DNA from: Macrostomum lignano
Taxonomy: Eukaryota
NCBI GenBank assembly: GCA_002269645.1
Contig: NIVC01000596.1
Span: 1-64,000 of the forward strand
Length of the DNA: 64,000 nucleotides
Direction: 5' to 3'
Below, one piece after another: positions 1-64,000 of this stretch. Numbering within the stretch: position 1 is the first letter of the stretch; every line of letters starts with the position of its first letter. A program made the position numbers and the translations under genes. Below the pieces are notes generated by a model. The model saw only the letters and a program-made list of their open reading frames with translations, made no database searches and was not told the origin of the DNA.

Positions 1-31
1 AAGATTCCAGGTTCGAGTCCTGGCGTGGTCG
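1..31 (+). tRNA. trnR-ACG: tRNA-Arg(ACG), 3' part only (truncated by window start)
   Basis: Identical to the last 31 nt of the complete copies (AAGATTCCAGGTTCGAGTCCTGGCGTGGTCG); followed immediately by TTTT (Pol III terminator-like). Confidence 0.85.
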
Positions 32-288
32 TTTTAAATTTTTTTCCTTACATTTAAGTTAAGAACATTAAAGTAGTTATCGTGGACATTAGAGACATTA
101 GACAAAACTGAAATGCAGTTGTTGCCTTTAAAACGAGTGTTCACCAAGACCTCTTAAAGCCGTTTCCGATTTCAACATTCCAGCCAAGCCTCGCAAGTCA
201 CATGCAGGCCGCGTGATCAACATGCTTGGCAGTAGCTCCGCTTTTTAATAAAATTAGAAATCCGTGCTCAAGGACTCGCAAATGCCGA

Positions 289-361
289 GGCCGCGTGGCG
301 CAATGGATAACGCGTCTGACTACGGATCAGAAGATTCCAGGTTCGAGTCCTGGCGTGGTCG
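289..361 (+). tRNA. trnR-ACG: tRNA-Arg(ACG), flank type A
   Basis: 73-nt cloverleaf GGCCGCG...CGTGGTCG. Anticodon stem TCTGA/TCAGA with loop CT-ACG-GA, A box TGGCGCAATGG, B box GGTTCGAGTCC, T runs within ~15 nt downstream. Confidence 0.97.
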
Positions 362-449
362 CTCTGAAATATATTTTCGATTTTACTTGTATTTTTATAT
401 GGCCACAAAAACAAAATAGTCGTTTGGCAAGAAATCCGGTGGGTCTCCG

Positions 450-930
450 TGCTGCATTGCAATAGGTGTCACGTGTCAGTGAGGCATTGGAATAGGTGTC
501 AGTGAGGCATTGGAATAGGTTACGTGAGGCATTGGAATAGGTGTCAGTGAGGCATTGGAATAGGTGTCAGTGAGGCATTGGAATAGGTGTCAGTGAGCAT
601 TGGAATAGGTTTCAGTGAGGCATTGGAATAGGTGTCAGTGAGGCATTGGAATAGATGTCAGTAAGGCATGGGATTGGTGTCAGTGAGGCATTGAATAGGT
701 GTCAGTGAGGTATTGGAATAGGTGTCAGTGAGGCATTGGAATAGGTGTCAGTGCTGATTGGAATAGATGTCAGTGAGGCATTGGAATAGGTGTCAGTGAG
801 GCATTGGAATAGGTGTCAGTGAGGCATTGGAATAGGTGTCAGTGAGGCATTGGAATAGGTGTCAGTGAGGCATGGAATAGGTGTCAGTGAGGCATTGGAA
901 AGGTGTCAGTGAGGCATTGAATAGGTGGAA
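450..930. repeat. 23-bp minisatellite (GGAATAGGTGTCAGTGAGGCATT)n
   Basis: About 20 tandem units between tRNA A and tRNA B. Confidence 0.95.
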
Positions 931-1083
931 TTCGAATAATTCGAATTTCTCTGGAATTCAGTTTTTCCTCAAAAGATTTAACATGCTCTATAATTACTAC
1001 TGAAATCGTATCCATTAAGAGATTGGCATGTGATCAAAACAGATAAAGGATAAAGGAATGCTCAAGGACTACCAAATTTCGAG

Positions 1084-1156
1084 GGCCGCGTGGCGCAATG
1101 GATAACGCGTCTGACTACGGATCAGAAGATTCCAGGTTCGAGTCCTGGCGTGGTCG
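1084..1156 (+). tRNA. trnR-ACG: tRNA-Arg(ACG), flank type B
   Basis: Identical 73-nt sequence; T run ~15 nt downstream. Confidence 0.97.
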
Positions 1157-1559
1157 CTCTGAGCAATTAATATTTTTTTGTAAATAAATAATCTCAGAGT
1201 TCAATATGCACCTCTGACTGCAGTTGTACATCAGATGTGGAAGTTCTGTCTGTATGCCGTACTCACGCACAATGCAGTGCTGGCGTACTGGTTGGTTCAA
1301 GCTGAGCGCCCCAGCTATTTAAGGTTCTGACATCGAAACTGGCATTCTTTATTTGCTATTCTCCGCGGACAGAAAAGTTTAGACAGAAGAGCCACAGAAT
1401 GCTGAGACAAACTGCCTGCTCTGCTATTCTGCTAATGCTAGCTTTCAATGCAATCGGTGAGTTTTGTAATCTGGCGTTATGATTTGAGTTCTGAGAGATA
1501 CTTGTAGGTTAGTGTGAAATGAAAAGAGTCACTTTCATTGTTTGCATCATGGGAGACTG

Positions 1560-1755
1560 CTGTCACAGCCATAGTCACAGTCACAGTCCCAGTCCCAGTC
1601 ACAGTCACGGTGTCCCAGTCACAGTCACAGTCACAGTTTCATAGTCACAGTCACAGTGTCACAGTCACGGTCACAGTGTTACATTCACAGTCACGGTGTC
1701 ACAGTCACAGTCACAGTCACAGTCACAGTCACAGCCACAGCACTCAGTCACAGTC
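1560..1755. repeat. (GTCACA)n hexamer microsatellite
   Basis: Imperfect hexamer run; paralog at 19405-19620. Confidence 0.9.
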
Positions 1756-2439
1756 AGAACGGTAGTGTCAGCACCCAGTCACAGCTCACAACATACCCCG
1801 ATTCGCCCAGACCCGCAGCTGGACTTCGATGTCACTCAGCATCCAACGCTCCATCGCCAGACGGCAGAGCAGCCAGTGTAAACTGTGTGGCAGGTTATGA
1901 CTACTGCATCAGGTTCTCAGTTGCCATCGGCGGCAGGAAATCGGTATGACGTGAATTCTACCAGTGTCGAATTGCAGTTTTGTCTAAATCCGTTTAAACA
2001 CATGGCCTGTTGCGACCTCTTACTACTTGTGGCAGTAATATAAAATGATTGGCCAAAAACATTTTCAGTACTACAGGGCCTGCTACCTGGACAAGGACGG
2101 CTGCTTAAGCCTCACCTCCTTGCCTAACTATGGAGACTGCTCAGTGTGCTCAGCTGACAACTGCAACTAAGGATTACTACTTTAATGAGTAATCAAGACT
2201 GAACATCTTTTGATAAGCTTTGATATAAGCTGCAAAAACTGGTTGTATCTGTGTATTATATATTAATTTAATTGTAGGCTGAAAGGTAAGATTAACTAAT
2301 GATAGAAAAAAGATTTTTAATTCACGTTGAACTCATAATGATTTTAAAATATATTGAAAAAATTGCATGTACTACTAAAATATTTCATAAAATTAATTTT
2401 CAATTGTTAAAATGGCTTACTTGTTGACTGTCTTAATCA

Positions 2440-5400
2440 TTATCAGGTGTGACTGGGTTGAGCATTATCAGGTGTGACTGGGTTGAGCATTATCAGGTGT
2501 GACTGGGTTGAGCATTATCAGGTGTGACTGGGTTGAGCATTATCAGGTGTGACTGGGTTGAGCATTATCAGGTGTGAATGGGTTGAGCATTATCAGGTGT
2601 GGGTTGATCTTTATCAGGTGTGACTGGTTGAGCATTATCAGGTGTGACTGGGTTATCATTATCAGGTGTGAATGGGTTGAGCATTATCAGGTGTGGGTTG
2701 ATCTTTATCAGGTGTGACTGGGTTGATCTTTATCAGGTGTGACTGGGTTGAGCATTATCAGGTGTGACTGGGTTGAACATTATCAGGTGTGACTGGGTTG
2801 AGCATTATCAGGTGTGACTGGGTTGAGCATTATCAGGTGTGACTGGGTTGAGCATTTTCCGGTGTGACTGGCTTGATCTTTATCAGGTGTGACTGGGTTG
2901 AGCATTATCTGGTGTGACTGGCTGGATCATTATCAGGTGTGACTGGCTTGAGCATTTTCAGGTGTGACTGGCTTGATCATTATCAGGTGTGACTGGCTTG
3001 ATCATTATCAGGTGTGACTGGCTTGATCATTATCAGGTGTGACTAGCTTGATCATTATCGGTGTGACTGGCTGATCATTATCAGGTGTGACTGGCTTGAT
3101 CATTATCAGGTGTGACTGGCTCGAGCATTTTCAGGTGTGACTGGCTGGATCATTATCAGGTGTGACTGGCTTGAGCATTTTCAGGTGTGACTGGCTTGGA
3201 TCATTATCAGGTGTGACTGGCTTGAGCATTTTCAGGTGTTACTGGCTTGATCATTATCAGGTGTGACTAGCTTGATCATTATCAGGTGTGACTGGGTTGA
3301 GCATTTCAGGTGTGACTGGCTTGATCATCATCAGGTGTGACTGGCTTGATCATTATCAGGTGTGACTGGCTGGATCATTATCAGGTGTGACTGGCTTGAG
3401 CATTTCAGGTGTGACTGGCTTGATCATTATCAGGTGTGAATGGCTTGATCAGTATCAGGTGTGACTGGCTTGATCATTATCAGGTGTGACTGGGTTGATC
3501 TTTATCAGGTGTGACTGGGTTGAGCATTATCAGGTGTGACTGGGTTGAGCATTATCAGGTGTCCCTGGCTTGATCATTATCAGGTGTGACTGGCTTGAAC
3601 ATTATCAGGTGTGACTGGCTTGAACATTATCAGGTGTGACTGGCTTGATCATTATCAGGTGGGACTGGCTTGATCATTATCAGGTGGGCTGGCTTGATCA
3701 TTATCAGGTGTGACTGGCTTGATCATTATCGGTGTGACTGGCTGGGTCATTATCTGGTGTGACTGGCTGGATCATTATCAGGTGTGACTGGCTTGAGCAT
3801 TTTCAGGTGTGACTGGCTGGATCATTATCAGGTGTGACTGGCTTGATCATTATCAGGTGTGACTGGCTTGATCATCATCAGGTGTGACTGGCTTGATCAT
3901 TATCAGGTGTGACTGGCTGGATCATTATCAGGTGTGACTGGCTTGAGCATTTTCAGGTGTGACTGGCTTGATCATTATCAGGTGTGAATGGCTTGATCAT
4001 ATCAGGTGTGACTGGCTTGATCATTATCAGGTGTGTCTGGGTTGATCTTATCAGGTGTGACTGGCTTGAGCATTATCAGGTGTGACTGGGTTGAGCATTA
4101 TCAGGTGTCTGGCTTGATCATTATCAGGTGTGACTGGCTTGAACATTATCAGGTGTGACTGGCTTGAACATTATCAGGTGTGACTGGCTTGATCATTATC
4201 AGGTGTGACTGGCTTGATCATTATCAGGTGGGACTGGCTTGATCATTATCAGGTGTGACTGGCTTGATCATTATCGGTGTGACTGGCTGGTCATTATCTG
4301 GTGTGACTGGCTGATCATTATCAGGTGTGACTGGCTTGAGCATTTCAGGTGTGACTGGCTTGATCATTATCAGGTGTGACTGGCTGGATCATTATCAGGT
4401 GTGACTGGCTTGATCATTATCAGGTGTGACTAGCTTGATCATTATCGGGTGTGACTGGCTGGATCATTATCAGGTGTGACTGGCTGGATCATTATCAGGT
4501 GTGACTGGCTCGAGCATTTTCAGGTGTGACTGGGTTGAGCATTATCAGGTGTCTGGCTTGATCATTATCAGGTGTGACTGGCTTGAACATTATCAGGTGT
4601 GACTGGCTTGAACATTATCAGGTGTGACTGGCTTGATCATTATCAGGTGTGACTGGCTTGATCATTATCAGGTGGACTGGCTTGATCATTAGGTGTGACT
4701 GGCTTGATCATTATCGGTGTGACTGGCTGGGTCATTATCTGGTGTGACTGGCTGGATCATTATCAGGTGTGACTGGCTTGAGCATTTTCAGGTGTGACTG
4801 GCTTGATCATTATCAGGTGTGACTGGCTTGATCATTATCAGGTGTGACTGGCTTGATCATTATCAGGTGTGACTGCTTGATCATTATCGGGTGTGACTGG
4901 CTGGATCATTATCAGGTGTGACTGGCTTGATCATTATCAGGTGCGACTGGCTCGAGCATTTTCAGGTGTGACTGGCTGATCATTATCAGGTGTGACTGGC
5001 TTGAGCATTTTCAGGTGTGACTGGCTGGATCATTATCAGGTATGACTGGCTTGAGCATTTTCAGGTGTGACTGGCTTGATCATTATCAGGTGTGACTAGC
5101 TTGATCATTATCAGGTGTGACTGGGTTGAGCATTTTCCGGTGTGACTGGCTTGATCATCATCAGGTGTGACTGGCTTGATCATTATCAGGTGTGACTGGC
5201 TGGATCATTATCAGGTGTGACTGGCTTGAGCATTTTCAGGTGTGACTGGCTTGATCATTATCAGGTGTGAATGGCTTGATCAGTATCAGGTGTGTCTGGG
5301 TTGATCTTTATCAGGTGTGACTGGTTGAGCATTATCAGGTGTGACTGGGTTGAGCATTATCAGGTGTGACTGGGTTGAGCATTATCAGGTGTGACTGGGT

Positions 5401-6845
5401 TGAGCATTATCAGGTGTGACTGGTTTGAGCATTATCAGGTGTGACTGGGTTGAGCATTATCAGGTGTGACTGGGTTGAGCATTATCAGGTGTGACTGGGT
5501 TGAGCATTATCAGGTGTGACTGGTTGAGCATTATCAGGTGTGACTGGGTTGAGCTTATCAGGTGTGACTGGGTTGAGCATTATCAGGTGTGACTGGGTTG
5601 AGCATTATCAGGTGTGACTGGTTGAGCATTATCAGGTGTGACTGGTTGAGCATTATCAGGTGTGACTGGGTTGAGCATTATCAGGTGTGACTGGTTGAGC
5701 ATTATCAGGTGTGACTGGCTTGATCATTTATCAGGTGTGACTGGCTTGAGCATTATCAGGTGTGACTGGCTTGATCATTATCAGGTGTCCTGGCTTGATC
5801 ATTATCAGGTGTGACTGGCTTGATCATTATCAGGTGTACTGGCTTGATCATTATCAGGTGTGACTGGCTTGATCATTATCAGGTGTAACTGGCTTGATCA
5901 TTATCAGGTGTCTGGCTTGATCATTATCAGGTGTGACTGGCTTGATCATTAGCAGGTGTAACTGGCTTGATCATTATCAGGTGGGACTGGCTTGATCATT
6001 ATCAGGTGTGACTGGCTTGATCATTATCAGGTGTGACTGGCTTGAGCATTATCAGGTGTGACTGGCTTGATCATTATCAGGTGTGACTGGCTTGATCATT
6101 ATCAGGTGTGACTGGCTTGATCATTATCAGGTGTGACTGGCTTGATCATTATCAGGTGTGAATGGCTTGAACATTATCAGGTGTGACTGGCTTGATCGTT
6201 ATCAGGTGTTACTGGCTTGATCATTATCAGGTGTGATTGCCTTGATCATTATCAGGTGTGACTGGCTTGAGCATTTTCAGGTTGACTGGCTTGATCATTA
6301 TCAGGTGTGAATGGCTTGATCAGTATCAGGTGTGACTGGCTTGATCATTATCAGGTGTGTCTGGGTTGATCTTTATCAGGTGTGACTGGGTTGAGCATTA
6401 TCAGGTGTGACTGGGTTGAGCATTATCAGGTGTGACTGGGTTGAGCATTATCAGGTGTGACTGGGTTGAGCATTATCAGGTGTGACTGGGTTGAGCATTA
6501 TCAGGTGTGACTGGGTTGAGCATTATCAGGTGTGACTGGCTTGATCATTATCAGGTGTGACTGGGTTGAGCATTATCAGGTGTGACTGGCTTGATCATTA
6601 TCAGGTGTGACTGGGTTGAGCATTATCAGGTGTGACTGGGTTGAGCATTATCAGGTGTGACTGGGTTGAGCATTATCAGGTGTGACTGGGTTGAGCATTA
6701 TCAGGTGTGACTGGGTTGAGCATTATCAGGTGTGACTGGCTTGATCATTATCAGGTGTGACTGGTTGAGCATTATCAGGTGTGACTGGGTTGAGCATTAT
6801 CAGGTGTGACTGGGTTGAGCATTATCAGGTGTGACAGCATTATCA
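2440..6845. repeat. 25-bp minisatellite (CATTATCAGGTGTGACTGGCTTGAT / ...GGGTTGAG)n
   Basis: About 175 tandem units with recurring variant blocks. Confidence 0.97.
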
Positions 6846-7070
6846 CAGTCAGTTAGTTTGTATTGCAATGGAGAGAATGGAAAAGGTTATTAAGGCAAGC
6901 GACAATGCTACAGGTTCAGCAGGTATACGAAGATACCTGAATACAGAAAACCTGCCGCACATAACCACTTTGTGACGGCTCTGGCTGACGACAGCAGGTC
7001 AAATAAATCTGGAAATCAGATTCAGTATTTTCAATTTTATTTGACAGACTGAGGCAGTTCTGCTGCCGAG

Positions 7071-7143
7071 GGCCGCGTGGCGCAATGGATAACGCGTCTG
7101 ACTACGGATCAGAAGATTCCAGGTTCGAGTCCTGGCGTGGTCG
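7071..7143 (+). tRNA. trnR-ACG: tRNA-Arg(ACG), flank type C
   Basis: Identical 73-nt sequence; T7 run shortly downstream. Confidence 0.97.
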
Positions 7144-7214
7144 CTCTGCGATTTTTTTTCGATTTTTCAATATATCCGCGAAAAATATCTGAATATTGGT
7201 TCGACAAGACATCT

Positions 7215-7975
7215 AGTGAGTGTCAGTAATGCATTGGAAAAGGTGTCAGTGAGTCATTATAATAGACTTCAGTGAGGCATTGGAATAGGTGTCAGTGAGG
7301 CATTGGAATATGTCAATGAGGCATTGGAATAGGTGTCAGTAAGGCATTGGAATATGTGTCAGTACTGCATTGGAATATATGTCAGTAAGGCATTGGAATA
7401 GGTGTCAGTGAGGCATTGGAATAGGTGTCAGTGAGGCATTGGAATAGGTGTACGTGAGGCATTGGAATAGGTGTCAGTGAGGCATTGGAATAGGTGTCAG
7501 TGAGGCATTGGAATAGGTGTCAGTAAGGCATTGGAATATGTGTCAGTACTGCATTGGAATATATGTCAGTAAGGCATTGGAATAGGTGTCAGTGAGGCAT
7601 TGGAATAAGTGTCAGTGAGGCATTGGAATAGGTGTACGTGAGGCATTGGAATAGGTGTCAGTGCTGCATTGGAATAGGTGTCAGTGAGGCATTGGAATAG
7701 GTGTCAGTGAGGCATTGGAATAGGTGTCAGTGAGGCATTGGAATAGGTGTCAGTGAGGCATTAGAATAGGTGTCAGTGAGGCATTGGAATAGGTGTCAGT
7801 GAGGCATTGGAATAGGTGTCAGTGAGGCATTGGAATAGGTGTCAGTGAGGCATTGGAATAGGTGTCAGTGAGGCATTGGAATAGGTGTCAGTGAGGCATT
7901 AGAATAGGTGTCAGTGAGGCATTGGAATAGGTGTCAGTGAGGTATTGGAATAGGTGTCAGTGAGGCAATAGGTTT
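7215..7975. repeat. 23-bp minisatellite (same family as 450-930)
   Basis: About 33 units downstream of tRNA C. Confidence 0.95.
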
Positions 7976-9863
7976 TAGTGATGTAATGATGGAATAATGT
8001 TAATTATGTAAATAAATATGCAAATGGTGCAAACACCCGAGACGGCGGCGCGTCACTGGGGAGCAGAGCTCAACCATCCGGTTGTAGGCCGTGTGCTGCA
8101 CTCTCTGCCCCACATTATTCATGACTCACTTCTCTCGCCTAAACTTGTTTACCGATTCTCGACCAATCACGCATCGCTTCACCCTTAACCCAACATTGAC
8201 TAATAAATATACTGAGCAAACAAAGCCACACAGAGGCCATCTTTTTTTCGGCACGCTAACCTAGACTTCACACCGGTCCGTTGCAGTCGGTAGAAGTGGT
8301 CGTCGGCAGGAGAGCAGTCGATGTCCGAGCTCCTTCTTATTGAGCGGGGTGGTCATTTTGAGCTGGGAGAAGACGGCTCAGGGATTCCAGGGAAATCAAA
8401 GAACTGTCAAGATCAGATCAGCGTGACGTAGATTCAGGCAATGAACCCATGCCTCCGACAAGTTCGAACTCCGATCCTTCGACAGGATCCGAGCTACGAG
8501 CTATCTATTTCCAATAGTTGTTACTAATAGCAAGCTGAGGGATGTTATTGCTTTAAAAATACACGAAAAGAGTTTAATAAGCGAAATCAACATGATGCTG
8601 ATGTAACCGCCCTTGTCGCCCGTCCGCTCCGTTGAGAGACGAACGCATGACCAGAGGGGGCAATGACCGTAGGCTGCCTATGACCGGGCAATGACCTGAC
8701 GGACCTCCAGCACCAGACTGTCCCACCCAATGATTGATAGCTTTGGTAGCGCTCTCGTGACCAGAGGGCCAAGGACCCACATGGACCCCACCTGTAGCCA
8801 AGGTGCAATAGTTGGTCACTCGGTCAGAGCATGACCGAATGGCTGCCACCGCTCTATGTGACCTGGCGCACCTGGATCTTATTACCAGACCTCTCGAGAC
8901 TAGAGCCCCGCCTGGATTGGTTACCAGGGGATTTAGGCTAACAGGGGAGACACATGCAGCCGAGTACAGGGACTCTGCTTGGGGCATGATCGGGAACTCT
9001 GGGCTCAATCTGGAGGATTTCTCATCAGGGGATCCTTTGTGGCTGTGAGCGAGGCTGACTTGCGGCTTCAATTACTAAGAGTAGTGTGAGGCGAACATGT
9101 ACTGTCTCTAGTTTCGATTGCTCAGGGCGAAGGGGCACGTCAGCATGGGGTTGCAACCTTCCTACTGCCATTCTGTGCCAAGACTCGCTAATCCCCTCTA
9201 CTGCACGCACACTCGGACCCGCAGCACGCACTCACAGGCGAGCTTTGCACGGGGAGAGGCCATTAGCTTACCCAAACTTCCTTATGCTTTGCCACTCAGG
9301 GAGAAAGGCTTAGCAAGCCATGAATGAAATGATGGTGAAAGAGTGAATAATGAGGAGGTTAGTAATAGTTAATAATTAGGCCCTTAGGCAAAATAATCGG
9401 GCAATAAGGCGGCTTCACTATTGAGTAAAATACAGCAAAATATACGGTATCAAGATTGGCTCAGCTCTCTAATTAAGCAATGGAAAATAGGCGAACCCCG
9501 GATAAGCAAGGCAATCAGAGCACAAATTAGTAATAGGAACTTACCTGCGGCTGCACAGAGAGAGGGAGAGAGAGAGCGATGGAGTGACCGTGGGCGGCTA
9601 TTGGCTGCAGTCGGGCAGGCAGTGAAGCGGCGATGCGCTGAAGCGACGAGGCGCTGATGTAGTTCAGGCGATGCTGAAGATGATTGGCGGTGACAGACCG
9701 CGGACCGACAGATGAGCTCACTTGGGGAGCTGAAGATAACTTGGCGGTGACAGACCGCGGACCGGCAGAGGTTCGTCCTATAGACGAATGGGTCAGATCG
9801 AGGTCTGACAGCAAGCCCACAATAGGGACAAGACAAAAGCCTTAGAGTAAGCGTCTGAGGGTT

Positions 9864-10355
9864 CTTATATAGCCTTCCTTATGACGCTTCCTTATATAGC
9901 CTTCCCAGCCGCCGCTCCAAGGTCGTTTCCATGACTCTCTCTCTCTCTGATTGGCTGCCGGCAGAATGACGTCAGAATGAGTCATGATGAGAAGCATGAG
10001 AATGGCAAAGCAACATGAGAAATGGGAAAATTGTGCAATCCAGAGGTGGGGTGGGAGCATAATTGGCGCAGCGGGAGGTCGCGAAAATGTTGCGCAAGCA
10101 AACATTGAGAACAATTGGGGTGGGGTCGAGGACAAAGGAAATAGAAATCGGGGATAATTGGGGAGAACCGAGAACAATAGAAAAGTAAACATTGGAGAAA
10201 AGGTGCTAATTGGGTGCGAAAATGAGAACAAAAGAATCAAAAACGAGAACAATAGAACCGGAGGTGGGGTGGGTGTGGCATGAGAAATTTGGAGAGGAGA
10301 GCAATTGCATGAGAAAAGGTTGCGCAAGAGGGGGTGGTGAGTCATCGATGAGTCA
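9864..10355 (-). promoter_or_regulatory. Pol II promoter-like module (two TATA boxes, CCAAT, CRE, AP-1, C/EBP-like sites)
   Basis: Minus-strand TATATAAG at 9864-9872 and 9891-9899; CCAAT at 9950-9954; TGACGTCA 9967-9974; TGAGTCA 9978-9984, 10338-10344, 10349-10355; ATTGTGCAAT 10030-10039; TTGCGCAA 10090-10097 and 10320-10327. Downstream donor CAG|GTAAGT at 9545/9544. Confidence 0.5.
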
Positions 10356-10529
10356 TCGAGGGGAAAGAGGGGTCACAAGACTTTCGTCACCGTTTGGGAG
10401 TTTACTAAGGGGTGGGGAGACGGTGAGCGCACAAAGTACTGTAAGTAGGTACCAGAAAAGGGAGAGAGCGCAGAAAAACAGTGCAAAAAGAGACAAAAAG
10501 ATAAGAAGCGGGAAAAGTACAAGCTAGAT

Positions 10530-13500
10530 GGGGCCTCACTCACCCAGAACTACAAGGAAACTGACAGAAACGCCTCACTCACCCAGAACTACAAGGAAAC
10601 TAACAGAAACGCCTCACTCACACAGAACTACAAGGAAACTCACACAAACGCCTCACTCACACAGAGCTACAAGGAAACTGACAGCAACGCCTCACTCACA
10701 CAGAACTACAAGGCAACTGAGAGAAACACCTCACTCACACAGAACTACAAGGAAACAACTGACACAAACGCATCACTCACACAGAACTACAAGGCAACTG
10801 AGAGAAACGCCTCACTCACACAGAACTACAAGGAAACAACTGACACAAACGCCTCACTCACACAGAACTACAAGGAAACTAACAGAAACGCCTCACTCAC
10901 ACAGAACTACGAGTACAAGGAAACTAACAGAAACGCCTCATTCACCCAGAGCTACAAGGAAACTGACAGAAACGCCTCACTCAACCAGAACTACAAGGAA
11001 ACTGACAAACGCCTCACTCACCAGAACTACAACGAAACTGACAGAAACGCCTGACTCACACAGAACTACAAGGAAACTGACAGAAACGCCTCAATCGCAC
11101 AGAACTACAAGGAAACTGAGAGAAACGCCTCACTCACACAGAGCTACAAGGAAACTGAGAGAAACGCCTCACTCACACAGAACTACAAGGAAACTAACAG
11201 AAACGCCTCACTCACACAGAACTACGAGTACAAGGAAACTAACAGAAATGCCTCACTCACACAGAGCTACAAGGAAACTGACAGAAACGCCTCACTCACA
11301 CAGAACTACGAGTACAAGGAAACTAACAGAAATGCCTCACTCAACCAGAGCTACAAGGAAACAACTGACACAAACGCCTCACTCACACAGAACTACAAGG
11401 AAACTAACAGAAACGCCTCACTCACACAGAACTACAAGGAAACTGACAGAAACGCCTCACTCACCCAGAACTACAATGAAACTGACAGAAACGCCTCACT
11501 CACACAGAACTACAAGGCAACTGAGAGAAACACCTCACTCACACAGAACTACAAGGAAACAACTGACACAAACGCCTCACTCACACAGAACTACAAGGAA
11601 ACAACTGACACAAACGCCTCACTCACACAGAACTACAAGGAAACAACTGACACAAACGCCTCACTCACACAGAACTACAAGGAAACTGACAGAAACGCCT
11701 CACTCACCCAGAACTACAAGGCAACTGACACAAACGCCTCACTCACACAGAACTACAAGGAAACTGAGAGAAACGCCTCACTCACACAGAACTACAAGGA
11801 AACTAACAGAAACGCCTCATTCACCCAGAGCTACAAGGAAACTGACAAACGCCTCACTCACCCAGAACTACAACGAAACTGACAGAAACGCCTGACTCAC
11901 ACAGAACTACAAGGAAACTGACAGAAACGCCTCAATCGCACAGAACTACAAGGAAACTGAGAGAAACGCCTCACTCACACAGAACTACAAGGAAACTAAC
12001 AGAAACGCCTCACTCACACAGAACTACGAGTACAAGGAAACTAACAGAAATGCCTCACTCACACAGAGCTACAAGGAAACTGACAGAAACGCCTCACTCA
12101 CACAGAACTACGAGTACAAGGAAACTAACAGAAATGCCTCACTCAACCAGAGCTACAAGGAAACAACTGACACAAACGCCTCACTCACACAGAACTACAA
12201 GGAAACTAACAGAAACGCCTCACTCACACAGAACTACAAGGAAACTGACAGAAACGCCTCACTCACCCAGAACTACAATGAAACTGACAGAAACGCCTCA
12301 CTCACACAGAACTACAAGGCAACTGAGAGAAACACCTCACTCACACAGAACTACAAGGAAACAACTGACACAAACGCCTCACTCACACAGATCTACAAGG
12401 AAACAACTGACACAAACGCCTCACTCACACAGAACTACAAGGAAACAACTGACACAAACGCCTCACTCACACAGAACTACAAGGAAACAACTGACACAAA
12501 CGCCTCACTCACACAGAACTACAAGGAAACTGACAGAAACGCCTCACTCACACAGAACTACAAGGAAACTGACAGAAACGCCTCACTCACACAGAACTAC
12601 AAGGAAACTGACAGAAACGCCTCACTCACACAGAACTACAAGGAAACTGACAGAAACGCCTCACTCACACAGAGCTACAAGGAAACTGACAGCAACGCCT
12701 CACTCACCCAGAACTACAACGAAACTGACATAAACGCCTCACTCACACAGAACTACAAGGAAACTGACAGAAACGCCTCAATCGCACAGAACTACAAGGA
12801 AACTGACAGAAACGCCTCAATCGCACAGAACTACAAGGAAACTGACAGAAACGCCTCACTCACACAGAACTACAAGGAAACTGACAAACGCCTCACTCAC
12901 CCAGAACTACAACGAAACTGACATAAACGCCTCACTCACACAGAACTACAAGGAAACTGACAGAAACGCCTCAATCGCACAGAACTACAAGGAAACTGAC
13001 AGAAACGCCTCACTCACACAGAACTACAAGGAAACTGACAGAAACGCCTCACTCACACAGAACTACAAGGAAACTGACAGAAACGCCTCACTCACACAGA
13101 ACTACAAGGAAACTGACAAAAAAACGCCTCAATCGCACAGAACTACAAGGAAACTGAGAGAAACGCCTCACTCACACAGAGCTACAAGGAAACTGACAGA
13201 AACGCCTCACTCACACAGAACTACAACGAAACTGACAGAAACGCCTCACTCACCCAGAACTACAAGGAAACTGACAGAAACGCCTCACTCACACAGAGCT
13301 ACAAGGAAACTGACAGCAACGCCTCACTCACCCAGAACTACAAGGAAACTGACAAACGCCTCACTCACCAGAACTACAACGAAACTGACATAAACGCCTC
13401 ACTCACACAGAACTACAAGGAAACTGACAGAAACGCCTCAATCGCACAGAACTACAAGGAAACTGACAGAAACGCCTCACTCACACAGAACTACAAGGAA

Positions 13501-15452
13501 ACTGACACAAACGCCTCACTCACACAGAACTACAAGAAAACTGACAGAAACGCCTCACTCACACAGAACTACAAGGAAACTGACACAAACGCCTCACTCA
13601 CACAGAACTACAAGGAAACTGACAGAAACGCCTCACTCACACAGAAATACAAGGAAACTGACACAAACGCCTCACTCACACAGAACTACAAGGAAACAAC
13701 TGACACAAACGCCTCACTCACACAGAACTACAAGGAAACTGACAGAAACGCCTCACTCACACAGAACTACAAGGCAACTGAGAGAAACACCTCACTCACA
13801 CAGAACTACAAGGAAACAACTGACAGAAACCCTCACTCACACAGAAATACAAGGAAACTGACAGAAACACCTCACTCACATAGAACTACAAGGAAACAAC
13901 TGACACAAACGCCTCACTCACACAGAACTACAAGGAAACTGACAGAAACGCCTCACTCACACAGAACTACAAGGAAACTGACACAAACGCCTCACTCACA
14001 CAGAACTACAAGGAAACTGACAGAAACGCCTCACTCACACAGAACTACAAGGAAACTGACAGAAACGCCTCACTCACACAGAACTACAAGGCAACTGAGA
14101 GAAACACCTCACTCACACAGAACTACAAGGAAACAACTGACACAAACGCCTCACTCACACAGAACTACAAGGAAACGGACACAAACGCCTCACTCACCCA
14201 GAACTACAATGAAACTGACAGAAACGCCTCACTCACACAGAACTACAACGAAACTGTCAGAAACGCCTCACTCACCCAGAACTACAAGGAAACTGACAGA
14301 AACGCCTCACTCACCAGAACTACAAGGAAACTAACAGAAACGCCTCACTCACACAGAACTACAAGGAAACTGACAGAAACGCCTCACTCACACAGAACTA
14401 CAATGAAACTGACAGAAACGCCTCACTCACACAGAACTACAATGAAACTGACAGAAACGCCTCACTCACACAGAACTACAAGGCAACTGAGAGAAACACC
14501 TCACTCACACAGAACTACAAGGAAACAACTGACACAAACGCCTCACTCACACAGAACTACAAGGAAACAACTGACACAAACGCCTCACTCACACAGAACT
14601 ACAAGGAAACAACTGACACAAACGCCTCACTCACACAGAACTACAAGGAAACTGACAGAAACGCCTCACTCACACAGAACTACAAGGCAACTGAGAGAAA
14701 CACCTCACTCACACAGAACTACAAGGAAACTAACAGAAACGCCTCACTCAATCAGAACTACAACGAAACTGACAGAAACGCCTGACTCACACAGAACTAC
14801 AAGGCAACTGAGAGAAACACCTCACTCACACAGAACTACAACGAAACTGACACAAACGCCTCACTCACACAGAACTACAAGGAAACTGACAGAAACGCCT
14901 CACTCACCCAGAACTACAATGAAACTGACAGAAACGCCTCACTCACCAGAACTACAAGGAAACTGACAGAAACGCCTCACTCACCCAGAACTGCAAGGAA
15001 ACTGACAGAAACGCCTCACTCACCCAGAACTACAAGGAAACTGACAGAAACGCCTCACTCACCCAGAACTACAAGGAAACTGACAGAAACGCCTCACTCA
15101 CCCAGAACTACAAGGAAACTGACAGAAACGCCTCACTCACCCAGAACTACTCGAAACTGACAGAAACGCCTCACTCACACAGAACTACAAGGAAACTGAC
15201 AGAAACGCCTCACTCACCCAGAACTACAAGGAAACTGACAGAAACGCCTCACTCACCCAGAACTACAAGGAAACTGACAGAAACGCCTCACTCACCCAGA
15301 ACTACTCGAAACTGACAGAAACGCCTCACTCACCCAGAACTACAAGGAAACTGACAGAAACGCCTCACTCACCCAGAACTACTCGAAACTGACAGAAACG
15401 CCTCACTCACACAGATCTACAAGGAAACTGACAGAAACGCGTCACTCACCCA
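10530..15452. repeat. 39-bp minisatellite (ACTGACAGAAACGCCTCACTCACACAGAACTACAAGGAA)n
   Basis: About 125 units with 38/42/45-bp variants and ~800-840-bp higher-order duplications (e.g. 11041 vs 11882). Confidence 0.97.
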
Positions 15453-17059
15453 GAGTATCGGTAAGCTCGGATATCCTTCGTGCCGGCACCTCCTGCAGTG
15501 GTCCCTGCTGCCACGGTCGCACTCCAGCAGGGCGCAGTCGCCCGATGCAGTGTCGAAAGACGCCACATGAGCCTTCGCCGCCTGAGATTTGCTAAGACAG
15601 ACGAACTTGCTCTTAGCCTTGAACGTTGATAGCACCCTGTACTCGGCGAGGTCGCCTCAAACCGGCTTCCAGCTCCAAGATGACGTGGCAGAGACGGGCA
15701 GCGGAGACGGTAAAACGCAGGTGACGGCCAGCAGCAACAGTTGAAGGGCCGCAGTCATTTCTCAGGGCAATTGGAGACTTTACTTTTAGGTTGTGGCGAA
15801 TGCTTTGATGTTGCAAAGAAGCGATTGCAGTTTTTCTCTCGGAAGGGCCAGGATTTTTCGAACGCTGCAGATTTTGTGTCTGAAGTGACTCGTATTTATG
15901 CAGAATTTTTCAGCCTTTCAATTTTGCGTGAATGCCTGCAGATTTCTGTTGAATGAGGTGTGATACCTTTGACAATTTCTGTGCTGTGTTAATCTGCTTC
16001 ATTGGTTGCATCTGCATTTGGCTGTCTTGCCGCTTCAGCACGCTTGACAATGGCTTGACAGATGCCGCGCAGAAGAAAGCGAGTCTTTGAATTGTTTTGC
16101 TGCGTGAGGTAAACTGTTGATCCGTGAGGCGCTTCCAGACTGAGCTGCGCTGCATTGAGCTGCATTGCGCGGCACAATCAGTCATTGAAATGGTTGCTGA
16201 ATTGCTTCTGCTTTCAGCTCTGTAGTTAAGATGGCTTCTGCTTCAGAATCCAGAATACAGACTCACCATTGAATGGCTCCACTCACGACAAAGATGTATT
16301 GTTTTCTGTTCAAATACTCCGTTCTGTTCCACTGGCTCCTCACTCACTGAATCGACGCAAAGCGACACTGCATAGCGAGACTTCAAAAATCTCCCTTTGA
16401 AGCAGTCGCTTTTTGTGTGTTTGTTTTTCTGCTCTTTATTCGGTTGAAAACAGTTTTCTTTCGACTCAGCTTTATCGTCATTTCGACTGACTCCTTTACC
16501 CGTCTCTATTGACAGCTGCTTTTGGTGAATAGTGTTAGGAAGAGAGAAAGTCAGCAAACCATGAAAAGAAGGCACGCATTTAGCGAAAATATTCTGCTGG
16601 ATTATCAGGATGCTGTACTAGAATTGGCGCAAGTAAAATTAAGAAATTCATAGATAGCCAGAAGCAAGAATATTGCCCCATAGGCAAATGAACTGGCCGT
16701 GGCACCAGATATCCATACGCTAAACTGCAATCGTGCAAAATTGTTTGCTTGAATTCCAGTTTGCTCAAAATCTAAGCACACGATCTCTTGCATCCCGGAC
16801 TGTCATCACAGATTTTGTGTCCATGTATTGTGTCCAAGGCGCAGGTTGTGTCGAAGCATATTTTTTGGCATCAGTAAAAGCAACACGCAGGCTCGAACGC
16901 TGGCCAACACCAAGCAAAGAAATTGAATTGTAGAAGTCAGCCGCTTAGCAGGAACTCGAGCTCTCGCTGTGGGAAAGTCAAAAGCGTCATAGTTTGAATA
17001 TAGGGCGGGTTAGGCCAAAGACCTTTCTCGCCAGTGGGACTTTAAAGTGGGTGTTACTA

Positions 17060-17665
17060 GATATTAAAGTAGGTGTCGGTGGACATCAAAGTAGGTGTCG
17101 GTGGACATTAAAGTAGGTGTCGGTGGACATTAAAGTTGGTGTCGGTGGACATTAAAGTTGGTGTCGGTGGACATTAAAGTAGGTGTCGGTGGACATTAAA
17201 GTAGGTGTCGGTGGACATTAAAGTAGGTGTCGGTGGACATTAAAGTAGGTGTCGGTGGACATTAAAGTAGGTGTCGGTGGACATTAAAGTAGGTGTCGGT
17301 GGACATTAAAGTAGGTGTCGGTGGACATTAAAGTAGGTGTCGGTGGACATTAAAGTTGGTGTCGGTGGACATCAAAGTAGGTGTCGGTGGACATTAAAGT
17401 AGGTGTCGGTGGACATTAAAGTAGGTGTCGGTGGACATTAAAGTTGGTGTCGGTGGACATTAAAGTTGGTGTCGGTGGACATTAAAGTTGGAGTCGGTGG
17501 ACATTAAAGTAGGTGTCGGTGGACATTAAAGTAGGTGTCGGTGGACATTAAAGTTGGAGTCGGTGGACATTAAAGTAGGTGTCGGTGGACATTAAAGTAG
17601 GTGTCGGTGGACATTAAAGTTGGTGTCGGCCGGTGGACATTTAACTAGGTATCGGTGGACATTAG
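17060..17665. repeat. 22-bp minisatellite (GGTGGACATTAAAGTAGGTGTC)n
   Basis: About 27 units; only a degenerate 1-2 unit remnant sits at the paralogous site (~61-100). Confidence 0.95.
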
Positions 17666-17875
17666 AGCAAGTATCAATGGACAAAAGTGAAATGCAGTTG
17701 TTGCCTTTAAAAACGAGTGTTCACCAAGAGCCTCTTAAAGCCGTTTCCGATTTCAACATTCCCAGCCAAGCCTCGCAAAGTCACATGCAGGCCGCGTGAT
17801 CAAACATGCTTAGCAGCAGCTGTGATTTTGAAAATAAAATTAGAAATCCGTGCTCAAGGACTGCCAAATGCCGAG

Positions 17876-17948
17876 GGCCGCGTGGCGCAATGGATAACGC
17901 GTCTGACTACGGATCAGAAGATTCCAGGTTCGAGTCCTGGCGTGGTCG
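17876..17948 (+). tRNA. trnR-ACG: tRNA-Arg(ACG), flank type A (second cassette)
   Basis: Identical 73-nt sequence; flanks match those of the copy at 289-361. Confidence 0.97.
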
Positions 17949-18034
17949 CTCTGAAATATATTTTTTCGATTTTACTTGTATTTTTATATGGCCACAAAAA
18001 TATCAGAATAGTCATTTGTCAAGAAATTCTGTGG

Positions 18035-18770
18035 GTGTCAGTGCTGCATTGGAATGGGTGTCAGTGCTGCATTGGAATAGATGTCAGTGCTGCATTGGAA
18101 TAGATGTCAGTGCTGCATTGGAATAGGTGTCAGTGCTGCATTGGAATAGATGTCAGTGCTGCATTGGAATAGGTGTCAGTGCTGCATTGGAATAGGTGTC
18201 AGTGAGGCATGGAATAGGTGTCAGTGAGGCATTGGAATAGGTGTCAGTGCTGCATTGGAATAGGTGTCAGTGAGGCATGGAATAGGTGTCAGTGAGGCAT
18301 TGGAATAGGTGTCAGTGCTGCATTGGAATAGGTGTCAGTGAGGCATTGGAATAGGTGTCAGTGAGGCATTGGAATAGGTGTCAGTGAGGCATTGGAATAG
18401 GTGTCAGTGAGGCATTGGAATAGGTGTCAGTGAGGCATTGGAATAGGTGTCAGTGAGGCATTGGAATAGGTGTCAGTGAGGCATTGGAATAGGTGTCAGT
18501 GAGGCATTGGAATAGGTGTCAGTGAGGCATTGGAATAGGTGTCAGTGAGGCATTGGAATAGGTGTCAGTGAGGCATTGGAATAGGTGTCAGTGAGGCATT
18601 GGAATAGGTGTCAGTGAGGCATTGGAATAGGTGTCAGTGAGGCATTGGAATAGGTGTCAGTGAGGCATTGGAATAGGTGTCAGTGAGGCATTGGAATAGG
18701 TGTCAGTGAGGCATTGGAATAGGTGTCAGTGAGGCATTGGAATAGGTGTCAGTGAGGCATTGGAATAGGT
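18035..18770. repeat. 23-bp minisatellite (same family as 450-930)
   Basis: About 32 units between tRNA A and tRNA B of cassette 2. Confidence 0.95.
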
Positions 18771-18926
18771 GGAATTCGAATAATTCGAATTTTTCTGGAA
18801 TTCAGTTTTTCCTCAAAAGATTTAACATGCTCTATAATTACTACTGAAATCGTATCCATTAAGAGATTGGCATGTGATCAAACAGATAAAGGATAAAGGA
18901 ATGCCCAAGGACTACCAAATTTCGAG

Positions 18927-18999
18927 GGCCGCGTGGCGCAATGGATAACGCGTCTGACTACGGATCAGAAGATTCCAGGTTCGAGTCCTGGCGTGGTCG
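18927..18999 (+). tRNA. trnR-ACG: tRNA-Arg(ACG), flank type B (second cassette)
   Basis: Identical 73-nt sequence; flanks match those of the copy at 1084-1156. Confidence 0.97.
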
Positions 19000-19404
19000 C
19001 TCTGAGCTATTAATATTTTTTTGTAAATAAATAATCTCAGAGTTCAATATGCACCTCTGACTGCAGTTGTACATCAGATGTGGAAGTTCTGTCTGTATGC
19101 CGTACTCACGCACAATGCAGTGCTGGCGTACTGGTTGGTTCAAGCTGAGCGCCCCAGCTATTTAAGGTTCTCACAGCGAAACTGGCATTCTTTATTCGCT
19201 ATTCTCCGCGGACAGAAAAGTTTAGACAGAAGAGCCACAGAATGCTGAGACAAACTGCCTGCTCTGCTATTCTGCTAATGCTAGCTTTCAATGCAATCGG
19301 TGAGTTTTGTAATCTGGCGTTATGATTTGAGTTCTGAGAGATACTTGTAGGTTAGTGTGAAATGAAAAGAGTCACTTTCATTGTTTGCATCATGGGAGAC
19401 TGCT

Positions 19405-19620
19405 GTCACAGTCACAGTCACTGTCACTGTCACATTAACAATTACAGGCGCATTGTCACAGTCACGGTGTCACAGTCACAGTCACGGTGTCACAGTCACG
19501 GTGTCACAGTCACGGTGTCACAGTCACAGTGTCACAGTCACAGTCACGGTGTCACAGTCACATTCACAGTCACTGTCACTGTCACAGCCACAGTCACAGC
19601 CACAGCACTCAGTCACAGTC
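19405..19620. repeat. (GTCACA)n hexamer microsatellite
   Basis: Paralog of 1560-1755. Confidence 0.9.
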
Positions 19621-20294
19621 AGAACGGTAGTTTCAGCACCCAGTCACAGCTCACAACATACCCCGATTCGCCCAGACCCCGCAGCTGGACTTCGATGTCA
19701 CTCAGCATCCAACGCTGCATCGCCAGATGGTAGAGCAGCCAGTGTAAACTGTGTGGCAGGTTATGACTACTGCATCAGGTTCTCAGTTGCCATCGGCGGC
19801 AGGAAATCGGTATGACGTGACTTCTACCAGTGTCGAATTGCAGTTTTGTCTAAATCCGTTTAAACACATGGCCTGTTGCGACCTCTTACTACTTGTGGCA
19901 GTAATATAAAATGATTGGCCAAAAACATTTTCAGTACTACAGGGCCTGCTACCTGGACAAGGACGGCTGCTCAAGCCTCACCGCCTTGCCTAACTATGGA
20001 GACTGCTCAGTGTGCTCAGCTGACAACTGCAACTAGGATACTACTTTAATGAGTAATCAAGAGTGAACATCTTTTGACAAGCTTTGATATAAGCTGCAAA
20101 AACTGGTTGTATCTGTGTATTATATATTCATTTAATTATAGGCTCAAAGGTACGATTAACTAATGATAGAAAAAAGATTTTTAATTCACGTTGAACTCAT
20201 AAAATATATTGAAAAAATTGCATGTAATACTACTAAAATATTTCATAAAATTAATTTTCAATTGTTAAAATGGCTTACTTGTTGACTGTCTCAA

Positions 20295-20540
20295 TCAATA
20301 TCAGGTGTGACTGGCTTGATAATTATCAGGTGTGACTGGCTTGATCGTTATCAGGTGTGACTGGCTTGATCATTATCAGGTGTGACTGGCTTGATCATTA
20401 TCAGGTGTGACTGGCTTGATAATTATCAGGTGTGACTGGCTTGATCGTTATCAGGTGTGACTGGCTTGATCATTATCAGGTGTGACTGGCTTGATAATTA
20501 TTAGGTGTCCCTGGCTTGATCATTATCAGGTGTGACTGGC
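20295..20540. repeat. 25-bp minisatellite, short allele
   Basis: About 10 units of the family at 2440-6845. Confidence 0.95.
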
Positions 20541-20780
20541 CCATATCATGCTCACAGTCAGCTATTTAGTATTACAATGGAGAGAATGGAAAAGGTTATT
20601 AAGGCAAGCGACAATGCGACAGGTTCAGCAGGTATACGAAGATATCTGAATATAGAAAACCTGCCGCACATAACCACTTTGTGACGGCTCTGGCTGACGA
20701 TAGCAGGTCAAATAAATCTGGAAATCAGATTCAGTATTTTTCAATTTTATTTGACAGACTGAGGCAGTCCTGCTGCCGAG

Positions 20781-20853
20781 GGCCGCGTGGCGCAATGGAT
20801 AACGCGTCTGACTACGGATCAGAAGATTCCAGGTTCGAGTCCTGGTGTGGTCG
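20781..20853 (+). tRNA. trnR-ACG: tRNA-Arg(ACG), flank type C, C66T variant
   Basis: Same 73-nt sequence except C to T at 20846 (tRNA position 66); upstream flank matches the copy at 7071; T run downstream. Confidence 0.93.
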
Positions 20854-21189
20854 CTCACAAAATTTTTTGCCCAGTTTTTTATTATTAGATGAGCCAATTA
20901 AAATTTTTCGAAGCTGTTTTCTACTTAAATAGATTTCTTCTACTGCTAAAAGCGGTTGCAGAACTCAACAATTGCAGTCTGGCCATAAACCAGCAATTGA
21001 AGAATTTCGAGATTCAAACTATAGTGTTCGTTTCGACTCGAGAAGTCTCTGGAGCACACAGATTGGAACGCCGTGTTGAAACAGCTTAAAGTGTGATTGA
21101 GTATCATACTTCGTAATACTCAATCTTCATATTGACTTCAATATTGACATGTACGATAGATTAGTTTGAATCGGCACTCAAATTGGGAC

Positions 21190-21465
21190 ACCAGGATGCC
21201 AGCAGCAGGGGCTTTAGCATCAGGATGCCAGCAACAGGGCCGCCAGCACCAGGGATACCAGCAACAGGGCACCCAGCACCAGGGGCTTTTGCACCAGAGA
21301 TGCCAGCAGCAGGGGCTTTAGCACCAGAGATGCCAGCAGCAGGGGCTTTAGCACCAGGATGCCAGCACCAGGGGCTTTAGCACCAGGATGCCAGCAACAG
21401 GGCCGCCAGCACCAGAGATACCAGCAACAGGGCACCCAGCACCAGGGGCTTTAGCACCAGAGATA
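21190..21465. repeat. Imperfect ~29-30-bp GC-rich repeat (GATGCCAGCAGCAGGGGCTTTAGCACCAG)
   Basis: Several degenerate tandem copies. Confidence 0.75.
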
Positions 21466-22656
21466 TGATGCCAGCTGTATAATTGTATAGTAGTTGTATA
21501 CCCTAAGTTTTGACTTCCGAAAGGTTCTGCTATTTGTGTTTCCACAAATATGTTTCCACAAATGTGTTTCTCCCGAATTATATAGCAAATGAAGAAAGCC
21601 AACAAAATGCAGTTTTTGATAATGTTTATAACTAGAAATATTGCGTTAGAATTTACTGAACCGGCGACGCAAACTTAAGCTGATAATTACACAGCCCAGT
21701 AATAATAGTATTTATAACTAAGAAAATAATTAATAGCATTAATAAATGATAGAAATTGAAAAACACAGTACACATTGGCGGCTGTCACGCCTCAGATTTT
21801 CAACACAGAACAACAAGGAACAGACGGAAAGAACGTGAAGAAGCAGCTCGGAGATTACAGGTAGCAGAGTTAGTTCATCGACAGGACTTGCGAGCGCGTG
21901 AGAATTCAGTTTTTTTTTCAGGTACAAAAAATGTGCGCCGAAAATGCGGCAAAAACTTTTATCGCAAGAGCTCAGTTGTTTGTAAATAAAATAAGTAGTT
22001 TGTTAGCAGCGGCGAAAGCTATAGATTTTGTTTAAACATTCGCTTCTTTTGTAAAGTAAAAGCGCAGGTTTGAGAAAAGATATTTTTATAACAAATTTTT
22101 ATTTGAATTAGACCAGACTTCTGGCCCTGTGGCGGCGCTACTGTTGTTTATTGTTAGATATTGTTAGAAAAATGTAATTTTTAAGTGAAAAGATTGCAAC
22201 TTTTGTGCGCCATTGCCAAGGGCAAGAAGGCATGAGTTCGATAAAACCTAAAAAATTCAGACACAGACAAAAAATGCAAACTAAAAACAAGAGGCATTAC
22301 CAGCGCATTTCGCATTACAAATAACAGGTATTAGAAAGAGCACTACTCCTAGTAGTAGCTGCAAGCCACACACTCAAAAAAGAAGCTTATTTCCAAGAAT
22401 GATGCGCAATAGTCAGTGTGTATCGCGTATAGCACTGTTGGTTACTTTTTAAATAAAAAGAAGCTGTCGTTTAAAATATTATTTCACACACAAGAGAAAC
22501 TATCGCAAGGATGTTGCCAATAGATACAGAATGATGTGCTAATGATCTTATTTAACATGCGCGTCGTCATTCGGAACTGCCCGAGTTCGGAATAGCTAGA
22601 TGATTCCAGTTAGCGAAACACAGGCGCTTACGCATACACAGCCATGTTAGCCACGG

Positions 22657-24563
22657 TTAGGCTTTGACCTTAGGAGCTGATTTTGGTGCAACGGTGGTAA
22701 CGGCTGCAGTGGTGGCAACGGCTCCGGCCGCAGCAGCGGCGGTGGCAGCAGCGGCGATGGCTGCAACGGCAGCATCAGCGACTGCGGCGACGGGCTTGGC
22801 GCAGGCCTCAAACAGGCCGCTGCTGCCGCGGCCGTGCAGCAAGCCAACAATGATGGCCGTTATGTTGTCCTTGCCTGTGCGGCCGTTGTGACGATCGGGC
22901 GCTAGGCAGTGGTCTAGGAGAGCCTCGCACACCTGACGATTTTTGTTGCAATGGGCAAAATGCAATTAGAATGCATCTTAACTATAAATGTCACCTATTC
23001 ACTCTTAGGGTGGTTGGTTGTCTATGGTCTGGAGTCTGTGGTCTACTAGTAGTGTCTATGGTCTGATGTCTATTATCTATCTATGGTGTCAATAGTTTGT
23101 CTATGGTCCGATGTCTATGATCTAGTGTCAATAGTTTATTGTCTATGGTCCGATGTCTATGATCTAGTGTCAATAGTTTATTGTCTATGGTCTGATGTCT
23201 ATGATCTAGTGTCAATAGTTTATTGTCTATGGTCTGATGTCTATGATCTAGTGTCAATAGTTTATTGTCTATGGTCCGATGTCTATGATCTAGTGTCAAT
23301 AGTTTATTGTCTATGGTCCGATGTCTATGATCTAGTGTCAATAGTTTATTGTCTATGGTCTGATGTCTATGATCTAGTGTCAATAGTTTATTGTCTATGG
23401 TCCGATGTCTATGATCTAGTGTCAATAGTTTATTGTCTATGGTCTGATGTCTATGATCTAGTGTCAATAGTTTATTGTCTATGGTCTGATGTCTATGGTT
23501 AGCATTGCAGCGCAGCAGTTGGAGCTTACCGCATCCGGATTCATTCCGCGAGCCAGACGAGAGCGCACAAAGCTCACCACTTCCTGATTGGACATGACTT
23601 CCCAGACTCCGTCGCTGGCCATGACGACGAACTCCATCGAATTCGTGATGGTTTGAACACAAACGCTTGGATCGGCTGCAATGGCATTTGTTAGATGAAA
23701 AAAATAATTTTAGTCTGAAGCTTCACTGCAATTATACAGTAAAAAAAGAAATATATACTTACACTACTGATAGTAGGCAACTTTGCTTTTTTAATTGCCA
23801 ACTAAAAAAATGCGAATTTTGTGTTCAAATTCAAATATACAGGACGAGGAAGCCGTAGCATAGCTAGCTATAACTAATTTGATCAGTTTCGCTCACCTGT
23901 GACCATCTGTTCAGAGGGCGGCCGTTTACCGCTGCGTTTGAACGAGAAGTCACCCAAAGCCCGGCTGATAGCCAATCGGCCGTTCACTCGGCCGCCGACA
24001 ACGCGACCACCGGCGGCCAAGATGCGGGCCCTCTCGGCGGAAGCACCCGGATGGTGGTCGCGGCTGAGTTGCACCGGCCGGCCGGCCACGCTCAGTACGG
24101 CGCGACTGTCACCGACACTGGCGCACCGGATGGTCGAATCGTCAACGAGGAGGACCAGCGCGGTGGATCCAGCGCCGCCGTCAGCCCGTCGAAGCCGGAG
24201 ATCGCGGTCGACTTCCAGAAAGGCGGCCCGAATTGGTTCGACGGCGTCCGGGGACGATGACTCTGACAGCGGCGCGGCGGCGCCGGCGGCAGCCAGTCGG
24301 CGGTGAAGATGCTCAGCAGCGTACCTGGCCACCTTCGCACCGCCGTGGCCGTCGAAGACGCCGGCGTAGGTGACGGCCGGCTGGGCTGCGGCTGGCCGGG
24401 GAGCCGCTGGCGGCGCCGGCGACGACAGCCGCGTGTGGACGGCGTGCGCGTCCTCCATCCGCGGCCGCCAGCCCTGCATTGCGGACGAGCCGATCAGCAG
24501 GTTGGCGGTCTGTTTCAACGACGTCTCCTTGGCGGTGACAGGCTCGGATAGAGACTGGCCCAT
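22657..24563 (-). CDS. Protein phosphatase 2C (PPM family, Ptc2/PPM1A-like), ~362 aa; exons 24563-23897, 23675-23530, 22932-22657
   Basis: N-terminus MGQSLSEPVTAKE; PP2C motifs QGWRxxMEDAH, VFDGHGG, VGDSRAVL, GRVNGRLAISRALGDFSFK, ASDGVWEVMSNQE, GKDNIT. GT-AG junctions join in frame (phases 1, 0). All metal-binding Asp residues are present. Confidence 0.95.
23070..23500. repeat. 42-bp minisatellite in PP2C intron 2
   Basis: About 10 units of TCTATGGTCCGATGTCTATGATCTAGTGTCAATAGTTTATTG. Confidence 0.95.
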
Positions 24564-25689
24564 GGTGATTCTGGTCAGGAGCGGTCAGTCAGCTGGTGGG
24601 AAGCTGGGCAGCTTAAGCTATGAGGCAGCCGAGGGTTTTTAGAGTCGGCGGTGGGAGTGGGGTTGCTGCGGCGCAGAACTGGTTTTTTTAGCCTGGAGCA
24701 GAGCATTGATGGATGATGGAAAATGCCTTGGCCAAGGCCGCTCTCCCTTCTTTTAGTACTTCACGCCAAAGCAGGGGGAGGGACGAGAAACGAAGGAGAA
24801 GGGAGAGAGAAAAGGTGGCTATGAGAGCAGGACGCAAAATGTAGCTGCCCCAACCTCCGCTGCCCCTGGGTTGGCTGAACTGCCCCGTGCACTGTTTGGG
24901 TTATGACTGGTCTGGGAATTTTCCAGAGCTCCTAGACATTAGTCTAGCTCTGGCCTCCGCGCACTGAAATTTTCCACTCTGAGCCCACACTTCAGTTTGC
25001 CTGTACACAACCTGCACACCCCCACATGGCGGGGTTTTCCACTATGCGTGACGAGATTTTCCACCAAGGCCGTGCGCGTAGCTTTATTGTAAACTGGACT
25101 AAGGCTGAATCTGTATTACAAGCAAAATAATATAGCCCTGTTTACGCCGATGCTCGTACAAAAATACGAACTCGGTGCACAGAGAGAAACAGAAATGTGA
25201 CCCAGTTGAGTTCAAGTCAGCAGTTGTAATTGTCTCTTTTTTCGGTTGAACTGAACTGGCTAAACTCGACATTTTTTGGCTCGAAGATTTTCCACGCCGC
25301 TCAAGGTTATATGCTAATGTACATTGGCGAATTGCTGTCAGTGTACATCTATTGAGGGGGTGTGAAGGGTGCACGTAATGGAAATTCTTAATTGTAGCTA
25401 GCCTACCTTTCCAACCGATGCACTTTTATAGTTCTAGAATTGGACCTGCACTAACAAGCTGCATTCATTCTACATAATTCATTGATTTACTGGGAGCTGC
25501 AGCCTCTAGTCATAGCTATTGTAATGGCGTCAATGAAACAATGCATCCAAGGGAGTGGAGTGTGCCTGTGCCATCTGTAGTTTTCTGTCACGCGAACGCG
25601 TTTAAATCCCTGATGTGACCGGGAGCGGATTTAAAGGGGGGGGGCGGTCTTCGGACTAAAAATAGGTCCTTACCGCCCTCAGTTTGCTC

Positions 25690-26430
25690 AGTATGGCGCC
25701 CCTCTCGTCTATAGTCTGGCGCCCCTCTCGTCTATAGTCTGGCGCCCCTCTCATCTATAGTCTGGCGCCCCTCTCGTCTATAGTCTGGCACCCCTCTCGT
25801 CTATAGTCTGGCGCCCCTCTCGTCTATATTACGGCGCCCCTCTCATCTATATTATGGCGCCCCTCTCGTCTATAGTCTGGCGCCCCTCTCGTCTATAGTC
25901 TGGCGCCCCTCTCGTCTATATTACGGCGCCCCTCTCATCTATAGTATGGCGCCCCTCTCGTCTATATTATGGCGCCCCTCTCGTCTACATTATGGCGCCC
26001 CTCTCGTCTATATTATGGCGCCCCTCTCGTCTATAGTATGGCGCCCCTCTCGTCTATAGTATGGCGCCCCTCTCGTCTACATTATGGCGCCCCTCTCGTC
26101 TATAGTATGGCGCCCCTCTCGTCTATAGTATGGCGCCCCTCTCGTCTACATTATGGCGCCCCTCTCGTCTACATTATGGCGCCCCTCTCGTCTATAGTAT
26201 GGCGCCCCTCTCGTCTACATTATGGCGCCCCTCTCGTCTACATTATGGCGCCCCTCTCGTCTATAGTATGGCGCCCCTCTCGTCTACATTATGGCGCCCC
26301 TCTCGTCTACATTATGGCGCCCCTCTCGTCTATAGTATGGCGCCCCTCTCGTCTACATTATGGCGCCCCTCTCGTCTATAGTATGGCGCCCCTCTCGTCT
26401 ACATTATGGCGCCCCTCTCGTCTATAGTAT
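25690..26430. repeat. 23-bp minisatellite (TATGGCGCCCCTCTCGTCTATAG)n
   Basis: About 32 units. Confidence 0.95.
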
Positions 26431-27164
26431 GGTTAAACTCCGCCCACCTCATTTTATATTTCCAAATTCGCCTCTGGATGTGACCATGGGTACAAGTACA
26501 GCACATGATTGCAATCGCGAATTCGTTGGAAAAAATGTGCATCATAGCCATGAATTTCTGTTGTGTTGTGAGGAGGACGCGTCATTTTTGTGGGCGCCAT
26601 TGCCATCTCTGGGGCGCCGAGACTGCCGTGCAGGAGGCGCAAAATCCGGATGAGTGAAAAGGATAGATCATTTTCAGTAATTCTATCTAATTCTCTCAGG
26701 ATTTTCCCGGGATTATTATGTTCCCTCTTCACGGGTTTTAACGGACACCACCGCTGAGTCTGTGCTCAAAGCGATTTCAACTGTTGTGCAGCTCAAACTG
26801 CACCACTGAGTCCAGTGGTTCACAAACTTTTCTATCTCAAGGACCAGATAGAAAACCTTGCGCATGACTGCCGGACAGAGGAGGGGAGAGACGAGAGGGG
26901 ATAGAGAGGAGAGAAGAGAGACAGAAGAAACAGATTCAAACAGATTTACGAGTACTCAAAACCAAAATTGAAGTTGATCGATGATAAAAACAGCAGGAAG
27001 ATTTCTGACGAAATTTGTTCATTTAAGACACGACTTTTGAAAGAAAAATTCTGTATCTGCGTCTATAGCCGTGTCCTTGAATTCTAAAATTGTCTACAGA
27101 AACCTACATGCAGACCTGTGTACTCTGACGAGCTCTCTCGTACCTGTTGTGTATTACAGTGCAC

Positions 27165-27460
27165 TCAACATCGGCGACGAGCGAGAGTCACCAAACGCCC
27201 CTCAACATCGGCGACGAGCGAGAGTCACCAAACGCCCCTCAACATCGGCGACGAGCGAGAGTCACCAAACGCCCCTCAACATCGGCAACGAGCGAGAGTC
27301 GCCAAACGCCCCTCAACATCGGCAACGAGCGAGAGTCGCCAAACGCTTCTCAACATCGGCAACGAGCGAGAGTCGCCAAACGCTTCTCAACATCGGCAAC
27401 GAGCGAGAGTCGCCAAACGCTTCTCAACATCGGCAACGAGCGAGAGTCGCCAAACGCGGC
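27165..27460. repeat. 37-bp minisatellite (CAACATCGGCGACGAGCGAGAGTCACCAAACGCCCCT)n
   Basis: About 8 units with a gradual variant gradient. Confidence 0.92.
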
Positions 27461-28419
27461 ACTCCATGATCGACATGTACATGTTCTGACAAGTATGGCA
27501 CCGTGAAGGCTGGTTTATATAAGCGGCATGCGAACGCAGCAGGGGCACCCTACCTGCGAATGCAGATACAGTCAGTACGCACTGGCCCGCCCAGAAATAT
27601 GCTGTTTTCTGTGCCATAAAATTTGTCTCCTGTTTTGTTTTGTATGAATAAAATGCCTTCAATTTAATGATACTTCCACTGCCCACACATAAATATTTAG
27701 TCACACTCGGGTTTAGAAGTTTCATATCTTGACCAACCATTCATACTGCTCGCTGTGAGGTTGAGTGCTTTTGCTTTTGCTTTTCCATAACTCAAAAGCT
27801 TAGATTCTCTATATGCGGCGGAAAAAGCTTTTGTTTTTTCCTTTTCTCTTATCTCTCTTTAGTTGTCTTCGGCCTCGTGACGACTGGTTGTAAACAGAAC
27901 ATTGTCTGTGCGCTGAGTAGTGGACTGGATTCAGAGCCTGCTTCGGGGTCTCAGCTCAACTGCGTCCAGCTTCATCTCACAAACATAGAATACAAAACGG
28001 TGCTTTGCAAGTGTATAATATGTGTTAGCTGGACAAATAGCAACCCACGAAGACCAATGGGGCATTTAAGTTGCAATTTCAGAGTAAAAGCATATAAGCT
28101 TTTAGAGTATTTTCCATGCCTCAAGCTCGTGTGGTTGTTTTATAGCCCCGCGGTGTGTCAGCCTCTAAGCTTAGGCCAACCTTTAGACTTCTTAGAATTC
28201 TCTATAATTTTCTCTAATTCCATAGTTAACAACACGAGAATGGACTAATATAGTATTTTAAGCGAGCAGGCTTTTTATCTGTGCAACAACAATCTGACCC
28301 TCCATGTTGACGTTACGAAGTTCTCTACGCATACTTATGTGGCATGCTTTTAGCTCGTAAATTATGCTTACGGATGCGACAACTGCGACAACATGGACAA
28401 CTGCAGCAGAAGGACGGTA

Positions 28420-28784
28420 CCAGGGCGTCGCCTTGAAATTTATGGTGGGGGGGGGTAAAGCCAATTAAAGTATTCTACATGTACATGACTAAATTCCTAC
28501 ATGTACATTATTTTCAGAATCGGTGTTGTCAGCGCTAGTTTTGGCGCCGCAGGCACTCATTTTAGTGCCGCAGGCATTCATTTTAGCGCCACAGGCACTC
28601 ATTTTAGCGCCACAGGCACTCATTTTAGCGCTGCAGGCACTCATGTTAGCGCCGCAGGCGCTATGTTTTGGCGCCCTGAAGCAAAATTATTGATTTCCAT
28701 AACAGGTCACAAGGTGGGCTGGGGGGACAAAGTATTGGCTTTTACCTGGTGGGGATATGCCCCCCCCGGTGGCGACGCCCCAGG
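28420..28784. mobile_element. Probable MITE with short TIRs, TA flanks and an internal 21-bp repeat
   Basis: TA|CCAGGGCGTCGCC ... GGCGACGCCCCAGG|TA (imperfect inverted termini); internal (GCAGGCACTCATTTTAGCGCC)n at ~28530-28660. Confidence 0.55.
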
Positions 28785-28790
28785 TACACT

Positions 28791-29049
28791 CGAGTTTCTA
28801 AGAAATCAGCTGGAGACCGGTAAGGAACGTACATGTACGAGTATTACATGTATTTGTCGTACTGTATCGCTAGTCGCTATAGCCTATAGTGAATTTTATT
28901 ATGCGATAGAGAACGCAAAGCGCTGAATGGGGTTTGGCCATAGACGAACCCGTCCAGAAACATTCAATTCCTCTAGAGCAGACTAAATGCACTGGCGATA
29001 TCACAACTACGTCCTTACTGGCCTCCAGCTTATTTCTAAAAAAATCAAG
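28791..29049. mobile_element. Foldback/MITE-like element with ~40-bp imperfect inverted arms
   Basis: AGAAATCAGCTGGAGACCGGTAAGGAACGTA (28801-28831) is the near reverse complement of TACGTCCTTACTGGCCTCCAGCTTATTTCT (29008-29037). Confidence 0.55.
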
Positions 29050-30820
29050 TGTCGTCCTTTCGTCCTTCATGTACTTCAGTTGTCCATGACTTAGTACATT
29101 GAATTAATTTTCATTGGAAAACTTCAACTTCAATTTGTTTTCTACCGTGGTCCGTGAACTAACGTTACGCAGTTATCACGTTTACATAACATTCCGTTGT
29201 TCCATATGCAGGTCAAGATTAGAATATATAGGGTCCTTGTATCAAAATACTATGGGCAATGGCATAAAGTCAAAGTAAATTTACTGTTTAAACTACATGT
29301 ATACTTTTGCCGAAAATCTCCGCAGCTTTTTGTGCCACGTTTTCAACTGCAACAAAGTATGTCATCACAGCTGTCACCGCCATTTTGCATGTTCCCCAGA
29401 CACATGTACGCGTGGGAAAGGAAGTCATGTAGGAGCGCTAAAAACGTGCCAGCCAACGTGATCGAGCTAGCTATCCATATCGGGAAATCCATCTGGCATT
29501 GGGGGGGGGGGGTTCGGGGCGTCTGCAGAGAGAGATCGAGATGAAGTGCACTAACAGTCCGTCCGAAAACCGGCCGGATTTCGGTCGAACGTTTGAACGC
29601 TGAGATTCTAGCCAGATTTCCCCGTGTCTGTGTGTGCCAGCTGGCATTTCAGTAGCGACAATTCATTTGAAGTTGTACAGCTAGCGTTTCACAGAGGTCT
29701 ACCCGCGAATATTTGTTGATACATGTAGATGCGGCATTGCGGCTTTATATTATTCATATATAGTCTGTCTTTCTGTGAGAATAAATCAATGTTATTATGA
29801 TATATCGATACCAGTTTCAGTGACAATTTCAACTGTTTATTTACTGATTCCGACTGCTATATTGCAACAACATGAATACATGTTACGAGCTACATGAATA
29901 CAGCATCTATACATGCATGTACAACTTCTGTATGTGCAAATCAGTAATTACGAGCTATTTTTTAGAAGATAAAAGAGCTATTTACACGTAAATATAATTT
30001 CCGATCAGTTGCAGATCGCAAACAAAATTTGACAGCACCCAGCATTCCAACTTGTACAATATAACTATAATAACCAAAAAAATAATTATTTACTCTAAAT
30101 TTACATGTACGAGTAAAAGCGGTTTAGGATGAGTCCAGTGAAATTTAAATTTTACAGTGTTCAAGTATACTCTAATTTAGCATTGATTTACTTATGTAAT
30201 GCATGCTAAAATATTACTACTTTGTTTTAGTGGTAATAAATATTGTCTGTATTTTTTGCATCAGTTTAACTTTTTTCAAATGTATATTTTCGACTGGAAT
30301 TCATAATTGCATGCGTGCGTCAGCAGGTCAAAACTAAAACTGCTGATGTAGCTTTGTGTTTAAATTATTTGAATAATGGATACCACTCGTTTTTTAAAAG
30401 TTAGCTCAGTGACATTCTCATACTTTTAAATCCATAATTTTAATATGTATTCCTAGCTTTGACTCATTTGGCCATTATCTTGTCTTGCATGAAGTTACAA
30501 ATTACAATTACAATAATTAATATCATATCATATCATATTTTTTATAGTTCCTCGTCGGAAAGAATATTCATTTGAGGCTTTAAACTCAGCTAACAAGCTT
30601 AAAGTGGAAAAATTGATCTCCAAAGCAAAAAACTAGGGCCAGCTTAGCCCAGCTATGCAGCTGGAATGCTGGATCACAAATTCATTTATATAGTTGTAGG
30701 CTATAGAGTTTAGACTTACAATAAAAGACAGCGCTATTATAAGGTATCCTGCTAGCATGGTATCCATTAGCTATTATTGTGCTATTAGGAAATTAGTAGA
30801 ACTTAATGCTAAGCAAGAAA

Positions 30821-30998
30821 GTAATAAAGGAAAGTAATAGTTATGCTACTAATATTTTCCTCCTTGCCTACTAAAATAATCTTTTTTAATTTAGGCCCTA
30901 TAATTTATATAAGCTTATTTTATCTAACTTAAAAAAAGATTATTTTAGTAGGCAAGGAGGAAAATATTATTAGCACAACCATTACTTTCCTTTATTAC
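30821..30998. mobile_element. Hairpin/MITE-like element, 70-bp near-perfect inverted repeat
   Basis: Arms 30821-30890 and 30929-30998 are reverse complements with a few mismatches; ~38-bp spacer. Confidence 0.65.
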
Positions 30999-31926
30999 TG
31001 CATTATAAAATTATGCTTATTGTATATAACAAAGTTTTTCTTTAATAAATGATAAATTCCTTATGAATTAATTATATTTATATGTATATTTTAAAGAACT
31101 TGCTTTAATTTTATAGGCTTATATTGTTTAACCCTCAAACAAAATTTTAGTACAATAGTAGGCCTAGGCCTGTCTATCCTATTCCAATAGATTTTTTTCA
31201 TATATTTTTATAGAATTTTCTATTATTGTGGCCTAGCCTTTTGAAGGTTAATTGTTTATATCAAGAAATAATATTTAAATATATTTTCTAATAGGCCTAA
31301 TTCTATGGGATTTGAAAATAATTTTTGTATGGCTAATTTTTATTATTATTATATTAGACTATCATTTGAAGATAAAGATTTATAATACCTAAATAGATTA
31401 GAATTAGAATATTGAAAAAGATTTTCTAATTAGGACTTCAACTTAACTAATGGAAATATTGCAATTAAAATAAAAGTTATTATACCCTAATTAATATACT
31501 ATATTAAATTAATATATTAAATCAATGTTAGGCCTACTCCCTACTCCTACCTAAATCAATAAATCTTATATGAGCCTATACAAGAAAATTCCAGCTTATA
31601 GAGAACTTAAAATATGCTTAACATATAATATTTGATTACCATGATAGTTATACCATGGTAAATTTGTATATAATTGTGCAATATGGAATAGCTATAATGG
31701 TGCCACTATGTTAGAAATTTTTAGTGTATAGGCCTAATGTATGATTCAAAAATGGAATATTACTAATAATATATCTAATAATTTTTTATGGAATCCAACA
31801 TTAGTGATTTTGTAGAGTTATTTAGTTTTGAAAAATGTTCCCATTTTTATTTATTAAATGCTTAGATTTCTTATTTTAAAGAAGCTTTTTTATTAAATTT
31901 TCAAATAGACATTTATAGTTATTATA

Positions 31927-32523
31927 CTTTTTTGCAATTGAATTTGTCCAAACTGCAAAACCTTTCATCCACTAATGCTTTTTTAATGGGAGCTAAATTT
32001 AGATCATACCATAGACAACTGTGTTCACGCAAAACAGTTCATCCAGTTTGTAAAACATTTCGTCTAAACCCTTCGTCCAAACAGCTGGAAGCTTCTCAAT
32101 GTGCTTGGTTTGAACGCAGGTGTCGACAATCATTTTGGCTGTCTTTCTCTTGATCCCAACGATATTGGCCAGTTGTTTCCAATCGCGGCCTTCTTCAACA
32201 GCCAAGGCTAATCGCCTGCGGTCTTCATTTGACACTGGATGGTAGGGGCCTCCATTCATCTTCGACTGTTTTGCCGGGTTCAGAATGGAAGATATGGGTT
32301 GCTGTAGCTGTAGTGGTAGCAAAAGCGAACTGTCAATTGGGTGTTAACTATGGTAGGAACAGTACACTTGGTCTCTAGTCTAGGGGACAAAATGTTTTAC
32401 AAACTGGATGAACCTTTTCGCGTGAACACAGTTGTCTTTGGTATGATCTAAATTTAGCTCCTATTAAGAAAGCATTTGTGGACGAAAGGTTTTGCAGTTT
32501 GGACGAATTCAATTGCAAAAAAG
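31927..32523 (-). mobile_element. Internally deleted Tc1/mariner-type DNA transposon
   Basis: ~138-bp TIRs (31927-32064 and 32386-32523) flanked by TA. Inside is a truncated minus-strand ORF from ATG 32259 with an HTH-like segment (GRDWKQLANIVGIKRKTAKMIV); no DDE domain. Confidence 0.75.
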
Positions 32524-32897
32524 TATATTATTTGATTATATTTAATTAAATCATATTTGATAAAGTTTAAATATAATAAAGTATATTTAACACTTAACTT
32601 TTTATTGTTTCAGTTCATTCAGCTATAAAATAGGTATTAGCATTAGCTAGGGTAATTGAGAGCATGTGGTGACCCCCTATTCCTTGGACTAAACAGCCCT
32701 ATGCAGCCTTTAGATGTGCTATGCAAGAGCTGTGACTGAGCCATTGGTTAAATAATAATATTATTATTCAAGTTCATTTAAAGATAAGGTACAATATGAC
32801 TTTATTAATTGTTCAATAAGAACCAAAGTGTGGATAATATATTTCTTAATCCTATACTTGTAATATCATGACAAGGCATTGAGCATAAGGTGCAGCA

Positions 32898-35800
32898 ATG
32901 CATTTGCACCTGTCTATTGACCTGCTGCTCCTGTTCCTATTGCCATCATTGCTACTGGCAACTGTAGGCCATCAGAACACTTGGGCAGTTGAGCTTATAC
33001 AGCCATCGCATGCCAGGCACGTGGCAGCCAGCCATGGCTGTCAGCTGCTCAGCCAGATGCGCCTGATGAATGCTCACTATGCTCTGCTGCGCTGCGGCTC
33101 TCAGAGTTTCGACAATCCTAAGAAAACTCATCGAATTCGTCGGCATGCCAGCGTACTGTGGGCCGAACAGCAGGTGGCCAAAGTTCGAGTGAAGCGATCC
33201 GCTGTGCCGCCGAGCTTCAATGATCCTCACTATCCGCAGCAGTGGTACCTCAAGTCCGGTGCCACTGGGGGCCACGATCTGAGCGTGGCGGCCGTCTGGA
33301 GTCAGGGACTCACTGGCCGTGGCAGCGTTGTCTCCATACTGGACGATGGCATTGAGCACACGCACCCGGATCTGAAGGATAACTATGATCCGCTGGCCAG
33401 CACCGATATTAATGGGGCCGATTCTGACCCTATGCCCAGGGCCACGTTTAATAATGAGAATAGGTGAGCTAATGTTTTTTATCCCATATCCCATGTTCTG
33501 TTGCTCTTTTGGGCTTTTGGGCTATGTTGTGGCATCTGGGATTACTGATGGGGCTGGGTGTGGCATCTGGGATTACTGATGGGGCTGGGTGTGGCATCTG
33601 GGATTACTGATGGGGCTGGGTGTGGGATATGGGATTACTGATGGGGCTGGGTGTGGGATATGGGATCGCTGATGGGGCGGGGTGTGGGATATGGGATCAC
33701 TGATGGGGCTGGGTGTGGGATATGGGATTACTGATGGGGCTGGGTGTGGGATATGGGATCGCTGATGGGGCGGGGTGTGGGATATGGGATCACTGATGGG
33801 GCTGGGTGTGGGATATGGGATCGCTGATAGGGCTGGGTTTGGGATATGGGATCACTAATAGGGCTGGTTGTGGGAAATCAGATCGCTGATGAAACAGGTG
33901 AGTACAATTAGTCCTCTAATTCTGTTGGTCATATAATTTTACAAATAAGCGCCAAAGCTGTAGCAAAATATTTGTTAAAAAGTCCCGAGTGCTGTTCAAT
34001 AGTTTGACAAAAATATTTCTCTATAATGCTTTCCCCACACAACCAATAACAAAAAAGGAGTTTTTTTCTTAAACATTTTTTCTGATCGACCAGCGACCGA
34101 AATCTGGACCAGGTTTTCATAATTTTTTGCAAACTTTCAATGCTCTCCAAGTCACGTACTGCATTGGGAATTTTCATCTGCTCCTGTCTTGTCTTAAGAA
34201 GAATCTCTGATTTCTTGCGGAAATTAATTTTTTTCCACTGCGCGGGCTGTGCACCCGTAATCTGATCGGATATTGGATATTTAATAATCGATAAGTCAAT
34301 CCTAGCCAAAGTTAATCTTTTTTATGGAATATTTTAGATCAAAATTGCGCTTCTTTCATTCATAAAACCTGCCCGCTTGACTCTAGATTAATTGTCCTTC
34401 CCTAATGCCATGTGTCCCTTTCCCTAATGTCATGTGTCCCTTTCCCTAATGCCATGTGGCCCTTTCCCTAATGTCATGTGTCCCTTTCCCTAATGTCATG
34501 TGGCCCTTTCCCTAATGCCACGTGGCCCTTTCCCTAATGCCATGTGGCCCTTTCCCTAATGTCATGTGGCCCTTTCCCTAATGTCATGTGTCCCTTTCCC
34601 TAATGCCATGTGGCCCTTTCCCTAATGTCATGTGTCCCTTTCCCTAATGCCATGTGTCCCTTTCCCTAATGTCATGTGTCCCTTTCCCTAATGCCATGTG
34701 TCCCTTTCCCTAATGCCATGTGGCCCTTTCCCTAATGCCATGTGTCCCTTTCCCTAATGCCATGTGGCCCTTTCCCTAATGTCATGTGGCCCTTTCCCTA
34801 ATGCCATGTGGCCCTTTCCTAATGCCATGTCATGTGGCCCTTTCCCTAATGTCATGTGTCCCTTTCCCTAATGCCATGTGGCCCTTTCCCTAATGCCATG
34901 TGGCCCTTTCCTAATGCCATGTCATGTGTCCCTTTCCCCAATGCCATGTGGCCCTTTCCCTAATGTCATGTTGCCCTTTCCCTAATGTCATGTGGCCCTT
35001 TTCCTAATGTCATGTGTCCCTTTCCCTAATGCCACGTGGCCCTTTCCCTAATGCCATGTGGCCCTTTCCCTAATGCCATGGGCCCCTTTCCTAATGCCAT
35101 GTCATGTGTCCCTTTCCCTAATGCCATGTGGCCCTTTCTCTAATGCCATGTGGCCATTTCCCTAATGTCATGTGCCACTTTCCCTAATGCCATGTTGCCC
35201 TTTCCTAATACCATGTGCCCCTTTCGCTAATTCCATGTGGCCATTTCCCTAATGTCTTGTGGCCATTTCCCTATGTCATGTGGCCCTTTCCCTAATACCA
35301 TGATCCCATGTGCCCCTTTCCCTAATGCCATGTGGCCCTTTCCCTAATGCCATGTGGCCCTTTCCTAATACCATGTGCCCCTTTCCCTAATACCATGTGC
35401 CCCTTTCCCTAATGCCATGTGGCCATTTGCCTAATGTCATGTGGCCCTTTTCCTAATGCCATGTGTCCCTTTCCTAATACCATGTGTCCCTTTCCTAATG
35501 CCGTCTACCTTTTCTGTAAGCTATGTCATTAACTAACTGTATATGATAACAGTCTAACACTAGCAATCAGCGCCCCCCGTTGGGGAGCTACATGTTGTAG
35601 CTTGTTTTTGCAATAACCTCATCAATTCCCCTTGTAAGCCTTGGCATCCCAGTTATTCCCCCTCCCGTTAGCCGTGACATCTCAGCTATTCCCTCTACAA
35701 GCCTTAAAATCTCAACAAATCTTTCGTCAACCTTGAAATCTCAGCAATTCCCACCTGACCCTTACCACAACGTTAACTGCTCGCAGGCACGGCACCAGAT

Positions 35801-38800
35801 GCGCAGGCGAAGTGGCTGCCAAAGCCAACAATCACATTTGTTCCGTTGGAATCGCTTATAACGCTAAGATTGGCGGTAAGCTTGGGAGTTGTTTGTTTGG
35901 CTGGCGTCCCCCAAAAAGAAATCCTTTCTACGCCCCCTGTAAAACGCCCGCCGTTTGTTCTATTCAGGTGTTCGGATGCTGGACGGCCCCATCACTGACC
36001 ACGCCGAGGCTTCCTCGTTGCATTTCAACCAGCATCACGTGGACATCTATTCGGCCTCTTGGGGCCCGGACGACGACGGTCGGACAGTGGACGGGCCCGG
36101 CCGGCTGGCTAAGGCCGCGTTTGAGGAAGGGGTTACTAAGGTAAATGAAACTAATATTAAATACTGATACCAGATTCTAGACTCGCCAAAAATCCATGTC
36201 CCTGATTCCCCAACCCCCAGACCCCCAACCTCCAGATCCCCAACCTCCTAGGTTCCCAACTTCCCAGTTCCCCAACCCCCAGATCCCCAACCCTCAGATC
36301 CCCAACCTCCAGATCCCCAACCTCCTAGGTTCCCAACCTCCCAGTTCCCCAACCCCCAGATCCCCAACCCCCAGATCCCCAACCCTCAGATCCCCAACCT
36401 CCAGATCCCCAACCTCCTAGGTTCCCAACCTCCCAGTTCCCCAACCCCAGATCCCCAACCCCCAAATCCCCAACTTCCCAGATCCCCAACCCCCAGATCC
36501 CCAACCTCCAGATCCCCAACCCCAGATCCCCAACCCCCAGATCCCCAACCCCCAGATCCCAAACCCCCAGATCCCAAACCCTCAGATCCCCAACCTCCAG
36601 ATCCCCAGCCCCCAAATCCCCAACCCCCAGATCCCAAACCCCCAGATCCCCAACCCTCAGATCCCCAACCTCCAGATCCCCAGCCCCCAAATCCCTAACC
36701 CCCAGATCCCCAACCCCCAGATCCCCAACCCTCAGATCCCCAACCCCCAGATCCCCAACCCCAGATCCCCAACCCCCAGATCCCCAACCCCAGATCCCCA
36801 ACCCCAGATCCCCAACCCCCAGATCCCCAACCCCCAGATCCCCAACTCCAGATCCCCAACCCCCAGATCCCCAACCCCAGATCCCCAACCTCCAGATCCC
36901 CAACCCCCAGATCCCCAACCCCAGATCCCCAACCCCAGATCCCCAACCCCAGATCCCCAACCCCAGATCCCCAACCCCAGATCCCCAACCCCAGATCCCC
37001 AACCCCAGATCCCCAACCCCAGATCCCCAACCCCCAGATCCCCAACCCCAGATCCCCAACCCCCAGATCCCAAACCCCCAGATCCCAAACCCCCAGATCC
37101 CCAACCCTCAGATCCCCAACCTCCCGGCATCTAAAATCCAGTTCAACCCCATCGATGCCACAGGGCCGCGGCGGCCTCGGCAACATATTCGTGTGGGCAT
37201 CCGGCAATGGCGGCCAGAAATCCGACAGCTGCGGTTGCGACGGCTACACTAACAGCATTTACACCCTGAGCGTCAGCAGCGTTACTCAGCACAATTTGAA
37301 GCCTTGGTACCTGGAGGAGTGCGCCAGTACATTGGCGTCCACTTATAGCAGCGGCACCATTGGCGATGCGCAAGTTGTATCTACAGACCTCAATGGCCAG
37401 TGCACCAGCACGCACACTGGCACGTCAGCGTCCGCTCCTATTGCCGCCGCTATCCTGGCTCTGGTGCTTGAAGCCAATCGGAATGTCACTTGGCGCGACG
37501 CTCAGCACATCACCGTGCTTGGCGCCGATTCTAGCTTCTTGACAGACGCTGATTGGTTATCAAACCAGGCCGGGCTGAAGTCGTCTAGAAAGTACGGCTT
37601 CGGGATGATGTCGGCGGATCGCATGGTCATGCTGGCCAAGATGTGGGCGCGGCCGGTGCCGCCTCTGGTGCGGTGCCCCGGACAGGCAGTGATCGTGAAT
37701 CGCAGCGTGCCGCCAAGCGGGCCGCTAACTGTGCCAGTGGTTAGCGACGGATGCGGCGGCACAGTTGGCATGCTGGAGTCTGTGCAACTGCACGTTGATA
37801 TGACATTTACTAATAGGGGGCAGTTGCAGGTGAGTGCTGTTCATGTTTTACTATTGTTATCTAGTCCTGTTCATTATTTACCAATCCTGTCTAGCATTCA
37901 CCAATCCTGTCCAGCATTCACCAATCCTGTCTAGCATTCACCAATCCTGTCCAGCATTCACCAATCCTGTCCAGCATTCACCAATCCTGTCTAGCATTCA
38001 CCAATCCTGTATAGCATTCACCAATCCTGTCTAGCATTCACCAATCCTGTCCAGCATTCACCAATCCTGTCCAGCATTCACCAATCCTGTCTAGCATTCA
38101 CCAATCCTGTCCAGCATTCACCAATCCTGTCCAGCATTCACCAATCCTGTCCAGCATTCACCAATCTTGTCTAGCATTCACCAATCCTTTCATTAGTCAC
38201 CAAACCTTACTTCCCGTTCACGACCCCTTTCTATATTCACTAACCTCGTTCCAGATTCACACAACCCCGGTTCAGATTCGCCAACCCCGGTTCAGATTCA
38301 CCAACCCCGTTTTATATTCACCAACCCCGCTACCTATTTACCAACCATGATCACCATCGCCACACTTTTTATTCACCGTTGCCGTAGGTGTCGCTAGTGT
38401 CGCCCGGCGGCACCCGCTCTTTACTGCTGGCGCCTCGAAAACTCGACGGCAACAACGGCGACTGCGGCTTCCAGAAGTGGCCGTTCATGTCCGTGCAGTT
38501 CTGGCGTGAACGGCCGGCCGGCCAGTGGCAGGTGGTTATCGAGAACACCGGCAGCCCCGCGAACTCGGGCACGGTGAAATCCGTCACCCTGGTGCTGCAC
38601 GGCACGGCCGGCGAGCCAATCAGCTTGCGTCGAATTCAACCGCCTCTTCCTGATTGGCTGGCGCCGTACAGTCACACAATGGGGGTGCGCCACTCTGTGC
38701 TGTTTGAGAACTTTCTATTCTTTATTTCTAGTAACTTTGTCAACTTTTATTTTATTTATTTATTCCTTTAAATACTGAGGATGTCCCACTCTGGTCCCAG

Positions 38801-41287
38801 ATCCCTAAGTGTAGCTTAGGCCAGTGATCCCAGATCCCTGAGTGTAGCTTAGGCCAGTGGTCCCAGATCCCTGAGTGTAGCTTAGGCCAGTGATCCCAGA
38901 TCCCTGAGTGTAGCTTAGGCCAGTGATCCCAGATCCCTGAGTGTAGCTTAGGCCAGTGGTCCCAGATCCCTGAGTGTAGCTTAGGCCAGTGATCCCAGAT
39001 CCCTGAGTGTAGCTTAGGCCAGTGATCCCAGATTCCTGAGTGTAGCTTAGGCCAGTGATCCCAGATCCCTGAGTGTAGCTTAGGCCAGTGGTCCCAGATT
39101 CCTGAGTGTAGCTTAGGCCAGTGATCCCAGATCCCTGAGTGTAGCTTAGGCCAGTGGTCCCAGATCCCTGAGTGTAGCTTAGGCCAGTGATCCCAGATCC
39201 TTCAGTGAATCCCCCCCCCTCCCAACGATCCCAGGTTTATTAGCCATTGTCTGACCAACAGACCCTTGATTTGCAAGTACCTGACAATGCTTTTCTACTT
39301 TATTCTTTCTCTCAGGCCCATCAACAAAGAAATTCAGCACAAGTAGAGCACGATTTGGACTGGTCAAATGATGATGACCAGACAAATTACATATATAAGC
39401 TTTGTTACCAAGCAGTTCTTTTCATCCGACAAATGCAACGAAGTTTTAGGAATTATTATTGAATCAGTTGATTTGTTATTAGAAACAGTTATTACTAAAT
39501 ATGTTGACAGATTTACAAGGGTTCAGTTGGTTGATGGGCAAGTTTTGTTTGTACCCAACTCGTCAATGCAGTCTTTTTCTGATCTGTTTTTTTGTACCCA
39601 AAGAAGGTCTGACAAAATTTCATCTGTAGCCTTTCAAAACTGCTCATAACTATAATTCATCTTTCATCTTTCAGTCAAGTCAATATAACAATAACTTTTT
39701 TAGGCTAATTTTCTCTGTTTCTCGGAAACCTTTTTGCAGATTTTTTGTGTTAGTTTTTTTCTCTATGTTTATTGCTGTTGTTGTTGTTATGAAAAATTGA
39801 AATGAAGCTCATTTCATATACAGGCCGGCTACCTGTGTCACGCCGACTGTCGCACCTGTGCCGGGCCCGGACAGGCCAACTGCACCGGCTGTCAATCTGG
39901 CCGACTACTACTGCAAGATGAGCGCACCTGTTATTTAGGTTCCACCTGTCCGACCGGCTACAGCCAGTCTACTGACGACGGGGTCAACCGGTGCATTCCA
40001 TGCCGATTGGCCAACTGCTCCAACTGTCTGACCGCTAACAGCTGCCACGCCTGTCTGCCTGGCAGTGGCCTGCTTGCCGCCGGGCCCCTCGGCTGTTTAT
40101 CCCAGTGTCCGGACGGCAGCTATCCGGACACTCTGGCCGGCCGGTGCCGGCCATGCTACTCGGCCAATTGTTCTCGCTGCGACCGACCTCGCCAGTGTAG
40201 TAGGTGCAAGCCCGGACACCTACTACTGTCCGGTATCGACTGTCCGACTAGCTGTCCGGCCAGCGGTTTCTATGCCGATTCGGCTGGCCGAGCCTGTTTG
40301 CCGTGTCCGGATCGATGCGACCGATGCAACGGGCCCAGTCTGAAGACTCAGTGCCAGGCATGCAGGCCGCCGCTTGTAGCCGCTGCCATCTCTGGCGGCA
40401 GCGTCGGGTCGTGTGTGGATTTGTCGCCGACTCCAAATCCGACAACTTCTGCGTTAGCCTGCGACCCCCCGATCAGCGGTTGTTTGTCGTGCTTATCGAA
40501 TACTACGGGAGCCGCGTGCGCTACCTGCCTGTCCGGGTTCAGTCTGCACCAAGGCCGGTGCGTGTCCGCCTGTCCGGCCGGTCTGCGGTCCTGTCCTCTC
40601 CTAGTAGGCGGCGGCGGCAGCACTGTCTGCGTCCCCTGTAGCAACTGTTCCCAGGCTGTGTGCGCCTCACTGCCCAGTCCGCTGTGCGGCATCGGCAGCT
40701 ACCCAGCTTCAATAGATGCTGCGTCAACAACAGCCGATTGTCGCAGCTGTCATCCGAGCTGTCGCAGCTGTAGCAGCGGTGGAGGCCCGGACAAATGTCT
40801 GACTTGTCGCCGAGGCATTGCCTGCCTACTGGCTGGCCGGTGCCTTCGCTGCTGTCCAGCCGGAGTCCCGGCCAGTCTAGCAGTCAACGCTGACAGCTTC
40901 TTCAAATCAATGATGCCTAACGACTGTGTACAGTGCCGGCCAGGCTATGACAGCTGTCCGACTGCTGGGTCTGATAACTCAACTAAGCTGCCTACAGATG
41001 ATAGCGGCAGCGATATTAACGCGGATTTAACAGCCAATGCTCAGCGGGTTCTGTACGCTCTGCTATGCATTGCGACTGTTGTTGTTATTGTCTGCCTGTT
41101 TGCCTATTGTATGTGCGCTTCGGCCAGCAGCAGTCACGGCAGCGACATGTACAGTAGTGGCCGGAGCTGCACTGCTAGAGATGCCAGGAAGCTGACCACG
41201 GCCAGTTACAGCAGGCTGGACCAGCAGGAGTTCTCGCCAGACAGAGAGCTGCCGGCTTTCACTAACGGCTTCTCTACTAAGTTGTAG
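32898..41287 (+). CDS. Furin-like proprotein convertase (PCSK5/6, furin-2 type; type I membrane), ~1084 aa; exons 32898-33463, 35787-35875, 35968-36140, 37164-37829, 38388-38684, 39824-41287
   Basis: Signal peptide; prodomain ending RVKR; S8 catalytic motifs [30 protein letters not shown]; P domain; long Cys-rich furin-like repeats; TM helix ([20 protein letters not shown]); tail with YSRL. All junctions are GT-AG and phase-consistent. Confidence 0.95.
33525..33890. repeat. 31-bp minisatellite in convertase intron 1
   Basis: (GGGATTACTGATGGGGCTGGGTGTGGCATCT)n and variants. Confidence 0.92.
34395..35505. repeat. 22-bp minisatellite in convertase intron 1
   Basis: (CCCTTTCCCTAATGCCATGTGG)n, about 50 units. 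Confidence 0.95.
36195..37130. repeat. 14-15-bp C-rich minisatellite in convertase intron 3
   Basis: (CCCCAGATCCCCAAC)n. Confidence 0.95.
37880..38345. repeat. 20-bp minisatellite in convertase intron 4
   Basis: (CCAATCCTGTCTAGCATTCA)n, decaying at the 3' end. Confidence 0.92.
38790..39200. repeat. 33-bp minisatellite in convertase intron 5
   Basis: (CAGATCCCTGAGTGTAGCTTAGGCCAGTGGTCC)n, about 12 units. Confidence 0.95.
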
Positions 41288-41404
41288 GGCTTGTTGGCTG
41301 TGTTAAAATTGTATGTACATATTGAATGTTAGCTCCGTGTCTGTTTAGTCATTGGACAGACCAATCTTGATGTGAGTCTTTCTGATATTCACGTACACTA
41401 AATC

Positions 41405-41975
41405 TACAGCTGGATTGCTAGACTAGCCAGGTTGCTTAATATATGATTACAAGTGGATTGCTAGACTAGCCAGGTTGCTTAATATATAAGATTACAAGTG
41501 GATTGCTAGACTAGCCAGGTTGCTTAATATATAAGATTACAAGTGGATTGCTAGACTAGCCAGTTTGCTTAATATATGATTACAAGTGGATTGCTAGACT
41601 AGCCAGGTTGCTTAATATATAAGATTACAAGTGGATTGCTAGACTAGCCAGGTTGCTTAATATATAAGATTCCAAGTGAATTGCTAGACTAGCCAGTTTG
41701 ATTAATAAATAAGATTACAAGTGGATTGCTAGACTAGCCAGTTTGCTTAATATATGGATTTCAAGTGGATTGCTAGACTAGCCAATTTGCTTAATATATA
41801 GGATTCCAAGTGGATTGCTAGACTAGCCAATTTTCTCAATATATAAGATTCCAAGTGGATTGCTAGACTAGCCAATTTGCTTAATATATTAGATTCCAAG
41901 TGGATTGCTAGACTAGCCAACTTGCATAACAATAATAACATATAGGATTCTAAGCGGATTGCTAGACGAGCCAAT
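41405..41975. repeat. 43-45-bp minisatellite downstream of the convertase stop
   Basis: (AGTGGATTGCTAGACTAGCCAGGTTGCTTAATATATAAGATTACA)n. Confidence 0.92.
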
Positions 41976-42715
41976 GTCATAATAACAAAATAATTATTTA
42001 TACGGAGCGCCCATTTACCAGCCAATTCAGCGTAAAATCTGTGCTTACAACTAACGCCCTTGTGATTTCGTTAAAAAACATGTTAAACAAAGAATGTCAT
42101 TCGAGTAAAGATATGCAAACATTGTTGATATTTTATAACCTCGTGATTAAATTCGATTTGTTGCTGCGGTTTAGTTACTCTCTGCACGCTTACTCGAGCA
42201 CTAAGACTAAATTTGTAATACTTTTTGCAGTATAAAACTCGCTTGTGTCAAATGATTTATAATTTACCTGCATGACTATTCAATTCCTTGAGAAGTCGGT
42301 CTCTAGTCTGCTTTTAACAGTAGAACTACCAAGTACTCATACGGTTGCTGTTTTGAGTTATTTCTCATTTGCCTAATAAATTCTTTGTAGTCCTACTGTC
42401 TAAATTGAAACCTTTTTGTTTAAATTCTTCTGTCTAAGTCTAAGAGCACTCTTTGATATCCGAGTATGTTCGTTTTTAATTGTCAAATTTTTTTCCATTT
42501 CGAATATTTCAAAACGCTCAGTTTCCATCTGTTTACCTGCAAGCATTTTGCATCGTTGTTTGAAGCATTCGGTTTGATGTGTGCTGCTTTGTTTTAATCC
42601 AGTGCTGGATTAGTTTTAATCTAATGGTCCACAAAATTAGGTAGGAATTAATTCAGGAATTCACCTCTTCGGTCTTGGTTATCACTCCGAACGAGCTCTG
42701 CGCTTCTCTGCTTGC

Positions 42716-43175
<460 letters not shown>

Positions 43176-44248
43176 AGCATGTATTCAGTTAGACACCCGC
43201 AGCTACTTATAAATAAGCACAAGTGTCCGGGTGCATATGATATATAGCATAATACAGATTATTTAATTATGTATCCTTATTTAGATTAATAAAATTGGTC
43301 TGTCTGTCTCGTGACGTATGCAATAATGTCCTGATTGAACTCGTGAATTCAGCAGGAATTAGATTAAATAATTTCTGTTTAGTCCTATAATTGCATACAT
43401 GCTTACTAAACTTGAAACTTAACCCGCCTGCCTTTGTGTTTGCAACATTTGATTTCCTCTCCAGTAGCTAGACTAGGCGGTGTCTGGTAAGCACCGTGTG
43501 TGTGCTACAAAATCTGACTCAGTTTAGCAACCATGGCTTTCAAAGTAGAATCAAATTGAGACAATGGTTTTTATTCGGGAAACCCGCATGATTTAAATGT
43601 AATTATGCTTTAATTTTCTAGCTGTCAAAATCTTGAGTCGATTATTAATAAACAATGCTAACAGATTTATTTTTCAATTGTTTTATCGTGCCTAAGCAGT
43701 TTGTTTCCTGTGCTTCACTTTTAATTTTTATTATTCATACTATATAGGATAATTAGCGTAGATAAGAACTTTTTCGATAAGAGTGATGACACACTATATT
43801 TTCGTGTGCCGATAGCCTACTTTTAGTAGAATAATAAATAACTGCAGAAGGGCTGCTGGCGTTGTCCCACAACCACAGCCAACATTGAGGCAATTTTGCC
43901 CATTCCGCGGGCTCCTGAGCACACACAAGAGTGCCAATACTGTACTCAGACACACATTCATGCACCGCTCACACGGGGTGTACAGTGGCACTCTCACTGT
44001 CTAATTATCAGTCATGTACACTCTCTGGTCCTTGAGGGTTTTCTATTTCATAAAAGAATGCTTACACATGCTTCCTTACTACTGAGCTGAAGTAATTAGA
44101 GGAAACCTGTTTTAAAGCTAAATTAAAACTGACAATTAATCATGATGTACCTGCTCGTCAAATATTCCAGCCGCGTTGCCCCTGACAACGCAGCGCAGCC
44201 GGTGGTTCTAACAGCGCCAGAATCCAGCTGCCGCCCCCCCCCCTCATC

Positions 44249-47200
44249 ATGGACTCCGACTCCGACGAATTCGGCGGCTCCGACGACAACAAAGCCCTGA
44301 TTGATCGACGACATTTGAACGGATCCAACAGAAACTTCACTAATTATAACAATAACAATGGCAAGCATAGCAGTAGCGAGAGCCCTACTAGCAGTAGGCA
44401 CCATAGAAAGCGTCAACCGAAACGGAATCGACCAGTCGCAGGGGCGGCCGCTTTGAATTCAACAACGACAACGTCCGACGATGTCGAATCGTCGACGTCA
44501 AGACGATCGTCGTCGCGCTGCTGCGGTAGCGGCCGTAGAGCATTCGATCTGTACGCCGGCATGTCTCTGGCAGGGGTCGCCTGCGGCCTGGCATTGGCCA
44601 TGCCCGGCCCCACTCTGCTGGCTTTGGAGAACTCCACCGGGTCGCGCGAGGATCAAGTTGTCCTGCTGTTCGCTGGCCGAGCTGTCGGCGGTCTTGGCGG
44701 CGCCTTGCTCGGCCGGTTTCTGGCCGAGTTCGCCTCACCCAGGGTGCTGGGCTCGGCCGGGCTGGCCGGGGCCTGCATTGGCAGTCTGCTGGTGCTGCTG
44801 TGCGACAAGATCTGGTCGCTGATGCCCGCCTTCGCTGTGCAGGTGGGCCTGGCGGCGGATTGCTAGACTGTTGCAGTCAGAGTGGATTGCAAGACTGTAG
44901 CAGTCAGAGTGGATTGCTAGACTGTTGCAGTCAGAGTGGATTGCTAGACTGTAGCAGTCAGAGTGGATTGCTAGACTGTAGCAGTCAGAGTGGATTGCTA
45001 GACTGTAGCAGTCAGAGTGGATTGCTAGACTGTTGCAGTCAGAGTGGATTGCTAGACTGTAGCAGTCAGAGTGGATTGCTAGACTGTAGCAGTCAGAGTG
45101 GATTGCTAGACTGTTGCAGTCAGAGTGGATTGCTAGACTGTTGCAGTCAGAGTGGATTGCTAGACTGTTGCAGTCAGAGTGGATTGCTAGACTGTAGCAG
45201 TCAGAGTGGATTGCTAGACTGTGGTCATTAGGATTAGAATAGTTTTTCAGTCCATCTGATGATAATATATTTTCATATGTAATTTAATCCCACCCGACCG
45301 TTCCTCAGGGATTCGGATTGCTGCTCTGCCTAAGCGCTGCATCAGCCGTGTTCCAGCATCACTACTCGTCTAGCGGACTGCCTCGCCGCCTGTTTCTGGC
45401 CGCCAGCGCTCTTGGCATGCTGCTGGCGCCTTTGACCGCTCTCGCCTACGGCGGCAGCGGAGTCGGCGGCGGCCTCGTGCCCGGCAACGTCACCCTGCTG
45501 CGTCAGCACAAAGACCTCCGCATGCTGACCGGCCTCGACTCCCGTTCCGGTCGAGCCGTCAGATCTGCTTCCGCTGGATTGAGCAATGTGGCAGCAGCTT
45601 TGCAGTCTTCTGCTGCTGAACTGCCGTCTGTAGCTAGCGCTCAGTTGAAGCCTTTGGTTGCAGCTCCGCAGCCTTCAGTTGCAGCTCCGCAGCCTTCAGT
45701 TGCAGCTCCGCAGCCTTCGGTTGCAGCTCCGCAGTCTTCGGTTGCAGCTCCGCAGCCTTCAGTTGCAGCTCCGCAGCCTTCAGTTGCAGCTCCGCAGCCT
45801 TCGGTTGCAGCTCCGCAGCCTTCAGTTGCAGCTCCGCAGCCTTCGGTTGCAGCTCCAGCATCCTCTGCAGTTGCAGCTTCATCTGCAGCACCGCCGCCGG
45901 CCCCGCAGAAGTCCAAGAAGCCGGGTATCACGGATAGCCAGCAGTTGAATCAGTCGCCGCACGTAGCAGACGGCAGCGTGTCTGGCAACAAAGTGAAGCT
46001 TCACAAAGAAGCCCAGCGGTTTGGCCAAATTCACAAAGAGCAACACGCCGCCGCCTCGGCGGGCAGCTTTTCTGGCGTGAAAAGCTCGTCAGTGCCGCAA
46101 CCTGCTCTTAATTCTACCACAAGTCCTGGCATTCAGGCGAATTCCACAGAATTTCCTGGAATCAATTCGACTGCGAATATTTCTGTGACAGTTGCTCCGA
46201 AACCGGATATTGTTAACAATACTGGCTATACAATTACAAAGACGGCTACAAAGACTAGTGTAGTAGTGAGTGCAGCAATCGATACCGAAGGATCAATAGA
46301 GACTACCGTTAGTTCAACAGAACCTACTGCTAGTACAACAAAGACTACTGCTAGCACGACAAAGACTACTGATAGCACAACAAAGACTACTGATAGCACA
46401 ACAAAGACTACTGCTAGCACGACAAAGACTACTGATAGCACGACAAAGACTATTGCTAGCACGACAAAGACTATTGATAGCACGACAAAGACTACTGCTA
46501 GCACGATAAAGACTACTGATAGCACGACAAAGACTACTGATAGCACGACAAAGACTACTGATAGCACGACAAAGGCTCCAGCTGTAACTAGTAGCTCCCC
46601 CACTACGAACACAAAGACTTACACTACGTCGTCAATTTGGGCAACTACACTGACAACAACAATACCGGGGCAGTCAGCAACGCTGTCGTCACCTAAACCG
46701 ACGCCCACTGCGTCTCCGGCATCGGCTGCTCTTGCCTACTGGCGCGGCCTGAGCTCGTTGCAGACTCTGTACATCGTCCTGGCCTGCGCAGCCGCTATTG
46801 CTGCTCTGCTGCTGGCAGTCTGCTCATGCAGCTGTCCAGCCTACCAGTTCCCCAGCGCTTCTTCCTCCTCGGCCGCAGCCAACGCCGCCCTGTCGTCGGT
46901 GACCATGTCGGCTGATCACGTGATCATGCGGGTCTGCCTTTTCTGCGCCGGCTTCTGCCTGCACGGCCTCGAGGTGACGCTGGGCGGCTATCTGTTTAGC
47001 TATTCGGTTCGTTATCTGGGCCTGACAGTTCGATCCGGCTTGCTAATTACCGGATTAATGTACCTGGGCATGCTGCTGTCCCGCCTGCTGGCCCTGTGCT
47101 GCTGTCTGCGTTGTCTGCGCGCCCCGGCTCTGCAGCTGGGCTTGAACTCCGTCTTGCTGACTGTCGGTGTGGCCCTGTTCTGGCCAGCTGGCCACGCCTG

Positions 47201-48194
47201 GCTGTGGGCCGCCGCTCTGCTTACCGGAGTCGGACTGGCGCCTATGCTCACGGGTCTGGTGGACCTGTGCGAACGGCTATTGTCCTATGGCAACTTTAGG
47301 TGACTATTTTATATGGCTGGTGGCTTAATTCTCAAAGCTTCAGACCTTCAGACCAAATCTCCAATCCCTCAATCCCCCAATCCCCAAATCCCTCAATCCC
47401 CAATCCCCATATCCCTCAATCCCCCAATCCCCAAATCCCCCAATCCCCAAATCCCCCAATCCCCAAATCCCTCAATCCCCAATCCCCAAATCCCTCAATC
47501 CCCAATCCCCATATCCCTCAATCCCCAATCCCCATATCCCTCAATCCCCCAATCCCCAAATCCCTCAATTCCCAATCCCCAAATCCCTCAATCCCCAATC
47601 CCCATATCCCTCAATCCCCCAATCCCCAAATCCCTCAATCCCCAATCCCCATATCCCTCAATCCCCAATCCCCATATCCCTCAATTCCTGATTCCACAAA
47701 TCCCCAATCCCAAATCACCAATCTAAAGTCCCTCAATCCTCAAAGCCATACATCCCTAACTTTCGATTCGCATTCCGATCCTAAACCAGTTCTCCCAGAG
47801 CGCCCATATCTGAGACCTCGCCCCACCCCCCTTGCCCACCAGGTGCGCAGCCGTGTTCCTCATCTGCGGCCAGCTGACAGGCGAAATGCTGGTGCCGGCG
47901 CTCACCGGCTACCTGCACCGGGCCACGTCCAGCCCAGGCGTCCTGGTGCGAGTGACCAGCCCGCTCCTGCTGGTCGGCCTGTGCTCAGTTGGCGCCGTCT
48001 GCGCTCTGGCCAAGACTCGCTTCGCCTCGTCGGCATCCGCTCGGCATCTGCGGGTAGCCGGCGCCGGCGGCGTCGGAGTTGACGACGTCTACGACTGCGA
48101 TGGCGACAGCGGCGGCGAATCGAACGAAGAATTCGACATGACGGAATTGTTGCGCGGCAATAACGGCGGCCGGGGCGGCGCCGCGGCGATTTGA
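44249..48194 (+). CDS. Major facilitator superfamily transporter, MFSD4-like, with large Ser/Thr/Pro-rich insert, ~978 aa; exons 44249-44842, 45309-47299, 47843-48194
   Basis: Multiple hydrophobic helices; first helix ends GPTLLAL as in the MFSD4/FucP-type GPTL motif; later segment GLEVTLGGYLFSYSV. Junctions CAG|GTGGGC, TTCCTCAG|, AG|GTGACT, CCACCAG| keep frame (phases 0, 2). The start codon is the best guess. Confidence 0.82.
44858..45225. repeat. 27-bp minisatellite in MFS intron 1
   Basis: (AGTGGATTGCTAGACTGTAGCAGTCAG)n, about 13 units. Confidence 0.95.
47360..47710. repeat. C-rich 7-8-bp composite repeat in MFS intron 2
   Basis: Mixed TCCCCAA / TCCCTCAA / TCCCCATA units. Confidence 0.9.
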
Positions 48195-48344
48195 GAGGCC
48201 GTCATTGAGAACGGAATCGAATCTGATTTCTGGGTGCGTTTGCATCTTGTGCGATTCTTATTTATTTGCCTGTGAAGACTAGCAGTGTGTCTGCACCATG
48301 ATGTGTCCTGTCTCTGTCCGTCTGCCTTTCTGCAACTATCTAAC

Positions 48345-48960
48345 CTGCCTAGCTACCTACCTACCTTCATACTTGCCACTTACACCTACCTACCTACCTA
48401 CCTACCTACCTACCTACCTACCTACCTACCTACCTACCTACCTACCTAACCACCTACCAACCTACCTACCTAGCTACCTACCTACCTACCTACCTACCTA
48501 CCTACCTACCTACCTACCTAACTACCTGACTACCTACTAACCTACCTACCTAGCTACTTACCTACCTACCTACCTACCTACCTACCTACGTACCTAACTA
48601 CATAACTACCTACTAACCTACCTACCTAGCTACTTACCTACCTACCTACCTAGCTACTTACCTACCTACCTACCTACCTACCTACCTACCTACCTACTTA
48701 GCTAACTACCTTCCTATCTACGTACCTACCTACCTACCTATCAACCATATTTACCTTGCGTACCTACTACCTACCTGTTTATCTACCTAGCTATCTTACA
48801 TATCTACCCTACCAAACTACCGTACTTGTTTACCTTACCTCCCTGCTCCCTACTTACATGTGTACCTACCTATCTATTTACTTATCCATGTATAACCTGC
48901 CTACACACAAGGCTAAATACCCTACGTCCCCTACCTACGCTACCCTATATCTGTACCTAC
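48345..48960. repeat. (TACC)n microsatellite, decaying
   Basis: Tetramer run downstream of the MFS stop. Confidence 0.92.
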
Positions 48961-49575
48961 CACACTATCTACCTATTTGCCCACTTTACCCACCCCACTT
49001 ATACGCCTACGGTTCTACCCACTTTTAGTGATTAGCAACCTAATGACCATAACTTTATCTATCTATCTATTTCCAAGTGTCTGTGTGTCCGTCTCTCATT
49101 CTTTCTTTGGCAACGACCAACAGAATGTATCCTGCCCCTTATTTTAGTCCACTACAGTGCACTAAATGTGCGCAAAACTTTATCATCACAAAATTTACCC
49201 AGCAATAATCTTTTAGCTTAGTTCTTTTGTAAAACATTTTGCTGTGTGACTTTTCATTAATTAACTTTTGCTTCGTTTTTACCACCTTTAACATAATTTT
49301 CACCCGCAAAAAAATACGCTCAGGCACTCTTTTCAGTAGCAAAATTAGCTTTTTTTGCCTCTATAATACAAGGAAATATGTATTGTTGAATTTTGCACGA
49401 TATTAAAGTTTTTAAAGCTGCAACAATCGCCTTTGGCTTTCTACAAGCAGAACCAATAAATTAACGTCTTTGTTCTGTTTGAAGCTGCACCCAAATCTAG
49501 TGTGTTGCATAGCAAGCAATTGAGAAAGGGGGGGGGGTGGCGTTCAGCCTCCAGCCAGAGTGATAAACAGTTAGG

Positions 49576-49803
49576 CTAACTTCAATTTCTCTCTTTACTC
49601 CTCTCTCATTGGCTGAGCTAGATAGGGCCTGCCCCCTAGGCTGAGTTTCGTCCGTCTAACTTTAATTTTTTCTCCCTTACTGCTCTCTCATTGGCTGAGC
49701 TTGATTGGGCCTGCCCCCCTAGCTGAGTTTCGTCCGTCTAACTTGGACTTCTCTCCTTACTGCTCTCTCATTGGCTGAGCCAGATTGGGCCTGCCCCCCT
49801 AGT
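49576..49803. repeat. ~80-bp unit x3
   Basis: Three copies starting at 49576, 49656 and 49738, each containing CTCTCTCATTGGCTGAGC...GGGCCTGCCCCCTAG. Confidence 0.85.
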
Positions 49804-50589
49804 CACTTTTGTACATTAAGTGCATTAAATTTAAGCGACACTGCACAGACAAACTACTGAAAACAGAGTAGACGCTCTGCTTTTAACAAAAAATTAATTG
49901 AAAGTGACATCCTAGTTATTTTTGTATTGCCACTAATGTTTGCTACTGTTAAGTCCGTCCTTTTAGTACCGAATAATCGACAAGCTTGTGTATCGACCAA
50001 GTTATGTCAAACAATATTTTTGTGTGCCAAGAATGTGTAACCACTGTGGACTTACTTGCATCAGTTTCATAATGATTGTTACTGTTACTAAAGTTACACA
50101 TTAATACAGATAGGTACACAAATATATTTAATTTGTTTGCCACTGTTAACTTTGCCTTTGAAGAATCTATAATTATTTTTCTAAATTCAATTACGTTTGA
50201 TTTTATTATTGCTTAATAAGTTCTTACAGCTGACCTGCTTCATTCTCTGACAGTGGACCAAAAGTGGGCATAAAAATTGTTTGGTTACTACTGTCAATAG
50301 TTAATCAACGAATCACGTATTTTTTAAATTTCATTCGATATCAATTGTTTGTGTTTTATCTGTGTTAAAATTTATTACACAATAATGGGAAGTTCATTCA
50401 TTCTTGAATCACACAATCGGTTCTTGTGTGTACGCCTATGTTTAAACTATAAATACATTCGGAATTCTATATCTTGATGTTTAATCAAAGTCTTGGTTGC
50501 TTGTATTCACTATTAAGATTTTAATTCTATATAGTTGATTTAGAATTCTTTTATTTCTCTGTATGGAATTCTGCTTGTATGGAAATATT

Positions 50590-51660
50590 GCTATGATTGA
50601 CTGTTGCTATGATCGTGACTGTATGACCAATATTGTTGCTATGATCCTGACTGTATGACCATTCTTGTTGCTATGATCGTGACTGTATGACCATTCTTGT
50701 TGCTATGATCGTGACTGTATGACTGTTATTTTTGCTATAATCGTGACTGTATGACCATTTTTGTTGCTTTGATCGTGACTGTATGACTGTTATTTTTGCT
50801 ATAATCGTGACTGTATGACCATTTTTGTTGCTATGATCGTGACTGTATGACCATTCTTGTTGCTATGATCGTGACTGTATGACTGTTATTTTTGCTATAA
50901 TCGTGACTGTATGACCAATATTGTTGCTATGATCGTGACTGTATGACCATTCTTGTTGCTATGATCGTGACTGTATGACTGTTATTTTTGCTATAATCGT
51001 GACTGTATGACCATTTTTGTTGCTATGATCGTGACTGTATGACCAATATTGTTGCTATGATCGTGACTGTATGACCATTATTGTTGCTATGATCGTGACT
51101 GTATGACTGTTATTTTTGCTATAATCGTGACTGTATGACCATTTTTGTTGCTTTGATCGTGACTGTATGACTGTTATTTTTGCTATAATCGTGACTGTAT
51201 GACCATTTTTGTTGCTATGATCGTGACTGTATGACCAATATTGTTGCTATGATCGTGACTGTATGACCATTATTGTTGCTATGATCGTGACTGTATGACT
51301 GTTATTTTTGCTATAATCGTGACTGTATGACCATTTTTGTTGCTTTGATCGTGACTGTATGACCAATATTGTTGCTATGATCGTGACTGTATGACCATTA
51401 TTGTTGCTATGATCGTGACTGTATGACTGTTATTTTTGCTATAATCGTGACTGTATGACCATTTTTGTTGCTATGATCGTGACTGTATGACCAATATTGT
51501 TGCTATGATCGTGACTGTATGACCATTATTGTTGCTATGATCGTGACTGTATGACTGTTATTTTTGCTATAATCGTGACTGTATGACCATTTTTGTTGCT
51601 TTGATCGTGTCTGTATGACCATTTTTGTTGCTTTGATCGTGACTGTATGACCGTTGTTGT
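50590..51660. repeat. 32-33-bp minisatellite
   Basis: (GCTATGATCGTGACTGTATGACCATTCTTGTT)n with a patterned alternation of variants. Confidence 0.95.
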
Positions 51661-52097
51661 TGTTACGACCGTGTGTTCGAAATCACGTAGGCAAATTATT
51701 ATAATAAATATTATTCGACACTAATCCAGTTAGTGTTCGCATTTCACAGAAAATTTATATTTAATTACGTTACATCTTTCTCTATGATCGGCTCAAACTA
51801 TAATTACATTAACAACAGAATCTAAAACGCTTAAATAAGAAATCAATGGGATTTTAAATAACACAGCTTTCATATTGTAGTAAAAGGAGACAAAAAATTA
51901 TATATATACATTTTTCTTAATTCGAATGCACAACAGATTTTGGAAATTCGAAAACCGACGGCACAGCCATCTAAGAATAAGCAATTCTTTTTATGCGCAG
52001 TTGGTAGAAATAAACCACATTAACAAAAAAGAAAATTTAGGGCTTGATTAAGTTCGTCTTTTAAACTATATTAATTTACGAATGTACGAGCGTAGGT

Positions 52098-55000
52098 TCA
52101 GCCGTAGGGAGCGTGATTCAATGATTCCAGGTACAGTTTCTCTTCCTCGAGGTCGTCCCATTGCTGAAAATGAATTAATCAATGCATATGAAATATTTAT
52201 TCCTATTTGTGACTTATTGATCCACCAATCCATGACTAATGACCCCACAAATCCATGACTAATGACCCTACCAATCCATGACTAATGACCCCACCAATCC
52301 ATGACTAATGACCCTACCAATCCATGACTAATGACCCCACCAATCCATGACTAATGACCCCACCAATCCATGACTAATGACCTCACCAATCCATGACTAA
52401 TGACCCTACCAATCCATGACTAATGACCCTACCAATCCATGACTAATGACCCTATCAATTCATGACTAATGACCCTATCAATTCATGACTAATGACCCTA
52501 CCAATCCATGACTAATGACCCCACCAATCCATGACTAATGACCCCACCAATCCATGACTAATGACCCCACCAATCCATGACTAATGACCCCACCAATCCA
52601 TGACTAATGACCCTACCAATCCATGACTAATGACCCTATCAATTCATGACTAATGACCCTATCAATTCATGACTAATGACCCCACCAATCCATGACTAAT
52701 GACCCTACCAATCCATGACTAATGACCCCACCAATCCATGACTAATGACCCCACCAATCCATGACTAATGACCCTACCAATCCATGACTAATGACCCTAT
52801 CAATTCATGACTAATGACCCCACCAATCCATGACTAATGACCCTATCAATCCATGACTAATGACCCTACCAATCCATGACTAATGACCCTACCAATCCAT
52901 GACTAATGACCCTACCAATTCATGACTAATGACCCTACCAATCCATGACTAATGACCCCACCAATTCATGACTAATGACCCCACCAATTCATGACTAATG
53001 ACCCCACCAATTCATGACTAATGACCCCACCACTCCATAGCCAATGACCCCACAAATCCATGAATAATGACCTACAAATCTATGACTAATGACACCACCA
53101 ATCCATGACAAATGGCTGACAGTACTCATCAATGACCCCAGCAACTCACGCGGCTCCTTGAGAACGCGGAATCAACGGAGCCGGCCAGCCGCAGCGCGGA
53201 GCCGAAGCCGCCGTTCATCGAGTCCCTGACAGGCGCTCGGCAGCTGGCGCACAGCAGGCCGCCGGCCCGTTTGTCCAGACTCGCCCGCTCCTCGGCTAGC
53301 TGAATGAGCGCCTGCGACACGTCGCGCTCCTTGGCGCGCAGCTCGGCCAGCCGAGACTGCATGCCGTCCGCCCGCTTGGCCTGCTCCGCCTGCTCCACTG
53401 CGGCAGCCTCCAGGCGCGCCTGCTGCTCACGTTGCGCCTTCTCGCGCCGGGAAACAATCTGGAGCAAATTTATATAATGTACTTTTATTATCCAAGTGGT
53501 CCCCTTCACAAGCTACAGCTTCACAAGCTACAGACTTCACAAGCTACAGACTTCACAAGCTACAGACTTCACAAGCTACCGACTTCACAAGCTACAGACT
53601 TCACAAGCTACAGACTTCACAAGCTACAGACTTCACAAGCTACAGACTTCACAAGCCACAAACTTCACAAGCTACAGACTTCACAAGCTACAGACTTCAC
53701 AAGCTACAGACTTCACAAGCCACAAACTTCACAAGCTACAGACTTCACAAGCTACAGACTTCACAAGCTACAGACTTCACAAGCTACAGACTTCACAAGC
53801 TACAGACTTCACAAGCCACAGACTTCACAAGCTACAGGCTTCACAAACTACAGACTTCACAAGCTACAGACTTCACAAGCTACAGACTTCACAAGCTACA
53901 GACTTCACAAGCTACAGACTTCACAAGCTACAGACTTCACAAGCTACAGACTTCACAAGCTACAGACTTCACAAGCTACAGACTTCACAAGCTACAGACT
54001 TCACAAGCTACAGACTTCACAAGCTACAGACTTCACAAGCTACAGACTTCACAAGCTACAGACTTCACAAGCTACAGACTTCACAAGCTTCACATCTCGA
54101 AAACAAATTAAAACGCTTGTAAGGTCACTATTTCTCTAGCTTAATATTTCGAGCTTGCGAAGCGTCCTCCCACTAAAGGTACACTCTGTACTTTCAAGTG
54201 TAACAAAATAGCTCACCTCCAACCGCTCTTCAAGGGATCGTTGACCGTCTTTAAGCTTTTCTTCTCTGAGCTTCAACTCCTCTGCCAGGGTCTCCAGCTC
54301 TGTTCTGCAAGGAATGTACATGTATCTGTACAATGCCTTTTGTTTCATTGCTCCACTGGAACCATTGATACTATCCTACGAGCTAGCACTTATAATAAAA
54401 AGTACATGTGTTATGTTTAGCGCGATTAATGCCCATAAACCCATACCTAATGAATCCAGTAATCCAATACCCAATGAAACCAGTGACCCGATACCCAATG
54501 AATCCGGTAATCCAATACCCAATGAAACCAGTGACCCGATACCCAATGAATCCGGTAATCCAATACCCAATGAAACCAGTGACCCGATACCCAATGAACT
54601 AGTGACCCAATACCCAATGAACCCAGTGGCTCGATATCAATGAACCCAGTAACCCAATACCAAATGAACCCAGTGACCCAAAACCCAATGAACCCAGTAA
54701 CCCAATACCAAATGAACCCAGTGACCCAAAACCCAATGAACCCAGTAACCCAATACCAAATGAACCCAGTGACCCAAAACCCACTGAACCCTGTAGGGCT
54801 GTAGCCCAATACCTAATGAACCCAGTGACCCAATACCCAGTGAACCCAGTGACCCAATACCTAATGAATCCGGCAACTAATGAACCCAGTAACCTGAGAA
54901 CCCGGCAACCAATGAACCCGTGACCTGAGAACCCGGCAACCAATGAACCCGTGACCTGACAACCCGGCCACCGGGTCCCACCCTCAGATGCCGCTCACTT

Positions 55001-58000
55001 CTGCCGGAGCACATCGCCGCGGCTGTGCCGCAGCCGGACTTCCAGCTGCTGCAGCCGGGTCCGCTCCTCGGCCAAAGCCAGCCGCTCCGCCTCGCTGTCC
55101 GCCTGCCTGGCGCCTTCGCCCAGCTTCAGGGCGCGCAGCTCGGAACGCTCGGCTGCCAGAGTCCTGCGCTCCTCCATCAGCTGGGTGGCCAGGTCGCTCA
55201 GCCAGCGCTCGGACCTGGCCGACTCGTCCACGCGGCCTGCGGGGTTCGTCCAGGTATTGATACGAGTATATTGCCCCAGGTACTGATATATAGGGTATTG
55301 ATCTGTTGGGTATTGATCTATTGGATACTGATCTATTGGGTATTGATCTATTGGGTATTGATCTATTGGATACTGATTTATTGGGTATTGATCTATTGGA
55401 TACTGATCTATTGGGTATTGATCTATTGGATACTGGTCTATTGGGTATTGATCTATTGCCCCAGGTTTTGAGCTATTAAGTATTGATCTATTGGGTACTG
55501 ATCTATTGGGTATTGATCTATTGGGTATTGATCTATTGGGGTATTGATCGATTGGATACTGATCTATTGGGTATTGATCTATTGGATACTGATCTATTGG
55601 GTATTGATCTATTGGATACTGGTCTATTGGGTATTGATCTATTGCCCCAGGTTTTGAGCTATTAAGTATTGACCTATTGGGTACTGATCTATTGGGTATT
55701 GATCTATTGGGTATTGATCTATTGGGTATTGATCTATTGGGTATTGATCTATTGGGTATTGATCTATTGGGTATTGATCTATTGGGTATTGATCTATTGG
55801 GTATTGATCTATTGGGGTATTGATCTATTTGCTTTGGTTTATTGGGTATTGATCGATTGGGAATCGATCTTTTGGTTATTGATCTATTGGGTATTGATCT
55901 ACTGGGGTATTGATCTATTGGTGTACTGATCTATTGGGTATTGATCTATTGGGTATTGATCTATTGGGTATTGATCTATTGGGTATTGATTTATTAGGAC
56001 GTATTGATCTATTTGGTATTGATCTATTTGGTATTGATCCATTGGTATTGATCTATTGGGTATTGATCTATTGGGTATTGATCTATTGGGTATTGATCTA
56101 TTGGGTATTGATCTATTAGGAAGTATTGATCTATTTGGTATTGATCTATTTGGTATTGATCCATTGGTATTGATCTATTGGGTATTGATCTATTGGATAC
56201 TGATTTATTGGGTATTGATCTATTGGATACTGATCTATTGGGTATTGATCTATTGGATACTGGTCTATTGGGTATTGATCTATTGCCCCAGGTTTTGAGC
56301 TATTAAGTATTGATCTATTGGGTACTGATCTATTGGGTATTGATGTATTGGGTATTGATCTATTGGGGTATTGATCGATTGGATACTGATCTATTGGGTA
56401 TTGATCTATTGGATACTGATCTATTGGGTATTGATCTATTGGATACTGGTCTATTGGGTATTGATCTATTGCCCCAGGTTTTGAGCTATTAAGTATTGAT
56501 ATATTGGGTACTGATCTATTGGGTATTGATCTATTGGGTATTGATCTATTGGGTATTGATCTATTGGGTATTGATCTATTGGGTATTGATCTATTGGGGT
56601 ATTGATCTATTTGCTTTGGTTTATTGGGTATTGATCGATTGGGAATCGATCTTTTGGTTATTGATCTATTGGGTATTGATCTACTGGGGTATTGATCTAT
56701 TGGTGTACTGATCTATTGGGTATTGATCTATTAGGGTAATGATCTATTGTGTATTCATAAATTAGGTTATTGATCTATTGGGTATTGATCTATTGGTGTA
56801 CTGATCTATTGGGTATTGATCAATTGGGTATTGATCTATTGGGTATTGATCTATTTGCTTTGATTTATTAAGCTTTGATCTTTTAGGACAATATCTTGGG
56901 CATACTCAACTCACTCAAACTGCTCACCTTTCAGCGACTGCAGAATCTCGCGCATCGCCTGCCTGTCGGTCTGTTCCGCTTGTCGCTGAACCTCATCCTT
57001 GAGCCTGTGTGTGCTCTCCCGATCGCTGAGCGAGCTCAACTTCTCGGACAAGTGTCCGAGCCTGTCCACCAGGTTGCTGATGGCGCCGGCGTGCGGAGCG
57101 GCCGAGCGCAGCGCCTCGACATCGTTGCGATGCTGTTCGCGCAGCAGCTCGAGCTCGCGCCGTTTTTCCTGCGCGAACTCGTCGATCTGCCTGTTGAAGT
57201 CCGACCGCATGCTGGCCCGGTCCTGGTCCGCCTGCCGCTGGGTGTCCAGGTATTTCTGCTTCAGCTGGTCGTTTTCTTTTAGCAGCCTGCGGCAGATGGG
57301 ACCGTTAGATTATTATATAATAGTGCATTCGATAGACAGATGTGGCAGCACCCAATACATGCAGATCAATACCCAATAGATCAATACCAATGGATCAATA
57401 CCAAATAGATCAATACCAAATAGATCAATACCCAATAGATCAGTACCCAATAGATCAATACTTAATAGATCAATACCAAATAGATCAATACCAAATAGAT
57501 CAATGCGTCCTAATAGATCAATACCCCAATAGATCAATACCCAATAGATCAATACCCAATAGATCAATACCCAATAGATCAATACCCAATAGATCAATAC
57601 CCAATAGATCAATACCAATGGATCAATACCAAATAGATCAATACCAAATAGATCAATACGTCCTAATAAATCAATACCCAATAGATCAATACCCAATAGA
57701 TCAATACCCAATAGATCAATACCTAATAAATCAATACCCAATAGATCAATACCCAATAGATCAATACCAAATAGATCAATACGTCCTAATAAATCAATAC
57801 CCAATAGATCAATACCCAATAGATCAATACCCAATAGATCAATACCCAATAGATCAATACCCAATAGATCAATACCCAATAGATCAATACCAATGGATCA
57901 ATACCAAATAGATCAATACCAAATACGAGATCAATAGATCAATAGATCAATTGACGTAGATCAATACGTCCTAATAAATCAATACCCAATAGATCAATAC

Positions 58001-61000
58001 CCAATAGATCAATACCCAATAGATCAATACCCAATAGATCAATACCTAATAAATCAATACCCAATAGATCAATACCAATGGATCAATACCAAATAGATCA
58101 ATACCAAATAGATCAATACGTCCTAATAAATCAATACCCAATAGATCAATACCCAATAGATCAATACCCAATAGATCAATACCTAATAAATCAATACCCA
58201 ATAGATCAATACCCAATAGATCAATACCAAATAGATCAATACGTCCTAATAAATCAATACCCAATAGATCAATACCCAATAGATCAATACCCAATAGATC
58301 AATACCCAATAGATCAATACCCAATAGATCAATACCCAATAGATCAATACCCAATAGATCAATACCTAATAAATCAATACCCAATAGATCAATACCCAAT
58401 AGATCGATACCCCAATACCAAATAGATCAGTAACCCAGTATATCAATACTCAGTAGATTACAATAAGCAGATTTCATTTATACACGTCTGAACTTCGTTA
58501 AACAATTTAGTAAAATTGCTCACATTTCCTCTCTTCTCTTAAACAGCTCCTCCATGTCCGTTAACTTTTTCCGCTGCGCAGCCTCCAAATTTTCAGTTTC
58601 ATCTTTCAGCTTCTGCTGCAGCTGTTCGTTGTGCTGTCGCAGGTCGTCTCGCTCCCGGCGCAGCTTCTTGATCTCGCTTTCGAATTCGATTTTCATCTCG
58701 CTGCTCAGCGGAATGCTGGGAAACTGGTGGCGTGAGTTTGGGGGGGGGGGGTACAGGGTTCGGGATTTGAGCAGTCCGCGAATATGCTCAGAATGTAGGG
58801 CAGAGCTGGAGTAAGAACTAGTAAAACAAATTTTATTGATGTAGAGATGAAGATACGAGTATTTGGTTTTATTATTTTTGTTCCCTAAATACCTTACTGA
58901 AAACTAAACTACATCTTTTAATAATTGTATTATTGGTACCTTAATTTAAAATACCTGTTTTCACTTTTTTAATAGCGCAAGCTCTTCTCTGGAAAGAAAT
59001 CTAATTTTGTTAACATATATAAATTATACGAGTATAACATCAAATATAAATTTCTTTATACATCAATTTACTAAAAGTTTCAAATTAAATTATTTATTAT
59101 TAATAATTATCCATTTCTAAACTTTTTAATATTATTTATTGTTATGAAGGATTATTTAAAAATTTTGTTATTAATTTAGTTATTAATTAATTTAGCTTTC
59201 TAGTTATTAATTTTTTTGGGATTTGCCTTAAATGATTCATTTATTTTATTACATAACAAAATAACATATTTAATGAACGAAAGACGAAAAACGATAAGCC
59301 TGACCAGGAATCAAATTCATTAAAGACAGGCTAAACTACAGAAGGTTAATTTGTGATAGCTCAATTATTTGCAGAAAAAGTTGTGCAGCAACGATTCTAA
59401 CAATCACAATTAAGGAAAAATAGGTTTTTCTCTACGAATTCAAAAACACCGCTAAATATTTGTTTCTTAGAAACTGATACTAGAGGGTTTTTTCGAGGAT
59501 AAGCTTTAGAATCGGAGGGAGTTTTCGGAAAATAACCAACTGGAGTTTTCGGAAATTACCAATTGGAGTTTTTGAAAATAACCAATTGGAGTTTTTGGAA
59601 ATAACCAACTGGAGTTTTAGGAAAAACCAATTGAAGTTTTCGGAAATAACCAATTGAAGTTTTCGGAAATACCCAATTGGAGTTTTCGGAAATAACCAAT
59701 TGAAATTTTCGGAAATAACCAATTGGAGTTTTTGGAAATAACCAACTGGAGTTTTCGGAAATTACCAATTGGAGTTTTTGGAAATAACCAACTGGAGCTT
59801 TTGGAAATAACCAATTGGAGCTTTCGGAAATAACCAATTGGAGTTTTCGGAAATTACCAATTAGAGCTTTCGGAAATAACCAATTGGAGTTTTCGGAAAT
59901 AACCAATTGGAGCTTTCGGAAATAACCAATTGGAGTTTTTGGAAATTACCAATTGGAGCTTTTGGAAATAACCAATTGGAGTTTTTGGAAATAACCAATT
60001 GGAGTTTTTGGAAATTACCAATTGGAGTTTTTGGAAATTACCAATTGGAGTTTTTGGAAATTACCAATTGGAGTTTTCGGAAATAACCAATTGGAGTTTT
60101 CGGAAATAACCAATTGGAGCTTTTGGAAATAACCAATTGGAGTTTTTGGAAATAACCAATTGGAGTTTTCGGAAATTACCAATTGGAGTTTTCGGAAATT
60201 ACCAATTGGAGTTTTTGGAAATTACCAATTGGAGTTTTTGGAAATTACCAATTGGAGTTTTCGGAAATAACCAATTGGAGTTTTTGGAAATAACCAATTG
60301 GAGCTTTTGGAAATAACCAATTGGAGTTTTTGGAAATAACCAATTGGAGTTTTCGGAAATAACCAATTGGAGTTTTCGGAAATTACCAATTGGAGTTTTC
60401 GGAAATTACCAATTGGAGTTTTTGGAAATAACCAATTGGAGTTTTCGGAAATAACCAATTGGAGTTTTCGGAAATTACCAATTGGAGTTTTCGGAAATTA
60501 CCAATTAGAGCTTTTGGAAATTACCAATTGGAGCTTTCGGAAATAACCAATTGGAGTTTTCGGAAATTACCAATTGGAGTTTTCGGAAATTACCAATTAG
60601 AGCTTTTGGAAATAACCAATTGGAGTTTTCGGAAATTACCAATTGGAGTTTTTGGAAATAACCAATTGGAGTTTTAGGAGATAACACCAACTGGAGTTTT
60701 CGGAAATAACCAATTGGAGTGTTCGGAAATTACCAATTGGTGTTTTCGGCAGCGATGTTTTCGAGGAGTTTTCAGAAACAAATAAGCAAAAGGTGCTCAA
60801 GTATACGAAAGGCACACAGAATCCATTGAAAATTTAGAAACTATTAACAGCATGTTTATTGCAATTTTTTCTCCTTGCAATTCTCCACTGCTGAGTCATA
60901 CCTGACCGCCGTCAGCGAGCTGCTGCCGCTGCTGCTGCTGCGGCAGTTTCTGCTGCACCTCCGAACTTGTTGTTGGCGCCGTGCCCGGGCGGACCCAGCG

Positions 61001-62942
61001 CCCGCGCGGCGGGGTGTCCAAAGAAAATGCCTTTCATGTTTTTTGTTCAGTTTATTTCATTCGTTTTGTTAATATTGTTGGAGTTTTCGGCGCTAATTTA
61101 AATGTTTTTTAGAGCTTTTATCTTTGATAAAATAGTGGTAGTGGTACATTTTTCTCTAACGTGCCTTTCAGGATTTTGTTAGTTTCTACAAATCGAGCCC
61201 TAACAATCTGATAAACATATATAATGTATAATATCAGTTTATACTAAATGTCTGATTTACTACTAATGTGTGCATTAATAACAATATCCGCAGGTGACAC
61301 AGGGTGAACAGCGGCCCTGACTTTCTAATCATAAGGCATGTACACTGTCACTTTGTGCCTTGGAAGTTGGCCCTCCTGGGCGTGAATTGAACGCCATTTT
61401 TGAGCACACAAGCCTCAAATGAATGGAATCCAACCAATCAGACGTCGTGGTGCCAGAGTCAGACGCGTTTATTGCTGAGCTGCTCTGCTCCCTAATGTGT
61501 ACATGTGCTCGAATAGACGCATAAATGACGAATAAAAGCTCACATCTTCAGCCGCGGAGCCGCCGCCGCTGCTGTCGAAAAGTCCGGCAAGATCGTCGCC
61601 GCCAGTTCGGCGAGCCCGACGCCCAGCTCCTGTCGGCGGTCTCTTCGCCAGCAGTGCGCTATCGTCATCGTCTAAACTGATCGCTGCTGATGGAGCGGCG
61701 GCGGAGGAGGCTGCGCCGGCCGTGTCGCCAGTCTGGACAATCGACGGAGCCAGAAGTTCGACGTCCGCCATCGCTGTAGGAGTCGGCGACAGCGGAGGCG
61801 ATGCCTTCTGGCGTCCTGCCATCAAGACGACAGCATCCACTGTTGCAGAGAGCTGCTGCTGCTGCTCTTTCGGCTGCTTCTGCTGTCGGGACGCGGTTCT
61901 CACCGGCGCTGTGGCGAACAGGTCGTCTTCGTCGTCAACTAGCAGGCGGCTCAGCGTCTTCTTCGCCGAACCCTCGCCGCCGCCTCTGCCTTCACCTGCT
62001 GCTGCCGCCGCGGCAGCCGCCACCGGAGCCGGCACCGGCGCCGTGCCCGGCCGCTTCTTCAAGGTGAGATCGACGCCTTGGAGCAGGGCATCGGTGCCGA
62101 GGGTCTCGCTGGTGGATGGTCGAGCGTTCGATTTCGCCCAGGGCTGATAGGCGCTGCCGCCGCTGCCGCTGGTGTTCAGGAGATCGTCTGCGAGTGCGAC
62201 AGACCATCTGGCTCTAAGGGAATGTCTTGCACTAGCAGCTTTCTGTTTGTCTGTCTGTCTGACTGTCTATCCGTCTGTCTGTCTGTTTTAGTGTCTGTCT
62301 TTCCTAGTGTCTGTCTTAGTGCCTGTCTGTCTGTCTAATTCTCGGATACCAATCTGACAAATGATCGATTGTGGCCAACCTTCATCTTTAGCGACGGTCC
62401 GGGAGTGCGCGCTGGCGCCCAGGTTGCCCAGGAAGCTGTCGAAGTCCGTCTTTTTAGCCTTGGGCGCCAGCTCCTCGCTCACCGTGCTGCTGGTCGTGAA
62501 CAGGCCGAAACCCATCTTAGGCGCTATCGCTGCGCCACCCGATGACGTTCCGGCCGCCGATTTCGGCGGTCTCTCATCCGGGAACGCCACTGAGCCGTCC
62601 TCGCTTCGCGGCGTGTCCAAGCCGCTCAGCGGCAAATCGGCCTCGTCGTCGTCAAAATCGTTGGATTCGCGGCGTCCGCCTTTGCCGGCGGCTGGCTCTG
62701 TGCGATGCTTTCCATCGTCTGAATCATCAGAGCCGTCTTTATCGTCAACAAAAGTTACTGACTTAGTTGACCTTCTTAGCTCCGATGAGCTGTCTAGAGA
62801 TTTCGATTCCCTGACCTCTTTGCGCTTCGTTGATGGCGAGTTTAAAATGTCGTCAATTTCGTCTGGAATTAGTCGGTTTTGGTCACCAAGCTGTCAATTA
62901 TGCTCTCAAATATTTTAAATGAGTGTTTAACTTACCATCCAT
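52098..62942 (-). CDS. FBF1: Fas-binding factor 1-like centriolar/ciliary transition-fibre coiled-coil protein, ~840 aa; exons 62942-62936, 62862-62380, 62187-61544, 61030-60902, 58723-58524, 57286-56928, 55236-54999, 54304-54217, 53458-53150, 52163-52098
   Basis: Ten exons join in frame with GT-AG junctions. Disordered acidic N-half, then coiled coil LEAAQRKKLTDMEELFKRREEMLLKENDQLKQKY...AQEKRRELELLREQ and C-terminal DDLEEEKLYLESL, which from memory resemble the FBF1 coiled coil and terminal motif. The acceptors of exons 3 and 4 are less certain; orthology needs a database search. Confidence 0.75.
52222..53110. repeat. 23-bp minisatellite in FBF1 intron 9
   Basis: (CCAATCCATGACTAATGACCCCA)n. 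Confidence 0.95.
53505..54090. repeat. 16-bp minisatellite in FBF1 intron 8
   Basis: (CACAAGCTACAGACTT)n. Confidence 0.95.
54435..54975. repeat. 20-21-bp minisatellite in FBF1 intron 7
   Basis: ACCCAATGAACCCAGTGACCC-type units with drifting variants. Confidence 0.9.
55255..56880. repeat. 15-bp minisatellite (GGTATTGATCTATTG)n in FBF1 intron 6
   Basis: Long array with an ~830-bp higher-order duplication. Confidence 0.95.
57345..58445. repeat. Same 15-bp minisatellite in opposite orientation (CAATAGATCAATACC)n in FBF1 intron 5
   Basis: Reverse complement of 55255-56880, including shared variant blocks. Confidence 0.95.
59520..60750. repeat. 23-bp minisatellite in FBF1 intron 4
   Basis: (CGGAAATAACCAATTGGAGTTTT)n. 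Confidence 0.95.
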
Positions 62943-64000
62943 TTTTGTACTGCAGTTTCTTCATCTAAAATGAGAGAACGGACATTCAGTTGTTTATCAA
63001 ACATTGAATACTCGTATCTGGGCTGGGAGAATGGGGAATGTGCGCTAGGTTTAGGCTGGGGCATAATTTATGAATTTTAATGATTTATTTATTTAAATGA
63101 AATCAGTATATATGGCATAATGGTCTCTACGAAAAAACCCAGTTGAAAATCTTAATTTGAAAGACAATTTTCCTTTAAATGCAGCATTATGCTACTTAAA
63201 AATGCTTGATTTTTCGATACTACTGTACTTTATAATTCATATACTTTTCTTTCGCTGTGATCGTTTTATATTTTCTAAAACTTTTATTGTTTAATATGTT
63301 AGTAATATGTTACATTTTTGTAATAAGTTACGACGTACAGACGATTGTTTGAATGTCTTTCTGAATATCTGCTCGTATACCTGCTTTCAACAAGCATGTT
63401 CAACAAGCAATTAAACAAGCATTCTTAAAGGTACGCTGCAATATGAAATGGCGCACTTACTTAAGTATAAAAAATTTAATTTAAAAACTCCTGGCGATGA
63501 ATAGCTTGGTCAAATACATTTGTACGATCGTTGAAATGCGCTGCAGTATCTTTTGCAGACTCCTGACTACAAGAAAAAGTTTGGTATCTTTAAAGTTAAA
63601 TATGCGGTTAAAATCAAGGAAGCTTATATGTCAACCGTAAATGATATTTATCTATTAAATTGTGTTTAAAACTAATTCACAATTCAGGACAAAAAATTAT
63701 GCAATATTTTTTGGCTTTTTTGAAGCAAGCGTTAGAATTTTGTTAAACTTTTTTAGCTTCTAATATTAGTAATTTAAATTAATTATAAAGAATCTATATG
63801 TTCGCTATATAGCTTTTGCAATTTGCAATTGAATAAAATACATAAAATACATAAATAACCCAAAATATTCGAAAAAAACCGTAAAAAATTCTAGACGATC
63901 TTTCAAATACCTTACTTATACAAATATCGTAACGTATTCATTGTTCATGTAAAAATAATCAACCTTTTGAGAAAATATTAAATACATCGAATTATAGGCC

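What the first reader, a model, noticed from the sequence alone, without database searches (positions are those of the whole stretch)
1..20853. tRNA-Arg(ACG) array with minisatellite-filled spacers, reminiscent of Entamoeba tRNA-STR arrays
Seen: seven co-oriented tRNA-Arg(ACG) genes; five of the six complete copies are identical and the sixth differs at one base. They form a repeated A-B-C cassette, and each spacer carries a characteristic tandem repeat (22-bp before A, 23-bp after A, hexamer plus 25-bp after B). Established: tRNA genes separated by spacer-specific short tandem repeats are a known hallmark of Entamoeba. Inference: a similar architecture in a metazoan would be unusual. It may be a recombination-homogenised tRNA dosage locus or a structural chromatin domain.
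Basis: partly seen in the sequence, partly recalled or inferred. Interest (0 to 1): 0.78.

Follow-up and report, generated by a model that had tools for sequence, protein, structure and literature searches.

The report
Tandem tRNA-Arg gene cluster, flatworm genome
This is a real cluster of arginine tRNA genes in the flatworm Macrostomum lignano, built by repeated duplication and crossing-over of a unit that also carries a small protein gene. Its minisatellite-filled spacers reflect a genome full of minisatellites, not a special tRNA system like the one in Entamoeba.

Summary
There are six complete tRNA-Arg(ACG) genes plus one 3' fragment, all on the + strand. Five are identical and one differs by C66T. 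They form two A-B-C cassettes with 22-, 23-, 25-bp and GTCACA arrays.

The window is the first 64 kb of Macrostomum lignano contig NIVC01000596.1, so the truncated first tRNA is an assembly break.

The Entamoeba reading mostly fails:
- The tRNA-free 43 kb of the window has more arrays per kb (0.63 against 0.43).
- Every furin intron has its own array.
- Simple and tandem repeats make up 15% of this genome.
- The B-C spacer holds a spliced Ly6/uPAR-like gene, with the hexamer in its intron 1.
- Tandem tRNA units with internal variable repeats are already known in animals (human 1q23.3).

Two other contigs carry the same furin-PP2C-tRNA-Arg locus. One shows a clean tandem repeat of about 3.7-3.9 kb: two tRNAs, the Ly6-like gene and three minisatellites, with units 99.9% identical.

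Five combinations of upstream and downstream flanks occur, with breakpoints inside the 73-nt gene. This indicates unequal crossing-over between tRNA copies. The copy at the array edge is mutated in all three versions.

Verdict: an ordinary, recombining tRNA gene cluster, and a new member of a known kind.

The parts
1..31 (+). 3' end (positions 43-73) of a tRNA-Arg(ACG) gene, cut by the start of contig NIVC01000596.1. A TTTT terminator follows at +1.
   Evidence: Contig coordinates are established.
289..361 (+). tRNA-Arg(ACG) copy A1, with an A-type upstream and an A-type downstream flank
   Evidence: A box TGGCGCAATGG, B box GGTTCGAGTCC, and a T4 run at +13.
473..927 (+). 23-bp minisatellite, 20 copies (GTGTCAGTGAGGCATTGGAATAG)
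1084..1156 (+). tRNA-Arg(ACG) copy B1
1399..2170 (+). Ly6/uPAR(QVR)-like small secreted protein gene, copy 1. Exons are 1399-1456, 1819-1943 and 2069-2170. A C-run that is 1 nt shorter breaks the frame if the acceptor annotated for copy 2 is used.
1561..1756 (+). GTCACA hexamer array inside intron 1 of the Ly6-like gene
2425..6835 (+). 25-bp minisatellite, 178 copies, downstream of the Ly6-like gene
7071..7143 (+). tRNA-Arg(ACG) copy C1, a hybrid: C-type upstream flank, but a diverged A-like downstream flank
   Evidence: seg5: about 26% from the other A-type downstream flanks
7220..7967 (+). 23-bp minisatellite, 32.6 copies, the same family as the array after A
7968..17036 (.). Inter-cassette spacer 'M': unique DNA plus a 39-bp array of 124 copies at 10533-15454. 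No recognisable gene or transposon.
   Evidence: Its right part is also present in L004.
17037..17664 (+). 22-bp minisatellite, 28 copies. The unit is homologous to the 23-bp unit.
   Evidence: rank 3 of 325 unit pairs
17876..17948 (+). tRNA-Arg(ACG) copy A2
18034..18771 (+). 23-bp minisatellite, 32 copies
18927..18999 (+). tRNA-Arg(ACG) copy B2
19200..20036 (+). Ly6/uPAR-like gene, copy 2, matching GenBank model BOX15_Mlig009825g1 (111 aa, partial). ATG at 19242. Exons end or start at 19299, 19685 (annotated acceptor 9 nt upstream), 19809 and 19935. Stop at 20036.
19405..19621 (+). GTCACA hexamer array in intron 1 of copy 2
20283..20540 (+). 25-bp minisatellite, 10 copies
20781..20853 (+). 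tRNA-Arg(ACG) copy C2, the terminal copy. It has C66T, a C-type upstream flank and a unique downstream flank (Z).

Best explanation
This is a multi-copy tRNA-Arg(ACG) gene cluster in Macrostomum lignano.

Shown:
- The cluster was built by repeated tandem duplication of a unit of a few kb. The unit has two Pol III tRNA genes, one Pol II gene for a small secreted Ly6/uPAR-like protein, and three non-coding minisatellites (23-bp, intronic GTCACA, 25-bp).
- It has been reshaped by crossovers whose breakpoints fall inside the identical 73-nt tRNA genes. This gives hybrid flank combinations and different unit numbers in different copies of the locus.
- The minisatellites are carried along with each duplication and then change copy number independently.

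Inferred:
- The crossovers are unequal (non-allelic) homologous recombination between tRNA copies.
- The tRNA bodies stay identical through purifying selection, and in part through this recombination. Copies at the array edge escape both and decay.
- The minisatellites are not a tRNA-specific device. They are the local expression of a genome-wide tendency of M. lignano non-coding DNA to form locus-specific arrays.
- The cluster's function is simply to supply tRNA-Arg(ICG) for CGU, CGC and CGA codons.
For: Gene quality. All complete window copies score 55-59 bits against an Rfam gathering score of 29. They have canonical A and B boxes and a run of at least four T within 17 nt downstream.

Organism and locus.
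- The PP2C exon is 99% identical to an M. lignano protein.
- L001 is 100% identical to window 34563-12657.

Unit structure. In L003 (NIVC01000719.1), read in window orientation, the order is: 23-bp array, B, Ly6 gene with hexamer and 25-bp array, C-up/A-down tRNA, 23-bp array, B, Ly6 gene, C-up/A-down tRNA, 23-bp array, B-up/Z-down tRNA, then Z. The two units differ at 1 of 1784 aligned bases.

Flank shuffling. Five flank pairings occur: A/A, B/B, C/Z, C/A and B/Z. Flank identity runs right up to the gene on each side. For example, the A-type downstream flank shows 0 of 85 mismatches between window A2 and an L003 hybrid.

Independent history of units.
- W1 to W2 is 2.4% diverged, W2 to L003 2.3%, and W2 to L004 0.5%.
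- A MITE-like insertion is present in both L003 units and absent elsewhere.

Constraint on the tRNA body.
- Cassette copies differ at 1 of 219 tRNA bases, where 5.3 would be expected at 2.4% divergence (Poisson P = 0.03).
- A, B and C flanks are not alignable beyond about 25 nt, yet the gene bodies are identical.

Edge decay.
- The Z-adjacent copy is mutated in all three versions: C66T; A34G plus A58T (B box); G10T (A box).
- The 11 internal copies carry only one shared change, A46C (Fisher P = 0.02).

Minisatellites are generic.
- Arrays per kb are 0.43 in the tRNA region against 0.63 in the rest of the window, and 0.22 in the unrelated locus L005, which has 5 arrays, 4 of them inside annotated genes.
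- Non-tRNA arrays also keep their unit but change copy number between contigs (42-bp: 9.9, 18.5, 14.5; 21-bp: 5.8 against 20.8).
- Simple and tandem repeats make up 15% of the assembly (PMC5730564).

Protein gene. The Ly6-like gene is annotated in GenBank, and its CDS is intact in 4 of 5 copies.

Codon demand. CGU, CGC and CGA make up 55 of 103 Arg codons in the window's coding stretches.
Against: - Tandem-repeat coverage is higher in the tRNA regions (60%, 44% and 57%) than in their neighbours (35%, 25%, 25%) and than the 15% genome figure. A mild local enrichment is therefore not excluded.
- All copies come from one PacBio/Illumina assembly of a hidden polyploid. REAPR scored only 64% of its bases as error-free, and it has 180 Mb of redundancy. 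I cannot tell whether L003 and L004 are alleles, homeologues or extra-chromosome copies.
- Cassette 1 sits at a contig end. Its adjacency to spacer M rests on this contig alone.
- Expression of individual tRNA copies was not tested.
- Selection and gene conversion cannot be separated with these data.
Confidence: 0.8

Rival explanations
1. This is an Entamoeba-like dedicated tRNA-STR array system. The tRNA genes and their short tandem repeats form one functional unit, for example a structural or telomere-like chromatin domain, and the repeats exist because of the tRNA genes.
For: - Co-oriented tRNA genes lie in a tandemly repeated unit with spacer-specific repeats.
- Tandem-repeat coverage is higher in the tRNA regions than in the flanks.
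- The contig breaks inside the array.
Against: - Minisatellites are as frequent per kb away from the tRNAs, and they lie in the introns of ordinary genes.
- The unit contains a spliced protein-coding gene.
- Only a few units are seen per contig, against the long arrays of about 4,500 genes that make up over 10% of the Entamoeba genome.
- Only a single isoacceptor is involved.
- The locus is embedded between ordinary genes (furin, PP2C), not at an obvious chromosome end.
Confidence: 0.04
2. This is an assembly artefact. The second cassette in the window, or the first at the contig end, is a haplotype or duplicate-chromosome copy wrongly joined in tandem, so the two-cassette arrangement is not real.
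For: - Mlig_3_7 has large redundancy and many REAPR-flagged bases.
- Cassette 1 lies in the first 7 kb of the contig.
- The junction between the 23-bp array and spacer M (7967/7968) sits at a repeat present in several places.
- The 2.4% divergence between cassettes is in the same range as the divergence between locus copies.
Against: - An independently assembled contig (L004) reproduces the 39-bp array, the rest of M, the 22-bp array and the A-B-C order at 98.3% identity.
- Another contig (L003) shows clean tandem units.
- Cassette 1 has private features: a diverged A-like flank after C1, 178 copies of the 25-bp repeat, three amino-acid changes, and a downstream flank after the cut first tRNA (T0) that was not seen next to any tRNA in L003 or L004. 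It is therefore a distinct unit, not a re-read of cassette 2.
- A 73-nt repeat is too short to mislead long-read assembly into making hybrid flanks.
Confidence: 0.1
3. tRNA genes actively promote minisatellite growth nearby, for example through replication-fork stalling at Pol III complexes. This would explain why the largest arrays (4.4 and 4.9 kb) lie in the cluster.
For: - Tandem-repeat coverage is 44-60% in the three tRNA regions, against 8-35% elsewhere.
- tDNA clusters are discussed as replication-fork pause sites associated with genomic instability (PMC2888827).
Against: - Array number per kb is not raised in the window's tRNA region (0.43, against 0.63 in the rest).
- The excess coverage comes from two giant arrays. 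One of them (the 39-bp array) starts 3.4 kb from the nearest tRNA.
- The same 25-bp array has only 10-26 copies in four other units.
- Only one locus family was sampled.
Confidence: 0.06

Closest known systems
Entamoeba histolytica / E. dispar tRNA gene arrays with intergenic STRs (Tawari et al. 2008, PMC2652664)
   Same: - tRNA genes lie in a tandemly repeated unit.
- Unit-specific short tandem repeats lie between adjacent genes.
- Repeat number varies between copies while the repeat sequence is kept.
   Different: - Entamoeba has about 4,500 tRNA genes in 25 array types, making up over 10% of the genome. Here a few units are seen per contig.
- Entamoeba STRs are mostly 7-12 bp and confined to the arrays, in a genome that appears to lack other mini- and microsatellites. 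Here the units are 6-39 bp and such arrays are everywhere.
- Here the unit contains a protein-coding gene and a single isoacceptor.
Human 1q23.3 tRNA VNTR (Darrow & Chadwick 2014, PMC4041453)
   Same: - It is a metazoan, multi-kb unit repeated head to tail.
- Each unit holds several tRNA genes.
- Units are about 98% identical and differ by SNPs and by the copy number of internal simple repeats.
- Unit number is variable.
   Different: - The human unit is 7.3 kb with five tRNA genes of four acceptor types (Leu, Gly x2, Glu, Asp) on both strands.
- It has 9-43 units per allele and binds CTCF.
- No other transcription units were detected in it.
- Here the unit is about 3.7-3.9 kb, with two same-strand tRNA-Arg genes and a Ly6-like gene. 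The repeats are minisatellites, not microsatellites.
Homogeneous tDNA clusters of eukaryotes (Bermudez-Santana et al. 2010, PMC2888827) and plant tandem tRNA clusters (for example the Arabidopsis tRNA-Cys 0.4-kb units, PMC10701932)
   Same: Same-isoacceptor, parallel-oriented tRNA genes clustered by local duplication, with rapid turnover and poor synteny.
   Different: That survey's cluster criterion is spacing under 1 kb. Here only 3 of the 6 gaps between successive tRNAs in the window meet it. The others are 1.8-10.7 kb because arrays and a gene fill the spacers.

Membership tests
Entamoeba-type tRNA-STR array | Short tandem repeats lie between adjacent tRNA genes of a unit | tested here: met
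   23-bp, hexamer plus 25-bp, and 22-bp arrays lie between the genes.
Entamoeba-type tRNA-STR array | STRs are confined to the tRNA arrays, and the genome otherwise appears to lack mini- and microsatellites (PMC2652664) | tested here: not met
   27 arrays lie in the tRNA-free 43 kb of the window. There are 5 more in the unrelated locus L005. Simple and tandem repeats make up 15% of the genome.
Entamoeba-type tRNA-STR array | Long tandem arrays hold most tRNA genes of the genome (over 10% of the genome) | tested here: inconclusive
   Two cassettes are seen in the window and at least 2.5 units in L003. Both run off the available sequence. A genome-wide count was not possible with these tools.
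Entamoeba-type tRNA-STR array | The unit consists of tRNA genes (with or without 5S) and spacers only. No protein-coding content is described in PMC2652664; stating this as a defining feature rests on my own knowledge. | tested here: not met
   A three-exon Ly6-like gene is present in every unit and is annotated in GenBank.
Metazoan tandem tRNA gene repeat (1q23.3 type) | A multi-kb unit with tRNA genes is repeated head to tail at high identity | tested here: met
   L003 units are 99.94% identical over 1784 nt. The window cassettes are 97.6% identical.
Metazoan tandem tRNA gene repeat (1q23.3 type) | Units differ by the copy number of internal tandem repeats | tested here: met
   25-bp array: 178, 10, 10, 14.5 and 26.5 copies. 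23-bp array: 15 to 32.6 copies (a seventh 23-bp array in L003 is cut by the locus end). Hexamer: 31-59 copies.
Metazoan tandem tRNA gene repeat (1q23.3 type) | Unit number varies between alleles | tested here: inconclusive
   The three contigs have different structures. Whether they are alleles, homeologues or extra-chromosome copies is unknown.
Metazoan tandem tRNA gene repeat (1q23.3 type) | Insulator (CTCF) binding or boundary function | not testable with these tools
   No chromatin data are available.
Functional nuclear tRNA-Arg(ACG) gene | Cloverleaf fold with anticodon ACG, internal A and B boxes, and an oligo-T terminator | tested here: met
   The terminal copies in L003 (G10T in the A box) and L004 (A34G, A58T in the B box) fail this test.
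Functional nuclear tRNA-Arg(ACG) gene | Transcribed by Pol III and aminoacylated | not testable with these tools
   No expression data are available.
Ly6/uPAR (three-finger, QVR) protein | Matches the family profile above its curated threshold | tested here: inconclusive
   Pfam QVR gives E = 7.5e-4 and 20.9 bits, below the gathering score of 27.3. A hydrophobic N-terminus that looks like a signal peptide (read by eye, no predictor run), 8 Cys and a C-terminal C-N motif are read from the sequence. The AF2 model is unusable, with pLDDT 40.5.
tRNA-derived SINE or retro-copies | A tRNA-like head followed by a SINE body and tail, dispersed, with target-site duplications | tested here: not met
   The genes are full-length with intact 3' ends. 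A Pol III terminator follows within 1-17 nt. No shared body or tail is present. The copies lie in colinear duplicated segments.

The most novel reading that the evidence does not exclude
In M. lignano the identical 73-nt tRNA-Arg genes act as portable recombination modules. They shuffle and amplify neighbouring segments, including a protein-coding gene. Conflicts between Pol III and replication at these genes locally drive extreme minisatellite expansion. On this reading the locus is a young, independently evolved flatworm counterpart of the Entamoeba tRNA-STR arrays.
Probability: 0.08. Interest if true: 0.6.

Novelty: new member of a known kind. Interest (0 to 1): 0.3.

Why it matters
- It adds a documented flatworm example to the tandem tRNA gene repeats known from humans, plants and protists.
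- The molecular record is unusually clear. Crossover breakpoints fall inside the tRNA gene, a Pol II gene is co-amplified, and the copies at the array edge decay.
- It cautions that in M. lignano a locus-specific minisatellite beside any feature is the default state of non-coding DNA, not a signal.
- The arrays could serve as VNTR markers. The locus could also test the assembly quality of this hidden-polyploid genome.
- It does not open a new mechanism.

Tried and rejected
- Exact search for the 73-nt tRNA in metagenome contigs: 0 hits.
- Look-up of the raw PP2C ORF: not on record.
- The first protein search, with the furin exon, gave only 52-61% identity hits. The organism stayed unknown until the PP2C exon search.
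- Ly6-like gene:
  - The single-sequence AlphaFold model of the Ly6-like protein has pLDDT 40.5. It is unusable, so I ran no fold search.
  - The PDB sequence search gave nothing meaningful.
  - The homologue search for the Ly6-like protein found only its own GenBank model.
- Spacer M:
  - Pfam on three ORFs of 7968-10532 found no family. The other ORFs of spacer M were only inspected by eye, with nothing obviously coding.
  - The repeat search found no LTRs or TIRs, so there is no evidence that M is a transposon.
- The SINE or retro-copy origin is rejected (see the membership test).
- A shared 'core' motif among all arrays of the tRNA region is rejected. Only the 22- and 23-bp units are clearly related. 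The 25- and 39-bp units are not.
- I could not read NIVC01000595.1 beyond 11.7 kb or NIVC01000719.1 beyond the 10-kb flank, because no annotated protein gives access there.
- The Wasik et al. 2015 genome paper is not held in the library.

Full report
**1. Observation**

ARAGORN and Rfam both find six complete tRNA-Arg(ACG) genes on the + strand, at 289, 1084, 7071, 17876, 18927 and 20781. Bases 1-31 are the last 31 nt of a seventh copy. Five copies are identical. The last carries C66T, which changes G7:C66 to a G:U pair. Each gene has canonical A and B boxes (TGGCGCAATGG, GGTTCGAGTCC) and a run of at least four T within 17 nt downstream. There is no other tRNA, or fragment of one, in the remaining 43 kb.

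Flank alignment defines three gene contexts, A, B and C, which recur in the same order. Self-BLAST aligns 65-7146 with 17637-20856.

Five corrections apply:
- The 22-bp array is expanded only before A2.
- A 23-bp array also follows C1.
- A 39-bp, 124-copy array fills much of the 10.7-kb gap between the cassettes.
- The hexamer is intronic.
- The first tRNA is truncated by the contig end.

**2. Where the window comes from**

The PP2C exon at 23883-24563 (- strand) is 99% identical to a Macrostomum lignano protein. The contig that encodes it, NIVC01000596.1 of GCA_002269645.1 (assembly Mlig_3_7), is 100% identical to the window over 21,907 bp. Record coordinates equal window coordinates. The window is therefore bases 1-64000 of that contig, and the assembly broke inside a tRNA gene.

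M. lignano is a hidden polyploid (PMC10468722). Simple and tandem repeats make up 15% of its assembly. The assembly also holds 180 Mb of duplicated blocks that are at least 95% identical, and only 64% of its bases are error-free by REAPR (PMC5730564).

**3. The spacers are not just repeats**

Between B and C lies a three-exon gene (ATG at 1399 and 19242). It encodes a 94-aa protein with a hydrophobic N-terminus that looks like a signal peptide, eight cysteines and a C-terminal ...CSADNCN. Pfam gives a sub-threshold match to the Quiver/Ly6-uPAR family (E = 7.5e-4). GenBank annotates copy 2 as BOX15_Mlig009825g1. The GTCACA hexamer array lies in its intron 1, and the 25-bp array lies after its 3' end.

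**4. Are the minisatellites linked to tRNA genes?**

No. The window holds 36 arrays that cover 43% of it.

| Region | Arrays per kb | Tandem-repeat coverage |
|---|---|---|
| Window, tRNA region (1-20853) | 0.43 | 60% |
| Window, rest (20854-64000) | 0.63 | 35% |
| L003, tRNA region | 0.85 | 44% |
| L003, rest | 0.57 | 25% |
| L004, tRNA region | 0.61 | 57% |
| L004, rest | 0.57 | 25% |
| L005 (unrelated locus, no tRNA) | 0.22 | 8.5% |

- Every intron of the neighbouring furin gene has its own private array. The unrelated 22.7-kb M. lignano locus L005 has five arrays, four of them inside the annotated PP2C and GST genes.
- The 22-, 23-, 25- and 39-bp families occur nowhere else in the window. 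The same is true of almost every array here: each is locus-specific.
- Coverage is higher in the tRNA regions. In the window this is because of two giant arrays, and it leaves room for a mild local effect.
- Arrays far from the tRNAs behave the same way between contigs. They keep their unit but change copy number.

**5. Comparative evidence from other copies of the locus**

Two further contigs carry the same furin-PP2C-tRNA-Arg arrangement.

- L004 (NIVC01000595.1) is 0.5% diverged from cassette 2. It reproduces the order: 39-bp array, 22-bp array, A, 23-bp array, B, Ly6 gene, 25-bp array, C.
- L003 (NIVC01000719.1) is 2.3-3.3% diverged. It shows a clean tandem repeat of about 3.7-3.9 kb. Each unit runs: a tRNA with C-type upstream and A-type downstream flanks, the 23-bp array, tRNA B, the Ly6 gene with its hexamer, then the 25-bp array.
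- The two L003 units differ at 1 of 1784 aligned bases. Both contain a MITE-like insertion of about 450 bp that is absent from the window and from L004.

In the window, 'A' with its 22-bp array is an older, diverged duplicate of 'B' with its 23-bp array. Their upstream flanks share about 25 nt, and the 22- and 23-bp units are homologous.

**6. Recombination at the tRNA genes**

Five pairings of upstream and downstream flank occur around the same gene: A/A, B/B, C/Z, C/A and B/Z. Flank identity holds right up to the gene on each side. The breakpoints therefore lie within the 73 nt. That is what unequal homologous exchange between tRNA copies would produce. A repeat this short should not mislead a long-read assembler.

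Unit numbers differ between contigs. The nearly identical L003 units post-date the MITE insertion. The window cassettes are as diverged from each other (2.4%) as from L003. Duplication and loss are therefore ongoing and independent in each copy of the locus.

**7. Constraint and decay**

At 2.4% divergence about 5 differences would be expected in the 219 nt of paired tRNA genes. One is seen (P = 0.03). Across the A, B and C contexts the flanks are unalignable, yet the gene bodies are identical.

The copy next to the unique flank Z is mutated in all three versions:

| Version | Change in the Z-adjacent copy | Effect |
|---|---|---|
| Window | C66T | G7:C66 becomes G:U |
| L004 | A34G plus A58T | Anticodon becomes GCG; B box altered |
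| L003 | G10T | A box and D stem altered |

The eleven internal copies carry only one shared change, A46C (Fisher P = 0.02). This fits the known picture of a high mutation input at transcribed tRNA genes, held in check by purifying selection (bioRxiv 10.1101/229906). It also fits the classical escape of edge copies from homogenisation.

**8. Comparison with known systems**

Entamoeba arrays share the descriptive architecture. They differ in the features their authors treat as distinctive: STRs found only in the arrays, about 4,500 genes making up over 10% of the genome, and 25 array types (PMC2652664).

A closer match is the human 1q23.3 tRNA VNTR. Its 7.3-kb units hold five tRNA genes and four copy-number-variable simple repeats, the units are about 98% identical, and there are 9-43 units per allele (PMC4041453). 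Large tDNA clusters have arisen repeatedly in eukaryotes (PMC2888827). The claim that such an architecture is unusual in a metazoan therefore does not hold.

**9. Verdict**

This is a real but ordinary tRNA-Arg gene cluster, evolving by unequal crossing-over in a genome saturated with minisatellites. The modest points of interest are the co-amplified Ly6-like gene, the breakpoints inside the tRNA genes and the decaying edge copies.

Three things remain unverified:
- the physical join of cassette 1 to the rest of the contig;
- the status of the three contigs as alleles or homeologues;
- the expression of individual tRNA copies.

Noticed in passing
window 1-64000 (whole window): 43% of the window is minisatellite: 36 arrays with periods of 4-82 bp, each essentially locus-specific. 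Every intron of the furin/PCSK gene (about 32.9-41.3 kb) carries its own array. This is well above the 15% simple and tandem repeat content reported for the assembly.
   Followed up: partly
window 55279-56855 and 57363-58417: Two 15-bp minisatellite arrays (about 103 and 69 copies) are reverse complements of each other (GGTATTGATCTATTG and its complement). They flank a spacer of about 500 bp, forming a kb-scale inverted repeat made of tandem repeats.
   Followed up: no
window 45649-45878 and 46324-46574: Two 21-bp arrays lie in frame inside a 661-aa ORF next to an MFS-like exon. They encode PSVAAPQ and TTKTTDS heptad repeats, so they are coding minisatellites.
   Followed up: no
L003 (NIVC01000719.1); reverse-complement coordinates about 1440-2580 and 5090-6229: A MITE-like element of about 450 bp, with terminal inverted repeats of about 28 bp (CACAGATACTAGAATAACTAGAT...), is inserted at the start of the 25-bp array in both tandem units. 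It is absent from the window and from L004.
   Followed up: partly
L004 3526-3599 (NIVC01000595.1): The terminal tRNA copy has anticodon GCG (A34G) and A58T. The equivalent window copy (20781-20853) has C66T instead. That is three differences in 73 nt between loci that are only 0.5% diverged elsewhere.
   Followed up: partly
window 1811-1819 against 19676-19685: Ly6-like gene copy 1 has CCC where the other four copies have CCCC, between two candidate splice acceptors. With the acceptor used in the GenBank model, copy 1 is frameshifted. This may be a real lesion or a homopolymer sequencing error.
   Followed up: partly
window 10528-15454: The 39-bp array keeps open reading frames of up to 455 aa (a 13-aa repeat, TPHSHRTTRKLTE). 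This is probably incidental, since 39 is a multiple of 3 and the frame breaks repeatedly.
   Followed up: no
window 41411-41919 and 44857-45222: A 45-bp array and a 27-bp array about 3 kb apart share the motif GGATTGCTAGACT, which suggests a common origin.
   Followed up: no
window 21189-21447; L003 13463-13740; L004 2948-3179: A 15/30-bp array lies between the last tRNA and PP2C. Its unit organisation differs between the three contigs, and one strand reads as a GAKAP-like peptide repeat. No gene is annotated there.
   Followed up: no
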